From sequence record OR508996.1: a stretch of DNA of 58,539 bases; one strand, written 5' to 3'. Every line of letters begins with the position of its first letter. Within the stretch, counting starts at the first letter, position 1. A program made the position numbers and the translations under genes. The notes beneath the pieces are model-generated. The model did not search any database, had not been told where the DNA came from, and worked only from the letters and a program-made list of their open reading frames with translations. Of the stretch, positions 1-58,539 are shown one piece after another. Source of the stretch: Enterobacter phage Mulvp2.

Positions 1-338
1 ATAATCTGGTCGCGAATTTCAAAGCCGGCCAGACGGATTGCCAGGGTGCCCAGGTCGTAAGTACGTGAACCGAAAAATGCAAGCAGGTGACCGCCTGGTT
101 TCAGTACGCGAAATACTTCTTTCCAGATTGACGGTCCGGGTACAAAACTGTCCCACGACTTACCCATAAACCCGCCGCCGGTGTGTACGTAGTCATCACC
201 ATTCATCCAGTGTTTCATGACTTCCATCATGTCCGGCTCTTTACTCAGTCCATACGGTGGGTCTGTCACCACGGCATCAATGCTGTTATTGGCAAGGCAA
301 GTCCGCATCCCTAACAGACAATCCAGGTTAATTATCAT
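1..338 (-). CDS. DNA methyltransferase (beta-class N6A/N4C), N-terminal part. The gene starts at ATG 338..336, runs off the window start and continues in frame at the window end (57687..58539).
   Basis: Own reverse-complement translation gives MIINLDCLLGMRTCLANNSIDAVVTDPPYGLSKEP...GFEIRDQI, with the DPPY motif IV. 338+853 nt = 397 codons in frame with the C-terminal part at the window end. Confidence 0.75.
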   Translation of the reverse strand, partial: MIINLDCLLGMRTCLANNSIDAVVTDPPYGLSKEPDMMEVMKHWMNGDDYVHTGGGFMGKSWDSFVPGPSIWKEVFRVLKPGGHLLAFFGSRTYDLGTLAIRLAGFEIRDQI

Positions 339-685
339 TTCAATATCTCGCTCACACTGTTAAAAATCGGTTTATTCAGCTCGCGCATTTTGCGGATCTC
401 TTTCGAGCACTGCGCGTCCATTTCCCACCCGTCCAGTACCAGCATACCATCACAGCGCACAAGCAGTTCCATGCAATCCGGTAGCAGCGGCAGACGGTAG
501 CGGTGGTCAAACAGCCATTCACCAAACGTAAGCTGCGGCGCTACAGGCAACCAGTCACTGCGATGGATGATAACCTGCATACATGCGTCACGGATTGCCT
601 GCAGGTTATCACGCACCTCATTCTGGCGCTTGTATGGGTGCTGTTCGAACGCATCGACCGGTCCGCAGATGTAGATCAGGCGCAC
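335..685 (-). CDS. DUF4406 / nucleoside 2-deoxyribosyltransferase-like protein
   Basis: 116 aa. N-terminus MRLIYICGPVD resembles the Ndt/DUF4406 signature. ATGA start/stop overlap with the downstream methylase. Confidence 0.4.
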   Translation of the reverse strand: MRLIYICGPVDAFEQHPYKRQNEVRDNLQAIRDACMQVIIHRSDWLPVAPQLTFGEWLFDHRYRLPLLPDCMELLVRCDGMLVLDGWEMDAQCSKEIRKMRELNKPIFNSVSEILK

Positions 686-1041
686 GGTAACTCCGCCAGC
701 ACTTTGTCGACGCCGACGATATCAATGCCGCGTAGCACGTCGTGGATCAGGCTGACGCGTTCCGGGTCGCTGCATTTAATCTTCGTCTGGGTGCCAGCCG
801 CCATAATCTGGTAAAACTGGTACAGGTACATGCCGCGCTTCTCGCACTCGTTGCGCAGGTTTTCAATCGGCGTGCGGTTTGGTGCAACGCTCATACCTTT
901 GATCGCCAGGTCAAGCATGCGACGTTTGCCGGCAACAGGTTTGTCGCACAGCCAGTTGTAAACTGACTGCCCGGTTACGCCCCAGCGCTTACCGAGCGCA
1001 GCGCGCTCTTTGGCCGGAATTTCTAACTGGTAAACTGCCAT
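676..1041 (-). CDS. hypothetical protein
   Basis: 121-aa ORF. SD AAGAGGA 7 nt upstream of ATG 1041. Confidence 0.5.
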   Translation of the reverse strand: MAVYQLEIPAKERAALGKRWGVTGQSVYNWLCDKPVAGKRRMLDLAIKGMSVAPNRTPIENLRNECEKRGMYLYQFYQIMAAGTQTKIKCSDPERVSLIHDVLRGIDIVGVDKVLAELPCA

Positions 1042-1102
1042 AAAATAAGTCCTCTTAACGTTAGTAATAATTATTTTATTACGAGTTTATACGCTTCGTC
1101 AA

Positions 1103-3247
1103 TTATTTGCGGAAACGAGGACCGCGCCACCCGCCCGCAGCTTTTACCGGCCAGTCTTTTGCCCAGTCAGGCAATTGACCCATTATCTCTTCGAACTCTT
1201 CGACAGCACCGTAGCCGATCGGAACCTCCGCCATCGCCTCATCGTGGACGTGCATGACAATAGGGTATTTGGAATCAAGGCGCACTAGTGCATGTGCGAG
1301 CAGATCGCGACATGTTCCCTGTACGACGTTGTTACAGAGTTTACCGCCCCAGGTGTCAATGCGCTGCCAGCGAGGTGCGGCTCGTGCCTTTTCCGGCATA
1401 CCGTAGTAGTACATCTGGTATGATGGTTGCCCTCGCCATGTGCCTTTCAATTCCAGTCCGGCACGATGATAGGTAAGTATTCGACCAGAGGGTAGACGGC
1501 AGTACAGGTTGCCATTTTTCATCTGGTACATAATGCCGTTGTACTGGAATGTGCTACCGGGCTGTTGTATGGCTGAAGACGCTGCGTGTTCCAGTCCATA
1601 CCAGAAGTCGCGGACTTTCGGTGATTTTGCACGCCAGTTTTTTACGGTCTGGTCCATTTCGCTTTCAGACATGAATTTGTCCGCCCCAAATGCAACTAAA
1701 CTTGCAACTCCGCCGCCATACCCTAGCGCCAGTTCTGCGGTCTTACCATGCTGTCGGTATGGGTGATGGTGACCGCCGTGTTCGTTCTGATAAGTTTTGA
1801 AATCTTCCATTGACATGCCATACATCTGTCCGGCCGACGCTTCATATATTTTTCCGTGAGTGCGGAAAACATCGATTCGCCATTCTTCCCCGGCGAGCAT
1901 CGCCAGGCCTCGGGCCTCAATAGCTGAATAGTCTGCGTTAATGAATTCGTGTCCGGGAGCCGCCATTATGAATCCACGAAGACACCCTGATATAGCTTTC
2001 ATGGCATTGCCGAAACGGTGCTCAATAACGTCCAATGATCGTGTCTGTAACAGTGCGATACATTCAAGCGCGTAATTCTCGTCCCACTCATTACCGTCAA
2101 CTTTCGGACCGGACCGAGGGAAGTTATGCGGCTGTGGCCCACTGCCAGCCCATCGTCCGGTACGCTCCGCGCCGCAGTAAATGAAAGCACCATGCAGACG
2201 CCCATCCCCAGATGCGAAGTTGCGCATACTGAAAAGTTTGGCAATACTCGCCGATCCTAGCATCTGGCGTATCTCAAGAACACGTTTTACATCGCTGTCA
2301 AGACCATCTTTATCGACCCATTCGTCAACGGTGTCTGCAGCGGTGTCAGGTACAAAACAACCGCGAGCGTGCAACCAGGCTTTTAATTTCTGGTGACTGT
2401 TCGCCGTAAGGACAGACCCGTTTGTTAGTCTTTGCAATTCAGGTGTGTATCGCGCGACGGCCTGATGATATATGGCGATAGCATTTTCCAGGTTCTCCAT
2501 GTCGACACCGACACCTCTTGCGTTTATCTTCTGATCCAGGATGAACATCTGCTGCTCAAAAGGATTTAGATCAGGGATAGCGGCGGATATAGCAGCTTCT
2601 GCAACAATGTCCTGTGCGTTATAAGTGCAGTTAGTCTGGTATAGTGCAGGGTCGTCTGTTGGTTTAATCCTTTTTCTGGGGTCTGCTTTTGTTGGGGTTC
2701 GCGGCATCCAGAGTTGTTTTGAAACCGAACCACCCAGGGTATCTTTTACGACCTGAAGTTGAAGTGCTTCACCGATCGCGGATAGTTTACGCGGCAGACC
2801 GTATGCCTGTGCTTTGCTCGCACTGCACCTCAATTGTTCAAGCTTAATTGCCGGGAACCCGAGACGCTTGTGCCAAACGTTAGTCCATATGGCATATTCA
2901 AAGAAGGAGTTGTGAGCCTCAATTATCCCACCCATTTCAATATAACGAATCAAATCCGCAGGGCGCGGGTCGCCATATCGCCACTGTTTAGGTCCGGTAC
3001 CATCTTTCAGATTGTAAGCCAGGCTTATAGGCTCGCAAGATGGGTGCATAGAGTACGTCCAGGCCCCTACGTCTGCTATTCCGCCTTTTGTGCCTAACTT
3101 ACACCATTTATTTTTCTCATCATCCCACTCGTACCCGGCTTCACAGTAAGTTTCAAAGTCCATATCTGCATAAACAGCAATTGGACCGAATGGCCCCGGA
3201 ACGGCGTCATATGGTCTGCCGGTGAATGGGTGTGTTAAAACTGTCAT
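1103..3247 (-). CDS. DNA polymerase, family A (T7-like, with 3'-5' exonuclease region)
   Basis: 714 aa. Motif A DYSAIEARGLA, motif B HGKTAELALGYGGG, motif C VHDEAM. SD AAGGAGTGAG before the ATG. Confidence 0.9.
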   Translation of the reverse strand: MTVLTHPFTGRPYDAVPGPFGPIAVYADMDFETYCEAGYEWDDEKNKWCKLGTKGGIADVGAWTYSMHPSCEPISLAYNLKDGTGPKQWRYGDPRPADLIRYIEMGGIIEAHNSFFEYAIWTNVWHKRLGFPAIKLEQLRCSASKAQAYGLPRKLSAIGEALQLQVVKDTLGGSVSKQLWMPRTPTKADPRKRIKPTDDPALYQTNCTYNAQDIVAEAAISAAIPDLNPFEQQMFILDQKINARGVGVDMENLENAIAIYHQAVARYTPELQRLTNGSVLTANSHQKLKAWLHARGCFVPDTAADTVDEWVDKDGLDSDVKRVLEIRQMLGSASIAKLFSMRNFASGDGRLHGAFIYCGAERTGRWAGSGPQPHNFPRSGPKVDGNEWDENYALECIALLQTRSLDVIEHRFGNAMKAISGCLRGFIMAAPGHEFINADYSAIEARGLAMLAGEEWRIDVFRTHGKIYEASAGQMYGMSMEDFKTYQNEHGGHHHPYRQHGKTAELALGYGGGVASLVAFGADKFMSESEMDQTVKNWRAKSPKVRDFWYGLEHAASSAIQQPGSTFQYNGIMYQMKNGNLYCRLPSGRILTYHRAGLELKGTWRGQPSYQMYYYGMPEKARAAPRWQRIDTWGGKLCNNVVQGTCRDLLAHALVRLDSKYPIVMHVHDEAMAEVPIGYGAVEEFEEIMGQLPDWAKDWPVKAAGGWRGPRFRK

Positions 3248-3251
3248 TCGC

Positions 3252-3719
3252 TCACTCCTTATAGAACGTTATCCAGTGTGTCTTTGCGGCTTTTCCGGAA
3301 GGATGACCGAACATTGGTTTATAGGGTACCAGTTTCAAAATTTCACTGGTTTTGATCTGCATTTCGTTCCACTTAAAAATTAGTGTTCCGCCAGGTTTGA
3401 GAACACGGAATGCTTCAATGAATCCGAGTAACAGATCGTCCTGCCATGTATCTTTGTTCAGACCACCGTATTTCTTTTTGAGCCAGCTTTCATCGCCTAC
3501 CGAGACAAGATGTGGTGGGTCGAAAACAATGAGATTGAATGACTCATTTTCAAACGGTAAATTTCTGAAATCGGCAACCACGTCTGGTTGTATGTCACAT
3601 GCGCGCCCGTCACATAATATGTGTTTTTCTTCACGGATATCACAGAACACAACGAGTGGATTCGTGCGGTCAAACCAGAACATCCGTGACCCGCAGCACA
3701 TGTCTAACACAGGTTTCAT
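3252..3719 (-). CDS. small SAM-dependent methyltransferase (motif I LDMCCGS, motif IV DPPH)
   Basis: 155 aa. AdoMet motif near the N-terminus, then FDPPH. No TRD, so the substrate (DNA, RNA or protein) cannot be decided. Confidence 0.5.
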   Translation of the reverse strand: MKPVLDMCCGSRMFWFDRTNPLVVFCDIREEKHILCDGRACDIQPDVVADFRNLPFENESFNLIVFDPPHLVSVGDESWLKKKYGGLNKDTWQDDLLLGFIEAFRVLKPGGTLIFKWNEMQIKTSEILKLVPYKPMFGHPSGKAAKTHWITFYKE

Positions 3720-3730
3720 TCGCTCACCTT

Positions 3731-3760
3731 AAAAATAAGGCGGCTTGCGCCGCCCTGTTA
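3731..3760 (-). terminator. intercistronic hairpin / terminator-like (GGCGGCTTGCGCCGCC plus T-rich run on the minus strand)
   Basis: Minus strand reads CAGGGCGGCGCAAGCCGCC then TTATTTTTAA, immediately before the SD of the 3252..3719 gene. Confidence 0.4.
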
Positions 3761-4129
3761 TCAATTTGCGGAAAGTTTTTCTTTTAACAAATAACCTTCC
3801 AGCGACCAGATTTTATTGACCGCGTTTTCACGGGCAATTTTACGCCCGATCTCCGGGTCGAAGTTTTCCGGGCTGGCGCACGCACTTTCGCCGGTGACTG
3901 TGAAGCCGTTGCGCAGCACCAGAACACAGAATGTGATCAGGTCTAAAGACCGTACGGATTTATCGCTAGGCGCGCTGCCAACGTAAACGTCGTCATTGTT
4001 TTTGTAGGCACCCAGTACACCATCAGACCCAGTAAAATAGTGCTCGCTGGCAATGACATCCGCAATGTGCTGCGGTGTTACGCGCGGAGCGGTTAAACCT
4101 TTTTCTTGAATTTCTTCTTCAATAGACAT
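3761..4129 (-). CDS. hypothetical phage protein (Gp49-like N-terminal region)
   Basis: 122 aa. MSIEEEIQEKGLTAPRVTPQHIADVIASEHYF resembles the conserved Phage_gp49_66-type N-terminus; from memory only. Confidence 0.4.
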   Translation of the reverse strand: MSIEEEIQEKGLTAPRVTPQHIADVIASEHYFTGSDGVLGAYKNNDDVYVGSAPSDKSVRSLDLITFCVLVLRNGFTVTGESACASPENFDPEIGRKIARENAVNKIWSLEGYLLKEKLSAN

Positions 4130-4184
4130 TGTGTTTCCTTATTACTGAGGTTAAAGGCGGCATATAGCCGCCCTGTTAATTAAC

Positions 4185-4940
4185 TTACGCGCTCCATTTC
4201 GCGTAGCCCTGATTTACCATCTGTTCGTCGCTAAACCCGTTAGCGCGAAGTTGCTCAATGGTCCATGCCTGCGTAGGGATCAGCGTCTTAACCGCTGGCG
4301 CAGGTGGCTGCAGGAAATCAGGCGCAGGTGCCGGGTTAGGGTTAGGCGCGGTCTGTTGCGGTGCCTGAGCTACGCCGAAAGCATTTGCTAGTGCCTGTGC
4401 GTTCATGCCGCCACCGGACGCTTCTGCGATCTGTGGACGCTGAGTTTTGTCAAAGTTGACAACCTGAATGCCCTGCAGACCTAACGAAACGCCTTTGTTA
4501 CCGGAGTTGTCGTACTTGTATGCGTCAACACACAGTTTAATACCCGCGCCGGAATAAAATTTGTCTTTTTCAAAATTCAGATCCATCGGCTGGCCGTTAA
4601 GGTTGATAACACCGACAGGATAACCTGACTTGGCGTTGATAACCCATTTCCCGGCGTATGCTGAAACTTTAACACCTGCTGAACTCTGATACACATCGCC
4701 ATCGTGCCAGCGATCGTTGACGCTGAATGGATTGATGAACGGTACTTTTTCCAGTGTCGCTTTGTTTTGCAACAACTGAGTCAGTTCCTGGACAGTCGCT
4801 GCGTCATTTTTATCTACCAGCACTTTTACGCTGTACTTACCATTGTCGTCAGGCTTGCTGATATTTTCAAAAGCCAGAATTACTTCGTTTGTTACTACTT
4901 TACCGTCAGATAAAATCATTTCGATGCTCCATTGAACCAT
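4185..4940 (-). CDS. DUF2815-like protein (putative phage ssDNA-binding protein)
   Basis: 251 aa. Sits between the DUF2800 nuclease and the DNA polymerase, as in the conserved DUF2800/DUF2815/PolA replication module. Gln/Pro-rich C-terminal tail. Confidence 0.4.
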   Translation of the reverse strand: MVQWSIEMILSDGKVVTNEVILAFENISKPDDNGKYSVKVLVDKNDAATVQELTQLLQNKATLEKVPFINPFSVNDRWHDGDVYQSSAGVKVSAYAGKWVINAKSGYPVGVINLNGQPMDLNFEKDKFYSGAGIKLCVDAYKYDNSGNKGVSLGLQGIQVVNFDKTQRPQIAEASGGGMNAQALANAFGVAQAPQQTAPNPNPAPAPDFLQPPAPAVKTLIPTQAWTIEQLRANGFSDEQMVNQGYAKWSA

Positions 4941-6058
4941 TCAGAAAGTTTTGACGCGACTGCCGCGCCGGGTTGTTCAGAGGCAACTAATCGCTTGCCT
5001 CCTGCTGGTTTAAAGATTAACAGCTTTGATACGTCGCTGTCAATTATTTTATCGATATTTGCCGGACTGATTAACTCGCGTGGTTTGCTGACCTTCTCAA
5101 CAAGGTCCGGCCGCATTGCGCAAAGGATGTCATATGCGCCTTCGACATATTTACGGTGCGTGTTGCGCTGCACCAGTTTGTAACCCGGGATATGCTTACC
5201 CTGGTTTTCGGCCATGTGGAACGCCAGTTTATCGACCGCGTCCTGCTGCGATTTGATAAACGTTGCCGCCTCATCAAGCAGGCGTTTGCGTTCCGCCATT
5301 TGCTCAGGTGTGGGATTCTGTAATTCAGTCATTACGATCACCTGTTTCAGATAGTGCTCTGTGCGCGCCCAGTGCGCCTCACACGACGCCATTCCCGGAC
5401 AATATTCGCACCATGCCCCGACGTTAAACGTGTGCTCACCGGCGCGCTTTGCCGCCTCGAATATCTTTACCCACCAGGTGTAAAGTTCCTGCAGCGTCAA
5501 ATTCCATGTCCGCGGTTCGCCGCATAACGGCTGAATAATATGACCGGTCACCGTTTCCGGTAAAGGCCACCCGCGTTCCTGAATATTACGCACCGCGCCG
5601 ATCAGATAAAACGCTAACTGGTGGTTGTCGACCGCTGGTACGAAAAGTCGACCGTGCTTCGCGTCAAATACGTCCAGATGTCGGTACAACGGACTGTAGC
5701 TGATACAGTCGGCCGTGCCGTACATGTCGTCAGACAGACTGACGCGCTGTTCAATAAACGTGTTGTCCCAGTTCAGCGCGCAGTGATCCACAACGTAATC
5801 AACGTACGTATCGCTTTCCAGGAACATGTCTTCGTACAGACTGACATCGTTCGGCGCATATGACGGCCAGATACCATCGAAATCACGACCGTGCTGTTTC
5901 CAGTGATTCAGACGTGTCTCGTCGACCCAGTGCAATGCGGTACCGCGCGCCGCGGCGTCACTTTCAGTGTCAGGTGGTGCAAGATGCAGTATCGCCACAC
6001 TGCCCGGGCAGTTTGCCCAGCGATAACATGACGACCCGCCTAACGTTGCGTGTGACAT
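4916..6058 (-). CDS. DUF2800 PD-(D/E)XK (Cas4-like) nuclease with Cys cluster
   Basis: 380 aa. N-terminus MSHATLGGSSCYRWANCPGS. C-terminal CEYCPGMASCEAHW cysteine cluster, typical of Cas4/DUF2800 Fe-S nucleases. Confidence 0.6.
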   Translation of the reverse strand: MSHATLGGSSCYRWANCPGSVAILHLAPPDTESDAAARGTALHWVDETRLNHWKQHGRDFDGIWPSYAPNDVSLYEDMFLESDTYVDYVVDHCALNWDNTFIEQRVSLSDDMYGTADCISYSPLYRHLDVFDAKHGRLFVPAVDNHQLAFYLIGAVRNIQERGWPLPETVTGHIIQPLCGEPRTWNLTLQELYTWWVKIFEAAKRAGEHTFNVGAWCEYCPGMASCEAHWARTEHYLKQVIVMTELQNPTPEQMAERKRLLDEAATFIKSQQDAVDKLAFHMAENQGKHIPGYKLVQRNTHRKYVEGAYDILCAMRPDLVEKVSKPRELISPANIDKIIDSDVSKLLIFKPAGGKRLVASEQPGAAVASKLSEWFNGASK

Positions 6059-6060
6059 AT

Positions 6061-6318
6061 TTATTCACCGTCAATAGTGAATTGCAGTTTCTGGAGTTTG
6101 ACTTTTTGCTTTTCGATCGATGCCAGTTTGTTAGTACGACGACGTTCACAGTCTGCCAGCGCTTCTTCGCGGGTTAGCCAGAAGTCTTTACCGTGGGCAG
6201 TCTGGAGATAACTATTACCAATACGATAGGACGCCATTGAGCCTGAATGTGAAATTTCAGCGTCAACCTTAAAGGGACCTTCAGTCAATGCATATTTTGT
6301 TACGTAAACTGCTGTCAT
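6061..6318 (-). CDS. hypothetical protein; paralog of the 23746..24024 product
   Basis: 85 aa. Shares VTKYALT(E/R)G and a C-terminal K/R-rich helix with the secreted protein at 23746..24024. Confidence 0.5.
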   Translation of the reverse strand: MTAVYVTKYALTEGPFKVDAEISHSGSMASYRIGNSYLQTAHGKDFWLTREEALADCERRRTNKLASIEKQKVKLQKLQFTIDGE

Positions 6319-6339
6319 AATTGCTCACCTCTTAAATAA

Positions 6340-6357
6340 AGCCCGCCGGAGCGGGCT
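6340..6357 (-). terminator. intercistronic hairpin (AGCCCGCCGGAGCGGGCT) followed on the minus strand by TTTATTT
   Basis: GC-rich perfect hairpin plus T-run, directly upstream of the SD AGGTGA of gene 6061..6318. Confidence 0.4.
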
Positions 6358-6364
6358 GAATGGG

Positions 6365-7672
6365 TTACTTGACCAGGTCGGCGATTGGTACGCCGGCGAC
6401 GATAGATGGCAGGTTAGCGATAATCTGATCGCGCACTTCGTACATTTTCTGCATCTGCTCGGTGGTCGCTTCAGGCACAGTGGTCACGCCGGACAGTTTC
6501 AGCAGAGTCTGGACGATCTGCCCGTGATATTTTGGCATATAGTCAGCCGCCGCAGCGGTACCGGCTTTCTGCAGTTCCTGCACGATCTGCTGGAAGTCCT
6601 GAATACGGTTGGTACTCGGCACCGGTGCAGGAGTTGGTTCCGGTGTTGGCGCTGGTGTTGGGTCAGGCTGCGGGACCGGAGTAGGTTCCGGTTGTGGTGC
6701 TGCGCCGGTCAGTTCAGCAGTCACAGCGGCAACAGTCGCATCGTCAACGCCGCGGCGTTTTTTCCAGGTACCGTCACCGTTCAGCGCTTTAGTGCCAGCG
6801 TGAATACGCTCGTCCCATGGTAGACCGTTTTTGTCGGTAGCAGGCGGTGCGTCGTTAACAGTTTCGACTTCTACGTCAACATCACCTGTAACAGTAACAT
6901 TTGGCCCTGGTACTGGTTGTGGAACCGGCGCAGCATTGGCTTTCAGCGCGTCCTGTACCACGGTTTGATTAACCACTTCACCAACCACACGTTGAATATC
7001 TTGTTTCAGTGGACCGCCGGTCGCAAGAGTAACAGAATCACCGTTCAGTTTTGCCACGATGTCAGCCAGTTCGGAAGTGCTTTCGGTTTTAATGCTCAGT
7101 GTAAATTCAGCCATTTCTTTTGGTTTCCTGTTGATAAGTTTTTGAAATACAGCGTTGCAGAATTCTGCTTCGTTAATTGCATCGTGCAGGGCGTTATGTT
7201 TAACACCTTTGAACGTGTTGTGCCAGTGGTCGAGTCCGAGAATATGCGTGCCGATAAACGTCAGCGTGCGCATATCCAGATCGCCCCAGTATTTAATCGG
7301 TGACTGCATACCGATTGCTTTACATGCCGACTCCAGCCACTGGTTATCAGCGCGCGGACCGTTGCCGATCGCATACTGCACACCGTGTCCGGCTAACCAT
7401 TTGGTAAAGTCTACCAGTACGTCGCGTAACGGGCGCTGGTCAACAGACAGGACATCCTGTGCAGCCTGACCCTGTTTAGCCCACCACGCTTTTGTTGACT
7501 CGCTCACATCCAGACCGGCGGCGATTGACGATTCAGGCGTGATGTTCGCGTAGAATGTGTCGACCTGCTGCCCGGTATTAAAATCACAGATAACTGCACC
7601 GATGCTTAGCAACGCGGCGTTATGCTCTGTGCTGAGTGTTTCCATATCGATTGTCGCTACGAGTGGGATCAC
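6365..7672 (-). CDS. DnaQ-like DEDDh 3'-5' exonuclease fused via a Pro/Thr linker to C-terminal domains of unknown function
   Basis: 435 aa. Exo I IDMETLS and Exo III HNALHDAINEAEF. The linker PQPEPTPVPQPDPTPAPTPEPTPAPVPS separates a roughly 90-aa C-terminal domain. Confidence 0.7.
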   Translation of the reverse strand: MIPLVATIDMETLSTEHNAALLSIGAVICDFNTGQQVDTFYANITPESSIAAGLDVSESTKAWWAKQGQAAQDVLSVDQRPLRDVLVDFTKWLAGHGVQYAIGNGPRADNQWLESACKAIGMQSPIKYWGDLDMRTLTFIGTHILGLDHWHNTFKGVKHNALHDAINEAEFCNAVFQKLINRKPKEMAEFTLSIKTESTSELADIVAKLNGDSVTLATGGPLKQDIQRVVGEVVNQTVVQDALKANAAPVPQPVPGPNVTVTGDVDVEVETVNDAPPATDKNGLPWDERIHAGTKALNGDGTWKKRRGVDDATVAAVTAELTGAAPQPEPTPVPQPDPTPAPTPEPTPAPVPSTNRIQDFQQIVQELQKAGTAAAADYMPKYHGQIVQTLLKLSGVTTVPEATTEQMQKMYEVRDQIIANLPSIVAGVPIADLVK

Positions 7673-7875
7673 TCTGTCACCTCGCGGAAGTTGACACGTT
7701 TGTATTTGGATAACGTGAAGATGTCCGTACCGTCATCGTGGTTGAGCATAAACGTACCGGTATCGCTGAAGTGCGCGCCGGACAGAATACGGTGTGCGTT
7801 CTCACGACTCAGTCCTGAACAGGTCACGGTGGTCATCGCGCCGTTCGGTTCTTCAAAGTTAAATTTAACAGCCAT
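7669..7875 (-). CDS. hypothetical protein (first gene of the leftward early operon)
   Basis: 68-aa ORF. ATGA overlap with the exonuclease gene. SD GCGAGGTGA upstream. Confidence 0.45.
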   Translation of the reverse strand: MAVKFNFEEPNGAMTTVTCSGLSRENAHRILSGAHFSDTGTFMLNHDDGTDIFTLSKYKRVNFREVTE

Positions 7876-7906
7876 TTGTCACCTCGCTTTGTTGTCTACG
7901 GAACAG

Positions 7907-7935
7907 ACTATAAAATAGTTGCGGATTGTGTGCAA
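7907..7935 (-). promoter_or_regulatory. sigma70-like promoter for the leftward early operon (TTGCAC-17-TATAGT on the minus strand)
   Basis: Minus strand reads TTGCAC acaatccgcaactattt TATAGT, about 30 nt upstream of ATG 7875. Confidence 0.4.
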
Positions 7936-7979
7936 GTGAATTATCATAAAAATCGTAAAATAAATCTGCGAGGTGTAAA

Positions 7980-8120
7980 ATGAAAACGCTTACCGCCGAG
8001 AAAGCAAAAGAACTGATTGAACACCTGGAGAAGTGCACAACCATCAACGAAGGGTGGTATCTGCAGGCGATGCGAATTGCGTACAATGTACTGAAGGAAG
8101 AAGAAAATGACGAAAATTGA
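7980..8120 (+). CDS. small ORF (46 aa, acidic C-terminus), not in the supplied track
   Basis: ATG 7980 preceded by SD AGGTG. Translates MKTLTAEKAKELIEHLEKCTTINEGWYLQAMRIAYNVLKEEENDEN. Overlaps the next gene by 14 nt. Confidence 0.3.
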   Translation: MKTLTAEKAKELIEHLEKCTTINEGWYLQAMRIAYNVLKEEENDEN

Positions 8121-8469
8121 TTATTCACAGTTATCAGATTTTGAAATTAACAAGCGCGTTTCGGTGGCGGCAGGCCTGAACGTAAACATGTTTTTTGATG
8201 TTGATGAAGCATACGCAAGAGGTCCAGTTTGGACGGCTCCTTCTGGTAATTGCTATGCAGGAATAAAAAGCTCGAAAGGAAATCCATTTGACCCGTGCAA
8301 TGACCCGGCTGACGCATGGCCGATTATTGTTGAACATAGAATCAGTATTGACTGTATTCATGACCAGGGTAAAAAATGGCTGGCCTTTTCCGGTGATGAC
8401 TGCGAATACCGGTCTACTCACAAAAACCCACTCCGCGCCGCGATGATTGTCTTTCTGGAGATGCAATGA
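8107..8469 (+). CDS. hypothetical protein
   Basis: 120 aa. ATGA overlap with the helicase gene. Function unknown. Confidence 0.55.
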   Translation: MTKIDYSQLSDFEINKRVSVAAGLNVNMFFDVDEAYARGPVWTAPSGNCYAGIKSSKGNPFDPCNDPADAWPIIVEHRISIDCIHDQGKKWLAFSGDDCEYRSTHKNPLRAAMIVFLEMQ

Positions 8470-10142
8470 CCATAACCATGCGCCCGTATCAACAGCGGGC
8501 TATTGATGACACATATCGTGCCTGGGATGAAGGTCACAAGGTTGTGTGCGACGTACTGAGTACAGGGGCGGGAAAGACACGCTGTAAGGCTCGCGTAACA
8601 CGTATTGAACGTGAAGCAGATCGTGTGTCATTACTTATGGCGCATCGCCATGAACTCATCGGACAGATCAGCATGGCTTTGGCTGCGGAAGGGATAATGC
8701 ACAATTTGATCTGTTCGAAAACATCTTTGCGTTATATCAGCACAGCACACACTGAAACCTTCGGCACCTCTTTTTACAGTCCGCGTGTAAAGAATGTGTA
8801 TGTGTCCTCTATTGATTCGCTCAGTAACGAGGATGTTGAATACTTCAAAAAAATAGGCGCGCATTTAACCTGGACGACGGATGAGGGTCATCATGTTCTG
8901 AGGGAAAATAAATGGGGTAAACCTTGTTCTGTATTTGACGCCGCTGGTGCGCGAGGGTTGATTGTAACAGCTACTCCGTCCCGCGCGGATGGTAAAGGGT
9001 TAGGACGCCACGCCGACGGATTGATCGACAAGATGATTGTCGGACCGTCTATGCGTGAGTTGATTACAATGGGCTACTTGACAGACTATCGTATTTTTTG
9101 CCCTCCCTCTGATTTGAGGCTTGACCAGGTTGAGGTCAGTAAATCAACAGGGGATTTTCAGAAAAATCAGTTGCAGGACGCCGTGAAAAAATCGCGCCTG
9201 GTAGGTGATGTGGTTGAGCAATATATTAAAATTGCACCGGGTAAACGCGGTGTTACTTTTACAGTGGATGTTAATGATGCTGAAGAAGTCGCACAACGTT
9301 TTCGGGATTATGGTGTTCCTGCTGCAGCGTTATCCGCTAAAAATTCAGCAGCGGAACGCAATAAGTTGATTAGACAGTTTAAAGAAGGTGAAATTTTACA
9401 AATCGTGAACTGTGATTTACTTGGGGAAGGTTTCGATCTTCCGGCAATTGAAGCTGTGTCATTTGCCCGACCAACACAGAGTTACGGGTTGTATGTACAG
9501 CAGTTCGGTCGCGCACTGCGCATACTGGAGGGTAAAGAAAAAGCACTAATTATTGACCACGTGGGTAATGTTATACGCCACGATCTGCCCGATAAACCGG
9601 TTGAGTGGACACTTGACCGTCGTGACCGTCGTGCGAAATCCGACAGCGGTGCTGAAAAACTGACAGTCTGCGTGTCATGCTTCCAGCCGTTCCCGGCGCG
9701 CAACAGTATCTGCCCGCATTGCGGTGAAAGAGTGCGCGCGGCGTCCGAACCGAGGACACTGGAACAGGTGGAAGGTGACCTGACTGAACTCACGCCGGAG
9801 ATACTCGCCCAGATGCGCGGCGAGGCTGACCGTGTAATGGAATCACCGGAGGCTGTGAAAAACCGTTTTCTGGCAGCAGGTGCACCACAAATTGCCGCGG
9901 CGGGCGCAGCGAAGCAGCACCGTTTACGCATGGAAGCGCAGATCGTCCTGCGTGACGTGATGCAGCGATACGGTGATTTCTACATGGGCACCCTGGGCTG
10001 TGGGCTGCGTGAAGCGCAGATCACTTTCTGGCAGCAATTCGGCACCGATGTACTGTCCGCACAGGCGCTGGGTCGCGCTGACGCTGAAGCGCTGACAGAC
10101 CGGGTGCGTGACCACTTATTACAGATGGGGGTAGCGGCGTGA
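8466..10142 (+). CDS. SF2 DEAH-box ATP-dependent helicase with C-terminal zinc ribbon
   Basis: 558 aa. Walker A STGAGKT, motif II TDEGHH. Zinc ribbon CVSCFQPFPARNSICPHCGE. Confidence 0.8.
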   Translation: MTITMRPYQQRAIDDTYRAWDEGHKVVCDVLSTGAGKTRCKARVTRIEREADRVSLLMAHRHELIGQISMALAAEGIMHNLICSKTSLRYISTAHTETFGTSFYSPRVKNVYVSSIDSLSNEDVEYFKKIGAHLTWTTDEGHHVLRENKWGKPCSVFDAAGARGLIVTATPSRADGKGLGRHADGLIDKMIVGPSMRELITMGYLTDYRIFCPPSDLRLDQVEVSKSTGDFQKNQLQDAVKKSRLVGDVVEQYIKIAPGKRGVTFTVDVNDAEEVAQRFRDYGVPAAALSAKNSAAERNKLIRQFKEGEILQIVNCDLLGEGFDLPAIEAVSFARPTQSYGLYVQQFGRALRILEGKEKALIIDHVGNVIRHDLPDKPVEWTLDRRDRRAKSDSGAEKLTVCVSCFQPFPARNSICPHCGERVRAASEPRTLEQVEGDLTELTPEILAQMRGEADRVMESPEAVKNRFLAAGAPQIAAAGAAKQHRLRMEAQIVLRDVMQRYGDFYMGTLGCGLREAQITFWQQFGTDVLSAQALGRADAEALTDRVRDHLLQMGVAA

Positions 10143-10348
10143 TTCAAAAAGCATTGGAAAAGTTGTCAGCAAATGACTGGCGAACAGACGAAATGTTCAG
10201 ACTTGGACAACTCCACGCAAACGATGGTAACTGGGATTTTGCAAATAAAGTGTCACGTGGGATCCTTAAATGGAAAACTATAGGTCTGATTAACCATGAC
10301 CGCGTGCTAACCAACAGGGATACCATGTATGACTACGATGCTGGGTGA
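10139..10348 (+). CDS. hypothetical protein
   Basis: 69-aa ORF, translationally coupled to the helicase gene by a 4-nt overlap. Confidence 0.4.
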   Translation: MIQKALEKLSANDWRTDEMFRLGQLHANDGNWDFANKVSRGILKWKTIGLINHDRVLTNRDTMYDYDAG

Positions 10349-10547
10349 GTACATTAAACAGGCAGTAACGGATCAGCATATCGCACAGCTCGTCGCAATG
10401 CCTGAATGGGAATTCGTTATTGTGATGGGTGAGGGCGTATTCTGTGATCCGTGCGCCGGTACGACACGCAATGGAATTTATTATTCCGAGTATGAATTAC
10501 TGACAGCATACCATCAACGCAACCCTGACGCGGAGCCACTTGTATGA
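10329..10547 (+). CDS. hypothetical protein
   Basis: 72-aa ORF in an overlapping gene series. Confidence 0.4.
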   Translation: MTTMLGEYIKQAVTDQHIAQLVAMPEWEFVIVMGEGVFCDPCAGTTRNGIYYSEYELLTAYHQRNPDAEPLV

Positions 10548-11056
10548 CCACACTGACTGAATGGGCGCATAAACATGGTGTGACCGGCGCGGCGCTGCGT
10601 GAACTGATTGAAATTGTTTATCCTGACGTCGATAGTCTTATTCCGGACCCTGAAAGCTATGAAAATGAGCAGGTACAGGCACAAATAAGACTTGAAGCGC
10701 CGAAACACGGCGCGTGGCTTGGCAGGAATAACAGAGGTGCCATGATGAATGATAAAGGTCGTCTGGTTCGATTCGGGTTAGCCAACGACAGTGATAAAAT
10801 TGACAAGGTTTTTAAAACAGGTGATTTAGTCGGCGGCACACAGCGAATGGTGATGCCCGAGCACATTGGTCAAATATGGGATATTTACACAAATGTGGAG
10901 GTGAAAGAGCCGGGATGGAAATTTACACCCGGTGATAAACGCGCTGTGGCACAACTTGCGTGCATCAATTACCACAGGAAAAGGGGTGGTATAGCGGGGT
11001 TTTGCACATCGGTAATTGATTATCGGAACCTGTTGCAACAACCGATCATTACGTGA
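10544..11056 (+). CDS. hypothetical protein
   Basis: 170-aa ORF with ATGA overlap to the upstream gene. Confidence 0.5.
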   Translation: MTTLTEWAHKHGVTGAALRELIEIVYPDVDSLIPDPESYENEQVQAQIRLEAPKHGAWLGRNNRGAMMNDKGRLVRFGLANDSDKIDKVFKTGDLVGGTQRMVMPEHIGQIWDIYTNVEVKEPGWKFTPGDKRAVAQLACINYHRKRGGIAGFCTSVIDYRNLLQQPIIT

Positions 11057-11093
11057 TATCCTCAATAAAACAATTACTGACGGTGTGTAAAAT

Positions 11094-11258
11094 ATGAAAG
11101 ATGAAGTTAAAGCCCTTGTTGAGAAACACGGCATCACGGCGGTAGCAGAAGCCTGTATGGTTACTGAACGTACCGTCAAACTGGCAATGTCCATCGAACG
11201 TCGTGTGATCAGCGCTGTGCGCTGGCAGCGCGCTGTAATTAAACTGGGAGCTAAATAA
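11094..11258 (+). CDS. small putative HTH DNA-binding protein (54 aa), not in the supplied track
   Basis: MKDEVKALVEKHGITAVAEACMVTERTVKLAMSIERRV. The segment ITAVAEACMVTERTV has a helix-turn-helix pattern. Confidence 0.4.
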   Translation: MKDEVKALVEKHGITAVAEACMVTERTVKLAMSIERRVISAVRWQRAVIKLGAK

Positions 11259-11259
11259 T

Positions 11260-11436
11260 ATGAACGTACCGCAACTTTGTTTCATGCCCGGGCAATTATG
11301 GATTTCACCGCGTGGGTTTTACTATCGTGTGATTTCGGTAAAAGATAAACAGGCTACTCTTCGAATGAATATTAATGGTACGGGCAAAAAAGTAAGCCGT
11401 GACGAAACCGCAACCAAAAACTGGCAATTACAGTAG
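11260..11436 (+). CDS. small ORF (58 aa), not in the supplied track
   Basis: ATG 11260 preceded by GGAGCTAAATAAT. The same 16-nt RBS block recurs before gene 11449. Confidence 0.35.
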   Translation: MNVPQLCFMPGQLWISPRGFYYRVISVKDKQATLRMNINGTGKKVSRDETATKNWQLQ

Positions 11437-11448
11437 GAGCTAAATAAC

Positions 11449-11805
11449 ATGCTGCAAATCTATTCTGATGCCACGGTTGATTCAATTACCGCTTATCTGA
11501 AAGACAACCCGGTGATCGCATTCACCCGTAAAAACGAGTCGGTGCAACTGAACGTACAACCTGACAACTTTCTCATTATTCCAGCCGGGCACCGTGTGCG
11601 CATTCCTACCGGTCTGTCCGTTGAGTCGACCGACACGGGATATGTGATGCAAACCGCCGGCGCAGCATTCACCAAAGCGCTGCGTTTTCTTGACCCACTG
11701 GTCGTACTGTCTGAAGGTGACCTGTTCATTGACATGCAGAATATCTCAGAGGTGCCGGTTGTGCTGACCCACGGCGACAACCTGGGTAAAGTGGTGGCGT
11801 TATGA
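11449..11805 (+). CDS. hypothetical protein (weak dUTPase-fold-like pattern IIPAGHRVRIPTGL, no catalytic motifs)
   Basis: 118-aa ORF with RBS GGAGCTAAATAAC before the ATG. Confidence 0.45.
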   Translation: MLQIYSDATVDSITAYLKDNPVIAFTRKNESVQLNVQPDNFLIIPAGHRVRIPTGLSVESTDTGYVMQTAGAAFTKALRFLDPLVVLSEGDLFIDMQNISEVPVVLTHGDNLGKVVAL

Positions 11806-12062
11806 ACCTTGACTATGAACTGCGCCTGTTCGAAAACGCTTTCGGCACCAAAGCGGACATGACGCGCAATGACCAGGGTGGCTTTGAGAACGGTGCAACG
11901 TCGCTTCTCTGGGAAGCCTGGCAGGAATGCGCACGCCGTATTCCGGAACGCCGTGATATGCGCGACCCGCGCCCGGCGGATGACGAGCCGCGCCTTTGCA
12001 CAAATAACCGTAACTATTTCCGTAAAGGGTGGAACGCCGCGGTAGAAAGCGCTAACCCATAA
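11802..12062 (+). CDS. hypothetical protein
   Basis: 86-aa ORF with ATGA overlap. Confidence 0.45.
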   Translation: MNLDYELRLFENAFGTKADMTRNDQGGFENGATSLLWEAWQECARRIPERRDMRDPRPADDEPRLCTNNRNYFRKGWNAAVESANP

Positions 12063-12086
12063 CTTTAACTGAGTGAGCACCGTAAA

Positions 12087-12278
12087 ATGAAAAAGATGAC
12101 ACACAGTGGGGTATTAATGCCGCATTGGACTAAACCTTATCGTACTGAATTTCGAGAAACTAAAAACTTTTGGGTAGATAAAACAGGATGTAAATTTAGA
12201 AAATCAAATGGTTATCCGGCCGGTGATTACGACTGGACACCTACTGTTTTGGATTTAAATTCTATCCAGGAGTTGTAA
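12087..12278 (+). CDS. hypothetical protein
   Basis: 63-aa ORF whose end abuts the primase start. Confidence 0.4.
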   Translation: MKKMTHSGVLMPHWTKPYRTEFRETKNFWVDKTGCKFRKSNGYPAGDYDWTPTVLDLNSIQEL

Positions 12279-14587
12279 TGGAACAATTCTATAATTTACT
12301 GACAGGCGGACAACCGGCCTGCTGGCGGACCTTCGCCGATCCTGAGGATATGCGCACAGCTATCGGTGAGGACGGTAAAAAACTTTATTACGGTAACAAG
12401 TATCACGGTACGCTTGACCAGGTGATGCCGCAATTACAGGCTGATAACTCAGCACTGTACGGCGTTTACATGGTAATCAATCAGGGCGGTCAGTCAGACG
12501 GCTCTATCATGATGGCGCGCGCCTGTTTTATTGATATTGACGAAGGTGGACTGCCGGAACAGTGGCATATCCCGCCGTCAATCATCATCAGCCGATCGGA
12601 CGGTCAGCGCCACCACGCATACTGGCTGCTGCACGCCGGCGCGGTCGATATGGGCGCGTGGTCAACCATGCAGAAACGTCTGATCGCACAGTATAAGTCC
12701 GACAAGACGATCCATAACCCGTCCCGCGTTATGCGTGTGCCCGGTTTCCTCCATTGGAAAGACATGGGTAACCCGCAGTCATATTCCATCGTCTCATCTA
12801 ACGGGGCGATCAGGTATCAGCTCGAAGATATCGCAACCGGTCTGCCGGAACTCGCGCCAACATCCTTTACCGGTCCGGTTACCCGCGGTGAAGTCGCGCT
12901 GGAAATTGACGACGCATTCAGTATCAACACCGCAGTCGGCTACCTGGCAAATGCACATCCGGCTGTCGAAGGGTCGAACGGCGATCAGACAACTTTCGCC
13001 ACTGCTGCCCGGGTGCGCGAGTACGGTCTGTCCGAGGCAAAGTGTGTTGAGCTCATGATGGAGCACTGGAACCCGCGCTGCGAACCGCCGTGGGATATCT
13101 CTGAGCTCACCCTGAAAGTTGCCAACGCCTACGCCTACGCCAGCAAAGCGCAGGGCAGTATGCACCCGGCAATGCTTTTCCCTGTACCTACGCCACCAGA
13201 CGTCCCGAAGCCGTCTGCGCGCCCGCACAAGCCGCAAATCCCCGGCGGTAACGTCATGGATATCCCCGGGCAGATTGAATATTTCCGCGGTGTGGTCTAT
13301 CTGGAAGCACAGAACCGCTTCCTGTGCCCTGACGGTCAGATAATGAAGCCCGAAGCGTTCAGTGCACGATACAGCGGCTATCAGTTTGTCCTGGATCTGC
13401 AGTTCGACAAATTCACCTTCAAAGCGCACGAAGCGTTTACCCTGTCGCGCGGGCACGAATTCCCGAAAGCATGGGGACCGTGTTTCCGTCCGGAAGCGCT
13501 GCCGGGTGCCATCGTGAACGACGAAGGTGTCGACCTGGTGAACATCTACGCGCCGGCTTATATCGACCGAATCAAAGGCGACGCAACGCCTTTCCTTACC
13601 CATCTGGCTAAACTGCTGCCGAATGACCGTGACCGGGTGATCCTGCTGTCCTATATGGCGGCGTGCGTTCAGTATCCGGGAATGAAAGCGCAGTGGTGTC
13701 CGGTGGTGCAGGGTGCGGAAGGTAACGGTAAGTCATTCATCGGCACAGCGCTGTCACACGCCGTCGGCCGCCGCTATACGCACGTCCCGGAAGCGTCAGA
13801 TCTGGAATCACAGTTCAACGGCTGGCTGCAGGGTAATCTGCTCGTCATCGTGGAAGAACTGAAAACCGACGACAAGCACACGCTACTGGAACGAATGAAG
13901 CCGATGATCACCAACAAGCGCATTCAAATCCAGCAGAAAGGTATCGACCAGACGACCGGCGATAACCGTGCAAACTTTATCTGTTTCTCAAACCACCGTG
14001 ACTGCGTGCCGATTAAACGTAACGGCCGCCGCTATGCCATGCTGTACACGGCGCAACAGAGCGTTGAAGACCTGCAGCGCGACGACATGCCGCCGGATTA
14101 TTTCTATCGTCTGTATGAATGGGCTGACAACGGCGGCTGGGCGGTGATCGCACACTTCCTGTCTGAATACGAGATACCGGATGAATTCAACCCGAAAACA
14201 TTCTGTCAGCGTGCACCGGAGACATCCAGCCAGCGCGAAGCGGAAAAAGTATCACTGGGACGCGTTGAACAGGAAATCATGGAAGCTGTAGACAGCGAGA
14301 TGCCCGGATTCTGTGACGGATGGATCAGCAGTTACCATCTGACCAAACTACTGGAAAGCAAAGGGCTTGAACGCTTCCTGCCGCCGAACAAGCGCAAACA
14401 GACCCTGGAGGATATCGGCTACGTGCAGCACCCTAACCTGAATAACGGACGTGTGAACAATGCGATCGCCGGGGAAGGTAAGCCGCGCCTGTACGTTGAT
14501 AAAATCCGTAAAGACCTGTTGAATATCAAAGCGCCGGGGGAAATTGCCGATATGTACTGGAAGTCACAGAACCCGTTTGCCGGATAA
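12278..14587 (+). CDS. bifunctional primase(-polymerase)/SF3 (D5/P4-type) helicase
   Basis: 769 aa. C-terminal Walker A VQGAEGNGKS with SF3 helicase layout. The N-terminal half looks like a prim-pol/D5_N region. Confidence 0.85.
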   Translation: MEQFYNLLTGGQPACWRTFADPEDMRTAIGEDGKKLYYGNKYHGTLDQVMPQLQADNSALYGVYMVINQGGQSDGSIMMARACFIDIDEGGLPEQWHIPPSIIISRSDGQRHHAYWLLHAGAVDMGAWSTMQKRLIAQYKSDKTIHNPSRVMRVPGFLHWKDMGNPQSYSIVSSNGAIRYQLEDIATGLPELAPTSFTGPVTRGEVALEIDDAFSINTAVGYLANAHPAVEGSNGDQTTFATAARVREYGLSEAKCVELMMEHWNPRCEPPWDISELTLKVANAYAYASKAQGSMHPAMLFPVPTPPDVPKPSARPHKPQIPGGNVMDIPGQIEYFRGVVYLEAQNRFLCPDGQIMKPEAFSARYSGYQFVLDLQFDKFTFKAHEAFTLSRGHEFPKAWGPCFRPEALPGAIVNDEGVDLVNIYAPAYIDRIKGDATPFLTHLAKLLPNDRDRVILLSYMAACVQYPGMKAQWCPVVQGAEGNGKSFIGTALSHAVGRRYTHVPEASDLESQFNGWLQGNLLVIVEELKTDDKHTLLERMKPMITNKRIQIQQKGIDQTTGDNRANFICFSNHRDCVPIKRNGRRYAMLYTAQQSVEDLQRDDMPPDYFYRLYEWADNGGWAVIAHFLSEYEIPDEFNPKTFCQRAPETSSQREAEKVSLGRVEQEIMEAVDSEMPGFCDGWISSYHLTKLLESKGLERFLPPNKRKQTLEDIGYVQHPNLNNGRVNNAIAGEGKPRLYVDKIRKDLLNIKAPGEIADMYWKSQNPFAG

Positions 14588-14592
14588 AAATC

Positions 14593-14618
14593 AGCCCGCA
14601 CTAAGCGGGCTTTTTGTT
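14593..14618. terminator. bidirectional rho-independent terminator (AGCCCGCACTAAGCGGGCT flanked by T-runs on both strands)
   Basis: Perfect 7-bp GC stem. TTTTTGTT follows on the plus strand and GATTTTTAT on the minus strand. Lies between convergent gene blocks. Confidence 0.6.
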
Positions 14619-14774
14619 ATGGCTTAAATTGCCCTAATTTTAACTTTTGTTCATCTGATAAATTCTGAATTCTTTTATTAAGCTTTACAGCAACGCACTT
14701 CAATATCATTTTGAGACACCAGATCTTAAACCACCTTGGTGCAAAAGGTAGCATACCTAAACAGTATAAAATTT

Positions 14775-15080
14775 TCATTTCCGTGCCTCCAGCATTGCAT
14801 CAGCCAGGCGGTATGCGCGCTGTGTAAACAGTTCATCATTCATCTCAGACCGCCAGTTATTAACGAGCAGCCCCTGCAGCGCTGACATGGCGAACTGATC
14901 GCGCAGTGTTGGTGGGGCTGATGGTGCCAGGCTGTCGAACAGATCGAGAACTGCTTCACCATCTGATACATGACCGTTATTATCTGCGCCGCAATTCGGG
15001 CAAACATAGTCTTTCAGTAAAACCTGACGCGGTGTTGGTCTGTCAAGACCCTGACCGCACTTACAGTAAATCCAGCTCAT
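14775..15080 (-). CDS. zinc-ribbon hypothetical protein
   Basis: 101 aa with CKCG...CPNCG. Confidence 0.5.
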   Translation of the reverse strand: MSWIYCKCGQGLDRPTPRQVLLKDYVCPNCGADNNGHVSDGEAVLDLFDSLAPSAPPTLRDQFAMSALQGLLVNNWRSEMNDELFTQRAYRLADAMLEARK

Positions 15081-15171
15081 TTTTCATCCTCGTTTGTGGG
15101 TGTGATATACATTATGCACAATTGTTTTATAGTGTCAATAAATAAAAACCGCCCGGGGTGGGCGGTATGGT

Positions 15172-15480
15172 TTAACGCAACTTGTCGTTTATTTTTATCG
15201 CATGTTGCACATTGAGATACTGTATCCAGCCCCAGAACCATATGCCGATCGGGAAGGTCAATACACCGAGCGTCACACAGAAACAGAACAGGATCTGCTT
15301 TAAAATACTACGTAATGTCATATCCATAATTTTACGAAATTTTCCGTATTCCTCAAACATAACACGCGCACTGTCGAACCACCGATGGCTCACCGCCGAT
15401 ACGCAGGTCATGTATGTCGGTCGATAGCCGGCGCGCACAGCTTTGAACGGATCGGCGATGAAGTCGTATATTGTGGTCAT
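15172..15480 (-). CDS. hypothetical membrane protein
   Basis: 102 aa with a hydrophobic C-terminal segment. Confidence 0.4.
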   Translation of the reverse strand: MTTIYDFIADPFKAVRAGYRPTYMTCVSAVSHRWFDSARVMFEEYGKFRKIMDMTLRSILKQILFCFCVTLGVLTFPIGIWFWGWIQYLNVQHAIKINDKLR

Positions 15481-15953
15481 GCGTGTCTCCCGAGCAGTTC
15501 TTTCATTCTGGCGTATGTGCGTGGTGCACGACCTGTATCTTCCCGCACTTCATCATCGAGCAAGGCGATCAGTTCATCCCAGTTGTCAAGGATTGGTTTA
15601 AACCCGGGCACACGGCGTCCGATCTTCTTAAAGCTGTCGCGTATCTCAGGGATATGTTTGACGAGTATACGGCAGCGGTTTAGATCGGCCGGATCGTATG
15701 GATAGCCGAAATGGGTACCGTAAACAGGTTTCTTCAAACCAAGTGCGATAGATGCCATAGTAGCCGAACTGATGCCGACTTTACCCATGCTCATCCATTC
15801 ACAGACTTTCATTGACAGATCGTTACCGGGCTTTGTGTCTGACTTTGGAATACGCTTCAGAATTTTGTTGCATTTAGCGCAAACCTTAAGTGTTTCAGTT
15901 TTACCCTCTGAAACTTTGGAAATCACATGATTACATTTCATTTCAGTCTCCAT
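15477..15953 (-). CDS. hypothetical protein with N-terminal CxxC...CxxC zinc finger
   Basis: 158 aa. MKCNHV...VCAKCNK. Confidence 0.5.
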   Translation of the reverse strand: METEMKCNHVISKVSEGKTETLKVCAKCNKILKRIPKSDTKPGNDLSMKVCEWMSMGKVGISSATMASIALGLKKPVYGTHFGYPYDPADLNRCRILVKHIPEIRDSFKKIGRRVPGFKPILDNWDELIALLDDEVREDTGRAPRTYARMKELLGRHA

Positions 15954-16174
15954 ACCGCGTTACCGCGGCGGCTGTAGTATTCGTCTTTTTCGATTTCAGG
16001 AATGGTGGTTAGCACGGCGCGCAGTTCATGACAACGCCAGGTGCGTTCCGGGTACTTATCACTGAGTCGTGCGCGTAATGACCAGGTTGACAGTCTGACC
16101 GGATAATCGCCGTACGCCCACGTCTTCTGTTCGGCAGCTACCTGATTGAAGATGTCGAGGATCTCACTTTTCAT
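15938..16174 (-). CDS. hypothetical protein
   Basis: 78-aa ORF in an overlapping gene series. Confidence 0.4.
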   Translation of the reverse strand: MKSEILDIFNQVAAEQKTWAYGDYPVRLSTWSLRARLSDKYPERTWRCHELRAVLTTIPEIEKDEYYSRRGNAVWRLK

Positions 16175-16526
16175 CGGCGGTTACCTCCAATTTTAAAATT
16201 TCAGCAATGGTAAGGACCGCATCATCAGTAACGTACTCACGTTGCAAATGGTCGATAATGTCACGTTTGAGTTTCATCATTGACATGTACTGCAGATATG
16301 CCGCTTCAGAGGCGTATAGCAGATCTGGCACGCAGAAGGTGTGTTCTTCACGCGCGCAACCTTTTTCAATAGCCTGATGACGATCAAATTTAGCGCCGCC
16401 AGTAACGTGCAGCCATTTGCGTCCGACTTTCATCACAGTAACATTGCGATTTCCGCCTGTATGACGTCGTGCACTGCGTAAGAAAGCTATGTCACCTTCT
16501 TTCAACTCGGTTAACCATGTGCTCAC
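16164..16526 (-). CDS. hypothetical protein
   Basis: 120-aa ORF. Confidence 0.45.
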   Translation of the reverse strand: MSTWLTELKEGDIAFLRSARRHTGGNRNVTVMKVGRKWLHVTGGAKFDRHQAIEKGCAREEHTFCVPDLLYASEAAYLQYMSMMKLKRDIIDHLQREYVTDDAVLTIAEILKLEVTADEK

Positions 16527-17254
16527 TCTGTGTCTCCTCTGGCTACTTTATCACGTGCGGTTCGCGCGTCGTCTAAACTGACATACCCGTATCCGTATGG
16601 CTGATCGGGTGGGGGTGGGGCTTTACCGTCATTGCGGGCGAGCAGGTCAGGGAACGGTCCTGTATACCAGCCCAGGTCGCCGGCGTGCAGCAGGCGCACA
16701 TCTTTCCAGGCATAACCCGTACCCATGTCCCAGTTGAGCTTGACGCGCACCATCGGGGCATCCATGGCGGCGATCACTTCTTCCTCGCTGACCGGCTCGG
16801 TGCTCCACTCATTCACCCACCACGTCAGGTCGTACACGCTGAGAGGCTTGTTAATACCCGGACCGTACCAGAGCAGGCCGCGTTTGATAATGCCCGCATA
16901 CAGCACGCCGCGCCAGTTGATACCGTGGTCCGGAATGTCACTGTTGAAGTGCAGTCCGGTCAGTCCCCGGGCTTTCGCCACTGCATTAACCTGGGCGGCA
17001 CGGGCGGTGTGTCCCGGTACCGGAAACATTAACTGTTCGGCGACGGCACGGGCGGTCATCGTCTCGCTTAATTCACGCGCTTTAATTGCGACATAATGCC
17101 AGACTCCGTCCTGATAATAAGCGTTGCATCCGAAGAACGTCGGCAATTTACGCATATCGAAATACGGATCTATTGACTTAATATATTCCCGCATTTCATT
17201 GGCGGATGTGGTATTACCCGCACCGAATATAAAGTCAGTCTGCGATAACGACAT
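16523..17254 (-). CDS. hypothetical protein (weak FGE/SUMF-like W-x-N-E-W motif only)
   Basis: 243 aa. LTWWVNEWS and Gly/Trp-rich segments. No confident family assignment. Confidence 0.45.
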   Translation of the reverse strand: MSLSQTDFIFGAGNTTSANEMREYIKSIDPYFDMRKLPTFFGCNAYYQDGVWHYVAIKARELSETMTARAVAEQLMFPVPGHTARAAQVNAVAKARGLTGLHFNSDIPDHGINWRGVLYAGIIKRGLLWYGPGINKPLSVYDLTWWVNEWSTEPVSEEEVIAAMDAPMVRVKLNWDMGTGYAWKDVRLLHAGDLGWYTGPFPDLLARNDGKAPPPPDQPYGYGYVSLDDARTARDKVARGDTE

Positions 17255-17612
17255 TTTTAATTACCCCTTTTGACACGGTTACGGCTCGCGAACCTAATAT
17301 ATTCATTGGCGCGCCGGACGTGGACAGCATGTCGTTTTCATCAATGAAAGGGTGTTGATTGATCCAGTAGTATGCGTGGAATTCGTCAACGTGGTGGGGC
17401 AGGCGCAGGGTCATTCCCGGCTCGAAACGCAGTCGTTTCATCCACTGTATCGTCTCGTCCGGGATGACCGGGGCGGCGTTGAGGATGACTGTCTGCGTGC
17501 GCCCGAGGATACTAACGTTGCGCATGATGCTTCCCTGGCAGATTGTGGCGGCCGCACGAGGCGTCAGACCTGCCGGGATGAGTGCTACGGAATTCTTCAT
17601 GTATGTCAGCAT
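17235..17612 (-). CDS. hypothetical protein (first gene of the second leftward block)
   Basis: 125-aa ORF. Confidence 0.45.
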   Translation of the reverse strand: MLTYMKNSVALIPAGLTPRAAATICQGSIMRNVSILGRTQTVILNAAPVIPDETIQWMKRLRFEPGMTLRLPHHVDEFHAYYWINQHPFIDENDMLSTSGAPMNILGSRAVTVSKGVIKNVVIAD

Positions 17613-17789
17613 GACAACCTCACTTGTTAGAAAGAGTTGTCATGTTATCTAACATAACAAGATTAGTCAACAAAAAGTGATAATTGTTTTATGAGTTGCT
17701 GGGCGGTGGGGTGGTGCTCGGGGTGACTTAAGTGATTGAATACCATGGATTACCCCGCACTTTGCAAAATTTACGCATCGTATAATCTT

Positions 17790-17890
17790 CCCTATAGTAA
17801 TTTCGAAAATAAATATATATATATAGAGTATGTCAACATATATCCTTATCTATATTATATATATTTATTTAATTATAAAGAATAGTAAGG
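17790..17890. repeat. AT-rich tract (about 85% AT) with a (TA)6 run
   Basis: tcgaaaataaatatatatatatagagtatgtcaacatatatccttatctatattatatatatttatttaattataaag. Candidate DNA-unwinding element, UP/IHF region or packaging-related element. Confidence 0.4.
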
Positions 17891-17972
17891 GGTATTAGGT
17901 GTGAAACCTGTTACATACTGAGAGCGCGGATAACCCCATAGCGTGGTAAAGTGGCGGGGTGTACGGTTTGAT

Positions 17973-17989
17973 ATGTTATACTATAACAT
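17973..17989. promoter_or_regulatory. perfect 8-1-8 palindrome ATGTTATAcTATAACAT (operator-like)
   Basis: Seen directly in the divergent intergenic region. Followed by tandem TTGGAATAA x2 at 18011..18028. Confidence 0.35.
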
Positions 17990-18051
17990 TATTCCTGTTA
18001 TTCTTGCGATTTGGAATAATTGGAATAATCGTTGCGGCACCTTGACGGTGT

Positions 18052-18060
18052 GGTATACTC
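18052..18060 (+). promoter_or_regulatory. extended -10 promoter element TGgTATACT
   Basis: TGN plus TATACT. An upstream TTGCGG lies 16 nt away. Same element type as TGaTATACT at 43418. Confidence 0.3.
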
Positions 18061-18186
18061 AGCGGTATGTGATGGTCGAGAAGGTCAGTTCGCCGATTCG
18101 AAATACTGACCGGAAGACCCTAAATAATTAATCGGATATTATTCAGGGGAAACATCGTCACATATAATTTAATTGAGGACGGTTAT

Positions 18187-18285
18187 ATGATTCGAACAGA
18201 AAAGAAATTAATTTGTTGTGCTGTCGAAGCGTATATTTGGCAACTCGCGAATAATAAATATATCGGGTACGGTGATTTAAAATGA
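18187..18285 (+). CDS. 32-aa leader ORF translationally coupled to TerS (TGA overlaps ATG 18282)
   Basis: ATG 18187 after SD GAGGACGG. MIRTEKKLICCAVEAYIWQLANNKYIGYGDLK. Preceded by a TAAATAATTAATCGG box and TATAAT. Confidence 0.3.
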   Translation: MIRTEKKLICCAVEAYIWQLANNKYIGYGDLK

Positions 18286-18899
18286 CTACCCAAGAACTGC
18301 GCGCTAAATTAGATTCGCTGGATGCAAAGTTTTGCGACTTGTATATTCAGCGCGATATTAATAACCTGGAGATTGCTGACATTGCGGCTAAACTGTGGCC
18401 TGACATGTTGCACCCGGCGCAGAAAGCGGCGCGCGTTCTGAAACGTCCTGACGTACAAGCCTACCTGACTGCGCTGCAGTCTGACTTCACGCACGGCGTC
18501 GAGATGCAGCTTGCAGAAATCCGTCTGCGACTTGCCCAGGACGTCCGCGGCGTGCACGACCGTTTCCCGTACCTGGAGTGGCTACCCGTTCGGGATGAGA
18601 AGGGGCGCACCCGGTTCAAACCGCACATCCTGTCCGTCGATGACATCCCGCCGGAGGATCGCCGTTATATCGCCATGCTGGAAGAATCGGATAACGGGTA
18701 TTACGCCGTGACGCTCGTTGATGACCTGCTACCGAAAGACCGGAACAAAGCGTACGAAATGCTGATCCGTATGCAGGGTGGTTTCAACGACAACGTGAAC
18801 CTGAATGCCAGCGTACGCACCGTCACCCCGGACGACGTGAACAACGCACCGGACAGCAAGGCGGCGTGCGACCTGTATCAACAGGCTATGAAAGGTTAA
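18282..18899 (+). CDS. terminase small subunit (putative)
   Basis: 205 aa. N-terminal HTH-like region and position immediately upstream of the HNH/TerL cluster. Confidence 0.55.
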   Translation: MTTQELRAKLDSLDAKFCDLYIQRDINNLEIADIAAKLWPDMLHPAQKAARVLKRPDVQAYLTALQSDFTHGVEMQLAEIRLRLAQDVRGVHDRFPYLEWLPVRDEKGRTRFKPHILSVDDIPPEDRRYIAMLEESDNGYYAVTLVDDLLPKDRNKAYEMLIRMQGGFNDNVNLNASVRTVTPDDVNNAPDSKAACDLYQQAMKG

Positions 18900-18936
18900 A
18901 ATAATTGTTGACGACGTGTACCGAGTGTCGTATCAT
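18896..18936 (+). promoter_or_regulatory. sigma70 consensus promoter cassette: TTAAAATAATTG UP-box + TTGACG -35 + 17 bp + TATCAT -10
   Basis: Member of a reiterated cassette family. Downstream GAGGAATTGAAAATG RBS for gene 18969. Confidence 0.6.
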
Positions 18937-18968
18937 TACCTCAACGAAACGAAATTGAGGAATTGAAA

Positions 18969-19289
18969 ATGATTAACGAATTCAAGAAAATCGCACCATA
19001 TATCGTCGAAGCAGTTAAAGAACGAGTGTCCAATGACATGAGCGATGATGAAGTGATGCAGATTATTCATGCTGAAATCGTGTCATTCTTCGAAAAACAA
19101 CAAAACATGTTTACTCAGTTTTTAACTTTTACATCCGAACAACGTGCTGTGTTCACCGGCGTTATGTATGATGTTCTGGCACCATTAGCGGCAACTGTTA
19201 AGACGACTCCGAACCCTATCTATCAGTCTTACGTTGAACGCACAGGTAAAACCGGAGCTTTGAACTTCATCACCCAGCGCGACGCGTGA
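18969..19289 (+). CDS. hypothetical protein
   Basis: 106-aa ORF from the ATG following the cassette RBS. Confidence 0.5.
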   Translation: MINEFKKIAPYIVEAVKERVSNDMSDDEVMQIIHAEIVSFFEKQQNMFTQFLTFTSEQRAVFTGVMYDVLAPLAATVKTTPNPIYQSYVERTGKTGALNFITQRDA

Positions 19290-19441
19290 TATACTCCCCT
19301 CATAGCACAGGGGAGCACCATGATAGACAAATCAACTTATCAAGCCCTGCGTGATGCGGGGCTTTTCCTATCAGCAGGCGATTGACAGCCTTTTTATTTG
19401 TCTGTACTGTAAAACAATTACGTGTAACGTAGAGATTAAAC

Positions 19442-19936
19442 ATGATTACGCAACAACTGCTCAAACATTTCCTGAACTACGACCCTGAAACAGGACACTT
19501 CACATGGCGTGTCAGAACTTCAAACCGTATAAACATTGGAACAATTGCGGGTACTGTCGATACAAACGGCTATTTGCGGATCCGTGTCTGCGGTAAAGTT
19601 CGCGCCGCACATCGTTTAGTATGGCTTTATGTACACGGATACTTTCCTGAAGGTGACATTGACCACGTTGACGGTAACAGGTTAAACAACGCTTTAAATA
19701 ACCTTCGTGAATGCAACCGTAGTCAAAACCTACTGAACAAACCTATTCAGGATAACAACGTAACCGGCGTGAAAGGCGTATGTTGGGATAAGCGCCGCCA
19801 GAAATGGGAGGCTTATGCGAAGCATCAAAACAAGAAAGTTCACATCGGTAGATTTGAAAACTTTGACGATGCGGTAAGAGCACGAAAAGAGTATATTGAT
19901 AACAATTATGATATGTCTTTTTATCGGGAAAAGTGA
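19442..19936 (+). CDS. HNH endonuclease with AP2-like DNA-binding domain
   Basis: 164 aa. HRLVWLYVHGYFPEGDIDHVDGNRLNNALNNLRECNRSQN is an HNH motif. C-terminal AP2-like VTGVKGV..WEAY. Adjacent to TerL. Confidence 0.8.
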   Translation: MITQQLLKHFLNYDPETGHFTWRVRTSNRINIGTIAGTVDTNGYLRIRVCGKVRAAHRLVWLYVHGYFPEGDIDHVDGNRLNNALNNLRECNRSQNLLNKPIQDNNVTGVKGVCWDKRRQKWEAYAKHQNKKVHIGRFENFDDAVRARKEYIDNNYDMSFYREK

Positions 19937-21690
19937 TGATTGATAGAGACACTTACACAGCTCTAACTCAGGCAGGGTTATCACATCAGGACGCGCTGAT
20001 CTCAGTCGGTGCGGATCCTCGCGTTATGCACTTCACACCAGTCGATTACAAAGCTGAATGCGAACGCCGTATTCGGTTGCTACAGCGGTTACGTAAAGAC
20101 CCTGAACTGGCTTTCGCTGCTCACACTCATTACAAACATAATCCTGTTGATTGGTGTTTAGATTGGGCCGTTACGTATGACCCGCGTAACGCAACACGTG
20201 ATTTACCAACGCTCATGCCTTTTGCTATGTTCCCTCGCCAAGTGGATTTAGTTCAATTTTTACATTCCGCCGTTCTTGATGAAGAAAACGGACTAATTGA
20301 AAAGGCGCGTGACATGGGTGCGACATGGGTTGCTTCCGCGTTCAGTGTCTGGTTATGGCTCTACTGGCCCGGCGCTGCGATCGGCTTCGGCTCACGCAAA
20401 GAAGAACTTGTTGACAGACTAGGTGATAGTAAATGTATTTTCGAAAAAGTCAGGTCTATTATTCGCAACCTGCCATCCGATCTGTTCTGGCCGAAAGGGT
20501 TTCATCCTGACAAACACATGACCTACATGAAAATCATCAACCCGTCGAACGGTGCGACGATCGCCGGTGAAGCGGGTGATAATATCGGTCGTGGTGGTCG
20601 TACGCTGATTTACTTCAAAGATGAGTCCGCACACTATGAGCGTCCTGAACTTATCGAGGCAGCGCTGGGCGATAACACCAACGTGCAGATCGACATCTCG
20701 TCAGTTAACGGGATGGGCAACGTGTTTCACCGTCGTCGCATGGCGGGCTTTGAGTGGAACCCGGGCTGCACTGCGCCGGCGGGCAAGACGCGCATTTTCA
20801 TCATGGACTGGAGTGACCATCCGGGCAAGACGCAAGCCTGGTACGATGCGCGCCGACAGAAAGCCGAGGATGAAGGTCTGCTGCACGTATTCGCCCAGGA
20901 AGTCGACAGGGATTACAGTGCGGCGGTCGAGAACATTCTGATACCTGCAGCATGGGTGCAGGCAGCGAAGGGTGCGCACATCAAACTCAACCTGTCACCA
21001 TCCGGTAAGCGCACCGCCGGGATGGACGTTGCGGATGGCGGTAGCGACGTAAACGCCCTGTGCATGATGCGCGGTATGCTCGTTGAGCACATGGAGACGC
21101 TCGCCGGTGACGGTGACGACGCGTACTATGATTTCCACGCCAAAGCTGCACAGCGCGGCGCACACGAATTCTGGTATGACGTAACGGGCATCGGGCGCGC
21201 TGCGAAAGTTGCCGCGAAGAACACCGAGAACGAAATGCCGGTGTTCGCCTGGGTGCCGTCCGGCGCTGTGGTCAATCCGCATGAGTCGATTATGGGCGAC
21301 GGTGACGAGGATGTGACGCGCACGAACCGCGACCATTACGCCACGCTCAAAGCGCAGGCGTGGTTCTATCTGCGCCGCCGCTTCAAGAAGACGTTCGACT
21401 GGGTGCGCACCGGCATTCCGTGCGATCCGGATGACATTATCAGCTTGCCGGAAAAAGCACCGTGGGTTGACAAGCTGATAACGGAACTCGGTCAGGTCAC
21501 GTACGGTTATCAGTCCGGCGGCAAGGTCATCGTGAACAAAGCGCCAGCGGGCACGAAGTCGCCTAACATGGCGGATGCCCTGGTCATTGCTGCGATGCAG
21601 CCTAAGCCTAACGCCAAAGTGATCGCTCGTCGTGCCACACCGCGCGCCGGACTCGTTCAGTCAGGTGCAGGAAATTACGACGGATTATAA
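19933..21690 (+). CDS. terminase large subunit
   Basis: 585 aa. Deviant Walker A KARDMGATW of the K-x-R-x-x-G-x-[ST] Terminase_6 type. Size and context fit. Confidence 0.85.
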   Translation: MMIDRDTYTALTQAGLSHQDALISVGADPRVMHFTPVDYKAECERRIRLLQRLRKDPELAFAAHTHYKHNPVDWCLDWAVTYDPRNATRDLPTLMPFAMFPRQVDLVQFLHSAVLDEENGLIEKARDMGATWVASAFSVWLWLYWPGAAIGFGSRKEELVDRLGDSKCIFEKVRSIIRNLPSDLFWPKGFHPDKHMTYMKIINPSNGATIAGEAGDNIGRGGRTLIYFKDESAHYERPELIEAALGDNTNVQIDISSVNGMGNVFHRRRMAGFEWNPGCTAPAGKTRIFIMDWSDHPGKTQAWYDARRQKAEDEGLLHVFAQEVDRDYSAAVENILIPAAWVQAAKGAHIKLNLSPSGKRTAGMDVADGGSDVNALCMMRGMLVEHMETLAGDGDDAYYDFHAKAAQRGAHEFWYDVTGIGRAAKVAAKNTENEMPVFAWVPSGAVVNPHESIMGDGDEDVTRTNRDHYATLKAQAWFYLRRRFKKTFDWVRTGIPCDPDDIISLPEKAPWVDKLITELGQVTYGYQSGGKVIVNKAPAGTKSPNMADALVIAAMQPKPNAKVIARRATPRAGLVQSGAGNYDGL

Positions 21691-21728
21691 AATAATTGTT
21701 GACAGTGTGAACAACGCAGGACTACACT
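21686..21728 (+). promoter_or_regulatory. promoter cassette TATAAAATAATTG + TTGACA + 18 bp + TACACT
   Basis: About 80% identical over about 80 bp to the minus-strand cassette at 37030..37106. Followed by the ACAGTGAGGAATTAGAGATG RBS. Confidence 0.6.
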
Positions 21729-21762
21729 CGCACTGTCAATTAAACACAGTGAGGAATTAGAG

Positions 21763-22095
21763 ATGTTTGAGCGGCTTGCTAAATTATTTCGGCGTAGTGG
21801 GGATAAATTGTCCGAGCTGAAGTGGCCTGATTCAAGAGAGATTGACTACACTCGTCAGGGTTGGGGTCATGCGTTACATATCGGCAAAAACTGGACCACC
21901 GAAAAACCCTTCAATATGACCGGTCATTACTTTGGGCGCGGTTTGATTTTTGATAAAGGTATCAAAGAGGGTGATGTGTTACTTATTGGTATGACCAACG
22001 GGTCGACAGGCAAGTTGCGTGTTCACAAAATTGAATGGTTCCGTGACCCGAATGACATGTTTTCGGCAAAAGTGCGGTTTGACGGGTTGAAATGA
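21763..22095 (+). CDS. hypothetical protein (moron-like, own promoter and terminator)
   Basis: 110-aa ORF. Confidence 0.5.
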   Translation: MFERLAKLFRRSGDKLSELKWPDSREIDYTRQGWGHALHIGKNWTTEKPFNMTGHYFGRGLIFDKGIKEGDVLLIGMTNGSTGKLRVHKIEWFRDPNDMFSAKVRFDGLK

Positions 22096-22130
22096 CCAGT
22101 CTATACTAACCGTGCTCACTGATGTTATTT

Positions 22131-22156
22131 GCCGCTGTAACAGGCGGCTCTTTTTG
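22131..22156 (+). terminator. rho-independent terminator GCCGCTGTAACAGGCGGC + TCTTTTTGGG
   Basis: Perfect 6-bp GC stem plus T-run. Confidence 0.5.
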
Positions 22157-22190
22157 GGCGTAATCGTAAAATAATTGTACGGAGTGTATT

Positions 22191-22442
22191 GTGACACGTA
22201 AACTGATTTACACACCTGATGCCGCCGGTGAGTACACTATCGCCGAAGAGTCAGAAAACTGGGTGACAGACATCGGGCAGGTAGAAAACGAATCGGATGC
22301 CATACTGTTCTGTGCTGCGCCCGATCTGCTCGAAGCGCTTCAAGGAGTAGTTAATAAATGGACTTTCGGTCCGGCGTATAACGCACCGGAATTCGTCGCC
22401 GCCCGCGCAGCAATCGCCAAAGCACTGGGAGAAACGAAATGA
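22191..22442 (+). CDS. hypothetical protein (GTG start)
   Basis: 83-aa ORF. A TAAAATAATTGTACGGAGTGTATT box and SD GGAG lie 6 nt upstream. Confidence 0.45.
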   Translation: MTRKLIYTPDAAGEYTIAEESENWVTDIGQVENESDAILFCAAPDLLEALQGVVNKWTFGPAYNAPEFVAARAAIAKALGETK

Positions 22443-22969
22443 CAAACACTGAACTGAACGAACTGATTATCACCAAACTGGGTATTAAGCCCGGCACTCT
22501 TTATGCCGACTTTGCGGTGAATGCTATGCGCTTCATGTGGCGAGCAAACGAGTATCGCGTGACCACCAATCTGAACGTCGAGAAAGTCGACGGTGCGTGC
22601 CTGGTGACAGACAGTGATGCGCGACAGCTTGAAAAACTGCTGCGCGGTGAACAGTGGGACGGTACCGGTCTGCCGCCGGTTGGGACTGAGTGTGAATACG
22701 AAGATAGCAACGGTAGGTGGGTACATGTTGAAATAATGTATCTATCGAAGTGGGTGATTGTTATGCGCAGTAAAGAGAACAATATCGGCCATGGGGTAGA
22801 CATTGCGAAAGACCTCGTAATGGATAAACTATGCCGATTCCGACCACTGCGTACAGAACGCGACAAAGCGATCGAGCAGATAGCAATCTATGTCAACAAT
22901 ACCGCCGCAGAAAATCTTTACGACGCGATCGTTGCAGGAAAGATTGACGGTCTGGGCAAGGTGGGCTAG
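22439..22969 (+). CDS. hypothetical protein
   Basis: 176-aa ORF with ATGA overlap. Confidence 0.5.
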   Translation: MTNTELNELIITKLGIKPGTLYADFAVNAMRFMWRANEYRVTTNLNVEKVDGACLVTDSDARQLEKLLRGEQWDGTGLPPVGTECEYEDSNGRWVHVEIMYLSKWVIVMRSKENNIGHGVDIAKDLVMDKLCRFRPLRTERDKAIEQIAIYVNNTAAENLYDAIVAGKIDGLGKVG

Positions 22970-23216
22970 TATTAAAACAGATAGTTTTCGTGTGCGACTT
23001 TGCGGACTTTTTAGAAACGGACCACAAAGATAAATGCAAACGATGACGTTGTTCTGATGGCGGCTTAACAGCCTGTAAATCAGTGAGGTATTCCAGTTCC
23101 TCATTACCTAATCTGGCGCACTGGCCCGGTGTGATTAATAATGGGCGCACAACAGGTAAGAGCATTACAGGTGACGGAGACTAGCGATTAGCTATATGCG
23201 AAAGCTCTAGAAGCCA

Positions 23217-23241
23217 AGGCGGTTCGACTCCGCAAGTGCTC
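23217..23241 (+). other. tRNA-like T-arm plus acceptor-3' fragment (GGCGG TTCGACT CCGCA AGTGCTC T), not a complete tRNA
   Basis: GGTTCGACTCC T-loop consensus and a 7-bp acceptor pairing with GAGCATT at 23159. No D or anticodon arm could be folded. Confidence 0.3.
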
Positions 23242-23480
23242 TTTCCGTTGTGGTGAACACGCGATATAGGCGCGATTCGGAAGATAGAATTGTCACAGTG
23301 GAGCTGACCAAACGATGAGAACCGGCAGATCTGAGTCAGCAGCGCGTCCCGGTTAAGTGACAGCCTGTACCACAACCGCTGATACCCTAACAGGAGGTGA
23401 ATCCTGTATCTTGCTGACAGGTAAGCTGTAAGCCGCCGGGTTAACATTGTGAAATGTGATAACGGCGACGAATTACCGCA

Positions 23481-23520
23481 TTGACGTGCGGTTTTCTTTG
23501 GTCTAAAGTATAAAATAATT
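23481..23520 (+). promoter_or_regulatory. promoter TTGACG-17-TAAAGT followed by a TAAAATAATTAATCGCGGAGTGTA leader box
   Basis: Same class of box as at 22166 and 18121. Confidence 0.5.
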
Positions 23521-23538
23521 AATCGCGGAGTGTACGAA

Positions 23539-23742
23539 ATGAAATGGTGGGTAGCTATCACACTGGTTGTAACAGCAGTCATATACGTCGTGCTAGCGTT
23601 GGCAGTTTTCGCAATAGCATTTGTCACATGGGATTTGAGTGTAATAACTGACGCTTTCCAAAAGCTAACCTGGTTCGGATTCAGAGCAGCAACCTTTGTA
23701 TCTGGGGTTATTGCGTTTTTCATAGTGACATTACAGGAGTAA
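23539..23742 (+). CDS. small two-TM membrane protein (holin-like topology)
   Basis: 67 aa. MKWWVAITLVVTAVIYVVLALAVFAIAFV...FGFRAATFVSGVIAFFIVTL. Confidence 0.5.
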   Translation: MKWWVAITLVVTAVIYVVLALAVFAIAFVTWDLSVITDAFQKLTWFGFRAATFVSGVIAFFIVTLQE

Positions 23743-23745
23743 CTA

Positions 23746-24024
23746 ATGCGAACGTTAGTAACCGCAATCGCCCTCCTGGTCAGCGCATCACTTCATGCTG
23801 AGACTATCTGGGTGACTAAATACGCACTGACTCGCGGCGTTCAGAAGTTCGAAAGCGCACAGTTGTTCGCTGACGGTAATGTCGCAGTGGTGGGTGACAC
23901 GTATTTCCGCAAAGGCGAGTATTACCTGTCTGAACAGGACGCCAAAGAACGCGCCGAGACGCTGCGTAAAGCACGGATCGCCGCACTGTTACGTGAGCTT
24001 GAAAGATTACAGGCGATTAAATGA
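23746..24024 (+). CDS. secreted small protein (signal peptide), paralog of the 6061..6318 product
   Basis: 92 aa. Signal peptide MRTLVTAIALLVSASLHA. Shared VTKYALTRG motif. Confidence 0.5.
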   Translation: MRTLVTAIALLVSASLHAETIWVTKYALTRGVQKFESAQLFADGNVAVVGDTYFRKGEYYLSEQDAKERAETLRKARIAALLRELERLQAIK

Positions 24025-24149
24025 TGAACGTCATAATGCAGGTCGAATTTAAACTGTGTGTCGCGGCAGCAACCGGCGACCAGGCAATGTGGGACCAGGC
24101 GCAGCGCCAGTTATACGTTTTGTTAACAGCTAAAGAGGTGAAGTGATGA
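24021..24149 (+). CDS. possible 42-aa coupled ORF (ATGA overlaps at both ends)
   Basis: MMNVIMQVEFKLCVAAATGDQAMWDQAQRQLYVLLTAKEVK. No strong SD. Confidence 0.25.
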
Positions 24150-24532
24150 TTATTAAGGATTTAGTTACAAACATTAAGCGCAACGGTCTTCTGACCTCAA
24201 TGCATCAACTTGAGGAACTGTACAAGATTGCTATTGAGAACGAAGAAATGCTTGCAGCGTCTCAGCGCGAGTTCCGTGCTGCTGATGCAACTATCGAGAA
24301 TCTTCAGATGCAGGTTGAGAAGCTGGCTGCAAACGCTGAAGGCTGCAAATGGGACGGCGAGCAATGGGTTGGCATATCTATAGAAACTCCAGCGACAGAC
24401 GCTTTCCTGGCTGAAGTGCGGGCGCAGGGTGTGGAGATGTTTGGCCAGTACCACAACTTCAGCGAAAAGCTATTCATCCAGAAAGAAGCGAAAAAGTTCG
24501 CCACCAAACTTCGCCGGGAGGCCGCCCAATGA
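24146..24532 (+). CDS. hypothetical coiled-coil protein
   Basis: 128 aa from ATG 24146 (SD AGAGGTGAAG). Confidence 0.5.
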   Translation: MIIKDLVTNIKRNGLLTSMHQLEELYKIAIENEEMLAASQREFRAADATIENLQMQVEKLAANAEGCKWDGEQWVGISIETPATDAFLAEVRAQGVEMFGQYHNFSEKLFIQKEAKKFATKLRREAAQ

Positions 24533-24927
24533 GCAACATCGACAAACTGAAATCAGCCGCAGCGAAAGCGGTCGATAACTTCGACCCGAATATGTTCGTT
24601 GAAACTCGCGACGTGCTGGCGCTGCTGGATGAGCTGGAAGCCAAGGACCAGCGAATCGCAGAACAGGCAGACGTAATCGCGAGGCAGGAGAAGTGGATTA
24701 GGGGTATTGAGGAAGCAATGATTACTGCAACTGACCGCGCTGAGGCCGCAGAGAAGCGGATTGCGGAGCTGGAGGCGCGGGAAATCAATCTGCCGCCATA
24801 TTCGTTCTTCGATTTCAAGCTTGGCTCTCCGTTCAAAAGTGGTGCTTATTGCCATATTGATTCTGTAAACAAAGAGCTATCCAAGTATGGCATCAAGATG
24901 ATCGCCGCAGCCGGTAAAGGAGAGTAA
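24529..24927 (+). CDS. hypothetical coiled-coil protein
   Basis: 132-aa ORF with ATGA overlap. Confidence 0.5.
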   Translation: MSNIDKLKSAAAKAVDNFDPNMFVETRDVLALLDELEAKDQRIAEQADVIARQEKWIRGIEEAMITATDRAEAAEKRIAELEAREINLPPYSFFDFKLGSPFKSGAYCHIDSVNKELSKYGIKMIAAAGKGE

Positions 24928-24929
24928 GC

Positions 24930-25130
24930 ATGGCTGATACAACCGCAGAGTGGAGTTTGTCACTCGATACCCAGTGCCCGCAGTGTAAGCACGTTTTTGA
25001 TTTGCGACCTCAACTTTTTGAAGGCTGCTCGTCTATTCAGATTTGCGAAACGGACACCGTGGCAACTCGTGACTATGAAACGGCATGCCCGGAATGCGGA
25101 CATGAATTTACATGCGACTTCGTGTACTGA
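24930..25130 (+). CDS. zinc-ribbon protein (CPQC...CPECGH)
   Basis: 66 aa. Confidence 0.45.
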   Translation: MADTTAEWSLSLDTQCPQCKHVFDLRPQLFEGCSSIQICETDTVATRDYETACPECGHEFTCDFVY

Positions 25131-25208
25131 GGACTAACCCATGAACAACATACTTTTCATCGGCGGTATTTCCATACCGTACATCCTCAACGCGTTACAG
25201 GAAATATT

Positions 25209-25391
25209 ATGCAACTTGCAATTCTGATCGTAGCCGGCACACTGAGTATTATTGGATTTGTTTTACTGTTCGAAGATATTCAGCACCGCAAAGGGTGGAA
25301 AGAGTATTTAGCCGACGCGACTATTATTCTTTCCGGGGCATTAGCGTTTACCTGGGTGGCGATGCAGTATGCGCACAGATTTCCCTTATGA
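25209..25391 (+). CDS. small membrane protein (two hydrophobic segments)
   Basis: 60 aa. Confidence 0.35.
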   Translation: MQLAILIVAGTLSIIGFVLLFEDIQHRKGWKEYLADATIILSGALAFTWVAMQYAHRFPL

Positions 25392-25707
25392 ACTGTACAC
25401 AACGCCGCTAGCTGTCCGGCTGGCGGTGAAGTATACCAACGAGGAAATACAGATCGGCAACAACGTCTATCTGTATTTCGAGCACACCGTGACGGATTAC
25501 TGGGTGATGCACGCCACCCCGGAACTGATTGATGCGATTAAGTTCAATCTGTCATTACCATACTGGGAGGAAATGCGCGAAACGTCATACTGGTTTGATA
25601 TGGTTGCCCATAACCAGGTGTTGTCTACCGGCATACCATATGAGACGGTGCGCAAATGGTATCCAAAAGGTGCAGATTTAACCAACGCTGTGTTACTATC
25701 GGATTAA
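25369..25707 (+). CDS. hypothetical protein
   Basis: 112-aa ORF. Confidence 0.45.
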   Translation: MRTDFPYELYTTPLAVRLAVKYTNEEIQIGNNVYLYFEHTVTDYWVMHATPELIDAIKFNLSLPYWEEMRETSYWFDMVAHNQVLSTGIPYETVRKWYPKGADLTNAVLLSD

Positions 25708-25731
25708 TCCGAAACAAGTACAGGTGACAGC

Positions 25732-26850
25732 ATGAAAATCACGGACCAGGAACTGAATGACGAACTGAAATCCGGGAAAACGATACGACAAATTGCTGCA
25801 GATCGCGGACTAGATGTCCGCAATTTGTGGCGGCGTAAAAGAGGCCTTGCCGCGAAAGGTCACGGTCACGGCGGCGATGTATCAAAACTCGTACCGGACG
25901 GCTATAAAGTGAAAGGCACGTCCACTCTCACTGACGCTGCAGGCAACACAAAACTGCAGTGGGTCAAGACTGACGTTGATACTGACCGTCAGCTTGAAAT
26001 GATGCAGCAGGCGGTCAAAGCGTTGTGTGCGGATATCACACCTGTCGATCCGGTTTATGGTCCGGGTTGCGTCTATAAAAATCTGCTCAACCTGTACACA
26101 ATCAGCGACTTCCACCTGGGTATGATGGCCTGTGAGGAAGAAGGCGGTGCAGACTTCGATGTGAAAATTGCCGAAGAACTGTTTGATAAATGGTTCAGTC
26201 AGGCGCTGCGTTCATCCCCTGAAGCGGATATCGCCGTCATATCCCTCCTGGGGGATACGCTGCACTACGACTCACTGAAACCTACCACCGTTGAATCAGG
26301 CCACGTTCTGGCGGCCGACACGCGTTATTTCCGCATGATTGAGATCGTAATGCGTATGACCCGTCGCGCTATCGATATGGCGCTGCGCCGGCATAACAAA
26401 GTGCATGTGGTGGTCAGTCAGGGTAACCATGACCCCGCGTCGTCTCTGTGGCTCACACAGGCGCTTAATCTGCTGTACGATAATGAGCCCCGTCTTACCG
26501 TCGACCCGTCACCGGACGTATTCAAAATGTTCCGCCACGGCGACACTGTGCTATTCTTCCATCACGGACATCGTGTTCGCTTTGACAGCATTGAATCGGT
26601 GATGATCGGCAAGTTCCGTCGCGACTTCGGCGAAACGAAATACGCGTACTGTCATGTCGGTCACCTGCACCACCAGAAAGTTGTTGAGTCGCGCAACATG
26701 ATTGTTGAGCAACACCGTACCCTGGCGGCCAAAGATGAATACGCATCATCCGGCGGCTGGTTCAGCGGTCGAAGCGCAAATGTTATAACGTACCACAAAC
26801 AATACGGCGAAGTGAGCCGCCTGACTATCAGCCCGGAGATGTTACGGTAA
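25732..26850 (+). CDS. calcineurin-like metallophosphoesterase with N-terminal HTH-like segment
   Basis: 372 aa. MPP motifs ISDFHLG (D-x-H), GDTLHY (GD), GNHD and HHGH. Confidence 0.7.
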   Translation: MKITDQELNDELKSGKTIRQIAADRGLDVRNLWRRKRGLAAKGHGHGGDVSKLVPDGYKVKGTSTLTDAAGNTKLQWVKTDVDTDRQLEMMQQAVKALCADITPVDPVYGPGCVYKNLLNLYTISDFHLGMMACEEEGGADFDVKIAEELFDKWFSQALRSSPEADIAVISLLGDTLHYDSLKPTTVESGHVLAADTRYFRMIEIVMRMTRRAIDMALRRHNKVHVVVSQGNHDPASSLWLTQALNLLYDNEPRLTVDPSPDVFKMFRHGDTVLFFHHGHRVRFDSIESVMIGKFRRDFGETKYAYCHVGHLHHQKVVESRNMIVEQHRTLAAKDEYASSGGWFSGRSANVITYHKQYGEVSRLTISPEMLR

Positions 26851-26914
26851 TAGACACCCCGCCCAACGCTCTGTTACACTAAAGGGAATATTAATGTAAC
26901 GGAGCGTCATTCCG

Positions 26915-28279
26915 ATGACACAGAACATTCCCGCCGCTGCCTACAGCTACGGACGTACCGCAGCGAATGGCGCTATCCAGGTTGACGACGATTTCCTGCC
27001 GGCATTGCGCGGCGAGTTACGCAAACGCGTATTCACTCAGATGAGCCGCAACGATGAAACGCTGGGCGCGCTGCGCACACTGATCACCGCCATTATGCTG
27101 ACCGTACCGTGGGAGATGGATGCCGCAGAAAGCGACACGTCGAAAGAGTACGCTGACCTGGCGCGCGATATCATTATTGACTCAATGGGCGATCCTGCCG
27201 ACCCGTACCCGGGATGCACGTTCAACGATTTCCTGCAGAATTGCTACACCGTCCGTGAATGGGGTTACGGTGTGTTCGACGTCTGGACGTATAAACGTCA
27301 GGACGGACGTATCGGTATCAAAGAGATGGTGCTAATCGGTCAGAACAGCGTTGAGGACTGGGAGGTCGATGAGTTTGGGCGCGCAACGGCCGTAAATCAG
27401 TTTGTCCCGGTGGTCGGTATCACCAAAACGATTACCCGTGACCGTTACGTGCACATTATCAACCAGCCGAATTGCGGATCGCCTGAAGGTGAATCCATGT
27501 ACCGCTATGCGTACAAGCCGTGGTACTACAAAAAGCGCCTGCAGGAAATCGAAGCGATTCAGGCTGAACGCGGTACCGGTATGCCGTTACTGTACGTCGA
27601 CGCGCAACTGGCGATCGATGCAGAGAGCAGCAACACAGAAACTGCGAATAATGCAAAAGCGCTGTTGGGTCAGTACACGCGTATGCTGCGCGATGTCCGC
27701 CAGAATAAAGAATCGGGTCTACTCATCTTTGCAAGCCCGTACGAGTCGACTGATGCGGCGACAGGGCGTACCACGTTCAGCACCATGCGCACCGCTGAGT
27801 TTGAATTTGCCACCCCGTCAGCAAGCAATGCTGTCGACCTGGACAAAGTGATCCGCCGTTATGATATCGGCATGGCGCGTACCGTGCTCGCTGACTTCCT
27901 GTTCCTGGGTACCAGCGGTTCCGGCGGCAACAGGTCACTGTCTGATAACAGTACGTCGCTTTTCCTGAAAGGCGTACAGGCGTTCATGGAAACCATCGCG
28001 TCGACGCTTAACCGCCAGTTGCTGCCGATGATCTGGAAACTGAACGGTCTGCCGGAAGATATGATGCCGACAATGCGCGTCGGTACAGCTATGAAGGAAA
28101 GTCTGACAACGCTCGGCACGTATATTCGCGACCTTGCCGGCGCGGGCGCGCTGACACCAGATGAAGCGTTAGAAAGTTTCCTTCGCGAAGAAGGGGGCCT
28201 GCCCGAGCGCAGCGATGAACTGACGCGCGGCACGTTACCGCAGTTATCGGTCGAGGATCAGCAGAACGCCCCGCAGTAG
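26915..28279 (+). CDS. portal protein (putative)
   Basis: 454 aa. Sits between TerL and the MuF-like head morphogenesis gene. Acidic C-terminus. Confidence 0.6.
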   Translation: MTQNIPAAAYSYGRTAANGAIQVDDDFLPALRGELRKRVFTQMSRNDETLGALRTLITAIMLTVPWEMDAAESDTSKEYADLARDIIIDSMGDPADPYPGCTFNDFLQNCYTVREWGYGVFDVWTYKRQDGRIGIKEMVLIGQNSVEDWEVDEFGRATAVNQFVPVVGITKTITRDRYVHIINQPNCGSPEGESMYRYAYKPWYYKKRLQEIEAIQAERGTGMPLLYVDAQLAIDAESSNTETANNAKALLGQYTRMLRDVRQNKESGLLIFASPYESTDAATGRTTFSTMRTAEFEFATPSASNAVDLDKVIRRYDIGMARTVLADFLFLGTSGSGGNRSLSDNSTSLFLKGVQAFMETIASTLNRQLLPMIWKLNGLPEDMMPTMRVGTAMKESLTTLGTYIRDLAGAGALTPDEALESFLREEGGLPERSDELTRGTLPQLSVEDQQNAPQ

Positions 28280-28290
28280 GGGCGTTTTTA
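28267..28290 (+). terminator. rho-independent terminator CGCCCCGCAGTAGGGGCG + TTTTTATTTATT (hairpin contains the portal stop codon)
   Basis: Seen directly in the sequence. Confidence 0.6.
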
Positions 28291-28476
28291 TTTATTCCTC
28301 ATCCGCCAGGCGACTGACTGATATTGCACAAACGCCATCAAAACCGTTTTGTTCTTTAATTTGTTTTTCCATGGACTCGATGTTTTCAAAAGACGGCGGA
28401 TTACCGTCTTCGCGATAATTGATAAATCGACCGAACCCGTTATGCAGTACTGCCTGAATGATAGCTGATCAACCAT
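28288..28476 (-). CDS. hypothetical small protein (weak start context)
   Basis: 62-aa ORF. The nearby SD CGAGGTGTGAA actually serves a 15-aa ORF in another frame. Confidence 0.25.
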   Translation of the reverse strand: MVDQLSFRQYCITGSVDLSIIAKTVIRRLLKTSSPWKNKLKNKTVLMAFVQYQSVAWRMRNK

Positions 28477-28483
28477 GCTTGTT

Positions 28484-28729
28484 TCATTTCACACCTCGTT
28501 TATAGGCATGAAAACTCGGGTAAAATGATGACAAAGGCCACACCCAGAATTTAAACATCATTTCATCATAGCTTACAACATGTTCGCGAAAGCGGTTACC
28601 GGCATGATACCCATCTGGGTCAATTTCGTAAAAATAGTCAATAAATTCACAACGTGCTAAATAAACTTTTTGCGTACGCCACATCATGTACACCGCGAAA
28701 AGTAGTGCGATTAACAGTAAATATATCAT
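28484..28729 (-). CDS. small membrane protein
   Basis: About 81 aa from MIYLLLIALLFAVYMMW, after RBS CGAGGTGTGAAATG. Confidence 0.4.
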   Translation of the reverse strand: MIYLLLIALLFAVYMMWRTQKVYLARCEFIDYFYEIDPDGYHAGNRFREHVVSYDEMMFKFWVWPLSSFYPSFHAYKRGVK

Positions 28730-28887
28730 TTCACACCTCGTATAATACGGCACATATCGTTATAAATAACAGGGTGTTTACGGCACCCGTACAGATTGTT
28801 GTTGTGGCAGGCAAGCAGGCTGATATCCTTGCCGCCGTATCGTTTAAATTGCCAACGTCTGATTAAGAACCATAAAATAACTTTCAT
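28726..28887 (-). CDS. small Cys-containing protein (53 aa)
   Basis: MKVILWFLIRRWQF... after SD GAGGTG. ATGA overlap with the downstream gene. Confidence 0.35.
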   Translation of the reverse strand: MKVILWFLIRRWQFKRYGGKDISLLACHNNNLYGCRKHPVIYNDMCRIIRGVK

Positions 28888-29087
28888 TTTAACACCTCGG
28901 TACAGGACATTGTCCCGTTTATCTGCTTTGAACAAACCACTGTTCGATCTCCACGGATTATTGTTACTGTATCAGCGCACTGTACAATGTAATTCCCTCC
29001 GCCAAAATTTTTAGAAATACATTCCTCAGCCTGGACAGACGCAGACATAAATAACAGTAATGCACATACTACCCGTCGCTTAATCAT
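28884..29087 (-). CDS. small secreted Cys-rich protein (signal peptide, AXA site VQA/EE)
   Basis: MIKRRVVCALLLFMSASVQAEECISKNFGGGNYIVQCADT..., with 6 Cys in the mature part. Confidence 0.45.
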   Translation of the reverse strand: MIKRRVVCALLLFMSASVQAEECISKNFGGGNYIVQCADTVTIIRGDRTVVCSKQINGTMSCTEVLK

Positions 29088-29281
29088 ACGCACGCCCTCA
29101 TGATAATAAGCTGGTTGATATAGTCGTCTATTTCGGCGCGGATCTTCTCGCGCGCTTCCGGTTCGGTTTCACAGTCATAATGCGTCAGCCGGGTAAATAC
29201 CAGGTAGTCACGTTCGACTGTCGGCTTACCGTCTGACCCTCCGCGGAGCCGGACACCGAGTTGTGGGATTAATTTACTCAC
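29084..29281 (-). CDS. hypothetical protein (GTG start)
   Basis: 65-aa ORF. GTGAGTAA overlap with the upstream ORF. Confidence 0.4.
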   Translation of the reverse strand: MSKLIPQLGVRLRGGSDGKPTVERDYLVFTRLTHYDCETEPEAREKIRAEIDDYINQLIIMRACV

Positions 29282-29450
29282 TTACCACCTCACATTCGTA
29301 CGGGTAGACCATTATCAGATCGTTTTTCCATTCGCACTGATAACTTTCTACGTCAGGTCCATCACGTATGATGTCTTGAACATGCAAAATGTCATCTTTT
29401 TGTGGGTGGTCTTCGCGTTCACTCCAGGGTTGAAGCATTTTTACTTTCAT
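29273..29450 (-). CDS. hypothetical small protein (58 aa), not in the supplied track
   Basis: ATG 29450 after SD AGGTGA. MKVKMLQPWSEREDHPQKDDILHVQDIIRDG... Confidence 0.35.
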
Positions 29451-29477
29451 AGTTTCACCTCGTTCATTTGCGATAGT

Positions 29478-29519
29478 TATAAAATAATCGTTGACAGCGT
29501 GTAAGTCAAGTCCTATAGT
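29478..29519 (+). promoter_or_regulatory. promoter cassette TATAAAATAATCG + TTGACA + 17 bp + TATAGT
   Basis: Consensus sigma70 spacing. Followed by the AAACGGAGTGGAAAATG RBS. Confidence 0.6.
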
Positions 29520-29548
29520 TCAATCACACCAAACAAACGGAGTGGAAA

Positions 29549-30283
29549 ATGAAACTTTTAGAATTGTTAGTTAAAGAGCGGATCGAGTGGCACCCGGAAG
29601 CATTGTGCTACACGCAGGACGGTAATTTAGAAACATACGGTTACTCGGATACTTCATTGGAATTAGACGAAGAGTGGGAAGAATGGTCAGTCGAAAAAAT
29701 GATAGACTGTACAGGCGGTACACTCGACGAACTCGCCGACGACTGGGAAACCGCCATCGTGACCAAAGAGCAGTACGACAACGCGTGCAAGCTGGTCGAC
29801 GACGGTTACACACTGTGGTTCGGCGGTGAATGCCCGGTGAACGCGCATGAGGTGGTCGAGGTAGTATTTGACGTGTCGCGTGAAGGAGAAACTCATCAAA
29901 CTGAAGCATCGTATGTTAATTGGCAAAAAGAAGCGGCGTCTATTATTGCTTATAAAGTGATAAATTCGAAACCTGACGGTAGTCGTGAGCCGATAGGTTT
30001 TAACTGTCGCTGTGTAGATGAAGAACTGTCAATCGTATACGATCCTGCCGATCTGTTATCTCTGCACGTACCGGACGTCGTGAATCATCCGTCACACTAT
30101 ACTAACGGTAAGGTTGAGTGTATTGACGCGATCGAATCAGCTACCGTCGGCAAGACAGGCGTTGAAGCGGTCTGCGTGGCAAACGTGATTAAATATCTGT
30201 GGCGTTATGAAGATAAAAACGGCCTGGAAGATATCAAGAAAGCAGAGTGGTACCTGAACAAACTGATCGAGGTGAAGAAATGA
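29549..30283 (+). CDS. acidic protein with C-terminal DUF3310-like domain
   Basis: 244 aa. C-terminal SHYTNGKVECIDAIESA...NVIKYLWRYEDKNGLEDIKKAEWYLNKL resembles DUF3310. N-terminal 170 aa strongly acidic. Confidence 0.5.
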   Translation: MKLLELLVKERIEWHPEALCYTQDGNLETYGYSDTSLELDEEWEEWSVEKMIDCTGGTLDELADDWETAIVTKEQYDNACKLVDDGYTLWFGGECPVNAHEVVEVVFDVSREGETHQTEASYVNWQKEAASIIAYKVINSKPDGSREPIGFNCRCVDEELSIVYDPADLLSLHVPDVVNHPSHYTNGKVECIDAIESATVGKTGVEAVCVANVIKYLWRYEDKNGLEDIKKAEWYLNKLIEVKK

Positions 30284-30516
30284 GAACTGTAACCGTACCA
30301 GCAGAGCATATGCGCGCAATCAAACCCTGGCAGACTATTCAGTATCGTATTGAGTCGTGGTTAGCACAGAACGGCTGGCCGTTCCGCAACTATGACCTGA
30401 CAAACCAGGGTGAAGCGCTGTCAACCAGTCTTGACCGTACTAAGTTGTCGATCAGACATTTCCCGGATCAGTCCGTTGAGGTGAGCTATGACGGTGAATT
30501 TGTATCAGGTCGTTGA
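30280..30516 (+). CDS. hypothetical small protein
   Basis: 78 aa from ATG 30280 (SD GAGGTGAAG, ATGA overlap). Confidence 0.45.
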   Translation: MRTVTVPAEHMRAIKPWQTIQYRIESWLAQNGWPFRNYDLTNQGEALSTSLDRTKLSIRHFPDQSVEVSYDGEFVSGR

Positions 30517-30793
30517 CGACATCCGCCGAGATGCGGAAAAAGCCGGGTCAGGTTACCGTGCGAATCATGAGCGCGCAGGTGGTATGTTAAGCGCTGCGGC
30601 GCGACTTGAAACTGCACTGAACGCGCAGGTTACGTACCAGACCGGAGAGCAGCCGAAAGAAGGTGACACGGTGGCATGTGGCGGCGATGAGTTTCGCGTT
30701 GACAGCGTGGATTACCGGCGCGCACTGGTTAAAGGTGCGATTGATCCAACCGGATACGCAGCTTCATGCTGCATCCTGATTAAACGAGGTTGA
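30488..30793 (+). CDS. hypothetical small protein
   Basis: 101 aa. SD GAGGTGAGC. Confidence 0.45.
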   Translation: MTVNLYQVVDDIRRDAEKAGSGYRANHERAGGMLSAAARLETALNAQVTYQTGEQPKEGDTVACGGDEFRVDSVDYRRALVKGAIDPTGYAASCCILIKRG

Positions 30794-30794
30794 T

Positions 30795-31055
30795 ATGACA
30801 CCGAACGGCATTTACGACTGCAGGTCGACGTATGAGCGAGAATACTGGCGCGACGGTCATTGCTACACTACTCACCCGGGCTTTCTGGTTGACGCTGTGG
30901 CACACGACCAGCCACATGCCGTAAAACCGTTCGGTACATATCCTGAAGTGCCGGCACAGCCCGGCGCATTACTTCTTAACGATATCGGCGCACTGCGCGC
31001 CGTGAGGATTGTAGATGACGCGATTAGCAGACACTGTGCGTCGTATCGCGCGTGA
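30795..31055 (+). CDS. hypothetical small protein
   Basis: 86 aa. SD GAGGT. Confidence 0.45.
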   Translation: MTPNGIYDCRSTYEREYWRDGHCYTTHPGFLVDAVAHDQPHAVKPFGTYPEVPAQPGALLLNDIGALRAVRIVDDAISRHCASYRA

Positions 31056-31509
31056 ACGTGAATTATCACTGAATGAGGTTGCGCGCCGCGGCGACATTGA
31101 AGACCGTCGACTGGACGCCATTTTGCGAACGGCTAACCCTGGCATATTTACCATTCAGAAGGTGGCGAAAGGTCTGAGTATGACGCTGACAGAATTTATC
31201 AGTGCATATGAAAATCCGCCTGTGGTTTTGTCTAATATTCCGTTACGTGTTGACGGAAAGCCTGACGGTCGATATTTACAACGCGGAAAACGTAAGCCAA
31301 GGGGAAAATCGCAGCGTTACAAAAATATTCAGTTTGCACTTACTCGAACAAAGCCAGAAAAAAAGATTTTCATTGAGGACAATCACCCGGTGTCGGCGCG
31401 CGTACTGGTGCACAAAATAGCAAAAGAACACGATATGATCGTCAAAACTCGCGCCCTGTCAACGGGCATTGAGGTAACGGTTGTTGAAAACCTGTCCGGT
31501 GCGATATAA
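31015..31509 (+). CDS. HTH (XRE-like) DNA-binding regulator with basic C-terminal region
   Basis: 164 aa. LSLNEVARRGDIEDRRLDAILRT helix-turn-helix. RGKRKPRGKSQRYK basic stretch. Confidence 0.55.
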   Translation: MTRLADTVRRIARERELSLNEVARRGDIEDRRLDAILRTANPGIFTIQKVAKGLSMTLTEFISAYENPPVVLSNIPLRVDGKPDGRYLQRGKRKPRGKSQRYKNIQFALTRTKPEKKIFIEDNHPVSARVLVHKIAKEHDMIVKTRALSTGIEVTVVENLSGAI

Positions 31510-31534
31510 TCACTCTCAATAAAGGGGGTGTACA

Positions 31535-32461
31535 ATGTCCGATCCGTTTCCGGCTCTCAGTGCCAAAACTGAGCGTGCCATCAATGATGCACTTTTAACT
31601 GTATGGCAATCTGTCAAGCAGGCGTACACCCTGACCCAGATTGAACAAGCCTATCTTTCAGGCGGTATACCGGGCGTGATGTCGTTACTGGACAATCTCG
31701 ACCCGGTACTGGCCGCCAACCTTTCCCCGACGTTACAGACAGCGATGATCGAATCCGGTCGCGCTGTTATCGCTATTCTTCCCGCTGCAGCCATCACAAC
31801 GCCCGCCTGGTTACCGTCACTCAGTCTGAGTGCGTCACGTGCCGCTATGCAGTACGAGTTTGACCTGATTCGTGATATCAGCACGACGACGAAAGAAGCG
31901 GTGCGTGCGTCCGTTACAGAAGCTGTGGCGACCGGTAAGCCGCCTCGGGCAATTGCGCGCCAGTTCCGCAGTACGATCGGTATTACTGACGGCCAGCAGA
32001 AGTGGGTCAGCAATTATCGCCGCGCGCTGGAGAACGGCGACACGACAGCACTTGATTACAAACTGCGTGACGCGCGATACGATGCGTCTGTGCGTAACGG
32101 TACGCTCACCCAGGAAAAGATCGACACGATGGTGGAGCGCTATGAGCAGCGCCTGATTAAGTACCGCAGCGAGGTCATTGCGCGCACTGAAGGTTTACGC
32201 GCGGTGGAAATCGGCCAGTACGAGAGTGTTAAACAAGGCCTTGATGGTGGTCACATCGACCCGGCGACGGAGAAAGGCTGGGTGACGACACAGGACGGTC
32301 GTGAGCGCGCCTGGCATGATGAACTACATAAGAAGTGGCTGAAGTTCAACGAGCCGTTTGTGAACAGCCACGGCTCGTTGATGTACCCGCGTGATCCTAA
32401 CGGGTCGGCAAGCAACACTATTCAGTGCCGGTGCCGTTTGCGATATCGTTTGCCGGCGTGA
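31535..32461 (+). CDS. head morphogenesis protein, Mu gpF / SPP1 gp7 family
   Basis: 308 aa. IARTEGLRAVEIGQYE...KGWVTTQDGRERAWHDELH...NTIQCRCRL matches the Phage_Mu_F signature. Confidence 0.75.
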   Translation: MSDPFPALSAKTERAINDALLTVWQSVKQAYTLTQIEQAYLSGGIPGVMSLLDNLDPVLAANLSPTLQTAMIESGRAVIAILPAAAITTPAWLPSLSLSASRAAMQYEFDLIRDISTTTKEAVRASVTEAVATGKPPRAIARQFRSTIGITDGQQKWVSNYRRALENGDTTALDYKLRDARYDASVRNGTLTQEKIDTMVERYEQRLIKYRSEVIARTEGLRAVEIGQYESVKQGLDGGHIDPATEKGWVTTQDGRERAWHDELHKKWLKFNEPFVNSHGSLMYPRDPNGSASNTIQCRCRLRYRLPA

Positions 32462-32624
32462 GTAATACGGCGCTTACATCTTCAAGTCGGCTTTCTACAT
32501 TATCGTTTCGAAAGCACATGTAGCATTTACAACATACCGTTATTGCCGGTTCGTGAGGCGGTTTTCTGTCAAGTGGCACATATGAACTGCAATGCGGACA
32601 GTTTGCCATTTTTTGTCTTTTCAT
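32418..32624 (-). CDS. zinc-ribbon small protein (convergent, overlaps the 3' end of the MuF-like gene by 44 nt)
   Basis: 68 aa. CPHCSSY...CCKCYMC. Confidence 0.4.
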   Translation of the reverse strand: MKRQKMANCPHCSSYVPLDRKPPHEPAITVCCKCYMCFRNDNVESRLEDVSAVLLTPANDIANGTGTE

Positions 32625-33043
32625 GATTTCACCTTAATTCCGGTTTCAGTTAACGTTTTGCGAATCTGACTGATCGCCTGTTGCGCGCCGGACATGTCAG
32701 GCCCGTCGAATTCTGTTGAGTCAGGTAACTCAACCTCAATAGCGGATCGTGATGCCTGCCAGGATAGCCACGCAACCTGCATATCCCACGAAAAATACTC
32801 TCCATCACCGTTTTTGGTTACACGTTGGTCAATCAAATCACCGAACTTACGCTGTATAAATTGCTCAAACTGCTCTCTGCTTTTATTCACTTCGATCACC
32901 TTCCATCCGAATTGTTCACGATTGCGCGACGTCACCTCATTGTCAGTGGTGAACAGAACGCGCCCTGATTGATGACAAATTTTATACAAGTAAGTCATAC
33001 ACACTCTGAGGCATTGGTTCACAAAGTAATGCCAGAGGTTCAC
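32621..33043 (-). CDS. hypothetical protein (start uncertain: GTG 33043 or ATG 32998)
   Basis: 140-aa ORF. Confidence 0.4.
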   Translation of the reverse strand: MNLWHYFVNQCLRVCMTYLYKICHQSGRVLFTTDNEVTSRNREQFGWKVIEVNKSREQFEQFIQRKFGDLIDQRVTKNGDGEYFSWDMQVAWLSWQASRSAIEVELPDSTEFDGPDMSGAQQAISQIRKTLTETGIKVKS

Positions 33044-33305
33044 GACATGCTTCGCGTGACATCAGCACAGGGTTTGTTTTAACAATGTTGCTCGCAATAA
33101 TTGTGGTCGGCACTTTATATTGGTAATAACCGATCTCTTTAGCACCGGTTGCTGATTCTTTAATGTTGCAATCATGTTCACGAAGGTACCATGGCGCCCC
33201 TGGTTTACAGCGACTAAGGATGAAATGACGACCTAGATATTCCGTGATACGTTCGTTGGTACTAAGAACTGACCATTCGACACCTTGCACTTTTACATTT
33301 TTCAT
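32982..33305 (-). CDS. hypothetical protein
   Basis: About 107 aa from MKNVKVQG, after the RBS CAGGAGTGAGGAACATATG. Confidence 0.45.
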   Translation of the reverse strand: MKNVKVQGVEWSVLSTNERITEYLGRHFILSRCKPGAPWYLREHDCNIKESATGAKEIGYYQYKVPTTIIASNIVKTNPVLMSREACREPLALLCEPMPQSVYDLLV

Positions 33306-33345
33306 ATGTTCCTCACTCCTGTTCAAATTGACACCTTAAACATAA

Positions 33346-33362
33346 CACACAATTATTTTAAT
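33346..33362 (-). promoter_or_regulatory. UP-box copy TTAAAATAATTGTGTG (minus-strand orientation) upstream of gene 32982..33305
   Basis: Member of the reiterated AT-box family. Core hexamers are weaker here. Confidence 0.35.
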
Positions 33363-33427
33363 GTGTATTCTTTTTCGTTATAACAATTCGCAAAACGACG
33401 ATTCATCGCTTAAGTAAATTTAGTCAA

Positions 33428-33456
33428 TCTTTGTCAATTAGTGTAAATTAACAAAG
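33428..33456. promoter_or_regulatory. inverted repeat CTTTGTCAATT-agtgta-AATTAACAAAG in a 460-bp non-coding region
   Basis: 10/11 complementary arms, seen directly. Flanked by an AT-rich tract. Confidence 0.3.
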
Positions 33457-33737
33457 ATGAACTATTTATTAACAATCATTTAATAGCCTGACGCTCAGGG
33501 GTGAGTTTCTACGGGGTGGCTGCAAGCCGCGTCGTTACTGGGTTCACCACGAAAAACCGTACACCCCATACATTGCTCTCTATTCCCTGTATAGATCTCA
33601 CCGTCACTATGACGTACTGTATACACACCCCATTTACTAATTTATAGAAAGTAAAGGGTATAAGGGGTAAAGTCAGCAATGGTGCGTTGCCCAACACTGG
33701 TCGTACCAGATTTTTAGTTCGGGCTACGGGGTATACG

Positions 33738-33766
33738 TTGCACACCAGACCGTTGCGTGGTACGAT
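33738..33766 (+). promoter_or_regulatory. putative sigma70 promoter TTGCAC-17-TACGAT for the head protease/scaffold/MCP operon
   Basis: Located 20 nt upstream of SD GCAGGAGGA and ATG 33786. Confidence 0.4.
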
Positions 33767-33785
33767 CCGCGCAGGAGGACACTGT

Positions 33786-34169
33786 ATGTCTGATAACGTT
33801 ATCAAAGTTGACGCTGAACGCAGGCTGGTATTTGGCTGGGCGCAGGTGTGTACGAAAAACGGCGCGGAATATTTCGATACCGACAATCAGCACATCCCGG
33901 AAAGTGTGACCCTGGATGCGTGGGCTGACTTCATGCGCAACGGTCGCGTGAACAAAGCGATGCATTCCGGTGACCAGGTCGGCGATGTGGCGTTTGCGTT
34001 CCCCGCTTATGACGACATTTTCAAATCCCTCGGATTACAGATCGGCGATCAGTCAGGTATCATCGTTGGTGTGTACGTTCAGGACGACGACGTGCTGAAT
34101 AAATATCACACCGGCGTGTACAAGGGATTCAGTGTCGGCGGTGCGGCAAACTGGGAGGATGTCGAATAA
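33786..34169 (+). CDS. putative prohead protease (XkdF / Peptidase_S78_2-like)
   Basis: 127 aa from ATG 33786. VFGWAQV...DTDNQHIPE...YKGFSVGG pattern. Immediately upstream of the scaffold gene. Confidence 0.45.
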   Translation: MSDNVIKVDAERRLVFGWAQVCTKNGAEYFDTDNQHIPESVTLDAWADFMRNGRVNKAMHSGDQVGDVAFAFPAYDDIFKSLGLQIGDQSGIIVGVYVQDDDVLNKYHTGVYKGFSVGGAANWEDVE

Positions 34170-35392
34170 TGCGCTTCGATGGTAAATCCAACAAGCAACG
34201 TGCCAGAACGTTCAAACTCACTGAACTGTCAGGCGTAACCACACCGGCGCACACCGGCGCTGACGTGACCATTTTCAAAGCCGCTGATACCGGCGCAGTC
34301 TACGCGTATAACCCGAAAGACGGTGAACCAAAGCTGCGTATTGACGATGCGGCACATGTCGGCGGTGCTATCGCCGCACTCGGCCCGAAAGGTTTTCGCG
34401 GTCAGAAAGTCGAAATTCCTGAAGCCGACCTGCCAGGTGTTATCGCCCGGGTACGTGCTGCGTGGCGTAAGTTCCATCCGGACATGACTGACGAAGATAT
34501 GCCACAGGCTATCCGTAAGTTTTCCGATGTGACGAAAAGTATTTTCACCGATGAGCTTGACAAACTTGTTCGTGATAACAACATGTATTTGCGTACGCAA
34601 CCTGTATGGGATACAATCTACCAGAACGAGCAAGCGTTACGCGAGTCTATCGAAGAAGCGGCGAAACAGGATATGCCTGTACAGCCTATCATCGCAGAGT
34701 TCGTAATGAGTCTCGCACAAAGTCTTTTAACCAATGAGGATCCTGCAATGTCCGCAGAACTGCAAAAACAGTTAGACGAGGCAACCGCGCAGATCGGAGT
34801 GCTGACCGCAGAAGCGGGCATGAGCGATGCGCAGAAAGCCTATTACGGCACGCTGGATGAAACCGCTAAGGCGTCATTCCGCGCTCTCGATAACACGACT
34901 CGCGACGTGATGGTTGATACCGCCAAGTCAGCCGACGAAGTGGTAAAAATTAACGGTGCTGAAATTCGCAAATCAGCCGTCGGCGCTGCAACTTTTGAAG
35001 TTCTGAAAGCACAGCAGGCCACCATTGCTAAACAGGCTGAAGACGCCGAAGTAGCTAAATTCGAAACCCTGGCTAAATCAGCCGATTTCGAACCGCTGCC
35101 GGGTGAAGTCACCGCGAAAGGTGTTGCACTGCGTGCCATCGACGCACTGCCTGAAGTCGCTAAAGCCGCTATCACTTCCATGCTGAAAGCCGGCAGCGAA
35201 GCGATGAAAGCGCGCCATACCCCAGCCGGTCACAAAGTTGATCTGGAAGGTATGTCCGCACAGGACAAACTGGATAGTCTGTCCAAAGCGTACGCGAAAG
35301 AACACAACTGTTCTGTTGAATCCGCGATGGTTAAAGTCATGGAAACCACAGACGGTGCTGAACTGTACAAACTGATCGAGCAGGGGAAATAA
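34169..35392 (+). CDS. scaffolding protein (putative)
   Basis: 407 aa. Ala/Glu/Lys-rich helical sequence between protease and capsid genes. ATGA overlap with the protease gene. Confidence 0.5.
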   Translation: MRFDGKSNKQRARTFKLTELSGVTTPAHTGADVTIFKAADTGAVYAYNPKDGEPKLRIDDAAHVGGAIAALGPKGFRGQKVEIPEADLPGVIARVRAAWRKFHPDMTDEDMPQAIRKFSDVTKSIFTDELDKLVRDNNMYLRTQPVWDTIYQNEQALRESIEEAAKQDMPVQPIIAEFVMSLAQSLLTNEDPAMSAELQKQLDEATAQIGVLTAEAGMSDAQKAYYGTLDETAKASFRALDNTTRDVMVDTAKSADEVVKINGAEIRKSAVGAATFEVLKAQQATIAKQAEDAEVAKFETLAKSADFEPLPGEVTAKGVALRAIDALPEVAKAAITSMLKAGSEAMKARHTPAGHKVDLEGMSAQDKLDSLSKAYAKEHNCSVESAMVKVMETTDGAELYKLIEQGK

Positions 35393-35395
35393 GCG

Positions 35396-35746
35396 ATGGC
35401 ACATACTTATGCTGCACAAGACGTATCGTATCTGTCCGGCGCTGCAATCGCGTTCGGTCAGGCTGTAAAACTTTCCGGTGACGCCGTCGTACCGTGCTCT
35501 GTAGCCGGTGAAAAAGCATTCGGTATCGCCGCATCCGCGGCTACAGCATCCGGTGAAGCTGTTCAGGTTACTGTTGGCGGTGTGTGTAAAGCACGTTTCG
35601 GTGCTGCACTGACTGCCGGTGCTAACGTGACTGTTAACGCATCTGGTAATATCGTTGCCGCAACATCCGGCGACGCGGTACTGGGTCAGGTGGCTCTCGC
35701 AGCAGGTAACGGCGAGATCGGTTCTGTACTGGTTGACAAAGCCTAA
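35396..35746 (+). CDS. putative head decoration / DUF2190-like Ala-Gly-rich structural protein
   Basis: 116 aa. Ala/Gly/Val-rich. Immediately upstream of the MCP gene. Confidence 0.45.
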   Translation: MAHTYAAQDVSYLSGAAIAFGQAVKLSGDAVVPCSVAGEKAFGIAASAATASGEAVQVTVGGVCKARFGAALTAGANVTVNASGNIVAATSGDAVLGQVALAAGNGEIGSVLVDKA

Positions 35747-35757
35747 GAGGGGATAAC

Positions 35758-36753
35758 ATGAGTTCTGCAAACCAGCCGGGCATCAACTCGGTACACGTAA
35801 ACCGCCCGCTTACCAACGTTTCCGTTGCGGTGTGGCAAGAAGATCGCTCATTCGCGTTTAACCGCGTATTCCCGAGCATTCCGGTGCAGTCTAAGTCTGA
35901 CACCTATTTTAAATTCCGTTTGGCGGATTCTCTGCGTGATGATATGCGTCCTCGCGCGCCAGGTACTGAGTCTGCAGGTTCAGGCTACAACTTCGACCAG
36001 GATAACTACAGCATTAACGTGTTTGCTCTGCACCACGATATTGCTGACCAGATCCGCGCGAACGCTGACAGCCCTCTGAACCTGGATACCAGTACCACCC
36101 GCTGGCTGACCCAGCAGGGCATGATCCGTCAGGAAAAACTGTTTGCATCTCGCTACCTGACTGCAGGCGCGTGGGGCACCGACATTACCGGTGTTGCAGC
36201 ATCACCAACCGGCAACCAGGTTCTGAAATGGACCGACGATGCATCCGATCCTGTTGCTGATGTCAAAAAGTACATGACTCAGGTTCAGCTGCTGGGCGGC
36301 ATTCGTCCAAACGTGCTGGTTCTGTCTCAGGACGTACGTGATGCTCTGGACACCAACCCGTCTATTATTGACCGCATCAAGTATTCCGGCGGCATCGGTA
36401 ACAACACCCCTGTCGTGGTGAACGACAACGCACTGGCACAGGTATTCGGTGTCGAAGAAGTCGTGGTGTCAAGCGCAATCGCTTCGACCAGCAACGAAGG
36501 TGCGACCACTCCGGTTAACGCTTTTATCAGCACCGGTACCGCTCTGCTGGCTTATCGTAACCGTACTCCGGGTATCGACCAGCCGACCGCAGGCTACCGT
36601 TTCAACTGGACCGGCTATCTGAACGCCCAGGGCGTACAGGTTAAGAAATTCCGTATGGAACATCTTGCCGCTGACCGTGTTGAAATCGAACTGGCGACTG
36701 ATATGCGCATCGTCTACAAAGAAGCCGGCGCGCTGTTCACCGCTCTGGTGTAA
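35758..36753 (+). CDS. major capsid protein (HK97-fold, putative)
   Basis: 331 aa. Sits after scaffold and decoration genes. A strong terminator follows. Confidence 0.65.
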   Translation: MSSANQPGINSVHVNRPLTNVSVAVWQEDRSFAFNRVFPSIPVQSKSDTYFKFRLADSLRDDMRPRAPGTESAGSGYNFDQDNYSINVFALHHDIADQIRANADSPLNLDTSTTRWLTQQGMIRQEKLFASRYLTAGAWGTDITGVAASPTGNQVLKWTDDASDPVADVKKYMTQVQLLGGIRPNVLVLSQDVRDALDTNPSIIDRIKYSGGIGNNTPVVVNDNALAQVFGVEEVVVSSAIASTSNEGATTPVNAFISTGTALLAYRNRTPGIDQPTAGYRFNWTGYLNAQGVQVKKFRMEHLAADRVEIELATDMRIVYKEAGALFTALV

Positions 36754-36760
36754 TTAAATT

Positions 36761-36788
36761 AGCCCCGCGATGCGGGGCTTTTTGTTTT
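36761..36788. terminator. rho-independent terminator AGCCCCGCGATGCGGGGCT + TTTTGTTTT, shared with the convergent minus-strand gene
   Basis: Perfect 8-bp stem plus T-run. Confidence 0.6.
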
Positions 36789-37032
36789 AGTCCGGATAGT
36801 TCAACCCTCGATTATCATATTCTTCTCCGTAGCGCCGCATATACTCTTCAAGCATCTTACGCATTTTATTTTTACCGTGACGCATTACGCCGAAATGAAA
36901 AACTTCTTTTATAAGTTGATCAGCATTATTAATGCCGTTCAAACTCTGTTTCGGAATTTCTACGGTTGATGTACCGCGAATTGTGTCAATTTTGAGAACA
37001 CATTTTCCTGACAACTGTACTTGCTTACTCAT
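36787..37032 (-). CDS. hypothetical moron protein on the opposite strand with its own promoter cassette
   Basis: 81 aa. RBS ACAGTGAGGAATGAGAGATG identical in type to that of the plus-strand gene 21763. Confidence 0.5.
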   Translation of the reverse strand: MSKQVQLSGKCVLKIDTIRGTSTVEIPKQSLNGINNADQLIKEVFHFGVMRHGKNKMRKMLEEYMRRYGEEYDNRGLNYPD

Positions 37033-37056
37033 CTCTCATTCCTCACTGTGTTTAAT

Positions 37057-37106
37057 ATACTGTCAGTATAGTCACACCTTGCACACTGTCAACAATTATT
37101 TTAACC
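37057..37106 (-). promoter_or_regulatory. minus-strand promoter cassette GGTTAAAATAATTG + TTGACA + 16 bp + TATACT, overlapping the palindrome ATACTGtCAGTAT (37057..37069)
   Basis: Reverse complement of the plus-strand cassette at 21686. Confidence 0.55.
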
Positions 37107-37155
37107 TATCGTATAAAATGCGCACAGGCTATACTACGGTCAGGAGGACACAACT

Positions 37156-37506
37156 ATGTCAACTTTCTTTCGTAACAAGCCTGTATTTGCACGTGTAGCA
37201 TTCACCTACGCTGGCGTTGAGTATCAGCCCGGCGACGAGTTCAAAGCACCGGCGCACAAAGTGCAGCAGATGTGGTTCGCACGCAAACTGACGCATGACG
37301 GCGCGGTTGATGACGCACCTGCTGTTGATGACGCACCTGCTGTTGATGACGCACCACTGGTCACGCTGGAACACAAAGGGGCAGGCTGGTACAACGTGTT
37401 GATGTCCGGTGCGCAGATGAACACCGACAAAATCAAAGGTAAAGACGCGGCGATTGAGTGGGCTGTGACTAATCTCGGGGTGACTGAAGATGTCATCAGC
37501 GTATAA
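37156..37506 (+). CDS. hypothetical structural-region protein with 3x VDDAPA tandem repeat
   Basis: 116 aa. Exact 18-bp DNA tandem repeat at 37306..37359. Confidence 0.5.
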   Translation: MSTFFRNKPVFARVAFTYAGVEYQPGDEFKAPAHKVQQMWFARKLTHDGAVDDAPAVDDAPAVDDAPLVTLEHKGAGWYNVLMSGAQMNTDKIKGKDAAIEWAVTNLGVTEDVISV

Positions 37507-37852
37507 CAGCAACATCCCGGCGCGGGCGTTCTGGTTCAGTCAGCAACCGTTGCCGATCAGCACGCTGACAGCGACACTTTCCGGTATGGATGACAATTAC
37601 CGAAAAGGAACCTTTTATATTGAGTTTTACGACGCTTCAGGTAACGTTGTAACACCGACGGCCGGAACAGTAGACGTACAGGCCAGTCCGCTCGGAAAAT
37701 TCTTCATGCGTAATCATGAAAACCAGCTTTATACCGCTGCGGCGATTCAGGATCATCCTGTTGAATTTAGCGGGATGATGCTGTCAGCAAAAGTGACTTT
37801 AGCCGGTGTTACCGGCGCGACAACCTGGCGTGCTGCCATGTGGAGGTCGTAA
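37490..37852 (+). CDS. hypothetical virion-module protein
   Basis: 120-aa ORF. Confidence 0.5.
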   Translation: MSSAYNSNIPARAFWFSQQPLPISTLTATLSGMDDNYRKGTFYIEFYDASGNVVTPTAGTVDVQASPLGKFFMRNHENQLYTAAAIQDHPVEFSGMMLSAKVTLAGVTGATTWRAAMWRS

Positions 37853-38412
37853 TGCCGTATTCAAATCCGGACGGTACTCCAATAGGCTTGTACCAGGGTC
37901 TGGAAGCCACGCCAACCCAGAATTATACTGAGATAAACAGTAAAAAGGGTGAGCAGCAGTATATACAGCTTGCACTTGCGCTGACTGCCGGAACGACAAC
38001 TAAAATTGCGTTCACGACAGGTAGTAAACCCGTACTTGTTAAACAGCGCGATTTTACTGCGCGCGGCGAACAAGTACGCATTCAGATTTTTAAAGCACCG
38101 ACAGGTGTGACAGGCGGAACGCCGGTAACCGTTCAGAATTTTAACGATCGTAACCCGGTGACAGGCAGCGTGGCAGTAACGTCTGGTGTAACAACCACAA
38201 CGAACGGTGTATCATGGGGTGACCCGCAAACAATATACGGTGTCAATCAGCAGAGTCAGCGTGTAGGTCAGATCATTTCAAGCGGTGCTGAACGTGTACT
38301 GGCGGCAAATAAAACGTATCTGATTGTTATCACCAATGGTACAGGCGACTCAACCTGTGAATATTTTCTGTCTTTCCGTGAGGGTGACACCGACTATCCG
38401 AGGTTACAATAA
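37853..38412 (+). CDS. hypothetical virion-module protein (Thr/Gly/Val-rich beta-type)
   Basis: 186 aa from ATG 37853 (TAATG). Confidence 0.5.
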
Positions 38413-38813
38413 TGGCGACACAATCACAGATTGACCTGGTAAAGTTGTTTTTCAACGGCAACAATACCATTCTGGCGAACTGGACTGATGAACAGATCGG
38501 CACGCTGATTGACAGCGGCATGTCGCCTATTGACTGTGCAATTTTCATGGTAGACAGCACGATGTCGCTGTACACCACCAAACCAAATATCAAAGTCGGT
38601 CAGATTCAGCTCGACTGGAACGCCGTTATTAACGGACTGAACAAACTGAAACTAGATCTGGTATATCGTAAAAACCAGGGTGCCGGCGATCCTGACCCGT
38701 CCAGCGGCTCAACGTCACGTCGTATCGGCGGAGGTCTGTTTACAGGCGGGTGTGTGCCTCGTAAATTTGAAGATGGCGCACTGGATAATCCACCATTCAG
38801 CGAGTATCCGTAA
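38412..38813 (+). CDS. hypothetical head-tail joining region protein
   Basis: 133-aa ORF. Confidence 0.45.
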   Translation: MATQSQIDLVKLFFNGNNTILANWTDEQIGTLIDSGMSPIDCAIFMVDSTMSLYTTKPNIKVGQIQLDWNAVINGLNKLKLDLVYRKNQGAGDPDPSSGSTSRRIGGGLFTGGCVPRKFEDGALDNPPFSEYP

Positions 38814-39238
38814 TGGGAAACATCAGCTACGCGGTAGACATTCTTGAAGGTGTTCAGACGGCGATGTCTGAGGTAGGCGAGTCGGCTACCGTGACGCGTA
38901 CCACTCAAACACGCGACCCGTCGAATCCGACAAAACTGATCACCGTCACCACCACATACAAAATTATCGGCGCGCTGATGGGTCCGGTGAGCCGTTTTGA
39001 CTCCGGCACTCAGACCGTCCGCCAGGTGACACAATGGTATACAGACCTGCTTTCAGCGCAGGATTCGAACGACGTGTATCTGAACGTGATTACCGGCGGC
39101 GTACCGGTCATTAACTTTGTGACGAAAGAAGGTGATCGCGTTACCCTGGGCGACGGTACAACATACACCCTTATGCAGAATGAACAGCCGCGTATCAGCG
39201 GAATTCAGGCCGCGGCGTTTCATGAGGTGTCAGCGTAA
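38813..39238 (+). CDS. hypothetical head-tail joining region protein
   Basis: 141-aa ORF. Confidence 0.45.
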   Translation: MGNISYAVDILEGVQTAMSEVGESATVTRTTQTRDPSNPTKLITVTTTYKIIGALMGPVSRFDSGTQTVRQVTQWYTDLLSAQDSNDVYLNVITGGVPVINFVTKEGDRVTLGDGTTYTLMQNEQPRISGIQAAAFHEVSA

Positions 39239-39703
39239 ATGGCTAAAATCAGGGCAACGCGTTACAGCAATGCAACCATTCAAAAACAGATTGACGATGT
39301 GAAAGATTTAATTCGTGACTCTGTGAAAGAGGATGTGATTGCACTTGCCCTGAATATTCACGGACGACTTGTTGACAACCCACCAGAAGGTACACCGATC
39401 GATACAGGTTGGGCATCTGCAAACTGGTGGGTGTCAGCTGGAACAGCACCAACAGGTAATGACGGGTCAAAAGGTGATGTTGCGTCAGCACAGTCAAAGC
39501 AGTCGGCCGGGCTGGCTGACATATTGACTTATGAACCATCGAAAGGCGTTATTTACATCACCAACAATACGCCTTACATTAGCCGACTGAATAACGGCTG
39601 GTCGCAACAGTCCGCTGCCGGATATGTGGATCGTGCTGTGCAGATTGAAATTACTCGTTTCACTCACTCTACTAATTACAGGGCTATCAATCGTGACGAT
39701 TAA
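39239..39703 (+). CDS. HK97 gp10-like neck / head-tail adaptor family protein (putative)
   Basis: 154 aa. IDTGWASANWWVS resembles the TG-x-x-R/S motif of the gp10 family. Confidence 0.45.
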   Translation: MAKIRATRYSNATIQKQIDDVKDLIRDSVKEDVIALALNIHGRLVDNPPEGTPIDTGWASANWWVSAGTAPTGNDGSKGDVASAQSKQSAGLADILTYEPSKGVIYITNNTPYISRLNNGWSQQSAAGYVDRAVQIEITRFTHSTNYRAINRDD

Positions 39704-40109
39704 TGATATCCGCGCCGTGATTATCACCCGTTTGCTGAATCTCGGTCTGATTGTTGACGGGGTGGAAATTGACGGCGAGAAATACGATCCGAAAACAACC
39801 GATACCTGGGTTAGACTCACTGTGCAGTTTAACGCCGGTGGAATTACCACCCTGGGCGGTGAAGGTGTGTCGCGCCGCCGTGACCGTATCGGTATCGCTT
39901 ATGTGAACGTCTTTACGCCAATGCAGCAGGGTGTATTCCCGAACGATGAACTGTGCGAACAGCTTGTACAGGCATTCGAGGGGCAATGGGCGGATCCGTG
40001 CATTAATTACGGTCAACCAACAGGCGTGCGCATCGAGACGGAAGGTCGTGACGACGAATGGTACCTGCAGACAGTCGTTGTGCCGTTCAATGCCGAGGTA
40101 GTACGTTAA
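39693..40109 (+). CDS. putative tail completion / terminator-like protein (start GTG 39693 uncertain)
   Basis: About 138-aa ORF. Confidence 0.4.
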   Translation: MTINDIRAVIITRLLNLGLIVDGVEIDGEKYDPKTTDTWVRLTVQFNAGGITTLGGEGVSRRRDRIGIAYVNVFTPMQQGVFPNDELCEQLVQAFEGQWADPCINYGQPTGVRIETEGRDDEWYLQTVVVPFNAEVVR

Positions 40110-40660
40110 TGCGCGTTCTGTGCGTCGCTACGGGTCCGTCGCTCACACAAGCACAGATTGAGTGGGTGAATGCACAGGACTGCTTTAAAATCGCTGTAAA
40201 CAACGCCTGCTATCTCATATCACAGCCTGACGTCGTACTGGCGGCGGATTACGACTGGTGGATGCATAACAACCCGCCATCAGGTCAGCGTGTCACGTGC
40301 AGCCCGTTCGCTATCCCGGGCGTTGACCATTTCGTTTCTTCCGTGCGCGGATCGTTTTCATCTGGCGGACGGGCGATTGAATACGCTGTAACACAATTAA
40401 ATGCGACATGCATCGAACTGATAGGTTATGATTGCTCTGTGAAGAATGGGACGCATTGTCATGGTGACCACGGCGGCGGGCTGAAAAATCCGGATGCTGT
40501 AGTGACGTCACGCTGGCTTGACCACTACCGGAAAATTGCTGAGTGGTTACCGGAAAACGTGCGTGTCGTAAATTTGTCTACTTACACAGAGATACCTGAT
40601 GACGTATTTCAGAGGATACCATGGTCTGGGCGACAACATATTTCAGCGTCCGTTCCTTAA
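40109..40660 (+). CDS. Rossmann-type protein with CMP-sialyltransferase/DUF115 (MptE-like) N-terminal motif
   Basis: 183 aa from ATG 40109 (TAATG). MRVLCVATGPSL...VVLAADYDWW recalls the GNGPSL motif of Cst-II/Maf/PF01973 proteins. Confidence 0.35.
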   Translation: MRVLCVATGPSLTQAQIEWVNAQDCFKIAVNNACYLISQPDVVLAADYDWWMHNNPPSGQRVTCSPFAIPGVDHFVSSVRGSFSSGGRAIEYAVTQLNATCIELIGYDCSVKNGTHCHGDHGGGLKNPDAVVTSRWLDHYRKIAEWLPENVRVVNLSTYTEIPDDVFQRIPWSGRQHISASVP

Positions 40661-41453
40661 ATATTACCCCGGTGCATATCTGCGTACACCCTGGCCTGAA
40701 CTGTATCAGGGTCTGAACGTAAAACCTGTCCGCACTGAAACCCGACTTCGTACCCAGCAGAAAAACGAAACCCGCAGCGCGGTACAGTGGTATCCCGAGC
40801 CGAACGAACAACACACCAATGTCGGATACGGACCGCAGGATTTTCGTGTTTACGGTTCGATCATCAACACCCTGCGCCACCAGTTTAACGTCACCGGTCC
40901 ACTGCAGTTTGACCTGCCATCGTACGGTCAGGATCCGTTACGCATTTCCGGCCGCGTAGCTGTAATTCGTCCGGTTACGGTGCGCGAAGAATGGGACAGC
41001 ACATCTCGCGGATGTAACCCTGAATATATTTGCCAGGCTGCGGAGTCATTACGGTCGCGAGGATTTCATGTCGTCAGCGTTGCCGACCTGGAGCCGGGTA
41101 AAGAGTGGATTGTTGGCGATATGCCAAAAGCCGACACGTATTATCATCACGGTGAACTTTCCGTCACACAGCTTATGTCGCTTATTGAACGCGCGGACGT
41201 GATAGTGACGCCCGTCGGCTGGGCAGTACCTGCCAGCATTGCGTACCAGACACCATGTTTTGTCGTTGCCGGCGGTCGCGGAGGGCACAACGCGCCGCAC
41301 GTGATCACCGATCCTGATATGAACTTGCAGCGGGTAGGCTGGGCAATCCCGGACGAATACTGCATGTGCACCCAGGCGAAGCATGAATGCAATAAACACA
41401 TTACCGATTTCACAGGAAAACTGACGAGGTGGTTAAATGTTAACGTGGGATGA
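40599..41453 (+). CDS. GT-B glycosyltransferase, GT9 (heptosyltransferase)-like
   Basis: 284 aa. N-terminal YHGLGDNIFQRPFLK. C-terminal DVIVTPVGWAVPASIAYQTPCFVVAGG matches the GT9 pattern. Overlaps the upstream ORF by 62 nt. Confidence 0.45.
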   Translation: MTYFRGYHGLGDNIFQRPFLKYYPGAYLRTPWPELYQGLNVKPVRTETRLRTQQKNETRSAVQWYPEPNEQHTNVGYGPQDFRVYGSIINTLRHQFNVTGPLQFDLPSYGQDPLRISGRVAVIRPVTVREEWDSTSRGCNPEYICQAAESLRSRGFHVVSVADLEPGKEWIVGDMPKADTYYHHGELSVTQLMSLIERADVIVTPVGWAVPASIAYQTPCFVVAGGRGGHNAPHVITDPDMNLQRVGWAIPDEYCMCTQAKHECNKHITDFTGKLTRWLNVNVG

Positions 41454-42030
41454 GGAACGCGGATACGGTCACTATCCTGTTAAACAGGAAGACCGTCCGT
41501 ATGACGCGTCGTATTTTGAAAAGTACCGCAAGATGGCGAACACGCCGATCGGACACGCACTGACGAAAGCGCGCGTCGACCTGGTGCGTAAATATTACCC
41601 GGGTTTCAATCTGGTTGATGTAGGGATTGGATCCGGTCAGTTTGTCACGGCTTCAGGGGTGCTAGGATATGATGTCAATCCTGCCGGGGTCGAATGGCTG
41701 AACCAGCGTAACCGGTTTGCGGACATGTACGCCGGTCAGTATGATGCGATGACGTTCTGGGATAGTCTGGAGCACATCGATGATATGTCCGCTGCGGTAG
41801 AGCATATTGACCGCTTTGCGTTTGTCAGTATCCCTGTATTCAGCGGGTATGACGACGTGCTGACGTCAAAACATTTCCGACCAGATGAGCATATTCATTA
41901 CTTTACCGTCGCTGGATTGATCCGCTGGTTTGACGAGCAGGGGTTTAACTGCAGGGAATACAACCAGATTGAATCGGATATCGGACGGGAAGGGATCGGA
42001 ACGTTCGTATTTGAAAGAAAGCCCGCGTAG
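41437..42030 (+). CDS. class I SAM-dependent methyltransferase
   Basis: 197 aa. Motif I LVDVGIGSGQF. Acidic post-I motif YDVNP. Confidence 0.6.
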   Translation: MLTWDEERGYGHYPVKQEDRPYDASYFEKYRKMANTPIGHALTKARVDLVRKYYPGFNLVDVGIGSGQFVTASGVLGYDVNPAGVEWLNQRNRFADMYAGQYDAMTFWDSLEHIDDMSAAVEHIDRFAFVSIPVFSGYDDVLTSKHFRPDEHIHYFTVAGLIRWFDEQGFNCREYNQIESDIGREGIGTFVFERKPA

Positions 42031-42048
42031 TGCGGGCTGTTTTTATTC
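42019..42048. terminator. bidirectional terminator AAGCCCGCGTAGTGCGGGCT + GTTTTTATT
   Basis: Perfect hairpin between convergent genes. Confidence 0.55.
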
Positions 42049-42297
42049 TTCATCACTCGGTCGACGGTCTTTATCCCATTCGTCATCGTTCGGGTCTACA
42101 TGATTTACGGGTCGTTTATAACCGCATTCTGTGCAAACCATATAACCGTGATCCCATTTGTGTAGGCATGGCTTATTGAGATTGTGGCGGTTAATAAATT
42201 CGCGGCGCTGTTCGTACAACCATTCCAGCGTGCATTCAGTTTCACCGATTCGCTCGTTGAATACACGCATCTGCAGTTCGATTTGTTGTTCGGTCAT
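42043..42297 (-). CDS. Cys/His-rich small protein (zinc finger-like)
   Basis: 84 aa. CLHKWDHGYMVCTECGYK. Confidence 0.45.
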   Translation of the reverse strand: MTEQQIELQMRVFNERIGETECTLEWLYEQRREFINRHNLNKPCLHKWDHGYMVCTECGYKRPVNHVDPNDDEWDKDRRPSDEE

Positions 42298-42737
42298 TTA
42301 CCGGTACTCCCAAATCCGCCGTTTCGTCCGGTGCCCGGGTCAGAAAGCTGGTCAACCACGGTGATAAAAGCAGGCTGGTATGGTAACACGATAGCCTGCG
42401 CAAGTCGGTCACCTTGCTTGATGCCGTCAAGCACTTCTTGACCGGTCAGTGATTCGGCTTTGAGTTTAATTTTCACCTCATCGCGATAGTCACTGTCGAT
42501 CACACCGACAGCATTTGACAGGCTGATGTCATATTTGAATCCGTGACCACTGCGGCTGAAAATCAGCATGACGTGGTTTTCCGGAACTTCGAACGCCAGG
42601 CCGGTTCCGCAGATAGCGTTGCCCGCCGAGTCATATTCGACATTACCGTCAGTCGCCAGATCGAAACACGCAGATCCTGCAGTGGCGTATTTCGGAATGA
42701 CAGCCTGATCGTTTAACAGTTTGATATTCAGGTTCAT
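42294..42737 (-). CDS. dut: dUTP diphosphatase (dUTPase)
   Basis: 147 aa. Motifs AGSACFDL, GVIDSDYRDE, RNGGFGSTG. Confidence 0.85.
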   Translation of the reverse strand: MNLNIKLLNDQAVIPKYATAGSACFDLATDGNVEYDSAGNAICGTGLAFEVPENHVMLIFSRSGHGFKYDISLSNAVGVIDSDYRDEVKIKLKAESLTGQEVLDGIKQGDRLAQAIVLPYQPAFITVVDQLSDPGTGRNGGFGSTGK

Positions 42738-43063
42738 TACATTTTTCCCAGTTCACGGGCAGCATAGTAGCCCGCTGTTGTTGACATTTCGGCGGCGTTC
42801 CACCCGGCGACATAATCCGGTGAGGTTGACGACATTTTGCGACGGTTATCTTTAATGCGTTTTTCAAAGTGGTCAGGTGTTTCACCCATCCACGCCGCTT
42901 TCTCACCGTCACGGCACGCGGCGGTCAGTGCGCGATCGGTAACCGCGTCATATTCGAAACCGTGCATCACGGCGACAGCCGTTGCCACGCGGTCACAGGA
43001 TACACGCATTTGCGCGCTGGCAACTACCGGTACGAACAATGCTAAAACGATCAGGATTTTCAT
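42737..43063 (-). CDS. secreted small protein (signal peptide MKILIVLALFVPVVASA)
   Basis: 108 aa from the MKILIV ATG. RBS CAGTGAGAGTATTACTATG. Confidence 0.45.
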   Translation of the reverse strand: MKILIVLALFVPVVASAQMRVSCDRVATAVAVMHGFEYDAVTDRALTAACRDGEKAAWMGETPDHFEKRIKDNRRKMSSTSPDYVAGWNAAEMSTTAGYYAARELGKM

Positions 43064-43071
43064 AGTAATAC

Positions 43072-43103
43072 TCTCACTGAATAAAAGCCCGCCATAAGCG
43101 GGC
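43072..43103 (-). terminator. minus-strand terminator GCCCGCTTATGGCGGGC + TTTTATT
   Basis: Hairpin plus T-run downstream of gene 43112..43303. Confidence 0.45.
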
Positions 43104-43111
43104 AATTAGTG

Positions 43112-43303
43112 TTAAGCGTGGCGCGCGGTGCGAATGTGGAAAAAGTCGTCAATTTTCATGAATCCATCGGCGAGCATTTCCTGTTTTTCAGGGCGAGCCA
43201 TGCGACGAGCAGTACGCGATGCAACTTTATTGTTACGTGCTTCAGAAGATGCAGCACGACGTTCTTTACGACCTGGACCGAATACCATTTTGATGAATTT
43301 CAT
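43112..43303 (-). CDS. highly basic small protein (Arg/Lys-rich, 63 aa) with its own consensus promoter
   Basis: MKFIKMVFGPGRKERRAASSEARNNKVASRTARRMARPEKQEML... Confidence 0.5.
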   Translation of the reverse strand: MKFIKMVFGPGRKERRAASSEARNNKVASRTARRMARPEKQEMLADGFMKIDDFFHIRTARHA

Positions 43304-43354
43304 TTTGCTTACCTTTTCAATTTAGAGAAGCGTTATTGCGTCTCGACATGGCTA

Positions 43355-43398
43355 ACTTTACACACGGTCATACATACTGTCAATAATTATTTTAACCT
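43355..43398 (-). promoter_or_regulatory. minus-strand promoter cassette GGTTAAAATAATTA + TTGACA + 17 bp + TAAAGT
   Basis: Member of the cassette family. Confidence 0.55.
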
Positions 43399-43417
43399 AT
43401 ATCGCCTCAATTACCCG

Positions 43418-43426
43418 TGATATACT
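43418..43426 (+). promoter_or_regulatory. extended -10 element TGaTATACT upstream of the tail tube gene
   Basis: Same element type as at 18052. Confidence 0.3.
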
Positions 43427-43464
43427 CTGATAGCACTAGTGTAAATTACTCATGAGGACAAATC

Positions 43465-44907
43465 ATGGCTCTCGATCCGTGCGACAATCGCGCAGCAGAC
43501 GGCTCGGCTACATCGATTAGCCTGTGCCGTGTTAACGAACCGGACTCCGGTACGGTATGGACTTATCAGGAACCGAACGAAGTCAGTTCATGGGGTGCGT
43601 CACTCGAAACGGTTGCCCGTCAGCCTTTGAGCCTCGACCGCGCCGCACGTAAAGGCACCGTAACCAGTCTCAGCGCTGAGGCAGGATTCACCGCCGATCA
43701 GTTCATTGACAACCTGGCGTATCTGCTTGACGCGCTGGTATTCAGCGTCTGGAAAGGTAACAACCCGAACGGTACAGCATCAACCGGTGCTACCGCGTCA
43801 GGTTACAGCGTTGCATCCGGCGGTACAGCTTTCACCCAGGGCACGCTCGTTTATGTCTCAGGTTTTGACATGGCAGCGAACAACGGTCTGAAAGTCGTCG
43901 GCTCAGGTTCAACGAACACGAATATCGCTGTGACCGGTCTGACGGTCGATGCCAGCACGGGCACCGTGTACAAAGCAGGTATTCGTTATTCCACCGGTTC
44001 GCTGACGATGGATGCACAGGGTAACCTGGTATCTGAGGCAACTGCTGTAGACTTCACGACGCTCGGTCTGACGCCTGGTCAGGTCATCGGTCTGACAGGT
44101 TTCAGCACTGGTGCTGACGGTACAGCGCGCGTGCGTCAGGTAACCGCCACACAAATCACCCTGGACCATCACAGCGGCACGCCGGCGGCTATCACTCCGA
44201 GCGGCAACGTGGATCTGTACATCGGTTCATTCGTGCGCAACGTGTCAATGGACAACGTGGACTATCAGTGCGTACCGTTCACCGGTGAAGCGCGATACAA
44301 CACCAACCCGACCACGTACGAATATGCGCGCGGTATGCTGCTGAACCAGATCGCGTTCAACAACAGCCTGGAAGATAAAACCACGCTGGAAACCACGTTT
44401 ATCTGTGAAGACGTGGAAGCGATGACCGAAACCCGTCTGCCGGGCATCTGGGAAAACTACGACCGCACCGAAGCGTTTAACACGTCGGCCGACTTTACCG
44501 ATCTGCGCCTGTTCATTACCGGCGACCTGACCGGTGACACGACGTTCTTCAAAGACACCACGTTGACGATCAACAACAACCTGTCCGGCGAGTCCGTACT
44601 GGGTAAACTCGGTCCTGAATTCATCAACCTCGGTGATTTCGCTGTGACCCTGGATACCGAAGTTGTTCTGACCGACACCCGTGTCGCCGCGGCGATCCGC
44701 AATAACACCACCTGCGGTCTGCAGTACACTCAGCAGAACAATGACGGTGCTATCGTGGTCGACCTGCCGACAATGACCCTGGGTGACGGTGCGAAGAACA
44801 TCGCAGCGAACGAGAAGGTTAAACTGACCACTACCGGCACCGCGTTCCTGGACGACGATTACGGTTACGTTGTTGGTTTCAGCCTGTTCCCGTACCTGCC
44901 ACGTTGA
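43465..44907 (+). CDS. major tail (tube) protein, putative
   Basis: 480 aa. Thr/Gly/Ser-rich beta protein upstream of the chaperone/TMP genes, with its own terminator. Confidence 0.5.
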   Translation: MALDPCDNRAADGSATSISLCRVNEPDSGTVWTYQEPNEVSSWGASLETVARQPLSLDRAARKGTVTSLSAEAGFTADQFIDNLAYLLDALVFSVWKGNNPNGTASTGATASGYSVASGGTAFTQGTLVYVSGFDMAANNGLKVVGSGSTNTNIAVTGLTVDASTGTVYKAGIRYSTGSLTMDAQGNLVSEATAVDFTTLGLTPGQVIGLTGFSTGADGTARVRQVTATQITLDHHSGTPAAITPSGNVDLYIGSFVRNVSMDNVDYQCVPFTGEARYNTNPTTYEYARGMLLNQIAFNNSLEDKTTLETTFICEDVEAMTETRLPGIWENYDRTEAFNTSADFTDLRLFITGDLTGDTTFFKDTTLTINNNLSGESVLGKLGPEFINLGDFAVTLDTEVVLTDTRVAAAIRNNTTCGLQYTQQNNDGAIVVDLPTMTLGDGAKNIAANEKVKLTTTGTAFLDDDYGYVVGFSLFPYLPR

Positions 44908-44915
44908 TAAAATAA

Positions 44916-44942
44916 AGCCCCGCAATGCGGGGCTAGTTTTTT
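44916..44942. terminator. bidirectional terminator AGCCCCGCAATGCGGGGCT + AGTTTTTT
   Basis: Perfect hairpin. The stop of the convergent minus-strand gene lies inside the T-run. Confidence 0.6.
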
Positions 44943-45423
44943 AGTCTGGTAAAATGTCAGGAATCTCAGGTTTTTCAAATTCAGCCCATGCTAATAGAAT
45001 CATTTCAGGCTTATTGTCATTCCAGCAACTGGATGTCTGCAATTTTCCGTTTTCCGCCATTTTGAATTCCTGAAGGTACATTCCCCCTTCTTCATAGAAT
45101 TGCTGGTAGAAACCGTGAAATCCAAAGAATTCGCCATCTTCGTTACACCACTCATCAAGCCATCCTGGAGATCCCTTTGGAAATTCGCTTTCGTTCTCAA
45201 AATGTTCAAGTTCCTCCGGAGTGGCTTCAGTGTTTGAATATCGTAACTCTACAACTCGTCGTGTCACATTCTCAAGCGTTGCAATTCGGGTAGCTTTACA
45301 GTCTTCCCCAACACCACCCCATTTACAACTGTACTGACAGAAATCAACCAAACCCCATATTTTAATATCTTTACCGCGTTCAATTTGGGGAATGTCAGAT
45401 GTATTTTTCCAGGTCACATTCAT
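44941..45423 (-). CDS. hypothetical Trp/Cys-containing acidic protein (opposite-strand moron)
   Basis: 160-aa ORF with a compressed UP-box/RBS cassette upstream. Confidence 0.5.
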   Translation of the reverse strand: MNVTWKNTSDIPQIERGKDIKIWGLVDFCQYSCKWGGVGEDCKATRIATLENVTRRVVELRYSNTEATPEELEHFENESEFPKGSPGWLDEWCNEDGEFFGFHGFYQQFYEEGGMYLQEFKMAENGKLQTSSCWNDNKPEMILLAWAEFEKPEIPDILPD

Positions 45424-45527
45424 TATTGCATCCTCACTGTTTACGTCAACGTCAATTATTTTAACCGTTGCTATTCATGCTGTCAACACTGTAAAATAAC
45501 TATCACCAACATAACGAGGTGTTTGAC

Positions 45528-45938
45528 ATGAAAATCCCTGCTTCTTTGCTCAATTCATTTGACCTGAAAGAAACCAACGATATCGAGCTATCGAAAGGTT
45601 TCTTTGTGACACTCTGTGAGAACAACGCCACTAACCCGCTGTGGGCACGCCGCGCGCGTGACTTTATTGCGAACAACCCTGATCACCCGGCAGCCGGTGA
45701 TGAATTCGGCAAATTTATGCTCGGTCTGCGCGACAATGTGACCGATAAAGCTGTGACCGACTTTATCGCTGACGTTCTGGTGATCGGCTGGAAGTCTGAC
45801 GAGCTGGAAGAATACAGTCCGGAAAATGCACGCTTGCTTCTCGGTGCACTTCCCCGCCTGGCATCCAACATTCTGACTCAGGCCAGCATCGAGGCAAATT
45901 TCCGCAATGCTGAGGTGGATGCTGCGGTAAAAAACTGA
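45528..45938 (+). CDS. tail assembly chaperone (gpG-like)
   Basis: 136 aa from ATG 45528 (SD GAGGTG). Immediately upstream of the TMP. Ends 3 nt after the slippery heptamer. Confidence 0.55.
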   Translation: MKIPASLLNSFDLKETNDIELSKGFFVTLCENNATNPLWARRARDFIANNPDHPAAGDEFGKFMLGLRDNVTDKAVTDFIADVLVIGWKSDELEEYSPENARLLLGALPRLASNILTQASIEANFRNAEVDAAVKN

Positions 45939-46285
45939 CAGCACTGCTACTGTGGACCGGCGAGAAACAGGAAGATGACGACAACGAATGGATCCGAAAG
46001 TTAGCGTCTCGCCGCAAAGTAGCAGTGCCTGAAATAGCCGCCGAGAAAGCCGGTAAAGCTCCCGATATACCAGCGCAGCACACGACATGGTTCAATGCGT
46101 ATATGGAGCTTGCAACGTGCCGCACAGAACGCGGTGTGATACCCTGGGACAGCTTGGCGCATTACGCCGAGGTGTACGACTTACCACTGGAAACGCTGCG
46201 CCGGATTGTTCGCCGCGTTGATTTCGTCGTCATGGCAGATCAGAACAAAAAGAACGAAAAACTGATTAAGAAAAAGCCGCGTTAA
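45528..46285 (+). CDS. gpGT-like frameshift fusion product (chaperone plus -1 frame extension from 45935)
   Basis: The -1 frame is open from the slip site to 46285 (...KLTALLLWTGEKQEDDDNEW...KKPR). Canonical G/GT arrangement. Confidence 0.45.
45929..45935 (+). other. -1 programmed ribosomal frameshift slippery heptamer A_AAA_AAC
   Basis: X_XXY_YYZ in the chaperone zero frame (GTA AAA AAC TGA). Confidence 0.5.
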
Positions 46286-46464
46286 GCGGCTTTAGTTTTC
46301 CACAGTGCCCATACCATCATCCCGACCCACGGAACGACAAGCCAGCCTGCCACAATGTTCAGGAACAGCATTACACCGCGTTGTTTAAAGCCCGGGTTGC
46401 ACGCCGCGACGATGTACGGTGCCAGATAGAACAGAATTCCGAAAACGACAAATACAGTATTCAT
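46282..46464 (-). CDS. small two-TM membrane protein (holin-like size and topology)
   Basis: 60 aa from ATG 46464 (SD GAGGA). Convergent 4-nt stop overlap with the GT ORF inside a hairpin. Confidence 0.45.
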   Translation of the reverse strand: MNTVFVVFGILFYLAPYIVAACNPGFKQRGVMLFLNIVAGWLVVPWVGMMVWALWKTKAA

Positions 46465-46550
46465 ACACGTTATCCTCAATTATTTTAACCTGCCGTTGTT
46501 ATCTCACATACAGTATACTGTGTCAATAGTCATTTCAGCGAGACATCAAA

Positions 46551-49316
46551 ATGGCAATCGGTATTGAAATTGCGCTAGACCCATCACAGGCAGTACGCGG
46601 TGCTGACCAGGTAGACAAAGCCCTGGACGGCATTGCTGACAGTGCGGATAACGCACAGAAACGCGTTAACAATCTGTCCGGAAACGGCGGTAAAAATGAC
46701 AGCGGTCTGGGCGGTCTGATTACAGCAGGTAAAGCATTCCTGGGGCTACAGGTTGTCCAGCAGATGGCGCAGTGGGGCAAAGCGTTCATTGAGGTGGCTG
46801 ACAACATTAACCTGTTACAGTCGCGCATCAACCTGTATACGCAGTCACAGGCTGAGTCCAATGCTGTTTTTGCACAACTTCAGGCTATCGCCAACAATGC
46901 TGGTACCAGTTTGCAGGATACCGCGAACACCTTCGCGCGTTTCGCATCCGCCGGTAAAGATATGGGTGTCACTAACGACCAGGTACTGAAACTGATCAGC
47001 AACCTGCAGACGATGGCACGTGTGTCCGGTGCGTCCAGTCAGGAAGCATCAGCGGCTATTTATCAGTTGTCGCAGTCGTTTGCATCCGGTCGTTTGCAGG
47101 GTGATGAATTCCGATCTGTTTCCGAGCAGTTACCGGTCGTGCTGGACACCCTGGCTAAAAAGCTGAATGTCAGCCGTGGTGAACTACGTCAGATGGCAAC
47201 CGACGGCAAACTGAACAGTGACGTTCTGTTAATGCTCGCTGGCGACTTCTCAGATCTTGATGCACAGGCTGCGAAACTACCGCGTACTGTTGAACAGGCA
47301 TCCGCCGCGCTGTTGAACAACCTGGGCGTTGCTGCCGATGCGCTTAATGACAAACTGGGCATTTCGCAAGGCCTGGCTAAATCGATCGACGGTGTCAACC
47401 AGGCACTGGAATACTGGACTAAAAATCTCAACGGGACCGCAACGGAAACCGACGAATTAAACCGTGTACTGATCACCCAGAACGGCACTCTGCAACGTCA
47501 GCAGGAAGTATATGACGGTCTGAGTGATAAAACGTCAATGTACGGTAAGTATCTGCTTGACCAGATTAACAAGCAGAAAGCAGCCATCGCTGAGACTGAA
47601 AATCAGATCAGTGCTATGCAGCGTCTCGCCGGATTAGCCGCAACGCTCGCTGCCGATTTCAAAGCCATTCAGCAGACACCAAAAGCGCCAAAAGCAGATC
47701 CTGACGCACAGAAACAAATCGATAATCTGAAAGCCAACGTTGCGTACACCGAAGCGCTGGCAAAAGGTAACTATGAACTGGCGGCATCCAGCAAACTGGG
47801 AAGTAACGCCACGAAAGAACAGGTTGCGGCATATGCGGCATTGCTGAAACAGCAGACTGATTTCCGTGCAGGTCAGAAAGCGACCAGTGAAGCCGAGTCC
47901 GCTGCGAAACGCGAACAGAAACAGCTTGAGCAGAATCAGGAAGCGAACAAGAAATACATCAAAACGCTGACTGACAAAGTGAATGCCGGTCAGTTTGATG
48001 TGCAGCGTGCCAAAGAACAGGTCGCCCAGGCGATGCTTCAGGGTCAGTCTGTTGAGGATCTCAGTGCGTCATACCTGAAATCTATTCAGGTGCAGAACCA
48101 GCTTACCTTGCAATCAAAACAGGCTGAAGCACAGTCACGCCTGAACGCTGACGCTACCGATGCACAGCGTCAGGCTGTTGATGCGCACGTTGCCTCACTG
48201 TACAAGCAGGAACAGGCTCAAAAACTGGCAGGTCAGGTAAGTCAAATATCGCAGTCTAACCAGCAGACACTTAATCCTGTGGCATCTGGTTTTTCATCGA
48301 CCGTATCGCAAGCTGCTCAAAGTATGGCGACGCTTAATGAAGCGCAGAAAGCGGGCGTACTGGTCGGTAAAGAGTATAACGACGCAGTATTACAAAATAA
48401 TCAGGCAGGAATGGTAAGTCTGATTAATCAGTTACAAGCCGGACAAACGGCTTTTACTGACTTCAGTGCTAAAATGGGCTCCGCAGCAATAGGACTGGCT
48501 CAGTTTAAGGTTAGCGCCGGTGACGCGTCTTTTCTTGACGGTTTTACGGCATCGCTTTCAGGGTTGATGCAGGGTTATGAAGGGTTTGCAAACGGTGCTA
48601 CAGATTTGTTTAGCGGATTTTTTGCATCTTTCACCGACGGTTTTGCCAATAGTATAGGTCAGGCAGTTGTAGGTGCAGAAGATTTGGACGAGGCACTAAA
48701 AAATGTTGCACAGCAGGCTATTGCTGGTTTGATTAGCGGTTTCATAAAACTCGGCATTCAATACGCAACTAACGCCGCGTTAGCCGCCACTTTTGGTACT
48801 GCTATTACCGCTACCACGGCAGGCCTGGCGGCTACCACTGCTGCAGCATGGGCACCTGCTGCAGCATTAGCGTCACTTGCGTCGTTTGGTGCTAACGCCG
48901 CACCTGCTGCAGCGGCGCTCACCACAACCACAGGGTTAGCTACAGGGCTGGCCCTGGTACCGGGATTTGCTAACGGTGGTTACATTTCCGGTGCCGGTAC
49001 AGGTACATCAGACAGCATCCCTGCACGCCTCAGCAACGGGGAATACGTTATGCCGGCGCGTCAGACGCGTCAGTACCGTAATGAACTGGCAGCGATGCGC
49101 GCAGGGTCGTATACTGGCGGTAGTGGTTCACAGATGAATGTCGAGGTTGCCAACTACGGCAACGATAAGGTGCAAGTACAGCAGATGGATGACGATCGAG
49201 TGCGTCTGATCATCGGTGAAGAAGTGCCGCGTATCAACGCATCAGAGTTCAACAACCCGTACAGCCAGACTAACAAGGCGTACCGTTCAAACTATAACGC
49301 CGAGAGGAAAGTGTAA
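46551..49316 (+). CDS. tail tape measure protein
   Basis: 921 aa. Ala/Gln-rich helical sequence. C-terminal GGYISGAGTGTSDSIPARLSNGEYVMP motif as in lambda gpH-type TMPs. Confidence 0.85.
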   Translation: MAIGIEIALDPSQAVRGADQVDKALDGIADSADNAQKRVNNLSGNGGKNDSGLGGLITAGKAFLGLQVVQQMAQWGKAFIEVADNINLLQSRINLYTQSQAESNAVFAQLQAIANNAGTSLQDTANTFARFASAGKDMGVTNDQVLKLISNLQTMARVSGASSQEASAAIYQLSQSFASGRLQGDEFRSVSEQLPVVLDTLAKKLNVSRGELRQMATDGKLNSDVLLMLAGDFSDLDAQAAKLPRTVEQASAALLNNLGVAADALNDKLGISQGLAKSIDGVNQALEYWTKNLNGTATETDELNRVLITQNGTLQRQQEVYDGLSDKTSMYGKYLLDQINKQKAAIAETENQISAMQRLAGLAATLAADFKAIQQTPKAPKADPDAQKQIDNLKANVAYTEALAKGNYELAASSKLGSNATKEQVAAYAALLKQQTDFRAGQKATSEAESAAKREQKQLEQNQEANKKYIKTLTDKVNAGQFDVQRAKEQVAQAMLQGQSVEDLSASYLKSIQVQNQLTLQSKQAEAQSRLNADATDAQRQAVDAHVASLYKQEQAQKLAGQVSQISQSNQQTLNPVASGFSSTVSQAAQSMATLNEAQKAGVLVGKEYNDAVLQNNQAGMVSLINQLQAGQTAFTDFSAKMGSAAIGLAQFKVSAGDASFLDGFTASLSGLMQGYEGFANGATDLFSGFFASFTDGFANSIGQAVVGAEDLDEALKNVAQQAIAGLISGFIKLGIQYATNAALAATFGTAITATTAGLAATTAAAWAPAAALASLASFGANAAPAAAALTTTTGLATGLALVPGFANGGYISGAGTGTSDSIPARLSNGEYVMPARQTRQYRNELAAMRAGSYTGGSGSQMNVEVANYGNDKVQVQQMDDDRVRLIIGEEVPRINASEFNNPYSQTNKAYRSNYNAERKV

Positions 49317-49888
49317 TGGATGAATTACCAGAGTTACGCTATGGCGGCGAAATGGTTCGTCCGGAACGTGACAGTTATTCGTACACCCCGCCGTGGGGTG
49401 TTACTAAATCGAATATCGAGGGCACGCTATCACGTCTGAACCGTCGCAGTTTTGGCGGACCGGCAAACGTGTCCTGTGTGGTTCAGCTTAATAGCCCAGC
49501 GAAACTGCAATGGTGGGACGACTTCTACAATTACACGATTGCTGAAGGTAGTCAGCGTTTTGCAATGGAACTGTTTGTCAATGGTATTATTCAGACCCAC
49601 GTTGTGCAGATTGTCGGTACGCCAAAGGTCACAACGATCGGCTGGCATGGTAACGTTGAACTGACACTGGAAGCCGTACCGATCTTCGATCGCTGTGCTG
49701 CGATGTCACGCCAGGTCATGATGCCATGCTACGGTGACAAAACTGCGGCAATGGTGGCGGGTATCATTGAAGTTGGACAGTTACTGAATAATACTGACGT
49801 AGCGTACTATGACGGTGAATTCCTGTACAATGGCGCGGTGAATCACGATTACGTTACCACCTGGTCACTCACAAAACATAAGGCTTAA
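49316..49888 (+). CDS. minor tail protein (distal tail / gpM-like position)
   Basis: 190 aa. ATGA overlap with the TMP gene. Confidence 0.45.
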   Translation: MDELPELRYGGEMVRPERDSYSYTPPWGVTKSNIEGTLSRLNRRSFGGPANVSCVVQLNSPAKLQWWDDFYNYTIAEGSQRFAMELFVNGIIQTHVVQIVGTPKVTTIGWHGNVELTLEAVPIFDRCAAMSRQVMMPCYGDKTAAMVAGIIEVGQLLNNTDVAYYDGEFLYNGAVNHDYVTTWSLTKHKA

Positions 49889-49890
49889 TC

Positions 49891-50754
49891 ATGGCGACTT
49901 TACCCGAAACAGCAACATGGGAAACCGGTATATATCAGCTTGAAGAAACTGACCGTGTACAGGGCGGCGCATCAGGTGTGTCAAACAATCAGGGTAAGCA
50001 ATTAGCAAACCGAACAAAGTATCTTTATACATATAAGGCTGATATTGCATCACCGGTTTTTACTGGTGTCCCATCAGCGCCAACACCTGCACCTGGTGAT
50101 AGTTCAACACAAATTGCTACAACAGCATTCGTGGCAACGAGTTTTTCACCACTTGCATCACCCACCTTTACAGGTACGCCTGCCGCACCGACTGCCGCGA
50201 GCGGTACAGCAACCACACAAATTGCGACCACGGCGTTTGTCGATACCTATTTTGCAAAACTGGCATCTCCTACGTTCACCGGGATACCTGCTGCGCCTAC
50301 GGCTGCACTCAGCACGTCAACCACCCAAATTGCCACCACAGCATTTGTGCGAACAGGTGTCAGTGATGCAAGTAACGCTGCGGCCGGTGTTGTAGGAGAG
50401 TATCAGTCCAACACAGGAACGTCCGTTACTCTGACGACTAATGTTAACGCTAACCTGGCGCAGTTGACCCTGACAGCAGGGGACTGGGATATTACTGGTG
50501 TCGGTCAGTTTGTAGGCGGTAATGCTACGGTGATCAAACTCGGAATTCACACTGTGTCAGCGACGTTTGGTGCGTTCAACACGTACATTCAGGTGTCGGC
50601 AAACTTCCCTGCATCATCTACATCTAATATAAATGGTCCGGCGACATACAGATTGTCAGTCAGCACCACAACAACCGTCTATCTGGTGGCGATGTCAACG
50701 TTCAGCGCTACTCAGACGGCACAAGGTTTCCTCGCGGCGCGCAGGGTACGATAA
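49891..50754 (+). CDS. tail fiber protein with conserved N-terminal fiber motif and 3 Phage_fiber_2-type repeats
   Basis: 287 aa. TGIYQLEETDRVQGGASGVSNNQGKQLANRTKYL. Three repeats SPxFTGxPxAPTxAxxxSTTQIATTAFV. Confidence 0.7.
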   Translation: MATLPETATWETGIYQLEETDRVQGGASGVSNNQGKQLANRTKYLYTYKADIASPVFTGVPSAPTPAPGDSSTQIATTAFVATSFSPLASPTFTGTPAAPTAASGTATTQIATTAFVDTYFAKLASPTFTGIPAAPTAALSTSTTQIATTAFVRTGVSDASNAAAGVVGEYQSNTGTSVTLTTNVNANLAQLTLTAGDWDITGVGQFVGGNATVIKLGIHTVSATFGAFNTYIQVSANFPASSTSNINGPATYRLSVSTTTTVYLVAMSTFSATQTAQGFLAARRVR

Positions 50755-51260
50755 TGCAAGATGAACTGAAAGAACTACTGACAACCGCCACCACGGGTAA
50801 AGGCGTGGTTGATGGCGTTGAACTTAACCACTCATCCTGGCCTAATGCTCTGTACCTGACATCCGTTTACCCGGGTTTCACGGCGGTACATGAAGACAGC
50901 CTGTCATATGAGTATGAATATGTGCCGATGAGCGTGACAAAGGCGTCAAAGCAGAATGACTTGTCACAGGATTTCTCGTTTACCATTCAGGATCTGAATG
51001 AAGTTGTCGGAGTGTATCTCGATCTGATACCGCTTGACAGTGAAGAAAAACCGTCGGTCACACTGCGAACTTTTGTTTATCGCGCTGATGGCAGTATTTC
51101 CGATCTGCAGGACGGACCGTACAACCTGGAAGCGAAAGACATTACGACTGAACCTGAAGGATGTACGTTCACCGCATCACCACCTCTGACTAACTTCAGC
51201 GGAACAGGTGAATTGTATACCTTCGCACGCTTCCCGTCACTGCTGGCATATGCAACATGA
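50754..51260 (+). CDS. minor tail protein (weak gpL-like N-terminal similarity)
   Basis: 168 aa. Begins MQDE.. like lambda L. Position fits. Confidence 0.4.
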   Translation: MQDELKELLTTATTGKGVVDGVELNHSSWPNALYLTSVYPGFTAVHEDSLSYEYEYVPMSVTKASKQNDLSQDFSFTIQDLNEVVGVYLDLIPLDSEEKPSVTLRTFVYRADGSISDLQDGPYNLEAKDITTEPEGCTFTASPPLTNFSGTGELYTFARFPSLLAYAT

Positions 51261-51616
51261 TCGGCGATCGATACGATATTGACCTGTGGAACTGTACGCA
51301 TGAGGTTGCGCAGTGGTACCAGTTGCACGGTTATGACAATCTGCTAAAAGGTATCCCGGCTGATAGCTGGGATATTTCTTTTGTCAGGTGGATGCGCAGG
51401 CGTTTCGATCCGCTTGAGCGACCTGAGCAGGCAGCACTGGTTTTGATGCACAACAGGTATACAGGCGGGCTACATGTTGGCGTGTGGGATAGCGGGATGG
51501 TACACCACTGCTACCAGCCCCCGGGTGATACTCCGGGACAGACAATTCGTACGCCGATCGGTATAATCAAAACAGCACATAAAAACATAACATTCTGGAG
51601 ACTGAAAAGTGTCTAA
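51257..51616 (+). CDS. NlpC/P60-family minor tail protein (gpK-like C-terminal domain only)
   Basis: 119 aa. WNCTHEV (Cys) ... GGLHVGVW (His) catalytic pattern. No MPN domain. Confidence 0.5.
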   Translation: MIGDRYDIDLWNCTHEVAQWYQLHGYDNLLKGIPADSWDISFVRWMRRRFDPLERPEQAALVLMHNRYTGGLHVGVWDSGMVHHCYQPPGDTPGQTIRTPIGIIKTAHKNITFWRLKSV

Positions 51617-54128
51617 AATCGTATACCATCCGGAAAATGAAATTGCTGAAAACGTAGATTTTGGTGAGTGGTTTTTGAAAAAATGGCCGCCCGGCACAGT
51701 CGTTCCTCGCGGTTTGCTAATCTATCGCAATGACGAAAATATCACTCAAAAATGGATGACAGACCATTCAGTGCTGCGTGATCCGGATGCAACATACCAT
51801 ATCTACGAAATGCCAAAGGGTGGGGTTGTGGGTGCCATCACAAAAATCATCAGCACGATTTTAAACCCCATTCTTAAACTTTTTCTGCCCAATACTTCCG
51901 CATCAGCTAATCTTAAAAACAGCCGAAGCGCCTCATCTAACAACGCGCTGCAGGGTCGCACTAACGCATCACGCCCGGGTGAACGTATTGCCGACATTCG
52001 CGGTTTTGTACGAGCATATCCTGACCTTCTGATGGACTATCGAATTTTTAAAGACCGCACCGAGTACGAAGTGCAGTTTTTATGCGTTGGTGCCGGGCAG
52101 TATCAGCTTGAAGATGTGCGGGACGGAATTACGCCAGCGGCGAACATAAGCGGCGAACAACTTGATTTTTACAAAAATGGCGCGGCTCCCGGATTTGGTT
52201 CGCCTTACATGAACATTGGTGGTGCGGTTAACCTTTCGCAGTTCCCGATCATGGTGGCAAAAGCATCGAATGAGGCTGACGGATCTGAAGTCAAGCCGCC
52301 TAACTACGCGGATATCAGCAAAGCTACATTTAAAATTTACAGTACGGGTGAAATTGACACGTCTATCGAATCCTCGACGAGTACAACTATTGACTGGTCG
52401 GAACGAGCGCCTGTTGGTAGCACTGTGACCCTGACGCAGTTTTACAGTTTCACAGCGAATGCGCTGCCTGCCGGTACATACACACGTAACGATTTGTCAG
52501 GAACATATACGGTGTTGTCATCAGGTGAGAATATACTGATTGTTGACACCACGGGACATACAGGATGGTCGGCATTATCCGGGTCCGGGCAGGCGGCATA
52601 TCTTGAAGCATATCTGCGGACAGATGGATACTGGGAATTCAGCAACAGTGGTGGCAGCACTTTGCAGAAATTCGCGCCGTCCGTGGATAGCTCGACACCT
52701 TATGTTGTCGGACCATACCTGCTGGACAGTGCAGATAAAGTGATGGTGAATCTGTATGCCCAGAACGGCGTTTACAAAACCGATGGCGACGTTTATCCGT
52801 TTACCTGCAACTTCCAGGTTATTTTGTCTGACCCCACTGGCGCAATGGCAAACGTCACATATAACATGAGTGTATCAGGTCGATTCACTGAAGCAGTGGG
52901 TAATACGCTGATTGTTAATAATCCATATCCGGGTGCAGTAAACGTTTCTGTGCGCCGTACATCGAATACAGACAAAGACTTTTCAGGGTCTGTGGTTGAC
53001 ACAGTGAAATGGCGCGATCTTTATGCGATCAGCAATATCTCGGCGCGCAGTTACGGCGATGTCACGCTAATTCATACCGTCACAAAAGCCACAAACGCCG
53101 CACTAAAACAGAAAGAACGTAAGCTCAATATGTTGGCTACCCGTATTTACAACGGCGTGGCGAGTCGTAATTTCGCGGATGTCGTACTTTCAATTCATAC
53201 AGACCCTTTCTTCGGACGTCGTGATCTGACAACCATCGATGTCGATGCGCTCTATGACGTGCAGCAACAGATACTTGATTATTTCGGTGACCCTCGCGCT
53301 ATTCAAGTAGGGTACACTTTTGATAACAATAGCACCACGTACGAAGAAGCGCTGCAGACGATTTGTAATGCTGTCAACGTCACCCCTTATCAGGTGGGCA
53401 ACGTGCTCTATTTCTTCCCGGAACTGCCGCAGACTACATCGGCAATGCAGTTCGGACACATGTTTAAAGTACCAGGCAGTGACAAGCGTACCCGGGCGTT
53501 CTCTCCGCCGAAAGATTACACCGGTGTCCAGGTGAAGTATTATGACCACGATGAAGAATCATATTTGTACGTGACCCAGGGTGAAGAAACCAACGTTAAC
53601 AAAATTGACCTCGACGCCTGCCAGTCTAAATATCTGGCCGGTATTCGTGCGCGTCGGGAATACAACAAACTTCTTTACCAGCGTGTCACACACGAATGTC
53701 AGGCATTGAGTATAGGATTACAGGCAGCACCGGGTATGCGTGTCGACATGGTAGACAACACCCGTGTCAAGCAGATGGACGGCGTGGTAACCGATGTCGA
53801 CGGTCTGACACTGTACCTGAGTGACCCTGTAGAATTACTGTCCGGTTACACCTATAGCATTACGCTAACCGGACGCCTGGGAACTCTGGAGAATTTACAG
53901 ATCTCCGCCGGCGCGGATGAATTCAGCGTGGTATTACAGTCAATGCCAGATCAGGAAATTTACACAGGATGGATGCGGGATCGCACAGCGTATGTTATTC
54001 GTACTGATGACGAGCGTACCAAACTGGCGATGCTGGTTCAGAGTATGGAACCGTCCGGGCGGGATAACAACTATCAGGTAGGTTTAACGTGCATCAATTA
54101 CGATGCACGTTATTATCAGGATGATTAA
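51609..54128 (+). CDS. central tail fiber / host specificity protein (gpJ-like), GTG start
   Basis: 839 aa. Follows the K-like gene. Large beta-rich protein. Confidence 0.6.
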   Translation: MSKIVYHPENEIAENVDFGEWFLKKWPPGTVVPRGLLIYRNDENITQKWMTDHSVLRDPDATYHIYEMPKGGVVGAITKIISTILNPILKLFLPNTSASANLKNSRSASSNNALQGRTNASRPGERIADIRGFVRAYPDLLMDYRIFKDRTEYEVQFLCVGAGQYQLEDVRDGITPAANISGEQLDFYKNGAAPGFGSPYMNIGGAVNLSQFPIMVAKASNEADGSEVKPPNYADISKATFKIYSTGEIDTSIESSTSTTIDWSERAPVGSTVTLTQFYSFTANALPAGTYTRNDLSGTYTVLSSGENILIVDTTGHTGWSALSGSGQAAYLEAYLRTDGYWEFSNSGGSTLQKFAPSVDSSTPYVVGPYLLDSADKVMVNLYAQNGVYKTDGDVYPFTCNFQVILSDPTGAMANVTYNMSVSGRFTEAVGNTLIVNNPYPGAVNVSVRRTSNTDKDFSGSVVDTVKWRDLYAISNISARSYGDVTLIHTVTKATNAALKQKERKLNMLATRIYNGVASRNFADVVLSIHTDPFFGRRDLTTIDVDALYDVQQQILDYFGDPRAIQVGYTFDNNSTTYEEALQTICNAVNVTPYQVGNVLYFFPELPQTTSAMQFGHMFKVPGSDKRTRAFSPPKDYTGVQVKYYDHDEESYLYVTQGEETNVNKIDLDACQSKYLAGIRARREYNKLLYQRVTHECQALSIGLQAAPGMRVDMVDNTRVKQMDGVVTDVDGLTLYLSDPVELLSGYTYSITLTGRLGTLENLQISAGADEFSVVLQSMPDQEIYTGWMRDRTAYVIRTDDERTKLAMLVQSMEPSGRDNNYQVGLTCINYDARYYQDD

Positions 54129-56044
54129 GAATGCAAACGGATGTCTGCACTAACAATTGATGAACCCAGCGGTACTAACGTGCCGCTTCCGTTATAGAAG
54201 CGTAGTACCAGATTGCGTCCCGTAATTTCCGGCAGGCAAACAAGTCCCGCTACGGAGGCTGGTGTCACGGTGCAGTTCCTGACTGCGTCTGTAGTTACAT
54301 GGCTCTTAAACACAATGGTGATTTTCCCAGTGCCTGTGACAGACACAGAGCTAAACAAGGAGTTGGTGTCTGTCAGAGTGAGGGTGCCGTTGACATTAAC
54401 AATACGCGCAAAGCGCTCCCAGTTCACCGTGAGGTCTGTTACGTTATCCAGTCCGACAAATACCGCACGCGCGGTGTCAACGTTAAATACCTTAATGTTA
54501 CTATTACTTCCTTGGAATCGAATAAGGGCCGCTCCCGTAGGAGAGCCTGCGGATACGAAGTCTTTAATTCCGTCAAATGTAGTATTGAATGTTCCTGGCT
54601 GTACAAGAATAGGGTTTGCACTTCCGTGGCTTTTAATGCGGGTATTCGTAAAGTAACTATCTCGACAGGTAACAGCTAACGCGTGAAGACGTACAGTGGC
54701 CGGGGTTACACCAGATTTAATTTCACCTTCAAACGTGTAGTTGTCTACACGAAGACCTACTACCGTGTTAGGTTGGTTATCAACACCTCCTGAGATTCCA
54801 TATACAGCATTGTCATCGTATTGGATAATTTTCATGTGCCCGTTACGAATCTGTAGGTCCTGGATAGCACCATTATCGGCATTAAGCCCAAACCCACCAT
54901 TGGAGCCGTTAACGTTAAATCCATCAATCATGCAGCGATTACTGCGACGAATAACAGCTGACGGCATATTTCTGTTGTCGATATTCACGTAAAGCGCGAT
55001 CAGATTTTTGACAATTATGTCTTCACAGAAATTCCCCAGGGCATCAACCGAGATATATAGCGCATGACGTCCGAGGTCGCCGTCTGCTGTGCTGGCTCTG
55101 AAATTGATGCCGTCAATTAATGCCCTCTTGCAACCACCGAGCAACACGCCGTAACCCCCCGCGGCCACGTTGTCGTGATAACGCATGTTTCTGGCGTAAA
55201 CATCCCGCACAACAAAATCAGAGCAACGCAGAATTTCCGTTGCGCCACTGAACTGTTTCGCGTCCAGCCCTATGATTTTAAAGTTTTCGCTGTCTTCTAA
55301 CTGTATACCATAGGCCACATTGCCAGTTGATGGCCCATTAACAATATTGCCAATGATGCGTAAGTTTCGGATAGTGAATCCTTTCTTGAATTCTGAATGT
55401 ACAGCCCTCGCAACTGCTGTCATAGTTAAACTGCCGCCTACACCGTCCACAACCTGATAATCGTTAGGGAGAATAGGGACTGTTCGCGAAAGCCCAGTGT
55501 TAATTTGTACATCAGGTCCATTAGCTAGCACGACAGATGGGTCATTTGCGTACCCGTCCGGCCTGCGGTCAATAGCATTCAGGTCAAGTAAAAGATTTCC
55601 ACGATGACTGGTTCCAACGATTGCCCCGGTACCATTTGCCAGGTCTGTACGCAATGTTAAATCTGATTGATCCACCCAACCCGGTAACAGATTATTACTG
55701 CTGTCGAACGGAGAACTACCGGCGGGTACATCTAATCCACCAACCGGGATTGCACCAATCCACTGGTAAAATCCGCCGTTCGTTTCATACAGCAACACAT
55801 CCCAGCGATTTACCAGGGTGCCGCCGTCTTCGAATGATCCGTTTACTGGCTTGAATCCGATATCTGAAAAAAGACCGTCCAGGGTGGCATTCGTGTAACC
55901 CACGCCACGAATAGGATCTGTGACGACCAGTGCCGGATTACCGTTAGCGTCTTTACTGGTCGCTACGTGTTCGATGTGGAGAATCGACTCTTTTGCCGCT
56001 TTCAGGTCATCGGCGCTGACATACTGGGCGCATGAATCTGCCAT
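54125..56044 (-). CDS. tailspike / receptor-binding depolymerase-like protein with parallel beta-helix repeats, encoded on the opposite strand
   Basis: 639 aa. Central region shows beta-helix periodicity (I/V/L alternation, N/G turns, e.g. IRNLRIIGNIVNG...). Stop codon overlaps the J stop (ATTAAG). Confidence 0.55.
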   Translation of the reverse strand: MADSCAQYVSADDLKAAKESILHIEHVATSKDANGNPALVVTDPIRGVGYTNATLDGLFSDIGFKPVNGSFEDGGTLVNRWDVLLYETNGGFYQWIGAIPVGGLDVPAGSSPFDSSNNLLPGWVDQSDLTLRTDLANGTGAIVGTSHRGNLLLDLNAIDRRPDGYANDPSVVLANGPDVQINTGLSRTVPILPNDYQVVDGVGGSLTMTAVARAVHSEFKKGFTIRNLRIIGNIVNGPSTGNVAYGIQLEDSENFKIIGLDAKQFSGATEILRCSDFVVRDVYARNMRYHDNVAAGGYGVLLGGCKRALIDGINFRASTADGDLGRHALYISVDALGNFCEDIIVKNLIALYVNIDNRNMPSAVIRRSNRCMIDGFNVNGSNGGFGLNADNGAIQDLQIRNGHMKIIQYDDNAVYGISGGVDNQPNTVVGLRVDNYTFEGEIKSGVTPATVRLHALAVTCRDSYFTNTRIKSHGSANPILVQPGTFNTTFDGIKDFVSAGSPTGAALIRFQGSNSNIKVFNVDTARAVFVGLDNVTDLTVNWERFARIVNVNGTLTLTDTNSLFSSVSVTGTGKITIVFKSHVTTDAVRNCTVTPASVAGLVCLPEITGRNLVLRFYNGSGTLVPLGSSIVSADIRLHS

Positions 56045-56092
56045 TTGTTTCGCTCCGCCTTAAATGATAAGATTAATCCGAAAAACCGCTGT

Positions 56093-56121
56093 TTGTCAGG
56101 CTGTGCTTTTCAGGTTAGAAT
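56093..56121 (+). promoter_or_regulatory. sigma70 promoter TTGTCA-17-TAGAAT for the lysis cassette
   Basis: Consensus spacing, 34 nt upstream of ATG 56155. Confidence 0.45.
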
Positions 56122-56154
56122 GTGAGCATATACCCACCCTACGGTGATGATAGC

Positions 56155-56535
56155 ATGAATGACTCACAACTACACCAGCAAATAGGCAAGCTGACAGAAG
56201 CGGTTACCCACATTAACGACAGCGTAAATCTTCTGGGGAACCGCATGACAGACCTTAGCGAGAAGGTGAGTAACATCGATCGCAAGCTGGACAACATGGT
56301 CCAGAAAGACACTTTGCGCATGATGGGCTTTGACTATACTCAGCCTGAAGAACATCGTAAAGATCAGGAATGGCTGCGCAGTCAACGCCGCAAATCTGAT
56401 AGCTGGCGACCGGTAGTCTGGCATATCGTAAAGGCTATTTTGACAGTAGTCGCTATTGCAATTTGCACATACGTGTGGCAGGCAACCGTCGACCGCGCTA
56501 AAACGGACGTGACGCATTATGAACAAAGTAAGTAA
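56155..56535 (+). CDS. coiled-coil protein with single C-terminal TM segment (holin/antiholin candidate)
   Basis: 126 aa from ATG 56155 (SD GGTGA). TM segment WHIVKAILTVVAIAICTYVW. First gene of the lysis cluster. Confidence 0.35.
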   Translation: MNDSQLHQQIGKLTEAVTHINDSVNLLGNRMTDLSEKVSNIDRKLDNMVQKDTLRMMGFDYTQPEEHRKDQEWLRSQRRKSDSWRPVVWHIVKAILTVVAIAICTYVWQATVDRAKTDVTHYEQSK

Positions 56536-57064
56536 ATATGTCATTGCTGTACTGCTCGTCGCCGTTCCTGCACAGGAAGGGCTGAAGCGATACGTATATA
56601 AAGACCAGGGCGGCGTACCGACGGCCTGCAGCGGTGTAACGGGTAAGAATATCAAAATGGGCATGACGTTTACTGATGAGCAATGCCGCGACATGAACCT
56701 GCAGGCAATACTGTCCCACACGAAACCACTTGAGAAAATTCCGCATCAGCTACCTGACCGCGTCAACATCGCTTTCGGCTCATGGCTTTATCAGTACGGT
56801 GAGACGAATTTCAACAGCAGCACGGCGCGCCAGTATCTGATGCAGAATCGTCTGCATGATGCGTGTGACCAGATCTTGCGCTGGAAATTCACGCGAGTCG
56901 GTAACGTGAAAAAAGACTGCTCCATAGCGAGCAGTAAGTGTGGCGGGGTATGGAAACGCGCACAGGATAATAACGCTGTGTGTCTGGGTAAAATTACCGT
57001 CAATGAATACCTGCGCCGGATCGGTGCTGAACCTCTGAGGTACGAAGGTGATTACAGCAACTAA
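56519..57064 (+). CDS. SAR endolysin, GH24 lysozyme (E-8-D-5-T catalytic triad)
   Basis: 181 aa. N-terminal weakly hydrophobic YVIAVLLVAVPA SAR-like segment, then EGLKRYVYKDQGGVPTACSG. Confidence 0.8.
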   Translation: MNKVSKYVIAVLLVAVPAQEGLKRYVYKDQGGVPTACSGVTGKNIKMGMTFTDEQCRDMNLQAILSHTKPLEKIPHQLPDRVNIAFGSWLYQYGETNFNSSTARQYLMQNRLHDACDQILRWKFTRVGNVKKDCSIASSKCGGVWKRAQDNNAVCLGKITVNEYLRRIGAEPLRYEGDYSN

Positions 57065-57257
57065 GTCATGGTCAGTATGGGCGCTTGTCATCGGGTTGCT
57101 ACTCGATGCATTCAACGAGTATTTCGGTGCGTGGTTCCCGGGATGGTTCACGTGGTGTATCTTCGGCGCGGCGCTGGCTTGCCGCTTCATCTCTCAGGAG
57201 GCTGTACGTGAACAAGCTATACGTTTGTATTGCCGCGTTGTTAATCGTCATTGGTAG
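57048..57257 (+). CDS. possible 2-TM pinholin-like ORF filling the endolysin-Rz gap (GTG start, poor RBS)
   Basis: 69 aa. Two hydrophobic segments: WSVWALVIGLLL and WFTWCIFGAALAC. No ATG in frame. Confidence 0.2.
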   Translation: MITATKSWSVWALVIGLLLDAFNEYFGAWFPGWFTWCIFGAALACRFISQEAVREQAIRLYCRVVNRHW

Positions 57258-57579
57258 TCACTGGTTCGCTTACAGAGCAGGCTGGTCGGCACACGCTGAT
57301 AAGATTAACGCACAGGCTGCGGAACGCCGGCAGAAAGCAGAAAACCGTCAGGCTAAATCTACCAGTCAGTCTCAAAAGGTGCGTACTATCACCGAGACTA
57401 AATACAAAACCATTTACCGTGATGTGGTGAAATATGTTGACGATCCGAACCGTGTTAAGTGTGATTACGATCCTGAGTATATCAGGTTGCGTCAGTCAGC
57501 CCTGGACGCCGACGCCGCCGTCAGCCGAGATGAAAGGACCGGTGTGCGAATTGTCGAAAAAGGCACCGACAAACACTGA
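57208..57579 (+). CDS. i-spanin (Rz-like)
   Basis: GTG 57208, 6 nt after AGGAGG. N-terminal TM segment LYVCIAALLIVIGSHWFAY, then a coiled-coil periplasmic domain. Confidence 0.65.
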   Translation: MNKLYVCIAALLIVIGSHWFAYRAGWSAHADKINAQAAERRQKAENRQAKSTSQSQKVRTITETKYKTIYRDVVKYVDDPNRVKCDYDPEYIRLRQSALDADAAVSRDERTGVRIVEKGTDKH

Positions 57580-57682
57580 CGAAAGCGTGGTGAGTGATAA
57601 CCAGGACACTGAGTGCGCCACGAAACGCAAGATGATTATTTACGACTGGCAAGACTGGTACCGCGATAACTTTGAAAAATAG
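57434..57682 (+). CDS. o-spanin (Rz1-like lipoprotein) in the +1 frame, overlapping the 3' part of Rz
   Basis: 82 aa. Signal plus lipobox LSISGC. Pro-rich mature part. Confidence 0.7.
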   Translation: MLTIRTVLSVITILSISGCVSQPWTPTPPSAEMKGPVCELSKKAPTNTDESVVSDNQDTECATKRKMIIYDWQDWYRDNFEK

Positions 57683-57708
57683 CCCGCTACGTGCGGGCTT
57701 TTGCTATA
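57681..57708. terminator. bidirectional terminator AGCCCGCTACGTGCGGGCT + TTTGCTAT (the minus-strand methylase stop lies inside the hairpin)
   Basis: Perfect stem. TTTT follows on the plus strand and ATTTTTC on the minus strand. Confidence 0.6.
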
Positions 57709-58539
57709 CGTTGCTCTGCTATTTCGCAGTAATGCGGATCCATTTCAAAACCGATGAATTCGAACCCCTCCAGCATACACGCTTTGCCTGTTGAACCACT
57801 GCCTGTGAACGGATCAAGAACAGTTCCGCCCGGCGGCGTGACGAGTCGTACAAGCCATTGCATCAGCGCTGTGGGTTTAACTGTCGGGTGGTCATTGCGT
57901 GCACCTGATGTACGTCCTGCCCCGGCGCGAGGTGAGTTCATACCGGCGCTATCAGCATCACGGTCAACCATTTCAGCGGCAGAGGTTGCAGCGAGTGACA
58001 CACCTTCATCGCGATCGGCTTTACTGGCTTTAGCGCAGTAAAAGAAACGTGACCATTCTTCAGCATTAAGTCCATCATGGACGAAGTTTGCAGGCCAGCG
58101 CCCTTGTTCAGATGGTTGCCAGTCGTTTTGTGGATAATCAATGTTATCGCGTTGATGACTTAACAAACCGCCACTGCCGCCTTTTATTTGTTCGTCAGTT
58201 GGCACACGACATCCGTCAATATTCAGCGCGCCGGTACTGTGCGTTAGTACGTTTTCAGCCACAGTACCGGATAACGGTTTGCGGGCAACACAGATCGGTT
58301 CATGCGCCGGTTTGAGTGCTGTACCCCAGCCTGACCACTGTTTCGCTTCGTCGGTGGCTGGTGCTGTGATGTAAGCTTTTTCAGGCATGCCAACCGCAGA
58401 CATATTCAAACTGTTACCACCCGATTTATTGCCTGCTGGGTTTTTATGCTCTCCGATGACCTCACGTTCTACTCCAGCCGCCTTGTCAATCGCCTTACTC
58501 ACATCCAGCGATTTTGGAAATCCGGATCCATACACCCAC
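57687..58539 (-). CDS. DNA methyltransferase (beta-class N6A/N4C, PF01555-like), C-terminal part. The N-terminal part is at 1..338.
   Basis: ...WVYGSGFPKSLDV...HPTVKPTALMQWLVRLVTPPGGTVLDPFTGSGSTGKAC, with the motif I FxGxG at the C-terminus. The ORF runs to the window edge with no start. Confidence 0.8.
   Translation of the reverse strand, partial: WVYGSGFPKSLDVSKAIDKAAGVEREVIGEHKNPAGNKSGGNSLNMSAVGMPEKAYITAPATDEAKQWSGWGTALKPAHEPICVARKPLSGTVAENVLTHSTGALNIDGCRVPTDEQIKGGSGGLLSHQRDNIDYPQNDWQPSEQGRWPANFVHDGLNAEEWSRFFYCAKASKADRDEGVSLAATSAAEMVDRDADSAGMNSPRAGAGRTSGARNDHPTVKPTALMQWLVRLVTPPGGTVLDPFTGSGSTGKACMLEGFEFIGFEMDPHYCEIAEQRIAKART

What the first reader, a model, noticed from the sequence alone, without database searches (positions are those of the whole stretch)
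1..58539. The window is a complete circularly permuted phage genome; a methyltransferase gene is split across its ends
Two partial minus-strand ORFs lie at the window edges. At 1..338 there is an N-terminal piece with a good ATG and motif IV DPPY that runs off the start with 2 nt of an unfinished codon (at). At 57687..58539 there is a C-terminal piece (motif I FTGSGST) that begins at the window edge without a start codon. Joining end to start gives at+g = ATG and a continuous reading frame of 1191 nt (397 codons), reading ...GFEIRDQI-M-WVYGSGFPKS... This is the normal architecture of beta-class N6A/N4C methyltransferases. The gene content (replication genes, terminase, portal, capsid, tail and lysis genes) also forms one complete phage gene set.
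Basis: seen in the sequence. Interest (0 to 1): 0.6.

Follow-up and report, generated by a model that had tools for sequence, protein, structure and literature searches.

The report
Complete phage genome, arbitrarily cut open
The window is one full copy of the circular assembly of an uncultured 9NA-type tailed phage that was cut open inside a DNA methyltransferase gene. The "split gene" is therefore a bookkeeping artefact, but the genome also holds an unannotated tmRNA-like RNA gene that deserves separate study.

Summary
On the minus strand, 338..1 joined to 58539..57687 reads as one 1191-nt ORF of 396 aa. It gives a single end-to-end PF01555 match and aligns as one piece with phage 9NA gp61. 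Six independent metagenome contigs carry the junction as contiguous, gap-free DNA at 93-96% identity, so no base is missing or duplicated.

The window has no terminal or large internal repeat. It holds a full gene set in the same circular order as Salmonella phage 9NA, has no integrase or host flank, and has no copy in 5,426 complete E. coli genomes.

It is a unit-length, closed genome of an uncultured 9NA-type siphovirus (TerL at most about 51% identical to cultured phages). The split gene is an ordinary result of linearising a circular assembly. True circular permutation of the virion DNA (headful packaging) is only inferred, from 9NA.

Two things were noticed in passing:
- The methyltransferase carries swappable internal cassettes.
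- At about 22978-23275 lies an unannotated, structured tmRNA-like RNA with the tag frame ANDDVVLMAA and two covarying pseudoknots. It recurs in hundreds of enterobacterial phages, prophages and plasmids, but no canonical tRNA-like domain was found.

The parts
1..338 (-). 5' part (codons 1-112 plus 2 nt of codon 113) of the beta-class DNA methyltransferase gene; contains motif IV DPPY
   Evidence: ATG at 338-336 overlaps the stop of the upstream gene by 4 nt
57687..58539 (-). 3' part of the same methyltransferase gene (last base of codon 113 to the stop); contains motif I FTGSGST and three internal cassettes (about 58070-58480) that differ between near-identical relatives
335..685 (-). 116-aa gene, weak homolog of 9NA gp62 (annotated nucleoside 2-deoxyribosyltransferase); right-hand neighbour of the methyltransferase in all relatives
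676..1041 (-). conserved 121-aa gene, found with identical protein sequence on at least 23 public contigs; used as an anchor to fetch junction-spanning loci
1103..3247 (-). family A DNA polymerase (no detectable similarity to the 9NA polymerase)
4185..7672 (-). ssDNA-binding protein (4185-4940), DUF2800 exonuclease (4916-6058), small ORF, Rv2179c-like exonuclease (6365-7672)
8466..10142 (+). DEAD/ResIII helicase (40% identical to 9NA gp70)
12278..14587 (+). DNA primase
18282..18899 (+). small terminase candidate (homolog of 9NA gp1; PHROG 51)
19442..19936 (+). HNH endonuclease gene inserted between TerS and TerL
19933..21690 (+). large terminase (50% identical to 9NA TerL)
22978..23275 (+). 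unannotated structured tmRNA-like RNA: tag frame 23036-23068 (GCA...TAA = ANDDVVLMAA*), stop-codon hairpin, two H-type pseudoknots, then a helix enclosing a variable tRNA-like insert (23168-23233)
26915..28279 (+). portal protein
31535..36753 (+). head module: SPP1 gp7-like head morphogenesis (31535-32461), gp37-like methyltransferase (33687-34169), scaffold-like (34169-35392), 35396-35746, major capsid protein (35758-36753)
37156..40109 (+). head-tail connector, neck and tail terminator genes
43465..54128 (+). tail module: major tail (43465-44907), chaperone (45519-45938), tape measure (46551-49316), distal tail and fibre genes, tail tip (51609-54128; 75% identical to 9NA gp54)
54125..56044 (-). 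tailspike (N-terminal adaptor domain 43% identical to the 9NA tailspike)
56122..57682 (+). lysis cassette: holin-like (56122-56535), lysozyme (56519-57064), small membrane protein, Rz-like spanin (about 57208-57579), overlapping lipoprotein ORF with LSISGC lipobox (57434-57682); left-hand neighbour of the methyltransferase in all relatives
   Evidence: the Rz1 assignment is read from the sequence only

Best explanation
The window is one unit-length copy of a circular assembly of a virulent, uncultured siphovirus built on the 9NA plan (58,539 bp, 50.2% G+C, probably infecting Enterobacteriaceae). Whoever produced the record opened the circle at an arbitrary point that happens to lie in codon 113 of a beta-class N6A/N4C DNA methyltransferase gene. 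The gene therefore appears as two fragments at the window ends. In the phage it is one intact 396-aa gene, lying between the lysis cassette and the replication genes.

Shown:
- The join is exact.
- The genome is complete and colinear with relatives.
- There are no repeats and no host DNA.

Inferred: the assembly is circular because virion DNA is terminally redundant and circularly permuted, packaged by a pac-site headful mechanism as reported for 9NA. The methyltransferase most likely protects phage DNA from host restriction, and its swappable internal cassettes probably set target specificity.
For: - Join: an in-frame 1191-nt ORF forms only at offset 0.
- Domain: a single full-length PF01555 match.
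- Relatives: 99% coverage and 60-67% identity to methylases of 9NA-like phages; 9NA gp61 aligns in one HSP across the join.
- Independent contigs: eight metagenome loci show DNA pol - 121 aa - 116 aa - MTase - spanin - lysozyme - holin - tailspike contiguously. Gap-free alignments cross the join in L002, L004, L005, L007, L008 and L009 at 93-96% identity.
- Contig sizes: related contigs are 56,982 to 60,743 bp and are opened at different places.
- No repeats: no terminal repeat and no large self-repeat.
- Gene set: TerS, TerL, portal, head, neck, tail, tailspike, lysis and replication genes are all present, in 9NA order.
- Not integrated: no integrated or plasmid copy in 5,426 E. coli genomes.
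- Packaging: 9NA assembled as a circle and gave a pac fragment (PMC4153490).
Against: - No reads are available, so physical termini, terminal redundancy and a pac site are not observed.
- TerL is only 50% identical to 9NA TerL, so the packaging mode is an extrapolation.
- Region 31-49 kb was not compared with close relatives. It is internal to the window and does not bear on closure.
- The window's source and assembly method are unknown.
Confidence: 0.9

Rival explanations
1. The genome is complete, but virion DNA has fixed ends with exact direct terminal repeats (T7-, T5- or N4-like) or cohesive ends. Assemblers collapse such ends into a circle as well, so the record would be rotated but the virion DNA would not be circularly permuted.
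For: Circular assembly alone cannot separate these cases, as Casjens et al. say for 9NA. TerL is only about 50% identical to any phage with known packaging.
Against: [quoted passage not shown] Five independently assembled relatives and the window are opened at different places. That fits arbitrary opening of a circle, not a common physical end.
Confidence: 0.2
2. The window is an excised prophage, or an incomplete fragment whose ends only happen to look compatible.
For: None found. It was considered because the record ends inside a gene.
Against: - No integrase or repressor module was found in the PHROG scans.
- There is no copy in 5,426 complete E. coli genomes.
- The ends join base-perfectly into a conserved gene that is contiguous in relatives.
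- All modules of a 9NA-type genome are present.
Confidence: 0.02
3. The closure is an assembly artefact: a chimera of two related phages, or a concatemer that was trimmed wrongly.
For: The lineage is highly mosaic. Relatives differ by cassettes and insertions, which can confuse metagenome assemblers.
Against: There is no duplicated segment. The length matches relatives. The join lies in a conserved stretch that aligns without gaps to six independent contigs.
Confidence: 0.03

Closest known systems
Salmonella phage 9NA (Nonanavirus) and the Sashavirus / Carvajevirus group of virulent siphoviruses
   Same: - Same circular gene order, from TerS and TerL through head, tail, inverted tailspike, lysis, MTase and the deoxyribosyltransferase-like gene to the replication genes.
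- Tail-tip genes are 65-78% identical.
- The methyltransferase is 60% identical and sits in the same position.
- Many small genes are interspersed among the virion genes.
- 9NA also assembled as a circle.
   Different: - DNA similarity is limited to about 13% of the genome at about 71-73%.
- TerL is 50%, portal 38% and MCP 31% identical.
- The DNA polymerase, SSB, primase, holin and endolysin have no detectable 9NA counterpart.
- The genome is 5.7 kb longer.
- The window falls below the usual genus threshold, so it is a separate uncultured lineage known only from metagenome contigs.
Beta-class amino-DNA methyltransferases (PF01555; CcrM, M.RsrI, M.PvuII, DpnA)
   Same: Motif IV DPPY is N-terminal and motifs X and I-III are C-terminal. 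The C-terminal 70 aa align with CcrM, DpnA and M.RsrI structures. The Pfam match is full length.
   Different: About 290 aa lie between the two conserved blocks, against roughly 130-170 aa in the solved enzymes. This middle part is made of three cassettes that are exchanged among phages that are otherwise 90-96% identical (lengths 357-524 aa). No partner restriction enzyme gene was seen, so it is an orphan. The target sequence and the base modified are unknown.
Bacterial tmRNA (SsrA) - for the RNA noticed at 22978-23275
   Same: - A 10-codon tag begins with GCA and resembles ANDENYALAA.
- It is preceded by an A-rich AUAAAU and has no start codon.
- The stop codon sits in a hairpin loop.
- H-type pseudoknots follow the tag.
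   Different: - It scores below the Rfam thresholds (31 bits against 47).
- ARAGORN does not find it.
- No recurring acceptor stem, G3-U70 or CCA end was found.
- The tag C-termini are LMAA or LAVA, not LAA.
- It lies in phage tRNA clusters or, in a lambdoid prophage, in the late-operon leader.

Membership tests
Complete, circularly closed phage genome record | The two ends join without loss or gain of bases | tested here: met
   An in-frame ORF forms only at offset 0. Gap-free alignments cross the join in six independent contigs. There is a single HSP with 9NA gp61.
Complete, circularly closed phage genome record | One unit length: no terminal or large internal duplication | tested here: met
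   No shared end k-mer. Self-BLAST shows only 78-bp and 134-bp repeats.
Complete, circularly closed phage genome record | Full set of packaging, head, tail, lysis and replication genes | tested here: met
Complete, circularly closed phage genome record | No host flanks and no integration module | tested here: met
   No integrase among the scanned ORFs. No copy in 5,426 E. coli genomes.
Headful (pac) packaging with circularly permuted, terminally redundant virion DNA | Permuted ends, a pac fragment, and packaged length greater than genome length | not testable with these tools
   This needs reads or virion DNA. The only support is 50% TerL identity to 9NA, for which a pac fragment was reported.
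Beta-class N6A/N4C DNA methyltransferase (PF01555) | Pfam match above the gathering score over the full profile | tested here: met
   115.3 bits against a cutoff of 26.7; profile 1-220/221
Beta-class N6A/N4C DNA methyltransferase (PF01555) | Permuted motif order: IV (D/S-PP-Y/F) before I (FxGxG) | tested here: met
   DPPY at aa 27-30 and FTGSGST at aa 354-360
Beta-class N6A/N4C DNA methyltransferase (PF01555) | Methyl transfer to adenine N6 or cytosine N4 at a defined target | not testable with these tools
   This needs methylome sequencing or enzyme assays.
Genus Nonanavirus / Sashavirus (9NA-like phages) | Shared gene order and homologous core virion genes | tested here: met
Genus Nonanavirus / Sashavirus (9NA-like phages) | Genus-level nucleotide identity (about 70% over the whole genome; ICTV convention, from my own knowledge) | tested here: not met
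   Megablast finds at most 14% of each half covered, at 70-73%. TerL is at most 51% identical to cultured phages.
tmRNA (for the RNA at 22978-23275) | Tag reading frame with a resume codon and no start codon, ending in a stop | tested here: met
   A 10-codon frame is kept in about 105 of 120 viral loci and in all nine aligned phages, with synonymous variants. An in-frame TAG lies 7 codons upstream with no start codon between (sequence).
tmRNA (for the RNA at 22978-23275) | Pseudoknot-rich body supported by covariation | tested here: met
   91.5% of cells paired against 85.0% in shuffles (0/500) and 32-45% when slid. 219 double-sided changes against 78 expected.
tmRNA (for the RNA at 22978-23275) | tRNA-like domain: 5'/3' acceptor stem with G3-U70, T-arm and CCA end | tested here: inconclusive
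   ARAGORN is negative. There is no recurrent stem plus NCCA (49/94 against 39 in shuffles). The window's own candidate (22961-67 with 23362-68, then ACCA) is not in the MFE fold.
tmRNA (for the RNA at 22978-23275) | Score at or above the Rfam gathering threshold | tested here: not met
   RF04321 scores 31.2 bits against 47; RF00023 and RF01850 score far below threshold.

The most novel reading that the evidence does not exclude
Beyond being a new 9NA-type phage, this genome carries a member of an apparently uncatalogued family of phage-borne tmRNA-like RNAs. The family has an SsrA-like 10-codon tag with altered C-termini (LMAA or LAVA) and two covarying pseudoknots. It occurs in hundreds of virulent phages, lambdoid prophages and phage-like plasmids of Enterobacteriaceae. 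The RNA may take part in, redirect or block host trans-translation during infection. One way would be to tag stalled products with a peptide that host proteases handle differently. Another would be to act as a decoy for SmpB or ribosomes.
Probability: 0.3. Interest if true: 0.75.

Novelty: new member of a known kind. Interest (0 to 1): 0.2.

Why it matters
For the finding as given, the value is practical. The record can be treated as a complete genome and re-opened upstream of the small terminase gene (about 17.7-18.2 kb). The two end fragments should then be annotated as one methyltransferase gene, not as two pseudogenes.

It adds a complete reference for an uncultured branch of the 9NA-type siphoviruses. 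It also shows that this branch varies its orphan methyltransferase by cassette exchange, which is relevant to the arms race with restriction systems.

The by-product may matter more. A structured, SsrA-like RNA goes unannotated in hundreds of well-studied enterobacterial phage and prophage genomes, and it is an easily testable lead on how phages deal with ribosome rescue.

Tried and rejected
- An exact 30-mer across the join and a 36-mer from the window start were not found in IMG/VR, so the source contig is not in that collection.
- The joined protein could not be looked up by exact sequence. Exact look-ups of TerL, MCP and the 176-aa ORF found nothing.
- Rfam at gathering thresholds and ARAGORN found no RNA genes in the window.
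- The Mecenats66 packaging paper does not mention 9NA-type phages.
- I computed where related contigs' ends map on the window. I then realised that "the two ends meet" follows arithmetically from contig length, so only the similar lengths and the different opening points count as evidence.
- For the tmRNA-like RNA, the following all failed to give a family-wide tRNA-like domain: searches for a canonical T-arm, for an acceptor stem plus NCCA, and an MFE fold of the window copy (z = -0.78, and it cannot model pseudoknots).
- The weak ARAGORN tRNA-Ala(UGC) at 23160-23242 lies in an insert that is not conserved across the family.
- The supplements of the 2025 tmRNA database paper did not list phage entries, so prior cataloguing could not be excluded.
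- I rejected the idea that the element is host ssrA or an ssrA-derived attachment site. It is absent from most E. coli genomes and covers the tag region, not the 3' end.
Full report
1. THE OBSERVATION

The window begins ATAATCTGG... and ends ...ATACACCCAC. On the minus strand an ATG at 338-336 opens a frame that runs to position 1 and leaves two bases (AT). The complement of base 58539 supplies G, and the frame continues to a stop whose last base is 57687.

The joined ORF is 1191 nt, or 396 aa. It reads ...AGFEIRDQIMWVYGSGFPKS... across the join, with DPPY near the N-terminus and DPFTGSGST near the C-terminus. When I removed or added one or two bases at the join, the longest stop-free stretch across it fell from 403 codons to 289-317. 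The start codon overlaps the stop of the upstream 116-aa gene by 4 nt.

2. IS THE JOINED GENE REAL?

- Pfam gives a single N6_N4_Mtase (PF01555) stretch covering aa 20-388 and profile positions 1-220 of 221, at 115 bits against a cutoff of 26.7.
- tblastn against 50,697 phage records gives 99% coverage at 60-67% identity to the DNA methylases of Klebsiella phages KP13-27 and VLCpiS10a, Salmonella phages 9NA, Sasha and Sergei, and Proteus phages.
- Against a window extended by its own first 3 kb, 9NA gp61 aligns as one HSP that crosses the join (aa 1-387 of 393, E 5e-166).
- Only the DPPY block and the last 70 residues match solved beta-class enzymes such as CcrM, DpnA, M.RsrI and M.PvuII. This is expected for this class, where the middle part is the target-recognition region.

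3. DIRECT TEST OF CIRCULAR CLOSURE

The 121-aa protein encoded at 676..1041 is found with identical sequence on at least 23 public contigs. In all eight loci fetched (L001-L008), and in L009, the gene order is DNA polymerase - 121 aa - 116 aa - N6_N4_Mtase - spanin - lysozyme - holin - tailspike - tail tip. The two window ends are therefore neighbours on contiguous DNA from independent samples.

I aligned a 6-kb artificial junction (last 3 kb plus first 3 kb) to these loci. Alignments with zero gaps cross the join in L002, L004, L005, L007, L008 and L009 at 93-96% identity, and a gapped alignment crosses it in L006. No base is missing or duplicated at the join.

4. UNIT LENGTH AND COMPLETENESS

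There is no terminal direct repeat. Self-BLAST finds only a 78-bp inverted pair and a 134-bp local repeat, so the window is a single copy.

Four of the related contigs are 58,708, 58,845, 59,544 and 60,743 bp, and two IMG/VR relatives are 57,851 and 56,982 bp. These compare with 58,539 bp here, and the contigs are opened at different places relative to the gene map.

A comparison with the annotated 9NA genome and PHROG scans identify the following genes:

| Module | Gene (window coordinates) |
|---|---|
| Packaging | TerS (18282), HNH endonuclease (19442), TerL (19933) |
| Head | portal (26915), head morphogenesis (31535), scaffold-like (34169), MCP (35758) |
| Neck and tail | neck and tail terminator (39239, 39624), major tail (43465), chaperone (45519), tape measure (46551), tail tip (51609), inverted tailspike (54125) |
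| Lysis | holin, lysozyme, spanin (56122-57682) |
| Across the join | methyltransferase |
| Replication | deoxyribosyltransferase-like gene, DNA polymerase, SSB, exonucleases, helicase (8466), primase (12278) |

This is the 9NA order once 9NA is rotated. No integrase was seen, and a 4-kb probe finds no copy in 5,426 complete E. coli genomes.

5. WHAT IT IS AND HOW IT WORKS

The phage belongs to the 9NA type but is distant from every cultured member.
- DNA similarity is confined to the tail-tip region, about 13% of each half at 71-73%.
- TerL is at most about 51% identical to any cultured phage.
- The 9NA polymerase, SSB, primase, holin and endolysin have no detectable counterpart.

For 9NA, Casjens et al. 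reported a circular assembly and a pac fragment without other fixed ends, and concluded headful packaging (PMC4153490). By homology of TerS and TerL (26% and 50% identity) I infer the same here. Concatemers are cut by the headful, virion DNA is terminally redundant and circularly permuted, reads assemble into a circle, and the circle was opened at an arbitrary base.

The closure and completeness are shown. The packaging mode is inferred; I put it at about 0.7. The alternative is fixed direct terminal repeats.

6. THE METHYLTRANSFERASE HAS SWAPPABLE CASSETTES

Among relatives that are 90-96% identical in the flanking DNA, the enzyme is 357-524 aa long. One contig (L003) has a different 258-aa methylase in the same slot.

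The N-terminal 130 aa and the C-terminal 125 aa are nearly invariant. Three internal segments are replaced wholesale:
- after ...SKAIDKA
- between NIDGCR and GRWPANFVHDG
- before RFFYCAKASK

By analogy with target-recognition-domain exchange in Type III Mod and other amino-methyltransferases (my own knowledge), this probably diversifies target specificity. That was not tested. The join at codon 113 lies in the invariant part.

7. NOTICED IN PASSING: A tmRNA-LIKE RNA

7.1 How it was found. A megablast of the first 25 kb hit unrelated phages only at 22978-23257, always in unannotated DNA. A sensitive search found the stretch in 705 phage records. These include Kuttervirus, Felixounavirus, Gamaleyavirus, phage 7-11 and several siphovirus groups.

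7.2 Rfam and the tag frame. Rfam in E-value mode gives sub-threshold tmRNA matches (RF04321, 31.2 bits against 47). These line up a tag frame GCA AAC GAT GAC GTT GTT CTG ATG GCG GCT TAA, which reads ANDDVVLMAA*.

7.3 The tag is conserved. Nine diverse phages all keep a 10-codon frame after an invariant AAAGAUAAAU:
- ANDDVVLMAA
- ANEDRFLMAA
- ANDNTFLAVA
- ANDNVFLAVA
- ANEEMYLAVA
- ANDNAFRVAA

Of 120 IMG/VR loci that carry the motif, about 105 keep exactly ten codons plus a stop. The same peptide is encoded by several synonymous versions. There is an in-frame TAG seven codons upstream and no start codon between (sequence), so this is not an ordinary ORF.

7.4 The structure covaries. The conserved core is 22978-23167 plus 23234-23275, around a variable insert. 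A hand-specified structure contains a stop-codon hairpin and two H-type pseudoknots. On 92 unique copies it is 91.5% paired, against 85.0% in shuffles (0 of 500 reach it) and 32-45% when partners are slid. It shows 219 double-sided changes against 78 expected. The structure was derived from these same sequences, which inflates the paired percentage but not the double-sided changes.

7.5 What is missing. No tRNA-like domain was found.
- ARAGORN finds nothing at default settings and nothing in 119 of the 120 loci.
- No acceptor stem plus NCCA recurs.
- The window's own candidate is not in the MFE fold.

7.6 Where else it occurs. The element is also present, unannotated, in 636 of 5,426 complete E. 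coli genomes (534 places on plasmids, 150 on chromosomes) and in 602 PLSDB plasmids. In one lambdoid prophage it sits between the Q antiterminator and the holin gene, downstream of a late-promoter-like sequence and a terminator.

7.7 Is it already known? The 2014 tmRNA census listed phage ssrA only in mycobacteriophages and Bacillus phage G (PMC4131195). Two FelixO1-like genome announcements mention an ARAGORN ssrA call (PMC4319497). The 2025 database counts 79 phage tmRNAs, but I could not see which ones. I cannot exclude that the element is already catalogued.

8. VERDICT

The finding is right and ordinary. The window is a complete genome of a new, uncultured member of a known phage type, and the split gene is an artefact of how the circle was opened. 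Interest for the finding itself is low. The tmRNA-like RNA and the cassette-bearing methyltransferase are the parts worth a specialist's time.

Noticed in passing
window 22978-23275 (+), possibly extending to about 23376: Unannotated structured RNA resembling the mRNA-like and pseudoknot part of tmRNA. It has the tag frame ANDDVVLMAA* (23036-23068) with no start codon, a stop-codon hairpin and two covarying H-type pseudoknots. It is found in 705 phage records, 636 of 5,426 E. coli genomes, 602 plasmids and at least 120 IMG/VR contigs. It scores below Rfam thresholds and is invisible to ARAGORN, and no canonical tRNA-like domain was identified.
   Followed up: partly
window about 58070-58480 (-), inside the methyltransferase gene; compare L001-L009: Three internal cassettes of the beta-class methyltransferase are exchanged among phages that are otherwise 90-96% identical (protein lengths 357-524 aa). 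One relative (L003) carries an unrelated 258-aa methylase in the same slot. This probably reflects diversification of target specificity.
   Followed up: partly
window 19442-19936 (+); L025 and L026 near window position 20625: An HNH homing-endonuclease gene lies between TerS and TerL. In two IMG/VR relatives the TerL alignment is interrupted by about 1 kb of extra DNA, which suggests an intron, intein or endonuclease insertion in the terminase gene.
   Followed up: no
window 40058-42030 (+): A three-gene insert lies between the tail terminator and the major tail gene: a sialyltransferase-like protein (PHROG 4603), PHROG 6804 of unknown function, and a methyltransferase (PHROG 6564). 9NA has an oppositely oriented endonuclease gene at this spot. 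The insert could be a virion or host-surface modification module.
   Followed up: no
window 3252-3719 (-) and 33687-34169 (+): Two further methyltransferase-like genes: a 155-aa SAM-methyltransferase fold protein next to the DNA polymerase, and a homolog of 9NA gp37. With the gene at 41437 this makes four methyltransferase-type genes in one 58-kb genome.
   Followed up: no
window 1103-3247, 4185-4940, 12278-14587: The DNA polymerase, SSB and primase have no detectable similarity to their 9NA counterparts, although the surrounding genes are syntenic. This looks like replication-module replacement of the kind discussed in papers on polymerase swapping that mention these genera (titles only).
   Followed up: no
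window 21688-21765 and 37030-37103: A 78-bp inverted repeat pair (82% identity) lies just downstream of TerL and just downstream of the major capsid gene. These may be shared terminators or regulatory sites.
   Followed up: no
window 3788-3944: A 150-bp stretch of the Gp49-family gene is 85-91% identical to prophage genes in nine E. coli chromosomes. This is a small hint that the host is E. coli or a close relative.
   Followed up: no

What the first reader, a model, noticed from the sequence alone, without database searches (positions are those of the whole stretch)
18896..46490. Reiterated ~80-bp promoter/RBS cassette (UP-box TAAAATAATTG + TTGACA, with shared RBS ACAGTGAGGAAT) in at least 11 copies on both strands
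The AT-box TAAAATAATT occurs at 18896, 21686, 22166, 23511 and 29478 on the plus strand and, reverse-complemented, at 33346, 37087, 43378, 45448 and 46478. A related copy sits at 18121.
- In most copies the box abuts a consensus -35 (TTGACA/G), followed after 16-18 bp by a -10-like hexamer (TATCAT, TACACT, TATAGT, TATACT, TAAAGT).
- Three copies (22166, 23511, 18121) place the box downstream of the promoter, in a leader with a CGGAGTGTA RBS.
- Several cassettes share the downstream leader/RBS ACAGTGAGGAAT-N-GAGATG. The cassettes at 21686 and 37030 (reverse complement) are about 80% identical over about 80 bp.
- Every minus-strand moron in the late region carries one.

This points to modular dissemination of ORF-plus-promoter units (moron cassettes), and to a phage that drives late genes with host sigma70 from near-consensus promoters.
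Basis: seen in the sequence. Interest (0 to 1): 0.55.

Follow-up and report, generated by a model that had tools for sequence, protein, structure and literature searches.

The report
Repeated phage promoter cassettes with upstream box
A new lytic phage marks about 19 of its gene starts with the same 10-letter A/T-rich box, which most likely helps the host's RNA polymerase bind, and these boxed control regions are where related phages swap small accessory genes; this is a fresh example of a known kind of phage regulatory cassette.

Summary
The repeat is real. TAAAATAATT occurs 11 times exactly (0.14 expected) and 8 more times with one mismatch. Eighteen of 19 sites are non-coding, and all point toward the next gene. 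The common unit is about 24 nt (box, N7, RYGTRTA), not 80 bp. Only two copies share an 80-bp cassette.

Five copies sit 1 nt upstream of TTGACR-N16-18-TAnnnT, so the box spans -46 to -37, where a proximal UP element lies. Its reverse complement is identical to the core of the E. coli rrnB P1 UP element.

In four divergent regions the inverted box lies 26-28 nt upstream of a -35-less TATACT-type -10 that heads a structural operon. Other late operons use extended -10 promoters (TGnTAYACT), as a distant Vibrio relative does.

Other copies overlap a -10, lie in a spacer, or sit beside a ribosome-binding site.

Between close relatives, accessory ORFs are replaced exactly between these cassettes and terminators, as with PeSL cassettes of T4-like phages.

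It is unresolved whether the near-invariant box is read only by the RNA polymerase alpha subunit or also by a phage protein.

The parts
1039..1102 (-). Cassette in which the exact box (1069-1078) supplies the -10. TTGACG(1102-1097)-18-TAAAAT, then an SD and the ATG of the HTH-like gene 676-1041.
   Evidence: conserved in L020 and L023
5015..5051 (-). Exact box (5042-5051) inside the exonuclease gene 4916-6058. It overlaps TTGACA, with TTAATC 17 nt on, so it is a possible internal promoter for the ssDNA-binding-protein gene 4185-4919.
   Evidence: The codons AAA ATA ATT GAC are identical in a 72%-identical orthologue (read directly).
7911..7982 (+). Two one-mismatch boxes (7911 TAAAATAGTT, 7956 TAAAATAAAT) in the divergent region between the replication operons. 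The second lies 4 nt before GAGGTGTA-aa-ATG of ORF 7980-8120.
11066..11096 (+). Variant box TAAAACAATT, then actgacGGTGTGTAaaatATG. This is a leader-type copy in front of the HTH-like 54-aa ORF 11094-11258.
15078..15166 (-). Terminator hairpin (15148-15166) plus TTTTTATTTA, then TTGACA(15138)-16-CATAAT with the variant box (15120-15129) inside the spacer, then the ATG of 14775-15080.
   Evidence: The orthologue in L005 has the exact box.
17610..17691 (-). Variant box TAAAACAATT 11 nt upstream of TTGACT-17-TAACAT, so the box spans -56 to -47, the distal-subsite position. It heads the operon 17612 to 15172.
18897..18971 (+). Box-plus-promoter cassette (UP-type box 1 nt before the -35): box, g, TTGACG-17-TATCAT, a leader, then the ATG of 18969-19289. 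The TAA of the box is the terS stop codon.
   Evidence: The alignment with the nearest relative ends at 18971.
19410..19444 (+). Variant box behind a T-tract, in front of the HNH endonuclease ORF 19442-19936. The ORF is an insertion absent from the nearest relative.
21688..21765 (+). Box-plus-promoter cassette (UP-type box 1 nt before the -35): box, g, TTGACA-18-TACACT, the leader ACAGTGAGGAATTAGAGATG, then ORF 21763-22095. The TAA of the box is the TerL stop codon.
   Evidence: Alignment breakpoint at 21765.
22131..22193 (+). Terminator hairpin, then the box (22167-22176), then gtacGGAGtgtatt-GTG. This is a leader-type copy with no -35.
   Evidence: A block 100% identical to the relative ends at 22187, and a different ORF follows.
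23475..23541 (+). Hairpin holding TTGACG-17-TAAAGT, with the box (23511-23520) 1 nt after the -10, then GGAGtgtacgaa-ATG of 23539-23742.
   Evidence: breakpoint at 23544
29480..29551 (+). Box-plus-promoter cassette (UP-type box 1 nt before the -35) with a one-mismatch box (TAAAATAATC): g, TTGACA-17-TATAGT, then ORF 29549-30283. On the other strand, TTGACT-17-TATTTT uses the inverted box as its -10 for 29274-29450.
33303..33366 (-). Exact box (33351-33360) flanked by the inverted repeat ACACAT/GTGTGT, upstream of ORF 32982-33305. On the plus strand, TTGACA-17-AATTAT overlaps it.
37030..37158 (.). Bidirectional unit. Minus strand: box (37094-37103), g, TTGACA-16-TATACT, then ORF 36787-37032. Plus strand: inverted box, ACCT, N22, TATACT (37130-37135), then the head-tail operon from 37156.
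43301..43467 (.). Bidirectional unit. Minus strand: box (43385-43394), a, TTGACA-17-TAAAGT, then ORF 43112-43303. Plus strand: inverted box, 26 nt, then TGATATACT (43418-43426), then the major tail gene 43465.
45421..45530 (.). Bidirectional unit. Minus strand: TTGACA(45486)-17-TAAAAT, where the -10 is the first six bases of the box (45454-45463), then ORF 44941-45423. Plus strand: inverted box, 28 nt, then TAAAAT (variant box 45492-45501), then the tail chaperone gene 45528.
46462..46553 (.). Bidirectional unit. Minus strand: TTGACA-17-GATAAC, with the box (46478-46487) at about +4 to +13 abutting GAGG, then ORF 46282-46464. Plus strand: inverted box, 26 nt, then TATACT (46514-46519), then the tape-measure gene 46551.
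26872..26880 (+). Extended -10 TGTTACACT in front of the portal gene. This is a late-type promoter without a box, conserved in L001, L004 and L015.
33758..33766 (+). Extended -10 TGGTACGAT, 6 nt before the SD of the scaffold and capsid operon (33786). TGnTAnnnT is kept in all relatives.
19287..19295 (+). Extended -10 TGATATACT followed by a leader hairpin. In relatives it sits directly upstream of TerL. Here the HNH gene has been inserted behind it.

Best explanation
The box is the upstream A/T module of a clade-specific promoter cassette read by the host sigma70 RNA polymerase.

**Full cassette.** In its full form the cassette is a terminator hairpin plus TTTTTATTT, then about 9 nt, then TAAAATAATT, 1 nt, TTGACR, rYGTRTA, about 10 nt, TAnnnT, a leader with SD, and the ATG. 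In this form the box spans -46 to -37. I infer that it acts as a proximal UP-type contact for the alpha C-terminal domain. This makes very strong -10/-35 promoters for small accessory ORFs, many of them antisense islands within the structural module.

**Inverted use.** The same box, read from the other strand, lies 26-28 nt upstream of a TATACT-type -10 with no -35. There I infer it substitutes for the missing -35 or TG contact of the promoters that head the structural operons. [quoted passage not shown]

**Other copies.** The remaining copies have the box overlapping a -10, inside a spacer, at the transcript start, or 3-6 nt before an SD. These are cassette derivatives. Their box is either re-used (TAAAAT as a -10, or an A/U-rich leader) or is a recombination remnant.

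**Recombination.** Because the core of 24 to 80 nt is repeated, the cassettes act as homology joints. Accessory ORFs are exchanged at these joints between related phages.

**Shown:** the motif, its enrichment, its orientation, the fixed spacings, conservation across relatives, and breakpoints at the cassettes.

**Inferred:** alpha-CTD binding, promoter activity, and timing.
For: - **Enrichment and placement.** There are 11 exact copies against 0.14 expected. About 19 sites are found with a weight matrix built only from relatives. Eighteen are non-coding although 91% of the window is coding, and all are co-oriented with the next gene. Box-derived words are the top non-coding 8-mers.
- **Promoter context.** Of the 15 sigma70-like matches scoring at least 10 of 12, eight belong to the box-bearing promoters described here and three more overlap a box or a variant. 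In the clade, 27 TTGACR-N16-18-TAnnnT sites have the box at exactly 1-nt spacing (24 exact, 3 with one mismatch). The other 44 regex matches have 4 or more mismatches.
- **Position.** Box centres are at -41.5 (same-strand promoters), -43.5 (inverted) and -51.5 (17682). The terminator T-tract is at about -61. The published alpha-CTD sites are near -43, -53 and -63 (PMC3326320).
- **Sequence.** AATTATTTTA is identical to part of the rrnB P1 UP element. This was verified by a 100% match upstream of 16S rRNA next to murI in all 5,426 E. coli genomes.
- **Fixed inverted spacing.** An opposite-strand -10 starts 26 nt (14 cases), 27 nt (2) or 28 nt (3) after the box, while the intervening 22 nt are not conserved.
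- **Late operons.** They use TGnTAYACT, conserved in relatives. A distant Vibrio relative with the same gene layout uses GTGATATACT six times and has no box.
- **Gene swapping.** Ten of 12 whole-gene replacements against the nearest contig are bounded by a cassette or start codon and a terminator. The cargo ORFs lack homologues and are lower in GC, 46.5% against 53.2%.
- **No phage polymerase.** No sigma factor or RNA polymerase gene was found.
Against: - Alpha-CTD makes no base-specific contacts and natural UP elements are degenerate (PMC3326320). Here the 10-mer is more conserved than the -10 hexamers of the same promoters: 3 changes in 270 positions against 17 different -10 hexamers.
- A second block at fixed distance is present even where there is no -35. 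T at +20 occurs in 59 of 61 copies, and RYGTRTA spans positions 17-23. No RNA polymerase contact is known at that spacer position.
- Seven or eight copies lie where an UP element cannot act: at a -10, in a spacer, or in a leader.
- Orientation and distance differ from rrnB P1, where the same 10-mer spans -55 to -46.
- Other enterobacterial phages do not use this 10-mer in multiple copies.
- No transcription data exist for this phage.
Confidence: 0.55

Rival explanations
1. The box, together with the GTRTA block 9 nt downstream, is the operator of a phage-encoded sequence-specific DNA-binding protein.

The protein would bind at about -42 of the -35-less late promoters and activate them. It would bind over the -10, spacer or start site of the leftward promoters (45454, 46478, 15120, 23511, 1069) and repress them. 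One protein would then switch expression from accessory genes to structural genes, as p4 does at the divergent A2b/A2c/A3 promoters of phi29 (phi29 details are from my own knowledge).
For: - The 10-mer is nearly invariant and is better conserved than the -10 elements.
- A bipartite motif with strict spacing is kept in copies that have no promoter geometry.
- The box takes variable positions relative to core promoter elements.
- The late promoters lack a -35, and the box sits at a fixed 26 nt from them.
- The motif is clade-specific and absent from the Vibrio relative and from GenBank phages.
- HTH-looking or regulator-like small proteins lie directly behind box copies: 676-1041, 11094-11258 and 14775-15080.
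Against: - No protein with a recognised DNA-binding or sigma-like domain was found by Pfam or PHROGs. The only hint is a C-terminal hit of 14775-15080 to a PHROG named 'transcriptional regulator'.
- The AlphaFold model of 676-1041 is unreliable, with pLDDT 55.
- The site has no dyad or direct-repeat symmetry.
- The box positions match alpha-CTD phasing without needing a factor.
- The box identity to rrnB P1 UP points to the host polymerase.
Confidence: 0.25
2. The selected function of the conserved core is recombination, and promoter activity is secondary. The 24-80-nt identical patches would be linker sequences maintained, and homogenised by gene conversion, because they allow phages of the clade to exchange accessory ORFs without breaking essential operons.
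For: - Replacement breakpoints fall at the cassettes: 18971, 21765, 22187, 23544, 37025 and 45431.
- A 22-nt patch is 100% identical between 21688 and 37082.
- The same leader lies in front of unrelated ORFs in the window and in relatives.
- The PeSL precedent exists, with crossovers mapped between the AT-rich region and the ATG (PMC2839356).
Against: - Homology alone does not explain the fixed 26-nt distance to the opposite-strand -10.
- It does not explain the 1-nt distance to the -35.
- It does not explain the strict co-orientation with genes.
- Paralogous cores within the window are no more alike than orthologous cores between genomes (read). Recent homogenisation is therefore not evident.
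Confidence: 0.1
3. The box acts mainly in RNA, as an A/U-rich leader element such as a ribosomal protein S1-binding translational enhancer placed just 5' of the Shine-Dalgarno sequence.
For: - In about 7 copies the box ends 0-6 nt before the SD, with the ATG 23-30 nt from the box start: 22167, 23511, 46478, 11066 and 7956 in the window, and L001 17699 and L003 5328 in relatives.
- At 46478 a conserved upstream promoter would put the box at about +4 to +13 of the mRNA.
Against: - In the promoter copies where the box abuts the -35, it lies upstream of the predicted start, and in relatives it lies downstream of a terminator. It would not be in that transcript.
- An RNA role cannot explain the fixed spacing to the -35 or to the opposite-strand -10.
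Confidence: 0.07
4. The motif is a promoter for a phage-encoded sigma factor or RNA polymerase. For example, GTRTA could be a -10-like element such as the AATGTA element read by phiEco32 gp36, or the 24-mer could be a T7/SP6-type promoter.
For: - RRTGTRTA resembles AATGTA (PMC12276001). The copy at 15120 contains TAATGTATA.
- The motif is 24 nt long, asymmetric and strictly oriented.
Against: - No sigma-like or polymerase-like ORF was found by Pfam or PHROGs, and every ORF over 300 aa except 34169-35392 (407 aa) has an assigned function.
- In leader-type copies the start codon begins 0-8 nt after GTRTA. A start about 7 nt downstream would therefore miss it.
- The structural operons are not preceded by forward copies.
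Confidence: 0.04

Closest known systems
PeSL cassettes (promoter-early stem-loop) of T4-like myoviruses (Arbiol et al. 2010, PMC2839356; Comeau et al. 2014, PMC4122927)
   Same: - Small repeated regulatory cassettes that combine a strong sigma70-like promoter, an AT-rich stretch upstream of the -35, a stem-loop terminator, and the SD and ATG of the next gene.
- Associated with ORFans.
- Insertions, deletions and replacements between close relatives have their breakpoints inside the cassettes.
   Different: - The sequence is unrelated, and the host genome is a roughly 58-kb siphovirus.
- The AT-rich part is a near-invariant 10-mer.
- In four places one box is shared by two divergent promoters at fixed spacing.
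- Cassettes are scattered as antisense islands inside the structural module, not grouped in hyperplastic regions.
- Mini-circles were not tested.
UP element of sigma70 promoters, for example rrnB P1 (Ross 1993 and Estrem 1998/1999 from memory; review of properties in PMC3326320 and PMC4390567)
   Same: - A/T-rich with an A4 or T4 tract.
- Centred near -42 next to the -35.
- The 10-mer equals part of the rrnB P1 UP element on the other strand.
- Other A/T tracts lie about 10 and 20 bp further upstream.
   Different: - Conservation is far stricter than alpha-CTD recognition requires.
- Relative to rrnB P1 the element is inverted and 8 bp closer (same-strand promoters), or in the same orientation and 5-6 bp closer (inverted copies).
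- Many copies lie at positions where an UP element cannot work.
Promoter-class switch of Thermus phage P23-45 (gp39) and T4 AsiA (PMC3950348)
   Same: Two promoter classes occur in one phage: -10/-35 promoters, and -35-less extended -10 promoters in front of the structural (middle or late) genes. This is the arrangement those phages exploit by blocking -35 recognition.
   Different: - No gp39-like or AsiA-like protein was identified.
- Three late promoters have no TG motif but have the inverted box instead.
- The timing of either class is unknown.
Morons of lambdoid phages (Juhala/Hendrix concept, from memory; contrasted with PeSLs in PMC2839356)
   Same: Single small ORFs with their own promoter and terminator lie between genes of a conserved module, often on the other strand, with deviating GC content.
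   Different: - Here the flanking regulatory sequences are conserved and repeated, and they appear to be the exchange points.
- The phage looks lytic: no integrase or repressor was detected among the ORFs scanned with PHROGs or Pfam.

Membership tests
UP element (alpha-CTD binding site) | A/T-rich sequence with A- or T-tracts of 3 nt or more | tested here: met
   TAAAATAATT contains A4, or T4 on the other strand (direct reading).
UP element (alpha-CTD binding site) | Located upstream of the -35, with subsites centred near -43 and -53 (PMC3326320) | tested here: inconclusive
   Met for the 5 same-strand promoter copies (centre -41.5), the 4 inverted copies (-43.5 to -45.5) and 17682 (-51.5). 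Not met for 7-8 copies that overlap a -10, lie in a spacer, or lie in a leader.
UP element (alpha-CTD binding site) | Resemblance to a characterised UP element | tested here: met
   The reverse complement AATTATTTTA is identical to 10 nt of the rrnB P1 UP element. The rrnB sequence was verified in 5,426 of 5,426 E. coli genomes upstream of 16S rRNA.
UP element (alpha-CTD binding site) | Stimulates transcription through alpha-CTD (lost with alpha-CTD deletion or R265A) | not testable with these tools
   Needs in vitro transcription or reporter assays.
PeSL-type regulatory cassette | [quoted passage not shown] | tested here: met
   Scores are 10-11 of 12 matches to consensus, with the box upstream. 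This is by sequence only.
PeSL-type regulatory cassette | Stem-loop terminator as part of the cassette | tested here: inconclusive
   A hairpin plus T-tract lies 16-20 nt before the box in 12 non-redundant copies. In the window this holds at 15120, 22167 and 23511, with a weak case at 19410. It is absent from the four divergent units.
PeSL-type regulatory cassette | Flanks variable ORFans, and breakpoints between close relatives fall inside the cassettes | tested here: met
   Ten of 12 whole-gene replacements are bounded by a cassette. The cargo ORFs have no homologues in relatives.
PeSL-type regulatory cassette | Belongs to T4-like myoviruses, or is sequence-related to described PeSLs | tested here: not met
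   The genome is a siphovirus-type genome under 50% identical to any GenBank phage. The motif was not found in GenBank phages. It is an analogue, not a member.
PeSL-type regulatory cassette | Forms mini-circles by recombination between cassettes | not testable with these tools
   Needs inverse PCR on infected cells.
phiEco32 gp36-type promoter | Phage-encoded sigma factor present | tested here: not met
   No sigma domain was found among the 60 ORFs scanned with Pfam or the 40 scanned with PHROGs. A very diverged sigma cannot be excluded.
phiEco32 gp36-type promoter | AATGTA centred at -11.5, with a start site downstream that serves the gene (PMC12276001) | tested here: not met
   RYGTRTA is similar, but in leader-type copies the start codon lies 0-8 nt after it.
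Extended -10 promoter class (for the late operons) | TGn immediately upstream of a -10 hexamer, with no recognisable -35 | tested here: met
   TGnTAYACT lies at 18051, 19287, 26872 and 43418, and TGGTACGAT at 33758. These are conserved in relatives and in the Vibrio phage. It is not met at 37130 and 46514, which have the inverted box instead.

The most novel reading that the evidence does not exclude
The box-N9-GTRTA motif is the binding site of an unrecognised phage protein. At shared bidirectional control regions this protein would turn off the strong -10/-35 promoters of the antisense accessory genes and turn on the -35-less promoters of the structural operons. That would be a one-site early/late switch in a previously undescribed clade of enterobacterial siphoviruses, and the repeated site would double as the joint for gene-cassette exchange.
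Probability: 0.2. Interest if true: 0.6.

Novelty: new member of a known kind. Interest (0 to 1): 0.4.

Why it matters
- **A testable promoter map.** It gives a promoter map for a phage clade known only from metagenomes, with two promoter classes and about 19 predicted control regions.
- **An explanation for mosaicism.** Conserved promoter, leader and terminator joints are where accessory ORFs are exchanged. This extends the PeSL idea from T4-like myoviruses to an unrelated siphovirus lineage.
- **Possible synthetic parts.** The compact bidirectional units, about 90-130 bp with a shared 10-bp A/T box, a consensus promoter one way and a -35-less promoter the other, could serve as engineering parts.
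- **A test case for UP elements.** The units allow a test of how one UP-like element serves two divergent promoters.
- **A possible new regulator.** The unexplained invariance of the box, and of the GTRTA block, is the one point that could lead to a new regulator.

Tried and rejected
**RNA and DNA searches that gave nothing for the box sites**
- Rfam at gathering thresholds found nothing in the whole window, and ARAGORN found nothing.
- Megablast of 18-42 kb against GenBank phages found no relative. The only hit was a 280-bp non-coding element.
- A 35-nt consensus searched against GenBank phages gave only chance-level hits.
- An exact pattern scan of IMG/VR gave multi-copy hits only in the same clade. 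Most of the 110 stretches are single hits in unrelated contigs.

**Searches for a phage regulator**
- Pfam and PHROGs on about 90 ORFs found no phage sigma factor, polymerase or regulator.
- Homologue searches for 17235-17612, 16523-17254 and 676-1041 found only clade members with no domains.
- The AlphaFold2 model of 676-1041 has pLDDT 55, too poor for a fold search.

**Literature**
- A search for the motif string found nothing relevant.

**Readings considered and dropped**
- Host-factor sites (IHF, Fis, CRP, CsrA-like), compared by eye with consensus sequences from memory: no convincing match.
- A T4-late-like TATAAATA reading: it fits only some flanks, and the structural operons lack forward copies.
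- TTAACC as a -35 for the inverted promoters: the spacer would be 23 nt.
- The motif AACCTAYCGT is not enriched elsewhere.
- A promoter geometry for the leader-type copies: no consistent -10 lies 22-28 nt downstream.

Full report
**What the window is.** PHROG and Pfam hits show a lytic-type tailed phage genome.
- Replication genes: DNA polymerase I (1103-3247, minus strand), two exonucleases, an Enc34-type ssDNA-binding protein, a helicase (8466-10142) and a primase (12278-14587).
- Structural genes: terS (18282-18899), TerL (19936-21690), portal (26915-28279), major capsid (35758-36753), major tail (43465-44907), tape measure (46551-49316), tail protein (51609-54128) and tailspike (54125-56044, minus strand).
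- The polymerase and capsid proteins are under 50% identical to anything in GenBank phages. The nearest are Vibrio lentus siphophages and Pseudomonas KPP23/RSP.
- Megablast of 18-42 kb finds no relative.
- IMG/VR holds relatives of 57-58 kb with 74-99% protein identity.
- My codon-usage gene calls put 90.7% of the window in genes.

**Check of the observation.**
- TAAAATAATT occurs 11 times exactly against 0.14 expected. With up to one mismatch there are 23 matches against 3.8 expected.
The copy at 29480 has one mismatch, and 18121 is only a weak relative.
- A weight matrix built only from the relatives recovers 18 sites above the level of shuffles. With the 17682 variant, which it misses, that makes 19, of which 18 are non-coding and all point toward the next gene.
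- Box-derived words are the most over-represented 8-mers in non-coding DNA. TAAAATAA occurs in 13 of 39 segments, 15 times against 0.44 expected.
- The repeat finder recovers the family independently.
- The 80% identity over about 80 bp between 21688 and 37094 is correct, 65 of 81. It applies to that pair only.

**Anatomy of the motif.** I aligned 61 non-redundant exact copies from the window and its relatives.
- A second block lies at fixed distance. T at position +20 from the box start occurs in 59 of 61 copies, within RYGTRTA at positions 17-23.
- The unit is therefore box, N7, RYGTRTA, about 24 nt in all.
- The 5' flank comes in two flavours. One is ...ACGRTAGGT in divergent regions. The other is ...ACTA, preceded by TTTTTATTT and a hairpin 16-20 nt upstream, seen in 12 copies.

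**Contexts of the window copies**.
- **(a) Box next to a full promoter.** Box, 1 nt, TTGACR, 16-18 nt, TAnnnT at 18897, 21688, 29480, 37094 and 43385. With a 17-nt spacer the box spans -46 to -37.
- **(b) Box one helical turn further up,** at 17682.
- **(c) TAAAAT of the box used as the -10,** at 1069 and 45454. The -35 lies at 17-18 nt and is conserved in three genomes.
- **(d) Box inside the spacer,** at 15120.
- **(e) Box just after the -10 or at the start of the leader,** at 23511 and 46478.
- **(f) Box 3-6 nt before an SD, with no promoter,** at 22167, 11066, 7956 and 19410.
- **(g) One copy inside a gene,** at 5042. Its four codons are identical in a 72%-identical orthologue.

Across the clade I collected 71 non-redundant regex matches to TTGACR-N16-18-TAnnnT. 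Twenty-seven have the box at exactly 1-nt spacing, 24 exact and 3 with one mismatch. None has 2-3 mismatches, and the other 44 look random. The same 27 promoters use 17 different -10 hexamers, so the box is better conserved than the -10.

**The box also faces the other way.** In the divergent regions 37033-37155, 43304-43464, 45424-45527 and 46465-46550, the plus strand reads AATTATTTTA-ACCT-N22-TATACT. At 45454 the distance is 28 nt and the hexamer is TAAAAT.
- These elements head the head-tail, major-tail, chaperone and tape-measure operons.
- The pattern occurs 3 times against 0.07 expected.
- In orthologous regions of four other genomes the hexamer (TATACT, TACAAT, TACACT or TATTAT) starts 26 nt after the box in 14 cases, 27 in 2 and 28 in 3. 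The intervening sequence is not conserved.
- No -35-like hexamer is present.
- The box is therefore tied by spacing to promoters on both strands, centred at -41.5 and about -43.5.

**Two promoter classes.**
- Other plus-strand operons start behind extended -10 motifs: TGGTATACT at 18051, TGATATACT at 19287, TGTTACACT at 26872 (portal), TGGTACGAT at 33758 (scaffold and capsid) and TGATATACT at 43418.
- TGNTAYACT occurs 9 times against 2.9 expected.
- These motifs are conserved upstream of the portal, scaffold and TerL genes in relatives.
- The distant Vibrio phage MG592563 has the same layout, with plus-strand structural genes broken by minus-strand islands at the same junctions. It has no box. 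It uses GTGATATACT six times in front of plus-strand operons and TTGACA-N3-GTAACGG promoters for the islands.
- The architecture is therefore old, and the box is an addition of the enterobacterial clade.
- A combination of -10/-35 promoters with -35-less extended -10 promoters for structural genes is what P23-45 gp39 and T4 AsiA exploit (PMC3950348). That a similar factor acts here is my inference.

**Why an UP-type reading is the best fit.**
- Alpha-CTD sites are centred near -43, -53 and -63, and prefer A or T tracts (PMC3326320).
- The box centres (-41.5, -43.5, -51.5) and the terminator T-tract (about -61) fall on that phasing.
- AATTATTTTA is part of the rrnB P1 UP element. I checked the recalled rrnB P1 sequence and found it 100% identical in all 5,426 E. 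coli genomes, between murI and 16S rRNA.
- No sigma factor or polymerase gene was found.

**What this reading does not explain.**
- Alpha-CTD makes no base-specific contacts (same paper), yet the 10-mer is nearly invariant.
- The GTRTA block is fixed even without a -35.
- Several copies lie where UP elements cannot act.
- Possible explanations are a specific phage protein (candidates sit behind box copies), homogenisation by recombination, or both.

**Cassettes as exchange joints.** I compared the window with the nearest contig, IMGVR_UViG_3300033074_000969, assembled from L004, L012 and L022.
- Alignment blocks end at 18971, 21765, 22187, 23544, 37025 and 45431. Each lies within 3-8 nt of the start codon behind a box. 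Blocks also end at terminators 36779 and 44941.
- Ten of 12 whole-gene replacements are bounded this way.
- The same promoter and leader precede unrelated ORFs in the two genomes.
- The cargo ORFs mostly lack homologues in relatives and average 46.5% GC against 53.2% for core genes.
- This matches the defining behaviour of PeSLs (PMC2839356 and PMC4122927). The sequences are unrelated and the phage is not T4-like, so this is an analogue, not a member.

**Verdict.** The best explanation is a family of promoter, leader and terminator cassettes read by host sigma70 polymerase. Their near-invariant A/T box works as an UP-type element in either orientation, and the repetition makes the cassettes recombination joints. 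A phage-encoded box-binding regulator remains a live alternative at about 0.2-0.25.

**Seen in passing.** The 569-nt gene-free gap 22970-23538 holds a 280-nt element derived from tmRNA. It has a conserved 10-codon tag-like ORF, and it is shared, unannotated, by about 100 phage records of unrelated families. It deserves its own study.

Noticed in passing
window 22976-23257 (+), within the gene-free gap 22970-23538: A roughly 280-nt non-coding element resembles tmRNA but escapes ARAGORN and falls below Rfam gathering scores.
- It has a 10-codon ORF after AUAAAU that stays open in all 8 copies examined (ANDDVVLMAA, ANEDRFLMAA, ANEEMYLAVA, ANDTEFLAVA and others).
- The stop codon sits in a hairpin loop. 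One hairpin and a pseudoknot-like pairing show compensatory changes.
- A 3' tRNA-like part has the T-arm GGCGGUUCGACUCCGC.
- The 5' acceptor strand lies after the tag ORF, unlike standard tmRNA.
- It is the only part of 18-42 kb with megablast hits, found in 104 phage records of unrelated families (Swiduovirus, Gamaleyavirus, Jedunavirus, Klebsiella siphophages). It is unannotated in most of the records listed; three list a hypothetical protein under the match.
   Followed up: partly
window 33306-33785: A 480-nt gene-free stretch lies upstream of the scaffold and capsid operon. It is 88% identical in the nearest relative and partly conserved in L015. There is no Rfam match. The box at its left edge is flanked by the inverted repeat ACACAT/GTGTGT, which is conserved in three relatives.
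   Followed up: partly
window 676-1041 (-), 11094-11258 (+), 14775-15080 (-): Small proteins with helix-turn-helix-like segments (LGKRWGVTGQSVYNWL and ITAVAEACMVTERTVKLAM), and a zinc-ribbon protein with a C-terminal hit to a PHROG named 'transcriptional regulator', each lie directly behind a box copy. They are candidates for a box-binding factor. The AlphaFold model of the first is unreliable (pLDDT 55).
   Followed up: partly
window 19364-20047: An HNH endonuclease gene (19442-19936, HNH_3 plus an AP2-like domain) with its own box variant is inserted between the conserved TGATATACT-plus-hairpin leader and TerL. It is absent from the nearest relative, where that leader directly precedes TerL.
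   Followed up: partly
window 14593-14611, 36761-36779, 42020-42038, 44916-44934, 57681-57699: A family of near-identical bidirectional terminator hairpins, AGCCC(C)GC-loop-GCGGGGCT, lies wherever plus-strand and minus-strand units converge. They form the 3' borders of the swapped ORFs.
   Followed up: no
window 18937-18968; L001, L003, L004, L024, L027: The leader CCTCAACGAAACGAAATTGAGGAAT in front of ORF 18969-19289 is conserved even in the most distant box-bearing relatives (about 42% GC). There it precedes a homologous ORF at a different genome position. It may be a leader RNA element.
   Followed up: no
window 37302-37360: Three tandem 18-nt repeats (TGCTGTTGATGACGCACC) lie inside the first gene of the head-tail operon (37156-37506).
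   Followed up: no
window 45528-46550: The tail assembly chaperone genes (45528-45938 and 46025-46285) are separated from the tape-measure gene by an inserted minus-strand ORF for a 60-aa membrane protein (46282-46464). That ORF is conserved across the clade.
   Followed up: no
L144/L145 (Vibrio phage MG592563) 16990-17030, 19330-19370, 23515-23555: The distant Vibrio relative has its own repeated bidirectional cassette, AGTATATCACG-N11-TTGACA-N3-GTAACGG. The plus-strand extended -10 and the minus-strand -35 are only 16 nt apart, and there is no A/T box.
   Followed up: partly

What the first reader, a model, noticed from the sequence alone, without database searches (positions are those of the whole stretch)
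40109..42030. Three-enzyme cassette (sialyltransferase/DUF115-like + GT9-like glycosyltransferase + SAM methyltransferase) embedded between neck and tail-tube genes
Three consecutive, overlapping plus-strand genes sit inside the virion morphogenesis operon.
- 40109..40660 has a GxGPSL Rossmann motif like CMP-sialyltransferase Cst-II, Maf and MptE (PF01973) proteins.
- 40599..41453 has GT9/GT-B hallmarks: GLGDNIF near the N-terminus, and a C-terminal VIVTPVGW...P.FVVAGG pocket pattern.
- 41437..42030 is a class I SAM methyltransferase (VDVGIGSGQF).

They are followed by a bidirectional terminator. Such a set in a late operon suggests glycosylation/methylation of virion proteins, or synthesis and transfer of a modified sugar. 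Alternatives are a DNA- or LPS-modifying function. None of these is standard for this gene neighbourhood, and the first two ORFs overlap by 62 nt in different frames.
Basis: partly seen in the sequence, partly recalled or inferred. Interest (0 to 1): 0.7.

Follow-up and report, generated by a model that had tools for sequence, protein, structure and literature searches.

The report
Mobile late-expressed phage glycosylation cassette
Three real, overlapping phage genes (two glycosyltransferase-like enzymes and a methyltransferase) form a widespread mobile cassette that was inserted at the end of this phage's head-neck operon. It probably builds a small methylated sugar chain late in infection, perhaps on virion proteins, but what it modifies is unproven.

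Summary
ORF1 (40109-40660), ORF2 (40599-41453) and ORF3 (41437-42030) are real, translationally coupled genes that end at a bidirectional terminator.

**Folds.**
- ORF1 has the core fold of Maf, the flagellin glycosyltransferase, and is sialyltransferase-like.
- ORF2 is a compact GT9-fold enzyme. Its closest solved relative is TibC, a protein heptosyltransferase.
- ORF3 is a class I SAM methyltransferase.

**The trio is a unit.** The order O1-O2-MT recurs in 106 of 119 loci examined, and O1 and O2 are sometimes fused. Known carriers include Pseudomonas phages D3 and PAJU2 and Klebsiella phage Eowyn. All cellular hosts found are Proteobacteria.

A position inside the virion genes is not conserved:
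- 85 of 119 loci place the cassette between antiterminator Q and the lysis genes.
- 16 place it after the major capsid gene.
- Relatives of this phage at about 70% protein identity lack it. Here it is a clean 1.9-kb insertion between the tail-terminator stop codon and the operon terminator.

What is shared is late expression. Virion-protein glycosylation is the best guess (about 0.4). LPS modification is the main rival, and DNA modification is unlikely.

The family is already sequenced and annotated but uncharacterised, so this is a new member of a known kind.

Side finding: in D3-like loci O1 appears to need a -1 ribosomal frameshift.

The parts
40109..40660 (+). ORF1 (O1), 183 aa. Maf/DUF115-type, sialyltransferase-like glycosyltransferase core.
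   Evidence: - ORF call and TAATG coupling to the upstream gene.
- PHROG 4603, E 1e-27.
- AlphaFold2 pLDDT 93.4.
- 72 of 88 family members hit PF01973 weakly.
40127..40144 (+). ORF1 N-terminal nucleotide-binding loop, A7-T-G-P-S-L12 (family consensus ASGPSL).
   Evidence: Nearly invariant A7, S8, G9, P10, S11 and L12 in the 88-sequence alignment.
40448..40471 (+). ORF1 conserved G-T-H-C-H-G-D-H motif (G114, H116, H118, G119, H121). Candidate catalytic His cluster.
   Evidence: G114, H116 and H118 are invariant; G119 and H121 are nearly invariant. The catalytic role is inferred by analogy with His-base sialyltransferases and was not mapped residue by residue.
40599..41453 (+). ORF2 (O2), 284 aa. 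Compact GT-B glycosyltransferase of GT9/TibC-like fold.
   Evidence: - PHROG 6804, E 1e-106; no Pfam hit.
- AlphaFold2 pLDDT 96.7.
- Foldseek: TibC E 1e-7.
- Weak profile match to the RfaF/WaaF C-domain.
40599..40660 (+). 62-nt overlap between the ORF1 3' end and the ORF2 5' end. ORF2 is in the +1 frame relative to ORF1.
   Evidence: - Coordinates and sequence.
- The ORF1 tail is unconserved and low-confidence.
- The ORF2 N-terminus is conserved from residue 3.
- No frameshift signal was seen.
40623..40634 (+). ORF2 G9-L-G-D12 motif. Candidate catalytic Asp, analogous to the N-terminal Asp of GT9 enzymes and TibC Asp110.
   Evidence: G9, G11 and D12 are nearly invariant in 87 sequences. The analogy to TibC Asp110 (PMC4358343) is an inference.
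41361..41390 (+). ORF2 C255-x-C257-x4-H262-x-C264. Probable metal-binding knuckle near the C-terminus.
   Evidence: All four residues are invariant in 87 sequences. TibC has a four-Cys iron finger inserted in the same lobe. Metal binding is inferred.
41437..42030 (+). ORF3 (MT), 197 aa. Class I SAM-dependent methyltransferase of small-molecule/O-methyltransferase type.
   Evidence: - Pfam Methyltransf_23, 47.5 bits against a cut-off of 27.
- PHROG 6564, E 3e-79.
- Weak UbiG-like matches in the PDB.
- No DNA-methylase motifs.
41614..41643 (+). ORF3 SAM-binding motif I, V60-D-V-G-I-G-S-G-Q-F69.
   Evidence: D61, G63, G65, G67 and F69 are invariant in 20 homologues.
42020..42038 (.). Bidirectional intrinsic terminator that closes the head-neck-cassette transcription unit and the convergent minus-strand unit.
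   Evidence: - Terminator scan on both strands and sequence.
- A homologous hairpin directly follows the tail-terminator gene in the cassette-less relative L124.
39624..40109 (+). Tail terminator gene. Left boundary of the insertion; its stop codon overlaps the ORF1 start.
   Evidence: Pfam Phage_tail_terminator_5, PHROG 179, and the TAATG junction.

Best explanation
ORF1-ORF2-ORF3 form one functional unit: a mobile, late-expressed glycan-building cassette.

**Shown**
- ORF1 has the catalytic-core fold of Maf and sialyltransferase-type enzymes. ORF2 is a minimal GT9-fold glycosyltransferase closest to the protein heptosyltransferase TibC. ORF3 is a class I SAM methyltransferase.
- The three genes are translationally coupled. 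They keep the same order in more than a hundred phage and prophage loci, and ORF1 and ORF2 are fused in several.
- In this phage the cassette is a 1.9-kb insertion between the tail-terminator gene and the pre-existing operon terminator. It has no strong consensus promoter or terminator of its own and is predicted to be co-transcribed with the late head-neck genes.

**Inferred**
- Late in infection, in the cytoplasm, ORF2 transfers a heptose from host ADP-heptose.
- ORF1 transfers a CMP-activated keto-deoxy sugar acid. CMP-Kdo is the only such donor that all proteobacterial hosts make.
- ORF3 O-methylates the product, giving a short methylated glycan.
- The most likely acceptor is Ser/Thr of one or more newly made virion proteins. 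This would resemble flagellin glycosylation by Maf, adhesin heptosylation by TibC, and capsid and tail-tube glycosylation in mycobacteriophages.
For: **Genes and coupling:**

**Folds**
- ORF2: TibC is the top Foldseek hit at E 1e-7, ahead of RfaF (3.8e-6) and WaaC (3e-5).
- ORF2: four-stranded N-lobe and a C-terminal Cys/His cluster, as in TibC.
- ORF3: Methyltransf_23 above the Pfam cut-off.

**One unit**
- O1-O2-MT order in 82 of 84 entries (83 fetched loci plus the window) and in 24 of 35 genome loci, with 5 more O1/O2 fusions.
- Fusion proteins P0049 and P0059.
- O2-like domains fused to a true GT9 domain, LicD or a methyltransferase elsewhere.

**Insertion:** relatives L124-L126 lack the cassette and share the terminator hairpin.

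**Late expression everywhere:** downstream of antiterminator Q, before terminase genes, or in head modules.

**Host range:** all cellular hosts are Proteobacteria, which make ADP-heptose and CMP-Kdo.

**Leads only**
- The PAJU2 depositors annotated the O1 homologue as 'structural protein'.
- Virion glycosylation in mycobacteriophages, as cited in PMC11256854.
- GT9 and Methyltransf_23 genes are predicted in enterobacterial flagellin-glycosylation islands (PMC6993521).
Against: - No acceptor has been identified.
- The cassette travels between phages with unrelated capsid and tail proteins.
- Cassette-bearing and cassette-less relatives have collinear tail-tube proteins with no extra segment.
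- In 85 of 119 loci the cassette is not next to virion genes at all.
- The ORF2 N-lobe is basic (pI 9.5), like the membrane- and LPS-facing N-lobes of WaaC and WaaF.
- ORF2 lacks TibC's N-terminal beta-barrel. In the only available alignments, which are low-confidence, it also lacks the GT9 'D(S/T)G' Asp.
- Donor sugars are inferred only from fold and host range.
- ORF1-family genes in phage P1 (pmgO, pmgP) are dispensable for plaque formation, so any role is accessory.
Confidence: 0.4

Rival explanations
1. The cassette modifies a host envelope glycolipid. ORF2 adds a heptose and ORF1 a Kdo-like sugar to the LPS inner core or lipid A-Kdo at the cytoplasmic face of the inner membrane, and ORF3 methylates the result. 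This would change the cell surface of infected or induced cells, for example to stop progeny adsorbing to debris or to exclude other phages.
For: - GT9-fold enzymes are classically LPS heptosyltransferases. RfaF and WaaC are among the top structural hits, and the only sequence-level link is to the RfaF/WaaF C-domain.
- Cst-I, an ORF1 structural neighbour, sialylates lipooligosaccharide.
- The ORF2 N-lobe has pI 9.5, like the WaaC and WaaF N-lobes.
- The cassette is restricted to Proteobacteria.
- It is independent of virion protein type, and in 85 of 119 loci it sits next to lysis genes rather than virion genes.
Against: - The cassette always lies in late operons, which are silent in lysogens. 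Known LPS-converting phage genes are expressed from the prophage.
- LPS made minutes before lysis can replace little of the outer-membrane LPS.
- No membrane anchor or signal peptide is apparent in the sequences.
Confidence: 0.25
2. The cassette acts on some other acceptor: a host protein, or a soluble small molecule or cofactor. In this reading ORF1 may work as an MptE-like or thiamine-pyrophosphokinase-like diphosphokinase rather than a glycosyltransferase.
For: - The weak Pfam hits are to PF01973, which is named after MptE.
- ORF3 most resembles small-molecule O-methyltransferases such as UbiG.
- No acceptor could be identified in the genomes.
Against: - Maf scores clearly higher and covers 86% of ORF1.
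- ORF1 is fused to the glycosyltransferase ORF2 in several genomes.
- O2-like domains are fused to further glycan-building enzymes: GT9, LicD and a methyltransferase.
Confidence: 0.2
3. The cassette hypermodifies phage DNA just before packaging (late, like Mu Mom), attaching heptose or Kdo-type sugars to bases to evade restriction.
For: - Phage GT-B enzymes can attach Kdo- and heptose-type sugars to 5hmC in DNA (bioRxiv 10.1101/2023.12.21.572611).
- Late timing and a basic ORF2 N-lobe are compatible with this.
Against: - The cassette has no hydroxymethylase, TET-like dioxygenase or C5-cytosine methylase, and none was found among the ten larger early-region proteins of the window that were scanned.
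- ORF3 lacks DNA-methylase motifs and matches small-molecule-type methyltransferases.
- Most carriers are lambdoid prophages, a group not known to have hydroxymethylated bases (general knowledge).
Confidence: 0.05

Closest known systems
The uncharacterised three-gene cassette of Pseudomonas phages PAJU2 (gp10-gp12) and D3 (orf7, orf12, orf13), Klebsiella phage Eowyn (gp005-gp003), and hundreds of proteobacterial prophages
   Same: - Same three protein families: PHROGs 4603, 6804 and 6564.
- ORF2 is 42-49% identical to the phage homologues.
- Same gene order and overlapping genes.
- Some GenBank records already annotate them as sialyltransferase, GT9 glycosyltransferase and methyltransferase.
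   Different: - A different insertion point: here after the tail-terminator gene of a phage with a T5-like 480-aa tail tube and its own DNA polymerase.
- ORF1 belongs to a divergent sub-branch, only about 35% identical to the main family.
- None of these homologues has a tested function.
TibC/AAH bacterial autotransporter heptosyltransferases (BAHT family; PDB 4RAP, 4RB4)
   Same: - Reduced four-stranded N-lobe.
- Conserved Asp near the start of the catalytic domain.
- Cys-rich metal site in the C-lobe region.
- A cytoplasmic protein O-glycosyltransferase that uses ADP-heptose.
   Different: - 11-14% identity.
- ORF2 lacks the N-terminal beta-barrel. A beta-hairpin thumb could not be checked.
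- Its cluster is CxCx4HxC rather than four dispersed Cys.
- No autotransporter substrate gene is nearby.
- Oligomeric state is unknown.
LPS heptosyltransferases WaaC/WaaF (CAZy GT9, Pfam PF01075)
   Same: - Weak profile similarity in the nucleotide-sugar-binding C-domain.
- Basic N-lobe.
- N-terminal G-D motif.
   Different: - No PF01075 hit.
- The family forms a closed set of 861 clusters that HMMER does not connect to GT9.
- The 'D(S/T)G' Asp aligns with Val/Gly.
- About 40-60 residues shorter.
Maf flagellin nonulosonic-acid glycosyltransferases (DUF115/PF01973; PDB 5MU5) and GT42 sialyltransferases Cst-I/Cst-II
   Same: - N-terminal xGPSL loop and S-G...G-x-D motifs.
   Different: - ORF1 is only the 183-aa core, without Maf's flanking domains (the Maf chain has 632 residues).
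- The Pfam score is below the gathering threshold.
- It is not in a flagellar locus.
- Hosts generally lack CMP-pseudaminic or CMP-sialic acid, so another donor must be assumed, such as CMP-Kdo.
Mycobacteriophage virion glycosylation (Che8 and Rita; Freeman et al. 2023, as cited in PMC11256854)
   Same: Phage-encoded glycosyltransferases that decorate capsid proteins with glycans. This is the only established precedent for phage virion glycosylation that I could find.
   Different: - The hosts are Actinobacteria.
- There the modification was shown by mass spectrometry. Here nothing has been shown.
Phage P1 pmgO/pmgP ('putative morphogenetic' genes)
   Same: ORF1-family paralogues in a late operon (LPpmgL), about 32% identical over 92% of ORF1.
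   Different: - P1 has two O1-like genes and an unrelated glycosyltransferase (pmgQ), but no O2 or MT homologue.
- These P1 genes are non-essential.

Membership tests
CAZy GT9 / Pfam PF01075 (heptosyltransferases) | Sequence match to the family profile at its curated threshold | tested here: not met
   - No Pfam family for ORF2 at E <= 0.1.
- Profile against PDB: RfaF E 0.069.
- hhalign against WaaF: C-domain only, E 3e-4, probability 38%. WaaC was not significant.
- An exhaustive HMMER search finds a closed family of 861 clusters.
CAZy GT9 / Pfam PF01075 (heptosyltransferases) | GT-B two-lobe fold with GT9 structures as nearest neighbours | tested here: met
   [not shown]
CAZy GT9 / Pfam PF01075 (heptosyltransferases) | Conserved C-lobe Asp of the D(S/T)G motif (WaaC Asp261) | tested here: not met
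   Both hhalign alignments place this Asp opposite V206 of the ORF2 'TPVGW' stretch (family consensus GGVGW). The alignments are low-confidence.
CAZy GT9 / Pfam PF01075 (heptosyltransferases) | N-terminal catalytic Asp (WaaC Asp13, TibC Asp110) | tested here: inconclusive
   D12 in G-L-G-D is nearly invariant and follows beta-strand 1. No residue-level superposition was available.
CAZy GT9 / Pfam PF01075 (heptosyltransferases) | Use of ADP-heptose as donor | not testable with these tools
   Needs an enzyme assay. It is only consistent with the proteobacterial host range.
BAHT (TibC/AAH protein heptosyltransferases) | N-terminal beta-barrel domain required for activity | tested here: not met
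   The ORF2 model starts with the Rossmann-like strand at residue 3, and the protein has only 284 aa. TibC residues 1-97 form the barrel.
BAHT (TibC/AAH protein heptosyltransferases) | Four-Cys iron finger in the C-lobe | tested here: inconclusive
   ORF2 has invariant C255, C257, H262 and C264. That is three Cys and one His in a compact knuckle, whereas TibC uses Cys339, 342, 358 and 370. The metal and its geometry were not testable.
BAHT (TibC/AAH protein heptosyltransferases) | Reduced four-stranded N-lobe, and TibC as closest structure | tested here: met
   DSSP gives four strands in residues 1-115, matching the TibC description. TibC chains take Foldseek ranks 1-21.
BAHT (TibC/AAH protein heptosyltransferases) | Adjacent autotransporter substrate gene | tested here: not met
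   The neighbours are phage neck, tail, lysis, Q or capsid genes.
Maf / DUF115 (Pfam PF01973 MptE-like) | Profile match at the gathering score | tested here: not met
   ORF1 scores 19.1 bits against a cut-off of 34.6. 72 of 88 family members match at E <= 0.01, best 1.3e-7.
Maf / DUF115 (Pfam PF01973 MptE-like) | Central sialyltransferase-like catalytic fold | tested here: met
   [not shown]
Maf / DUF115 (Pfam PF01973 MptE-like) | Flanking N- and C-terminal domains, and a flagellar locus with flagellin as substrate | tested here: not met
   ORF1 has 183 aa against 632 residues in the Maf chain. There are no flagellar genes in the window neighbourhood.
GT42 sialyltransferases (Cst-I/Cst-II) | Sequence and structure similarity, including the catalytic His | tested here: inconclusive
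- The invariant H116 and H118 were not mapped onto the catalytic His.
Class I SAM-dependent methyltransferases (Pfam Methyltransf_23) | Profile match above the cut-off, and the glycine-rich motif I | tested here: met
   47.5 bits against a cut-off of 27, E 2.1e-12. D61, G63, G65 and G67 are invariant.
DNA methyltransferases (N6/N4 or C5) | (D/N/S)PP(Y/F/W) or PC/ENV catalytic motifs | tested here: not met
   None of these motifs occurs in ORF3, and there is no DNA-methylase Pfam hit.
Phage virion glycosylation systems (mycobacteriophage type) | Glycan covalently attached to capsid or tail proteins, dependent on the phage glycosyltransferases | not testable with these tools
   Needs mass spectrometry of virions. 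The only hint is the depositor's label 'structural protein' for the PAJU2 O1 homologue.
Known anti-phage defence systems (PADLOC) | Match to any defence-system protein model | tested here: not met
   No hit at E <= 0.01 for ORF1-3 or for the two minus-strand neighbours scanned, the Zn-ribbon and the small secreted protein.

The most novel reading that the evidence does not exclude
The cassette would be the first virion-glycosylation system of phages that infect Gram-negative bacteria. Using only host LPS precursors (ADP-heptose and CMP-Kdo), it would coat capsid or tail proteins with a methylated, inner-core-like Hep/Kdo glycan. It would spread as a self-contained module among hundreds of proteobacterial phages. 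In D3-like phages the first enzyme would be delivered as a -1 frameshift fusion to a small protein encoded right after the major capsid gene.
Probability: 0.3. Interest if true: 0.8.

Novelty: new member of a known kind. Interest (0 to 1): 0.5.

Why it matters
Virion glycosylation has been shown only for mycobacteriophages. There it is reported to influence immune recognition of the particles, according to the title of Freeman et al. 2023; I could not read the paper itself.

If this cassette does the same in phages of Pseudomonas, Klebsiella, Enterobacter, Bordetella and their relatives, it would bear on three things:
- phage-therapy pharmacology, through antibody recognition and clearance;
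- particle stability and adhesion;
- how phages exploit host LPS precursors.

The cassette is compact, portable and present in culturable phages (D3, PAJU2, Eowyn). The question is therefore directly testable with a knockout and mass spectrometry.

If the cassette instead edits the LPS core late in infection, that would be a new type of phage-driven surface remodelling.

In either case, ORF2 defines a distinct family of minimal GT9-fold enzymes that has no Pfam model.

Tried and rejected
1. **Near-identical DNA in GenBank phages.** None found. The window belongs to an unsequenced lineage. Its closest relatives are IMG/VR contigs.
2. **Sequence searches of ORF1 and ORF2 against PDB chains.** Only noise, plus a marginal RfaF hit.
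3. **NCBIfam.** Nothing useful.
4. **Extra genes inside some cassettes.** I checked whether they reveal the chemistry. They are HNH/AP2 homing endonucleases.
5. **Cassette-specific acceptor segment.** I compared cassette-bearing and cassette-less relatives. The tail-tube proteins are collinear.
6. **Ser/Ala/Pro-rich tail as acceptor.** In head-module loci the small ORF upstream of O1 has such a tail with 'invariant' serines, and I considered it as the glycan acceptor. Rejected: the tail is the O1 N-terminus (VVCIASGPSLTADDC) read in another frame, and the conservation is at the nucleotide level.
7. **Window gene 37156-37506 against that small ORF family.** Not significant.
8. **Rfam on the conserved element.** No family. 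The element is absent from the window.
9. **Proposed pseudoknot.** 86.8% of cells are paired, but there is only one compensatory change, and fold-energy z-scores are -0.3 to -1.5. It is not established.
10. **P1 pmgP and pmgQ as O2 or MT homologues.** They are not.
11. **PADLOC defence models.** None.
12. **Resources that were unavailable.** The AlphaFold-database fold library was not available, and Freeman et al. 2023 was not readable.
13. **Literature searches for this cassette, or for glycosylated virions of Gram-negative phages.** Nothing found.


Full report

Yes. The ORF list shows three consecutive plus-strand ORFs at 40109/40058-40660, 40599-41453 and 41437-42030.

- **ORF1.** Its ATG at 40109 overlaps the TAA stop of the upstream gene (TAATG) and has a GAGG 10 nt upstream.
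- **ORF2.** It begins at the first available start codon, 40599. Its N-terminus is conserved from residue 3, so the 62-nt out-of-frame overlap with ORF1 is genuine. The overlapped ORF1 tail is unconserved and poorly predicted.
- **ORF3.** It overlaps ORF2 by 17 nt and has its own GAGG.
- **Terminator.** The ORF3 stop codon lies in the loop of a GC-rich hairpin at 42020-42038. T-runs on both strands make it a bidirectional terminator.
- **Motifs.** The quoted motifs are present, except that the ORF1 loop is ATGPSL rather than GxGPSL.
- **Neighbours.** Upstream are Hc1-like, Neck1 (tail completion) and tail-terminator genes. The 480-aa tail tube gene is at 43465.
A convergent minus-strand island (Zn-ribbon protein, dUTPase, small secreted protein; 42043-43105) separates the cassette from the tail tube gene.

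**2. What are the proteins?**

*ORF1*
- It matches PHROG 4603, labelled 'alpha-2,3-sialyltransferase' (E 1e-27).
- It matches Pfam MptE-like only weakly (19 bits against a cut-off of 34.6). However, 72 of 88 family members give weak PF01973 hits.
- An AlphaFold2 model built on 88 homologues is confident (pLDDT 93.4).
- Invariant residues include the ASGPSL loop, S85-G86, G106-x-D108 and a T-H-x-H-G-D-H cluster.

*ORF2*
- It has no Pfam family and matches PHROG 6804 ('unknown', E 1e-106).
- Its model is very confident (pLDDT 96.7).
- By Foldseek, the protein heptosyltransferase TibC ranks first (E 1e-7), ahead of RfaF and WaaC.
- Like TibC (PMC4358343), ORF2 has a four-stranded N-lobe. It also has a conserved Asp just after strand 1 (G-L-G-D12) and an invariant Cys/His cluster near the C-terminus (C255, C257, H262, C264).
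- It lacks TibC's beta-barrel. In the available low-confidence alignments it also lacks the GT9 D(S/T)G Asp.
- An exhaustive HMMER search of 1.84 billion representative proteins finds a closed family of 861 clusters, 566 of them below 1e-30. ORF2 is therefore GT9-like in fold but not a GT9 member by sequence.

*ORF3*
- It is a Methyltransf_23 class I SAM methyltransferase (47.5 bits against a cut-off of 27).
- It shows weak UbiG-like affinities and has no DNA-methylase motifs.

**3. The three genes are one unit.**

- tblastn finds ORF2 homologues in 28 phage records: D3, PAJU2 and other Pseudomonas phages, plus the Klebsiella jumbo phage Eowyn.
- In PAJU2 the homologues are gp10-gp12, lying between the head-closure and tail-completion genes.
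- In D3 the O1 homologue (orf7) follows the capsid gene, while O2 and MT (orf12, orf13) follow the head-closure gene.
- Among 84 entries (83 fetched loci plus the window), 82 have the order O1-O2-MT. Among 35 bacterial-genome loci, 24 have that order and 5 more have O1 fused to O2.
- Fusion proteins of 457-484 aa confirm the O1-O2 partnership.
- Elsewhere the O2 domain is fused to a true PF01075 GT9 domain, to LicD, or to a methyltransferase. This fits stepwise assembly of a decorated glycan.
- All genome hits with a credible taxonomic assignment are Proteobacteria.

**4. Position: what is and is not conserved.**

- Neighbour clustering with PHROG annotation shows that most loci are lambdoid prophages. 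In these the cassette is the first gene block of the late operon, between antiterminator Q (or RusA) and holin-endolysin-Rz.
- Of 119 loci, 85 are of this type, 16 lie in the head module (capsid gene, small ORF, cassette, head-tail connector), 8 lie next to HNH/terminase genes, and 10 are other arrangements, including this window and Eowyn.
- Relatives of this phage with about 70% protein identity and identical synteny (L124-L126) lack the cassette.
- In L124 the tail-terminator stop codon is followed directly by a hairpin homologous to the one at 42020-42038.
- In the window, therefore, the 1.92-kb cassette is a clean insertion upstream of a pre-existing terminator. It has no strong promoter of its own and is translationally coupled to the tail-terminator gene.
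- The shared property of all contexts is late co-expression with virion and lysis genes, not adjacency to virion genes.

**5. Mechanism.**

*Shown:* there are two glycosyltransferase-fold enzymes and a SAM methyltransferase. They are genetically and sometimes physically coupled, and they sit in late operons.

*Inferred:*
- ORF2 uses ADP-heptose, because its fold neighbours are all ADP-heptose enzymes.
- ORF1 uses a CMP-activated keto-deoxy sugar acid. CMP-Kdo is the only such donor common to all the proteobacterial hosts.
- ORF3 O-methylates the glycan.

*The acceptor is the open question.*
- **For a protein (virion) acceptor.** The closest solved relative of each transferase by at least one method is a cytoplasmic protein O-glycosyltransferase (Maf and TibC). 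The timing is late. There is a mycobacteriophage precedent (PMC11256854, which cites Freeman et al. 2023). The PAJU2 depositors labelled the O1 homologue 'structural protein', but I could not verify this. Predicted flagellin-glycosylation islands of Enterobacterales also combine GT9 and Methyltransf_23 genes (PMC6993521).
- **Against a protein acceptor.** The cassette moves among phages with unrelated capsids and tails. No cassette-linked acceptor segment was found. The ORF2 N-lobe is as basic as those of WaaC and WaaF.
- **LPS-core modification** is therefore a serious rival.
- **DNA modification** is unlikely. The cassette has no hydroxymethylation machinery, ORF3 is not a DNA methylase, and most carriers are lambdoid prophages. 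Phage GT-B enzymes that attach Kdo or heptose to 5hmC do exist, however (bioRxiv 10.1101/2023.12.21.572611).
- **Accessory role.** ORF1-family genes of P1 (pmgO, pmgP) are non-essential (PMC10695390).

**6. Novelty and score.**

- The cassette family has been in GenBank since D3 and PAJU2 were deposited. Some records already label its genes sialyltransferase, GT9 heptosyltransferase and methyltransferase.
- I found no paper that addresses its function.
- The window therefore adds a new member, at a new insertion site, to a known but uncharacterised kind.
- The finding is real and moderately interesting.

**7. Side finding in related loci (not in the window).**

- In head-module loci (D3, Bordetella, Castellaniella, Alcanivorax, Methylophaga, Pseudomonas and several IMG/VR contigs) the O1 frame has no in-frame ATG, GTG or TTG upstream of its essential GRW-x-VVCIASGPSL N-terminus in 10 of 12 cases. 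It is open for only 10-63 codons upstream of that motif.
- It lies in the -1 frame of an overlapping 80-105-aa ORF that follows the capsid gene (D3 orf6.5; PHROGs 7993 and 2616).
- An in-phase slip site sits exactly 23 nt upstream of the motif in 11 of 12 loci: C CCA AAG in three, C CCT TTG in one, A AAG GGC in one, and C CCN-type in six. The twelfth locus, L109, has G GGA AAA 32 nt upstream.
- The downstream ~65 nt are almost invariant, even at synonymous sites, and can form two interleaved stems. Covariation is minimal, however, and the fold energies are unremarkable.
- This points to a conserved -1 programmed frameshift that fuses a small capsid-adjacent protein to the first glycosyltransferase. 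If confirmed, it would tie the cassette physically to head assembly in those phages.

Noticed in passing
Related loci, not the window: L002 (D3) 5090-5190; L102 5392-5491; L106 5413-5512; L107 5150-5249; L112 5437-5536; L116 5181-5280; L127-L133: Probable conserved -1 programmed ribosomal frameshift.
- In head-module-type loci the O1 frame mostly lacks any in-frame ATG, GTG or TTG before its essential VVCIASGPSL N-terminus (10 of 12 loci).
- It lies in the -1 frame of an overlapping small ORF that follows the capsid gene (D3 orf6.5).
- An in-phase slip site (CCCAAAG, CCCTTTG, AAAGGGC or C CCN) sits 23 nt upstream of the motif in 11 of 12 loci.
- Near-invariant DNA follows, with two interleaved inverted repeats (GGCCGCTGGC/GCCAGCGGCC and GTCGTCTGC/GCAGACGAC).
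- The D3 annotation of orf7 as a 152-aa protein would then be N-terminally truncated.
   Followed up: partly
window 42043-43105 (minus strand), with promoter-like site 43383-43355 and terminator-like hairpins 43087-43103 and 42020-42038: A convergent three-gene island splits the neck genes from the tail tube gene.
- It holds an 84-aa Zn-ribbon protein, a dUTPase (Pfam E 3.5e-17) and a 122-aa protein with a signal-peptide-like MKILIVLALFVPVVASAQ.
- The dUTPase is also present in cassette-less relatives.
- The Zn-ribbon gene gave no match in the cassette-less relatives L124-L126. The close relative L122 matches only part of it (44 of 84 aa).
   Followed up: partly
window 36761-36779, 42020-42038, 44916-44934: Three near-identical GC-rich hairpins (AGCCCCGC-NNN-GCGGGGCT or AGCCCGC-NNNNN-GCGGGCT) score as bidirectional terminators. 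They follow the major capsid gene, the cassette and the tail tube gene, which suggests a reused terminator module punctuating the late genes.
   Followed up: no
window 37490-38412: Two genes (120 aa; 190 aa, PHROG 5335, unknown function) gave no tblastn match in the close relative L122 or in L124-L126. This is a second indel in the head-neck region of this lineage.
   Followed up: no
window 37156-37506: A 116-aa gene downstream of the capsid gene carries a tandem peptide repeat, DDAPAV-DDAPAV-DDAPLV. Only its N-terminal pattern loosely resembles the small ORF that precedes O1 in D3-like phages, and the similarity is not significant (hhalign E 0.077).
   Followed up: partly
L010 5454-6011; L029 6861-7400; L061 7025-7564: HNH/AP2-type homing-endonuclease genes are inserted between cassette genes in some prophages. 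P0304 carries an intein with a LAGLIDADG domain between a true GT9 domain and an O2-like domain. The cassette is a target for selfish elements.
   Followed up: partly
L119 (phage P1) 3938-5124 and 5795-6496: P1 pmgO and pmgP are both ORF1-family (DUF115-like) paralogues in a late operon. The same operon also encodes a Ser/Thr phosphatase (ppp) and an unrelated 'glycosyltransferase' (pmgQ). All are reported non-essential. This may be a second, different phage glycosylation module.
   Followed up: partly
window 57687-58535 (minus strand): An N6/N4 DNA methylase (Pfam PF01555, E 3.5e-22) lies at the window edge. It is the only DNA-modification gene found among the window proteins I scanned.
   Followed up: no
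L084, L091, L100 (Pantoea stewartii ATCC 8199 chromosome): One bacterial chromosome carries three separate copies of the cassette, at three well-separated sites that are probably three different prophages (their flanks were not examined individually).
   Followed up: no
L003 (AP009624.1) 2447-3016; LR881104.1 (Eowyn): The original depositors labelled the O1 homologues of PAJU2 (ORF010) and Eowyn 'structural protein'. If this rests on virion proteomics, the Maf-like enzyme may be carried in the particle.
   Followed up: no
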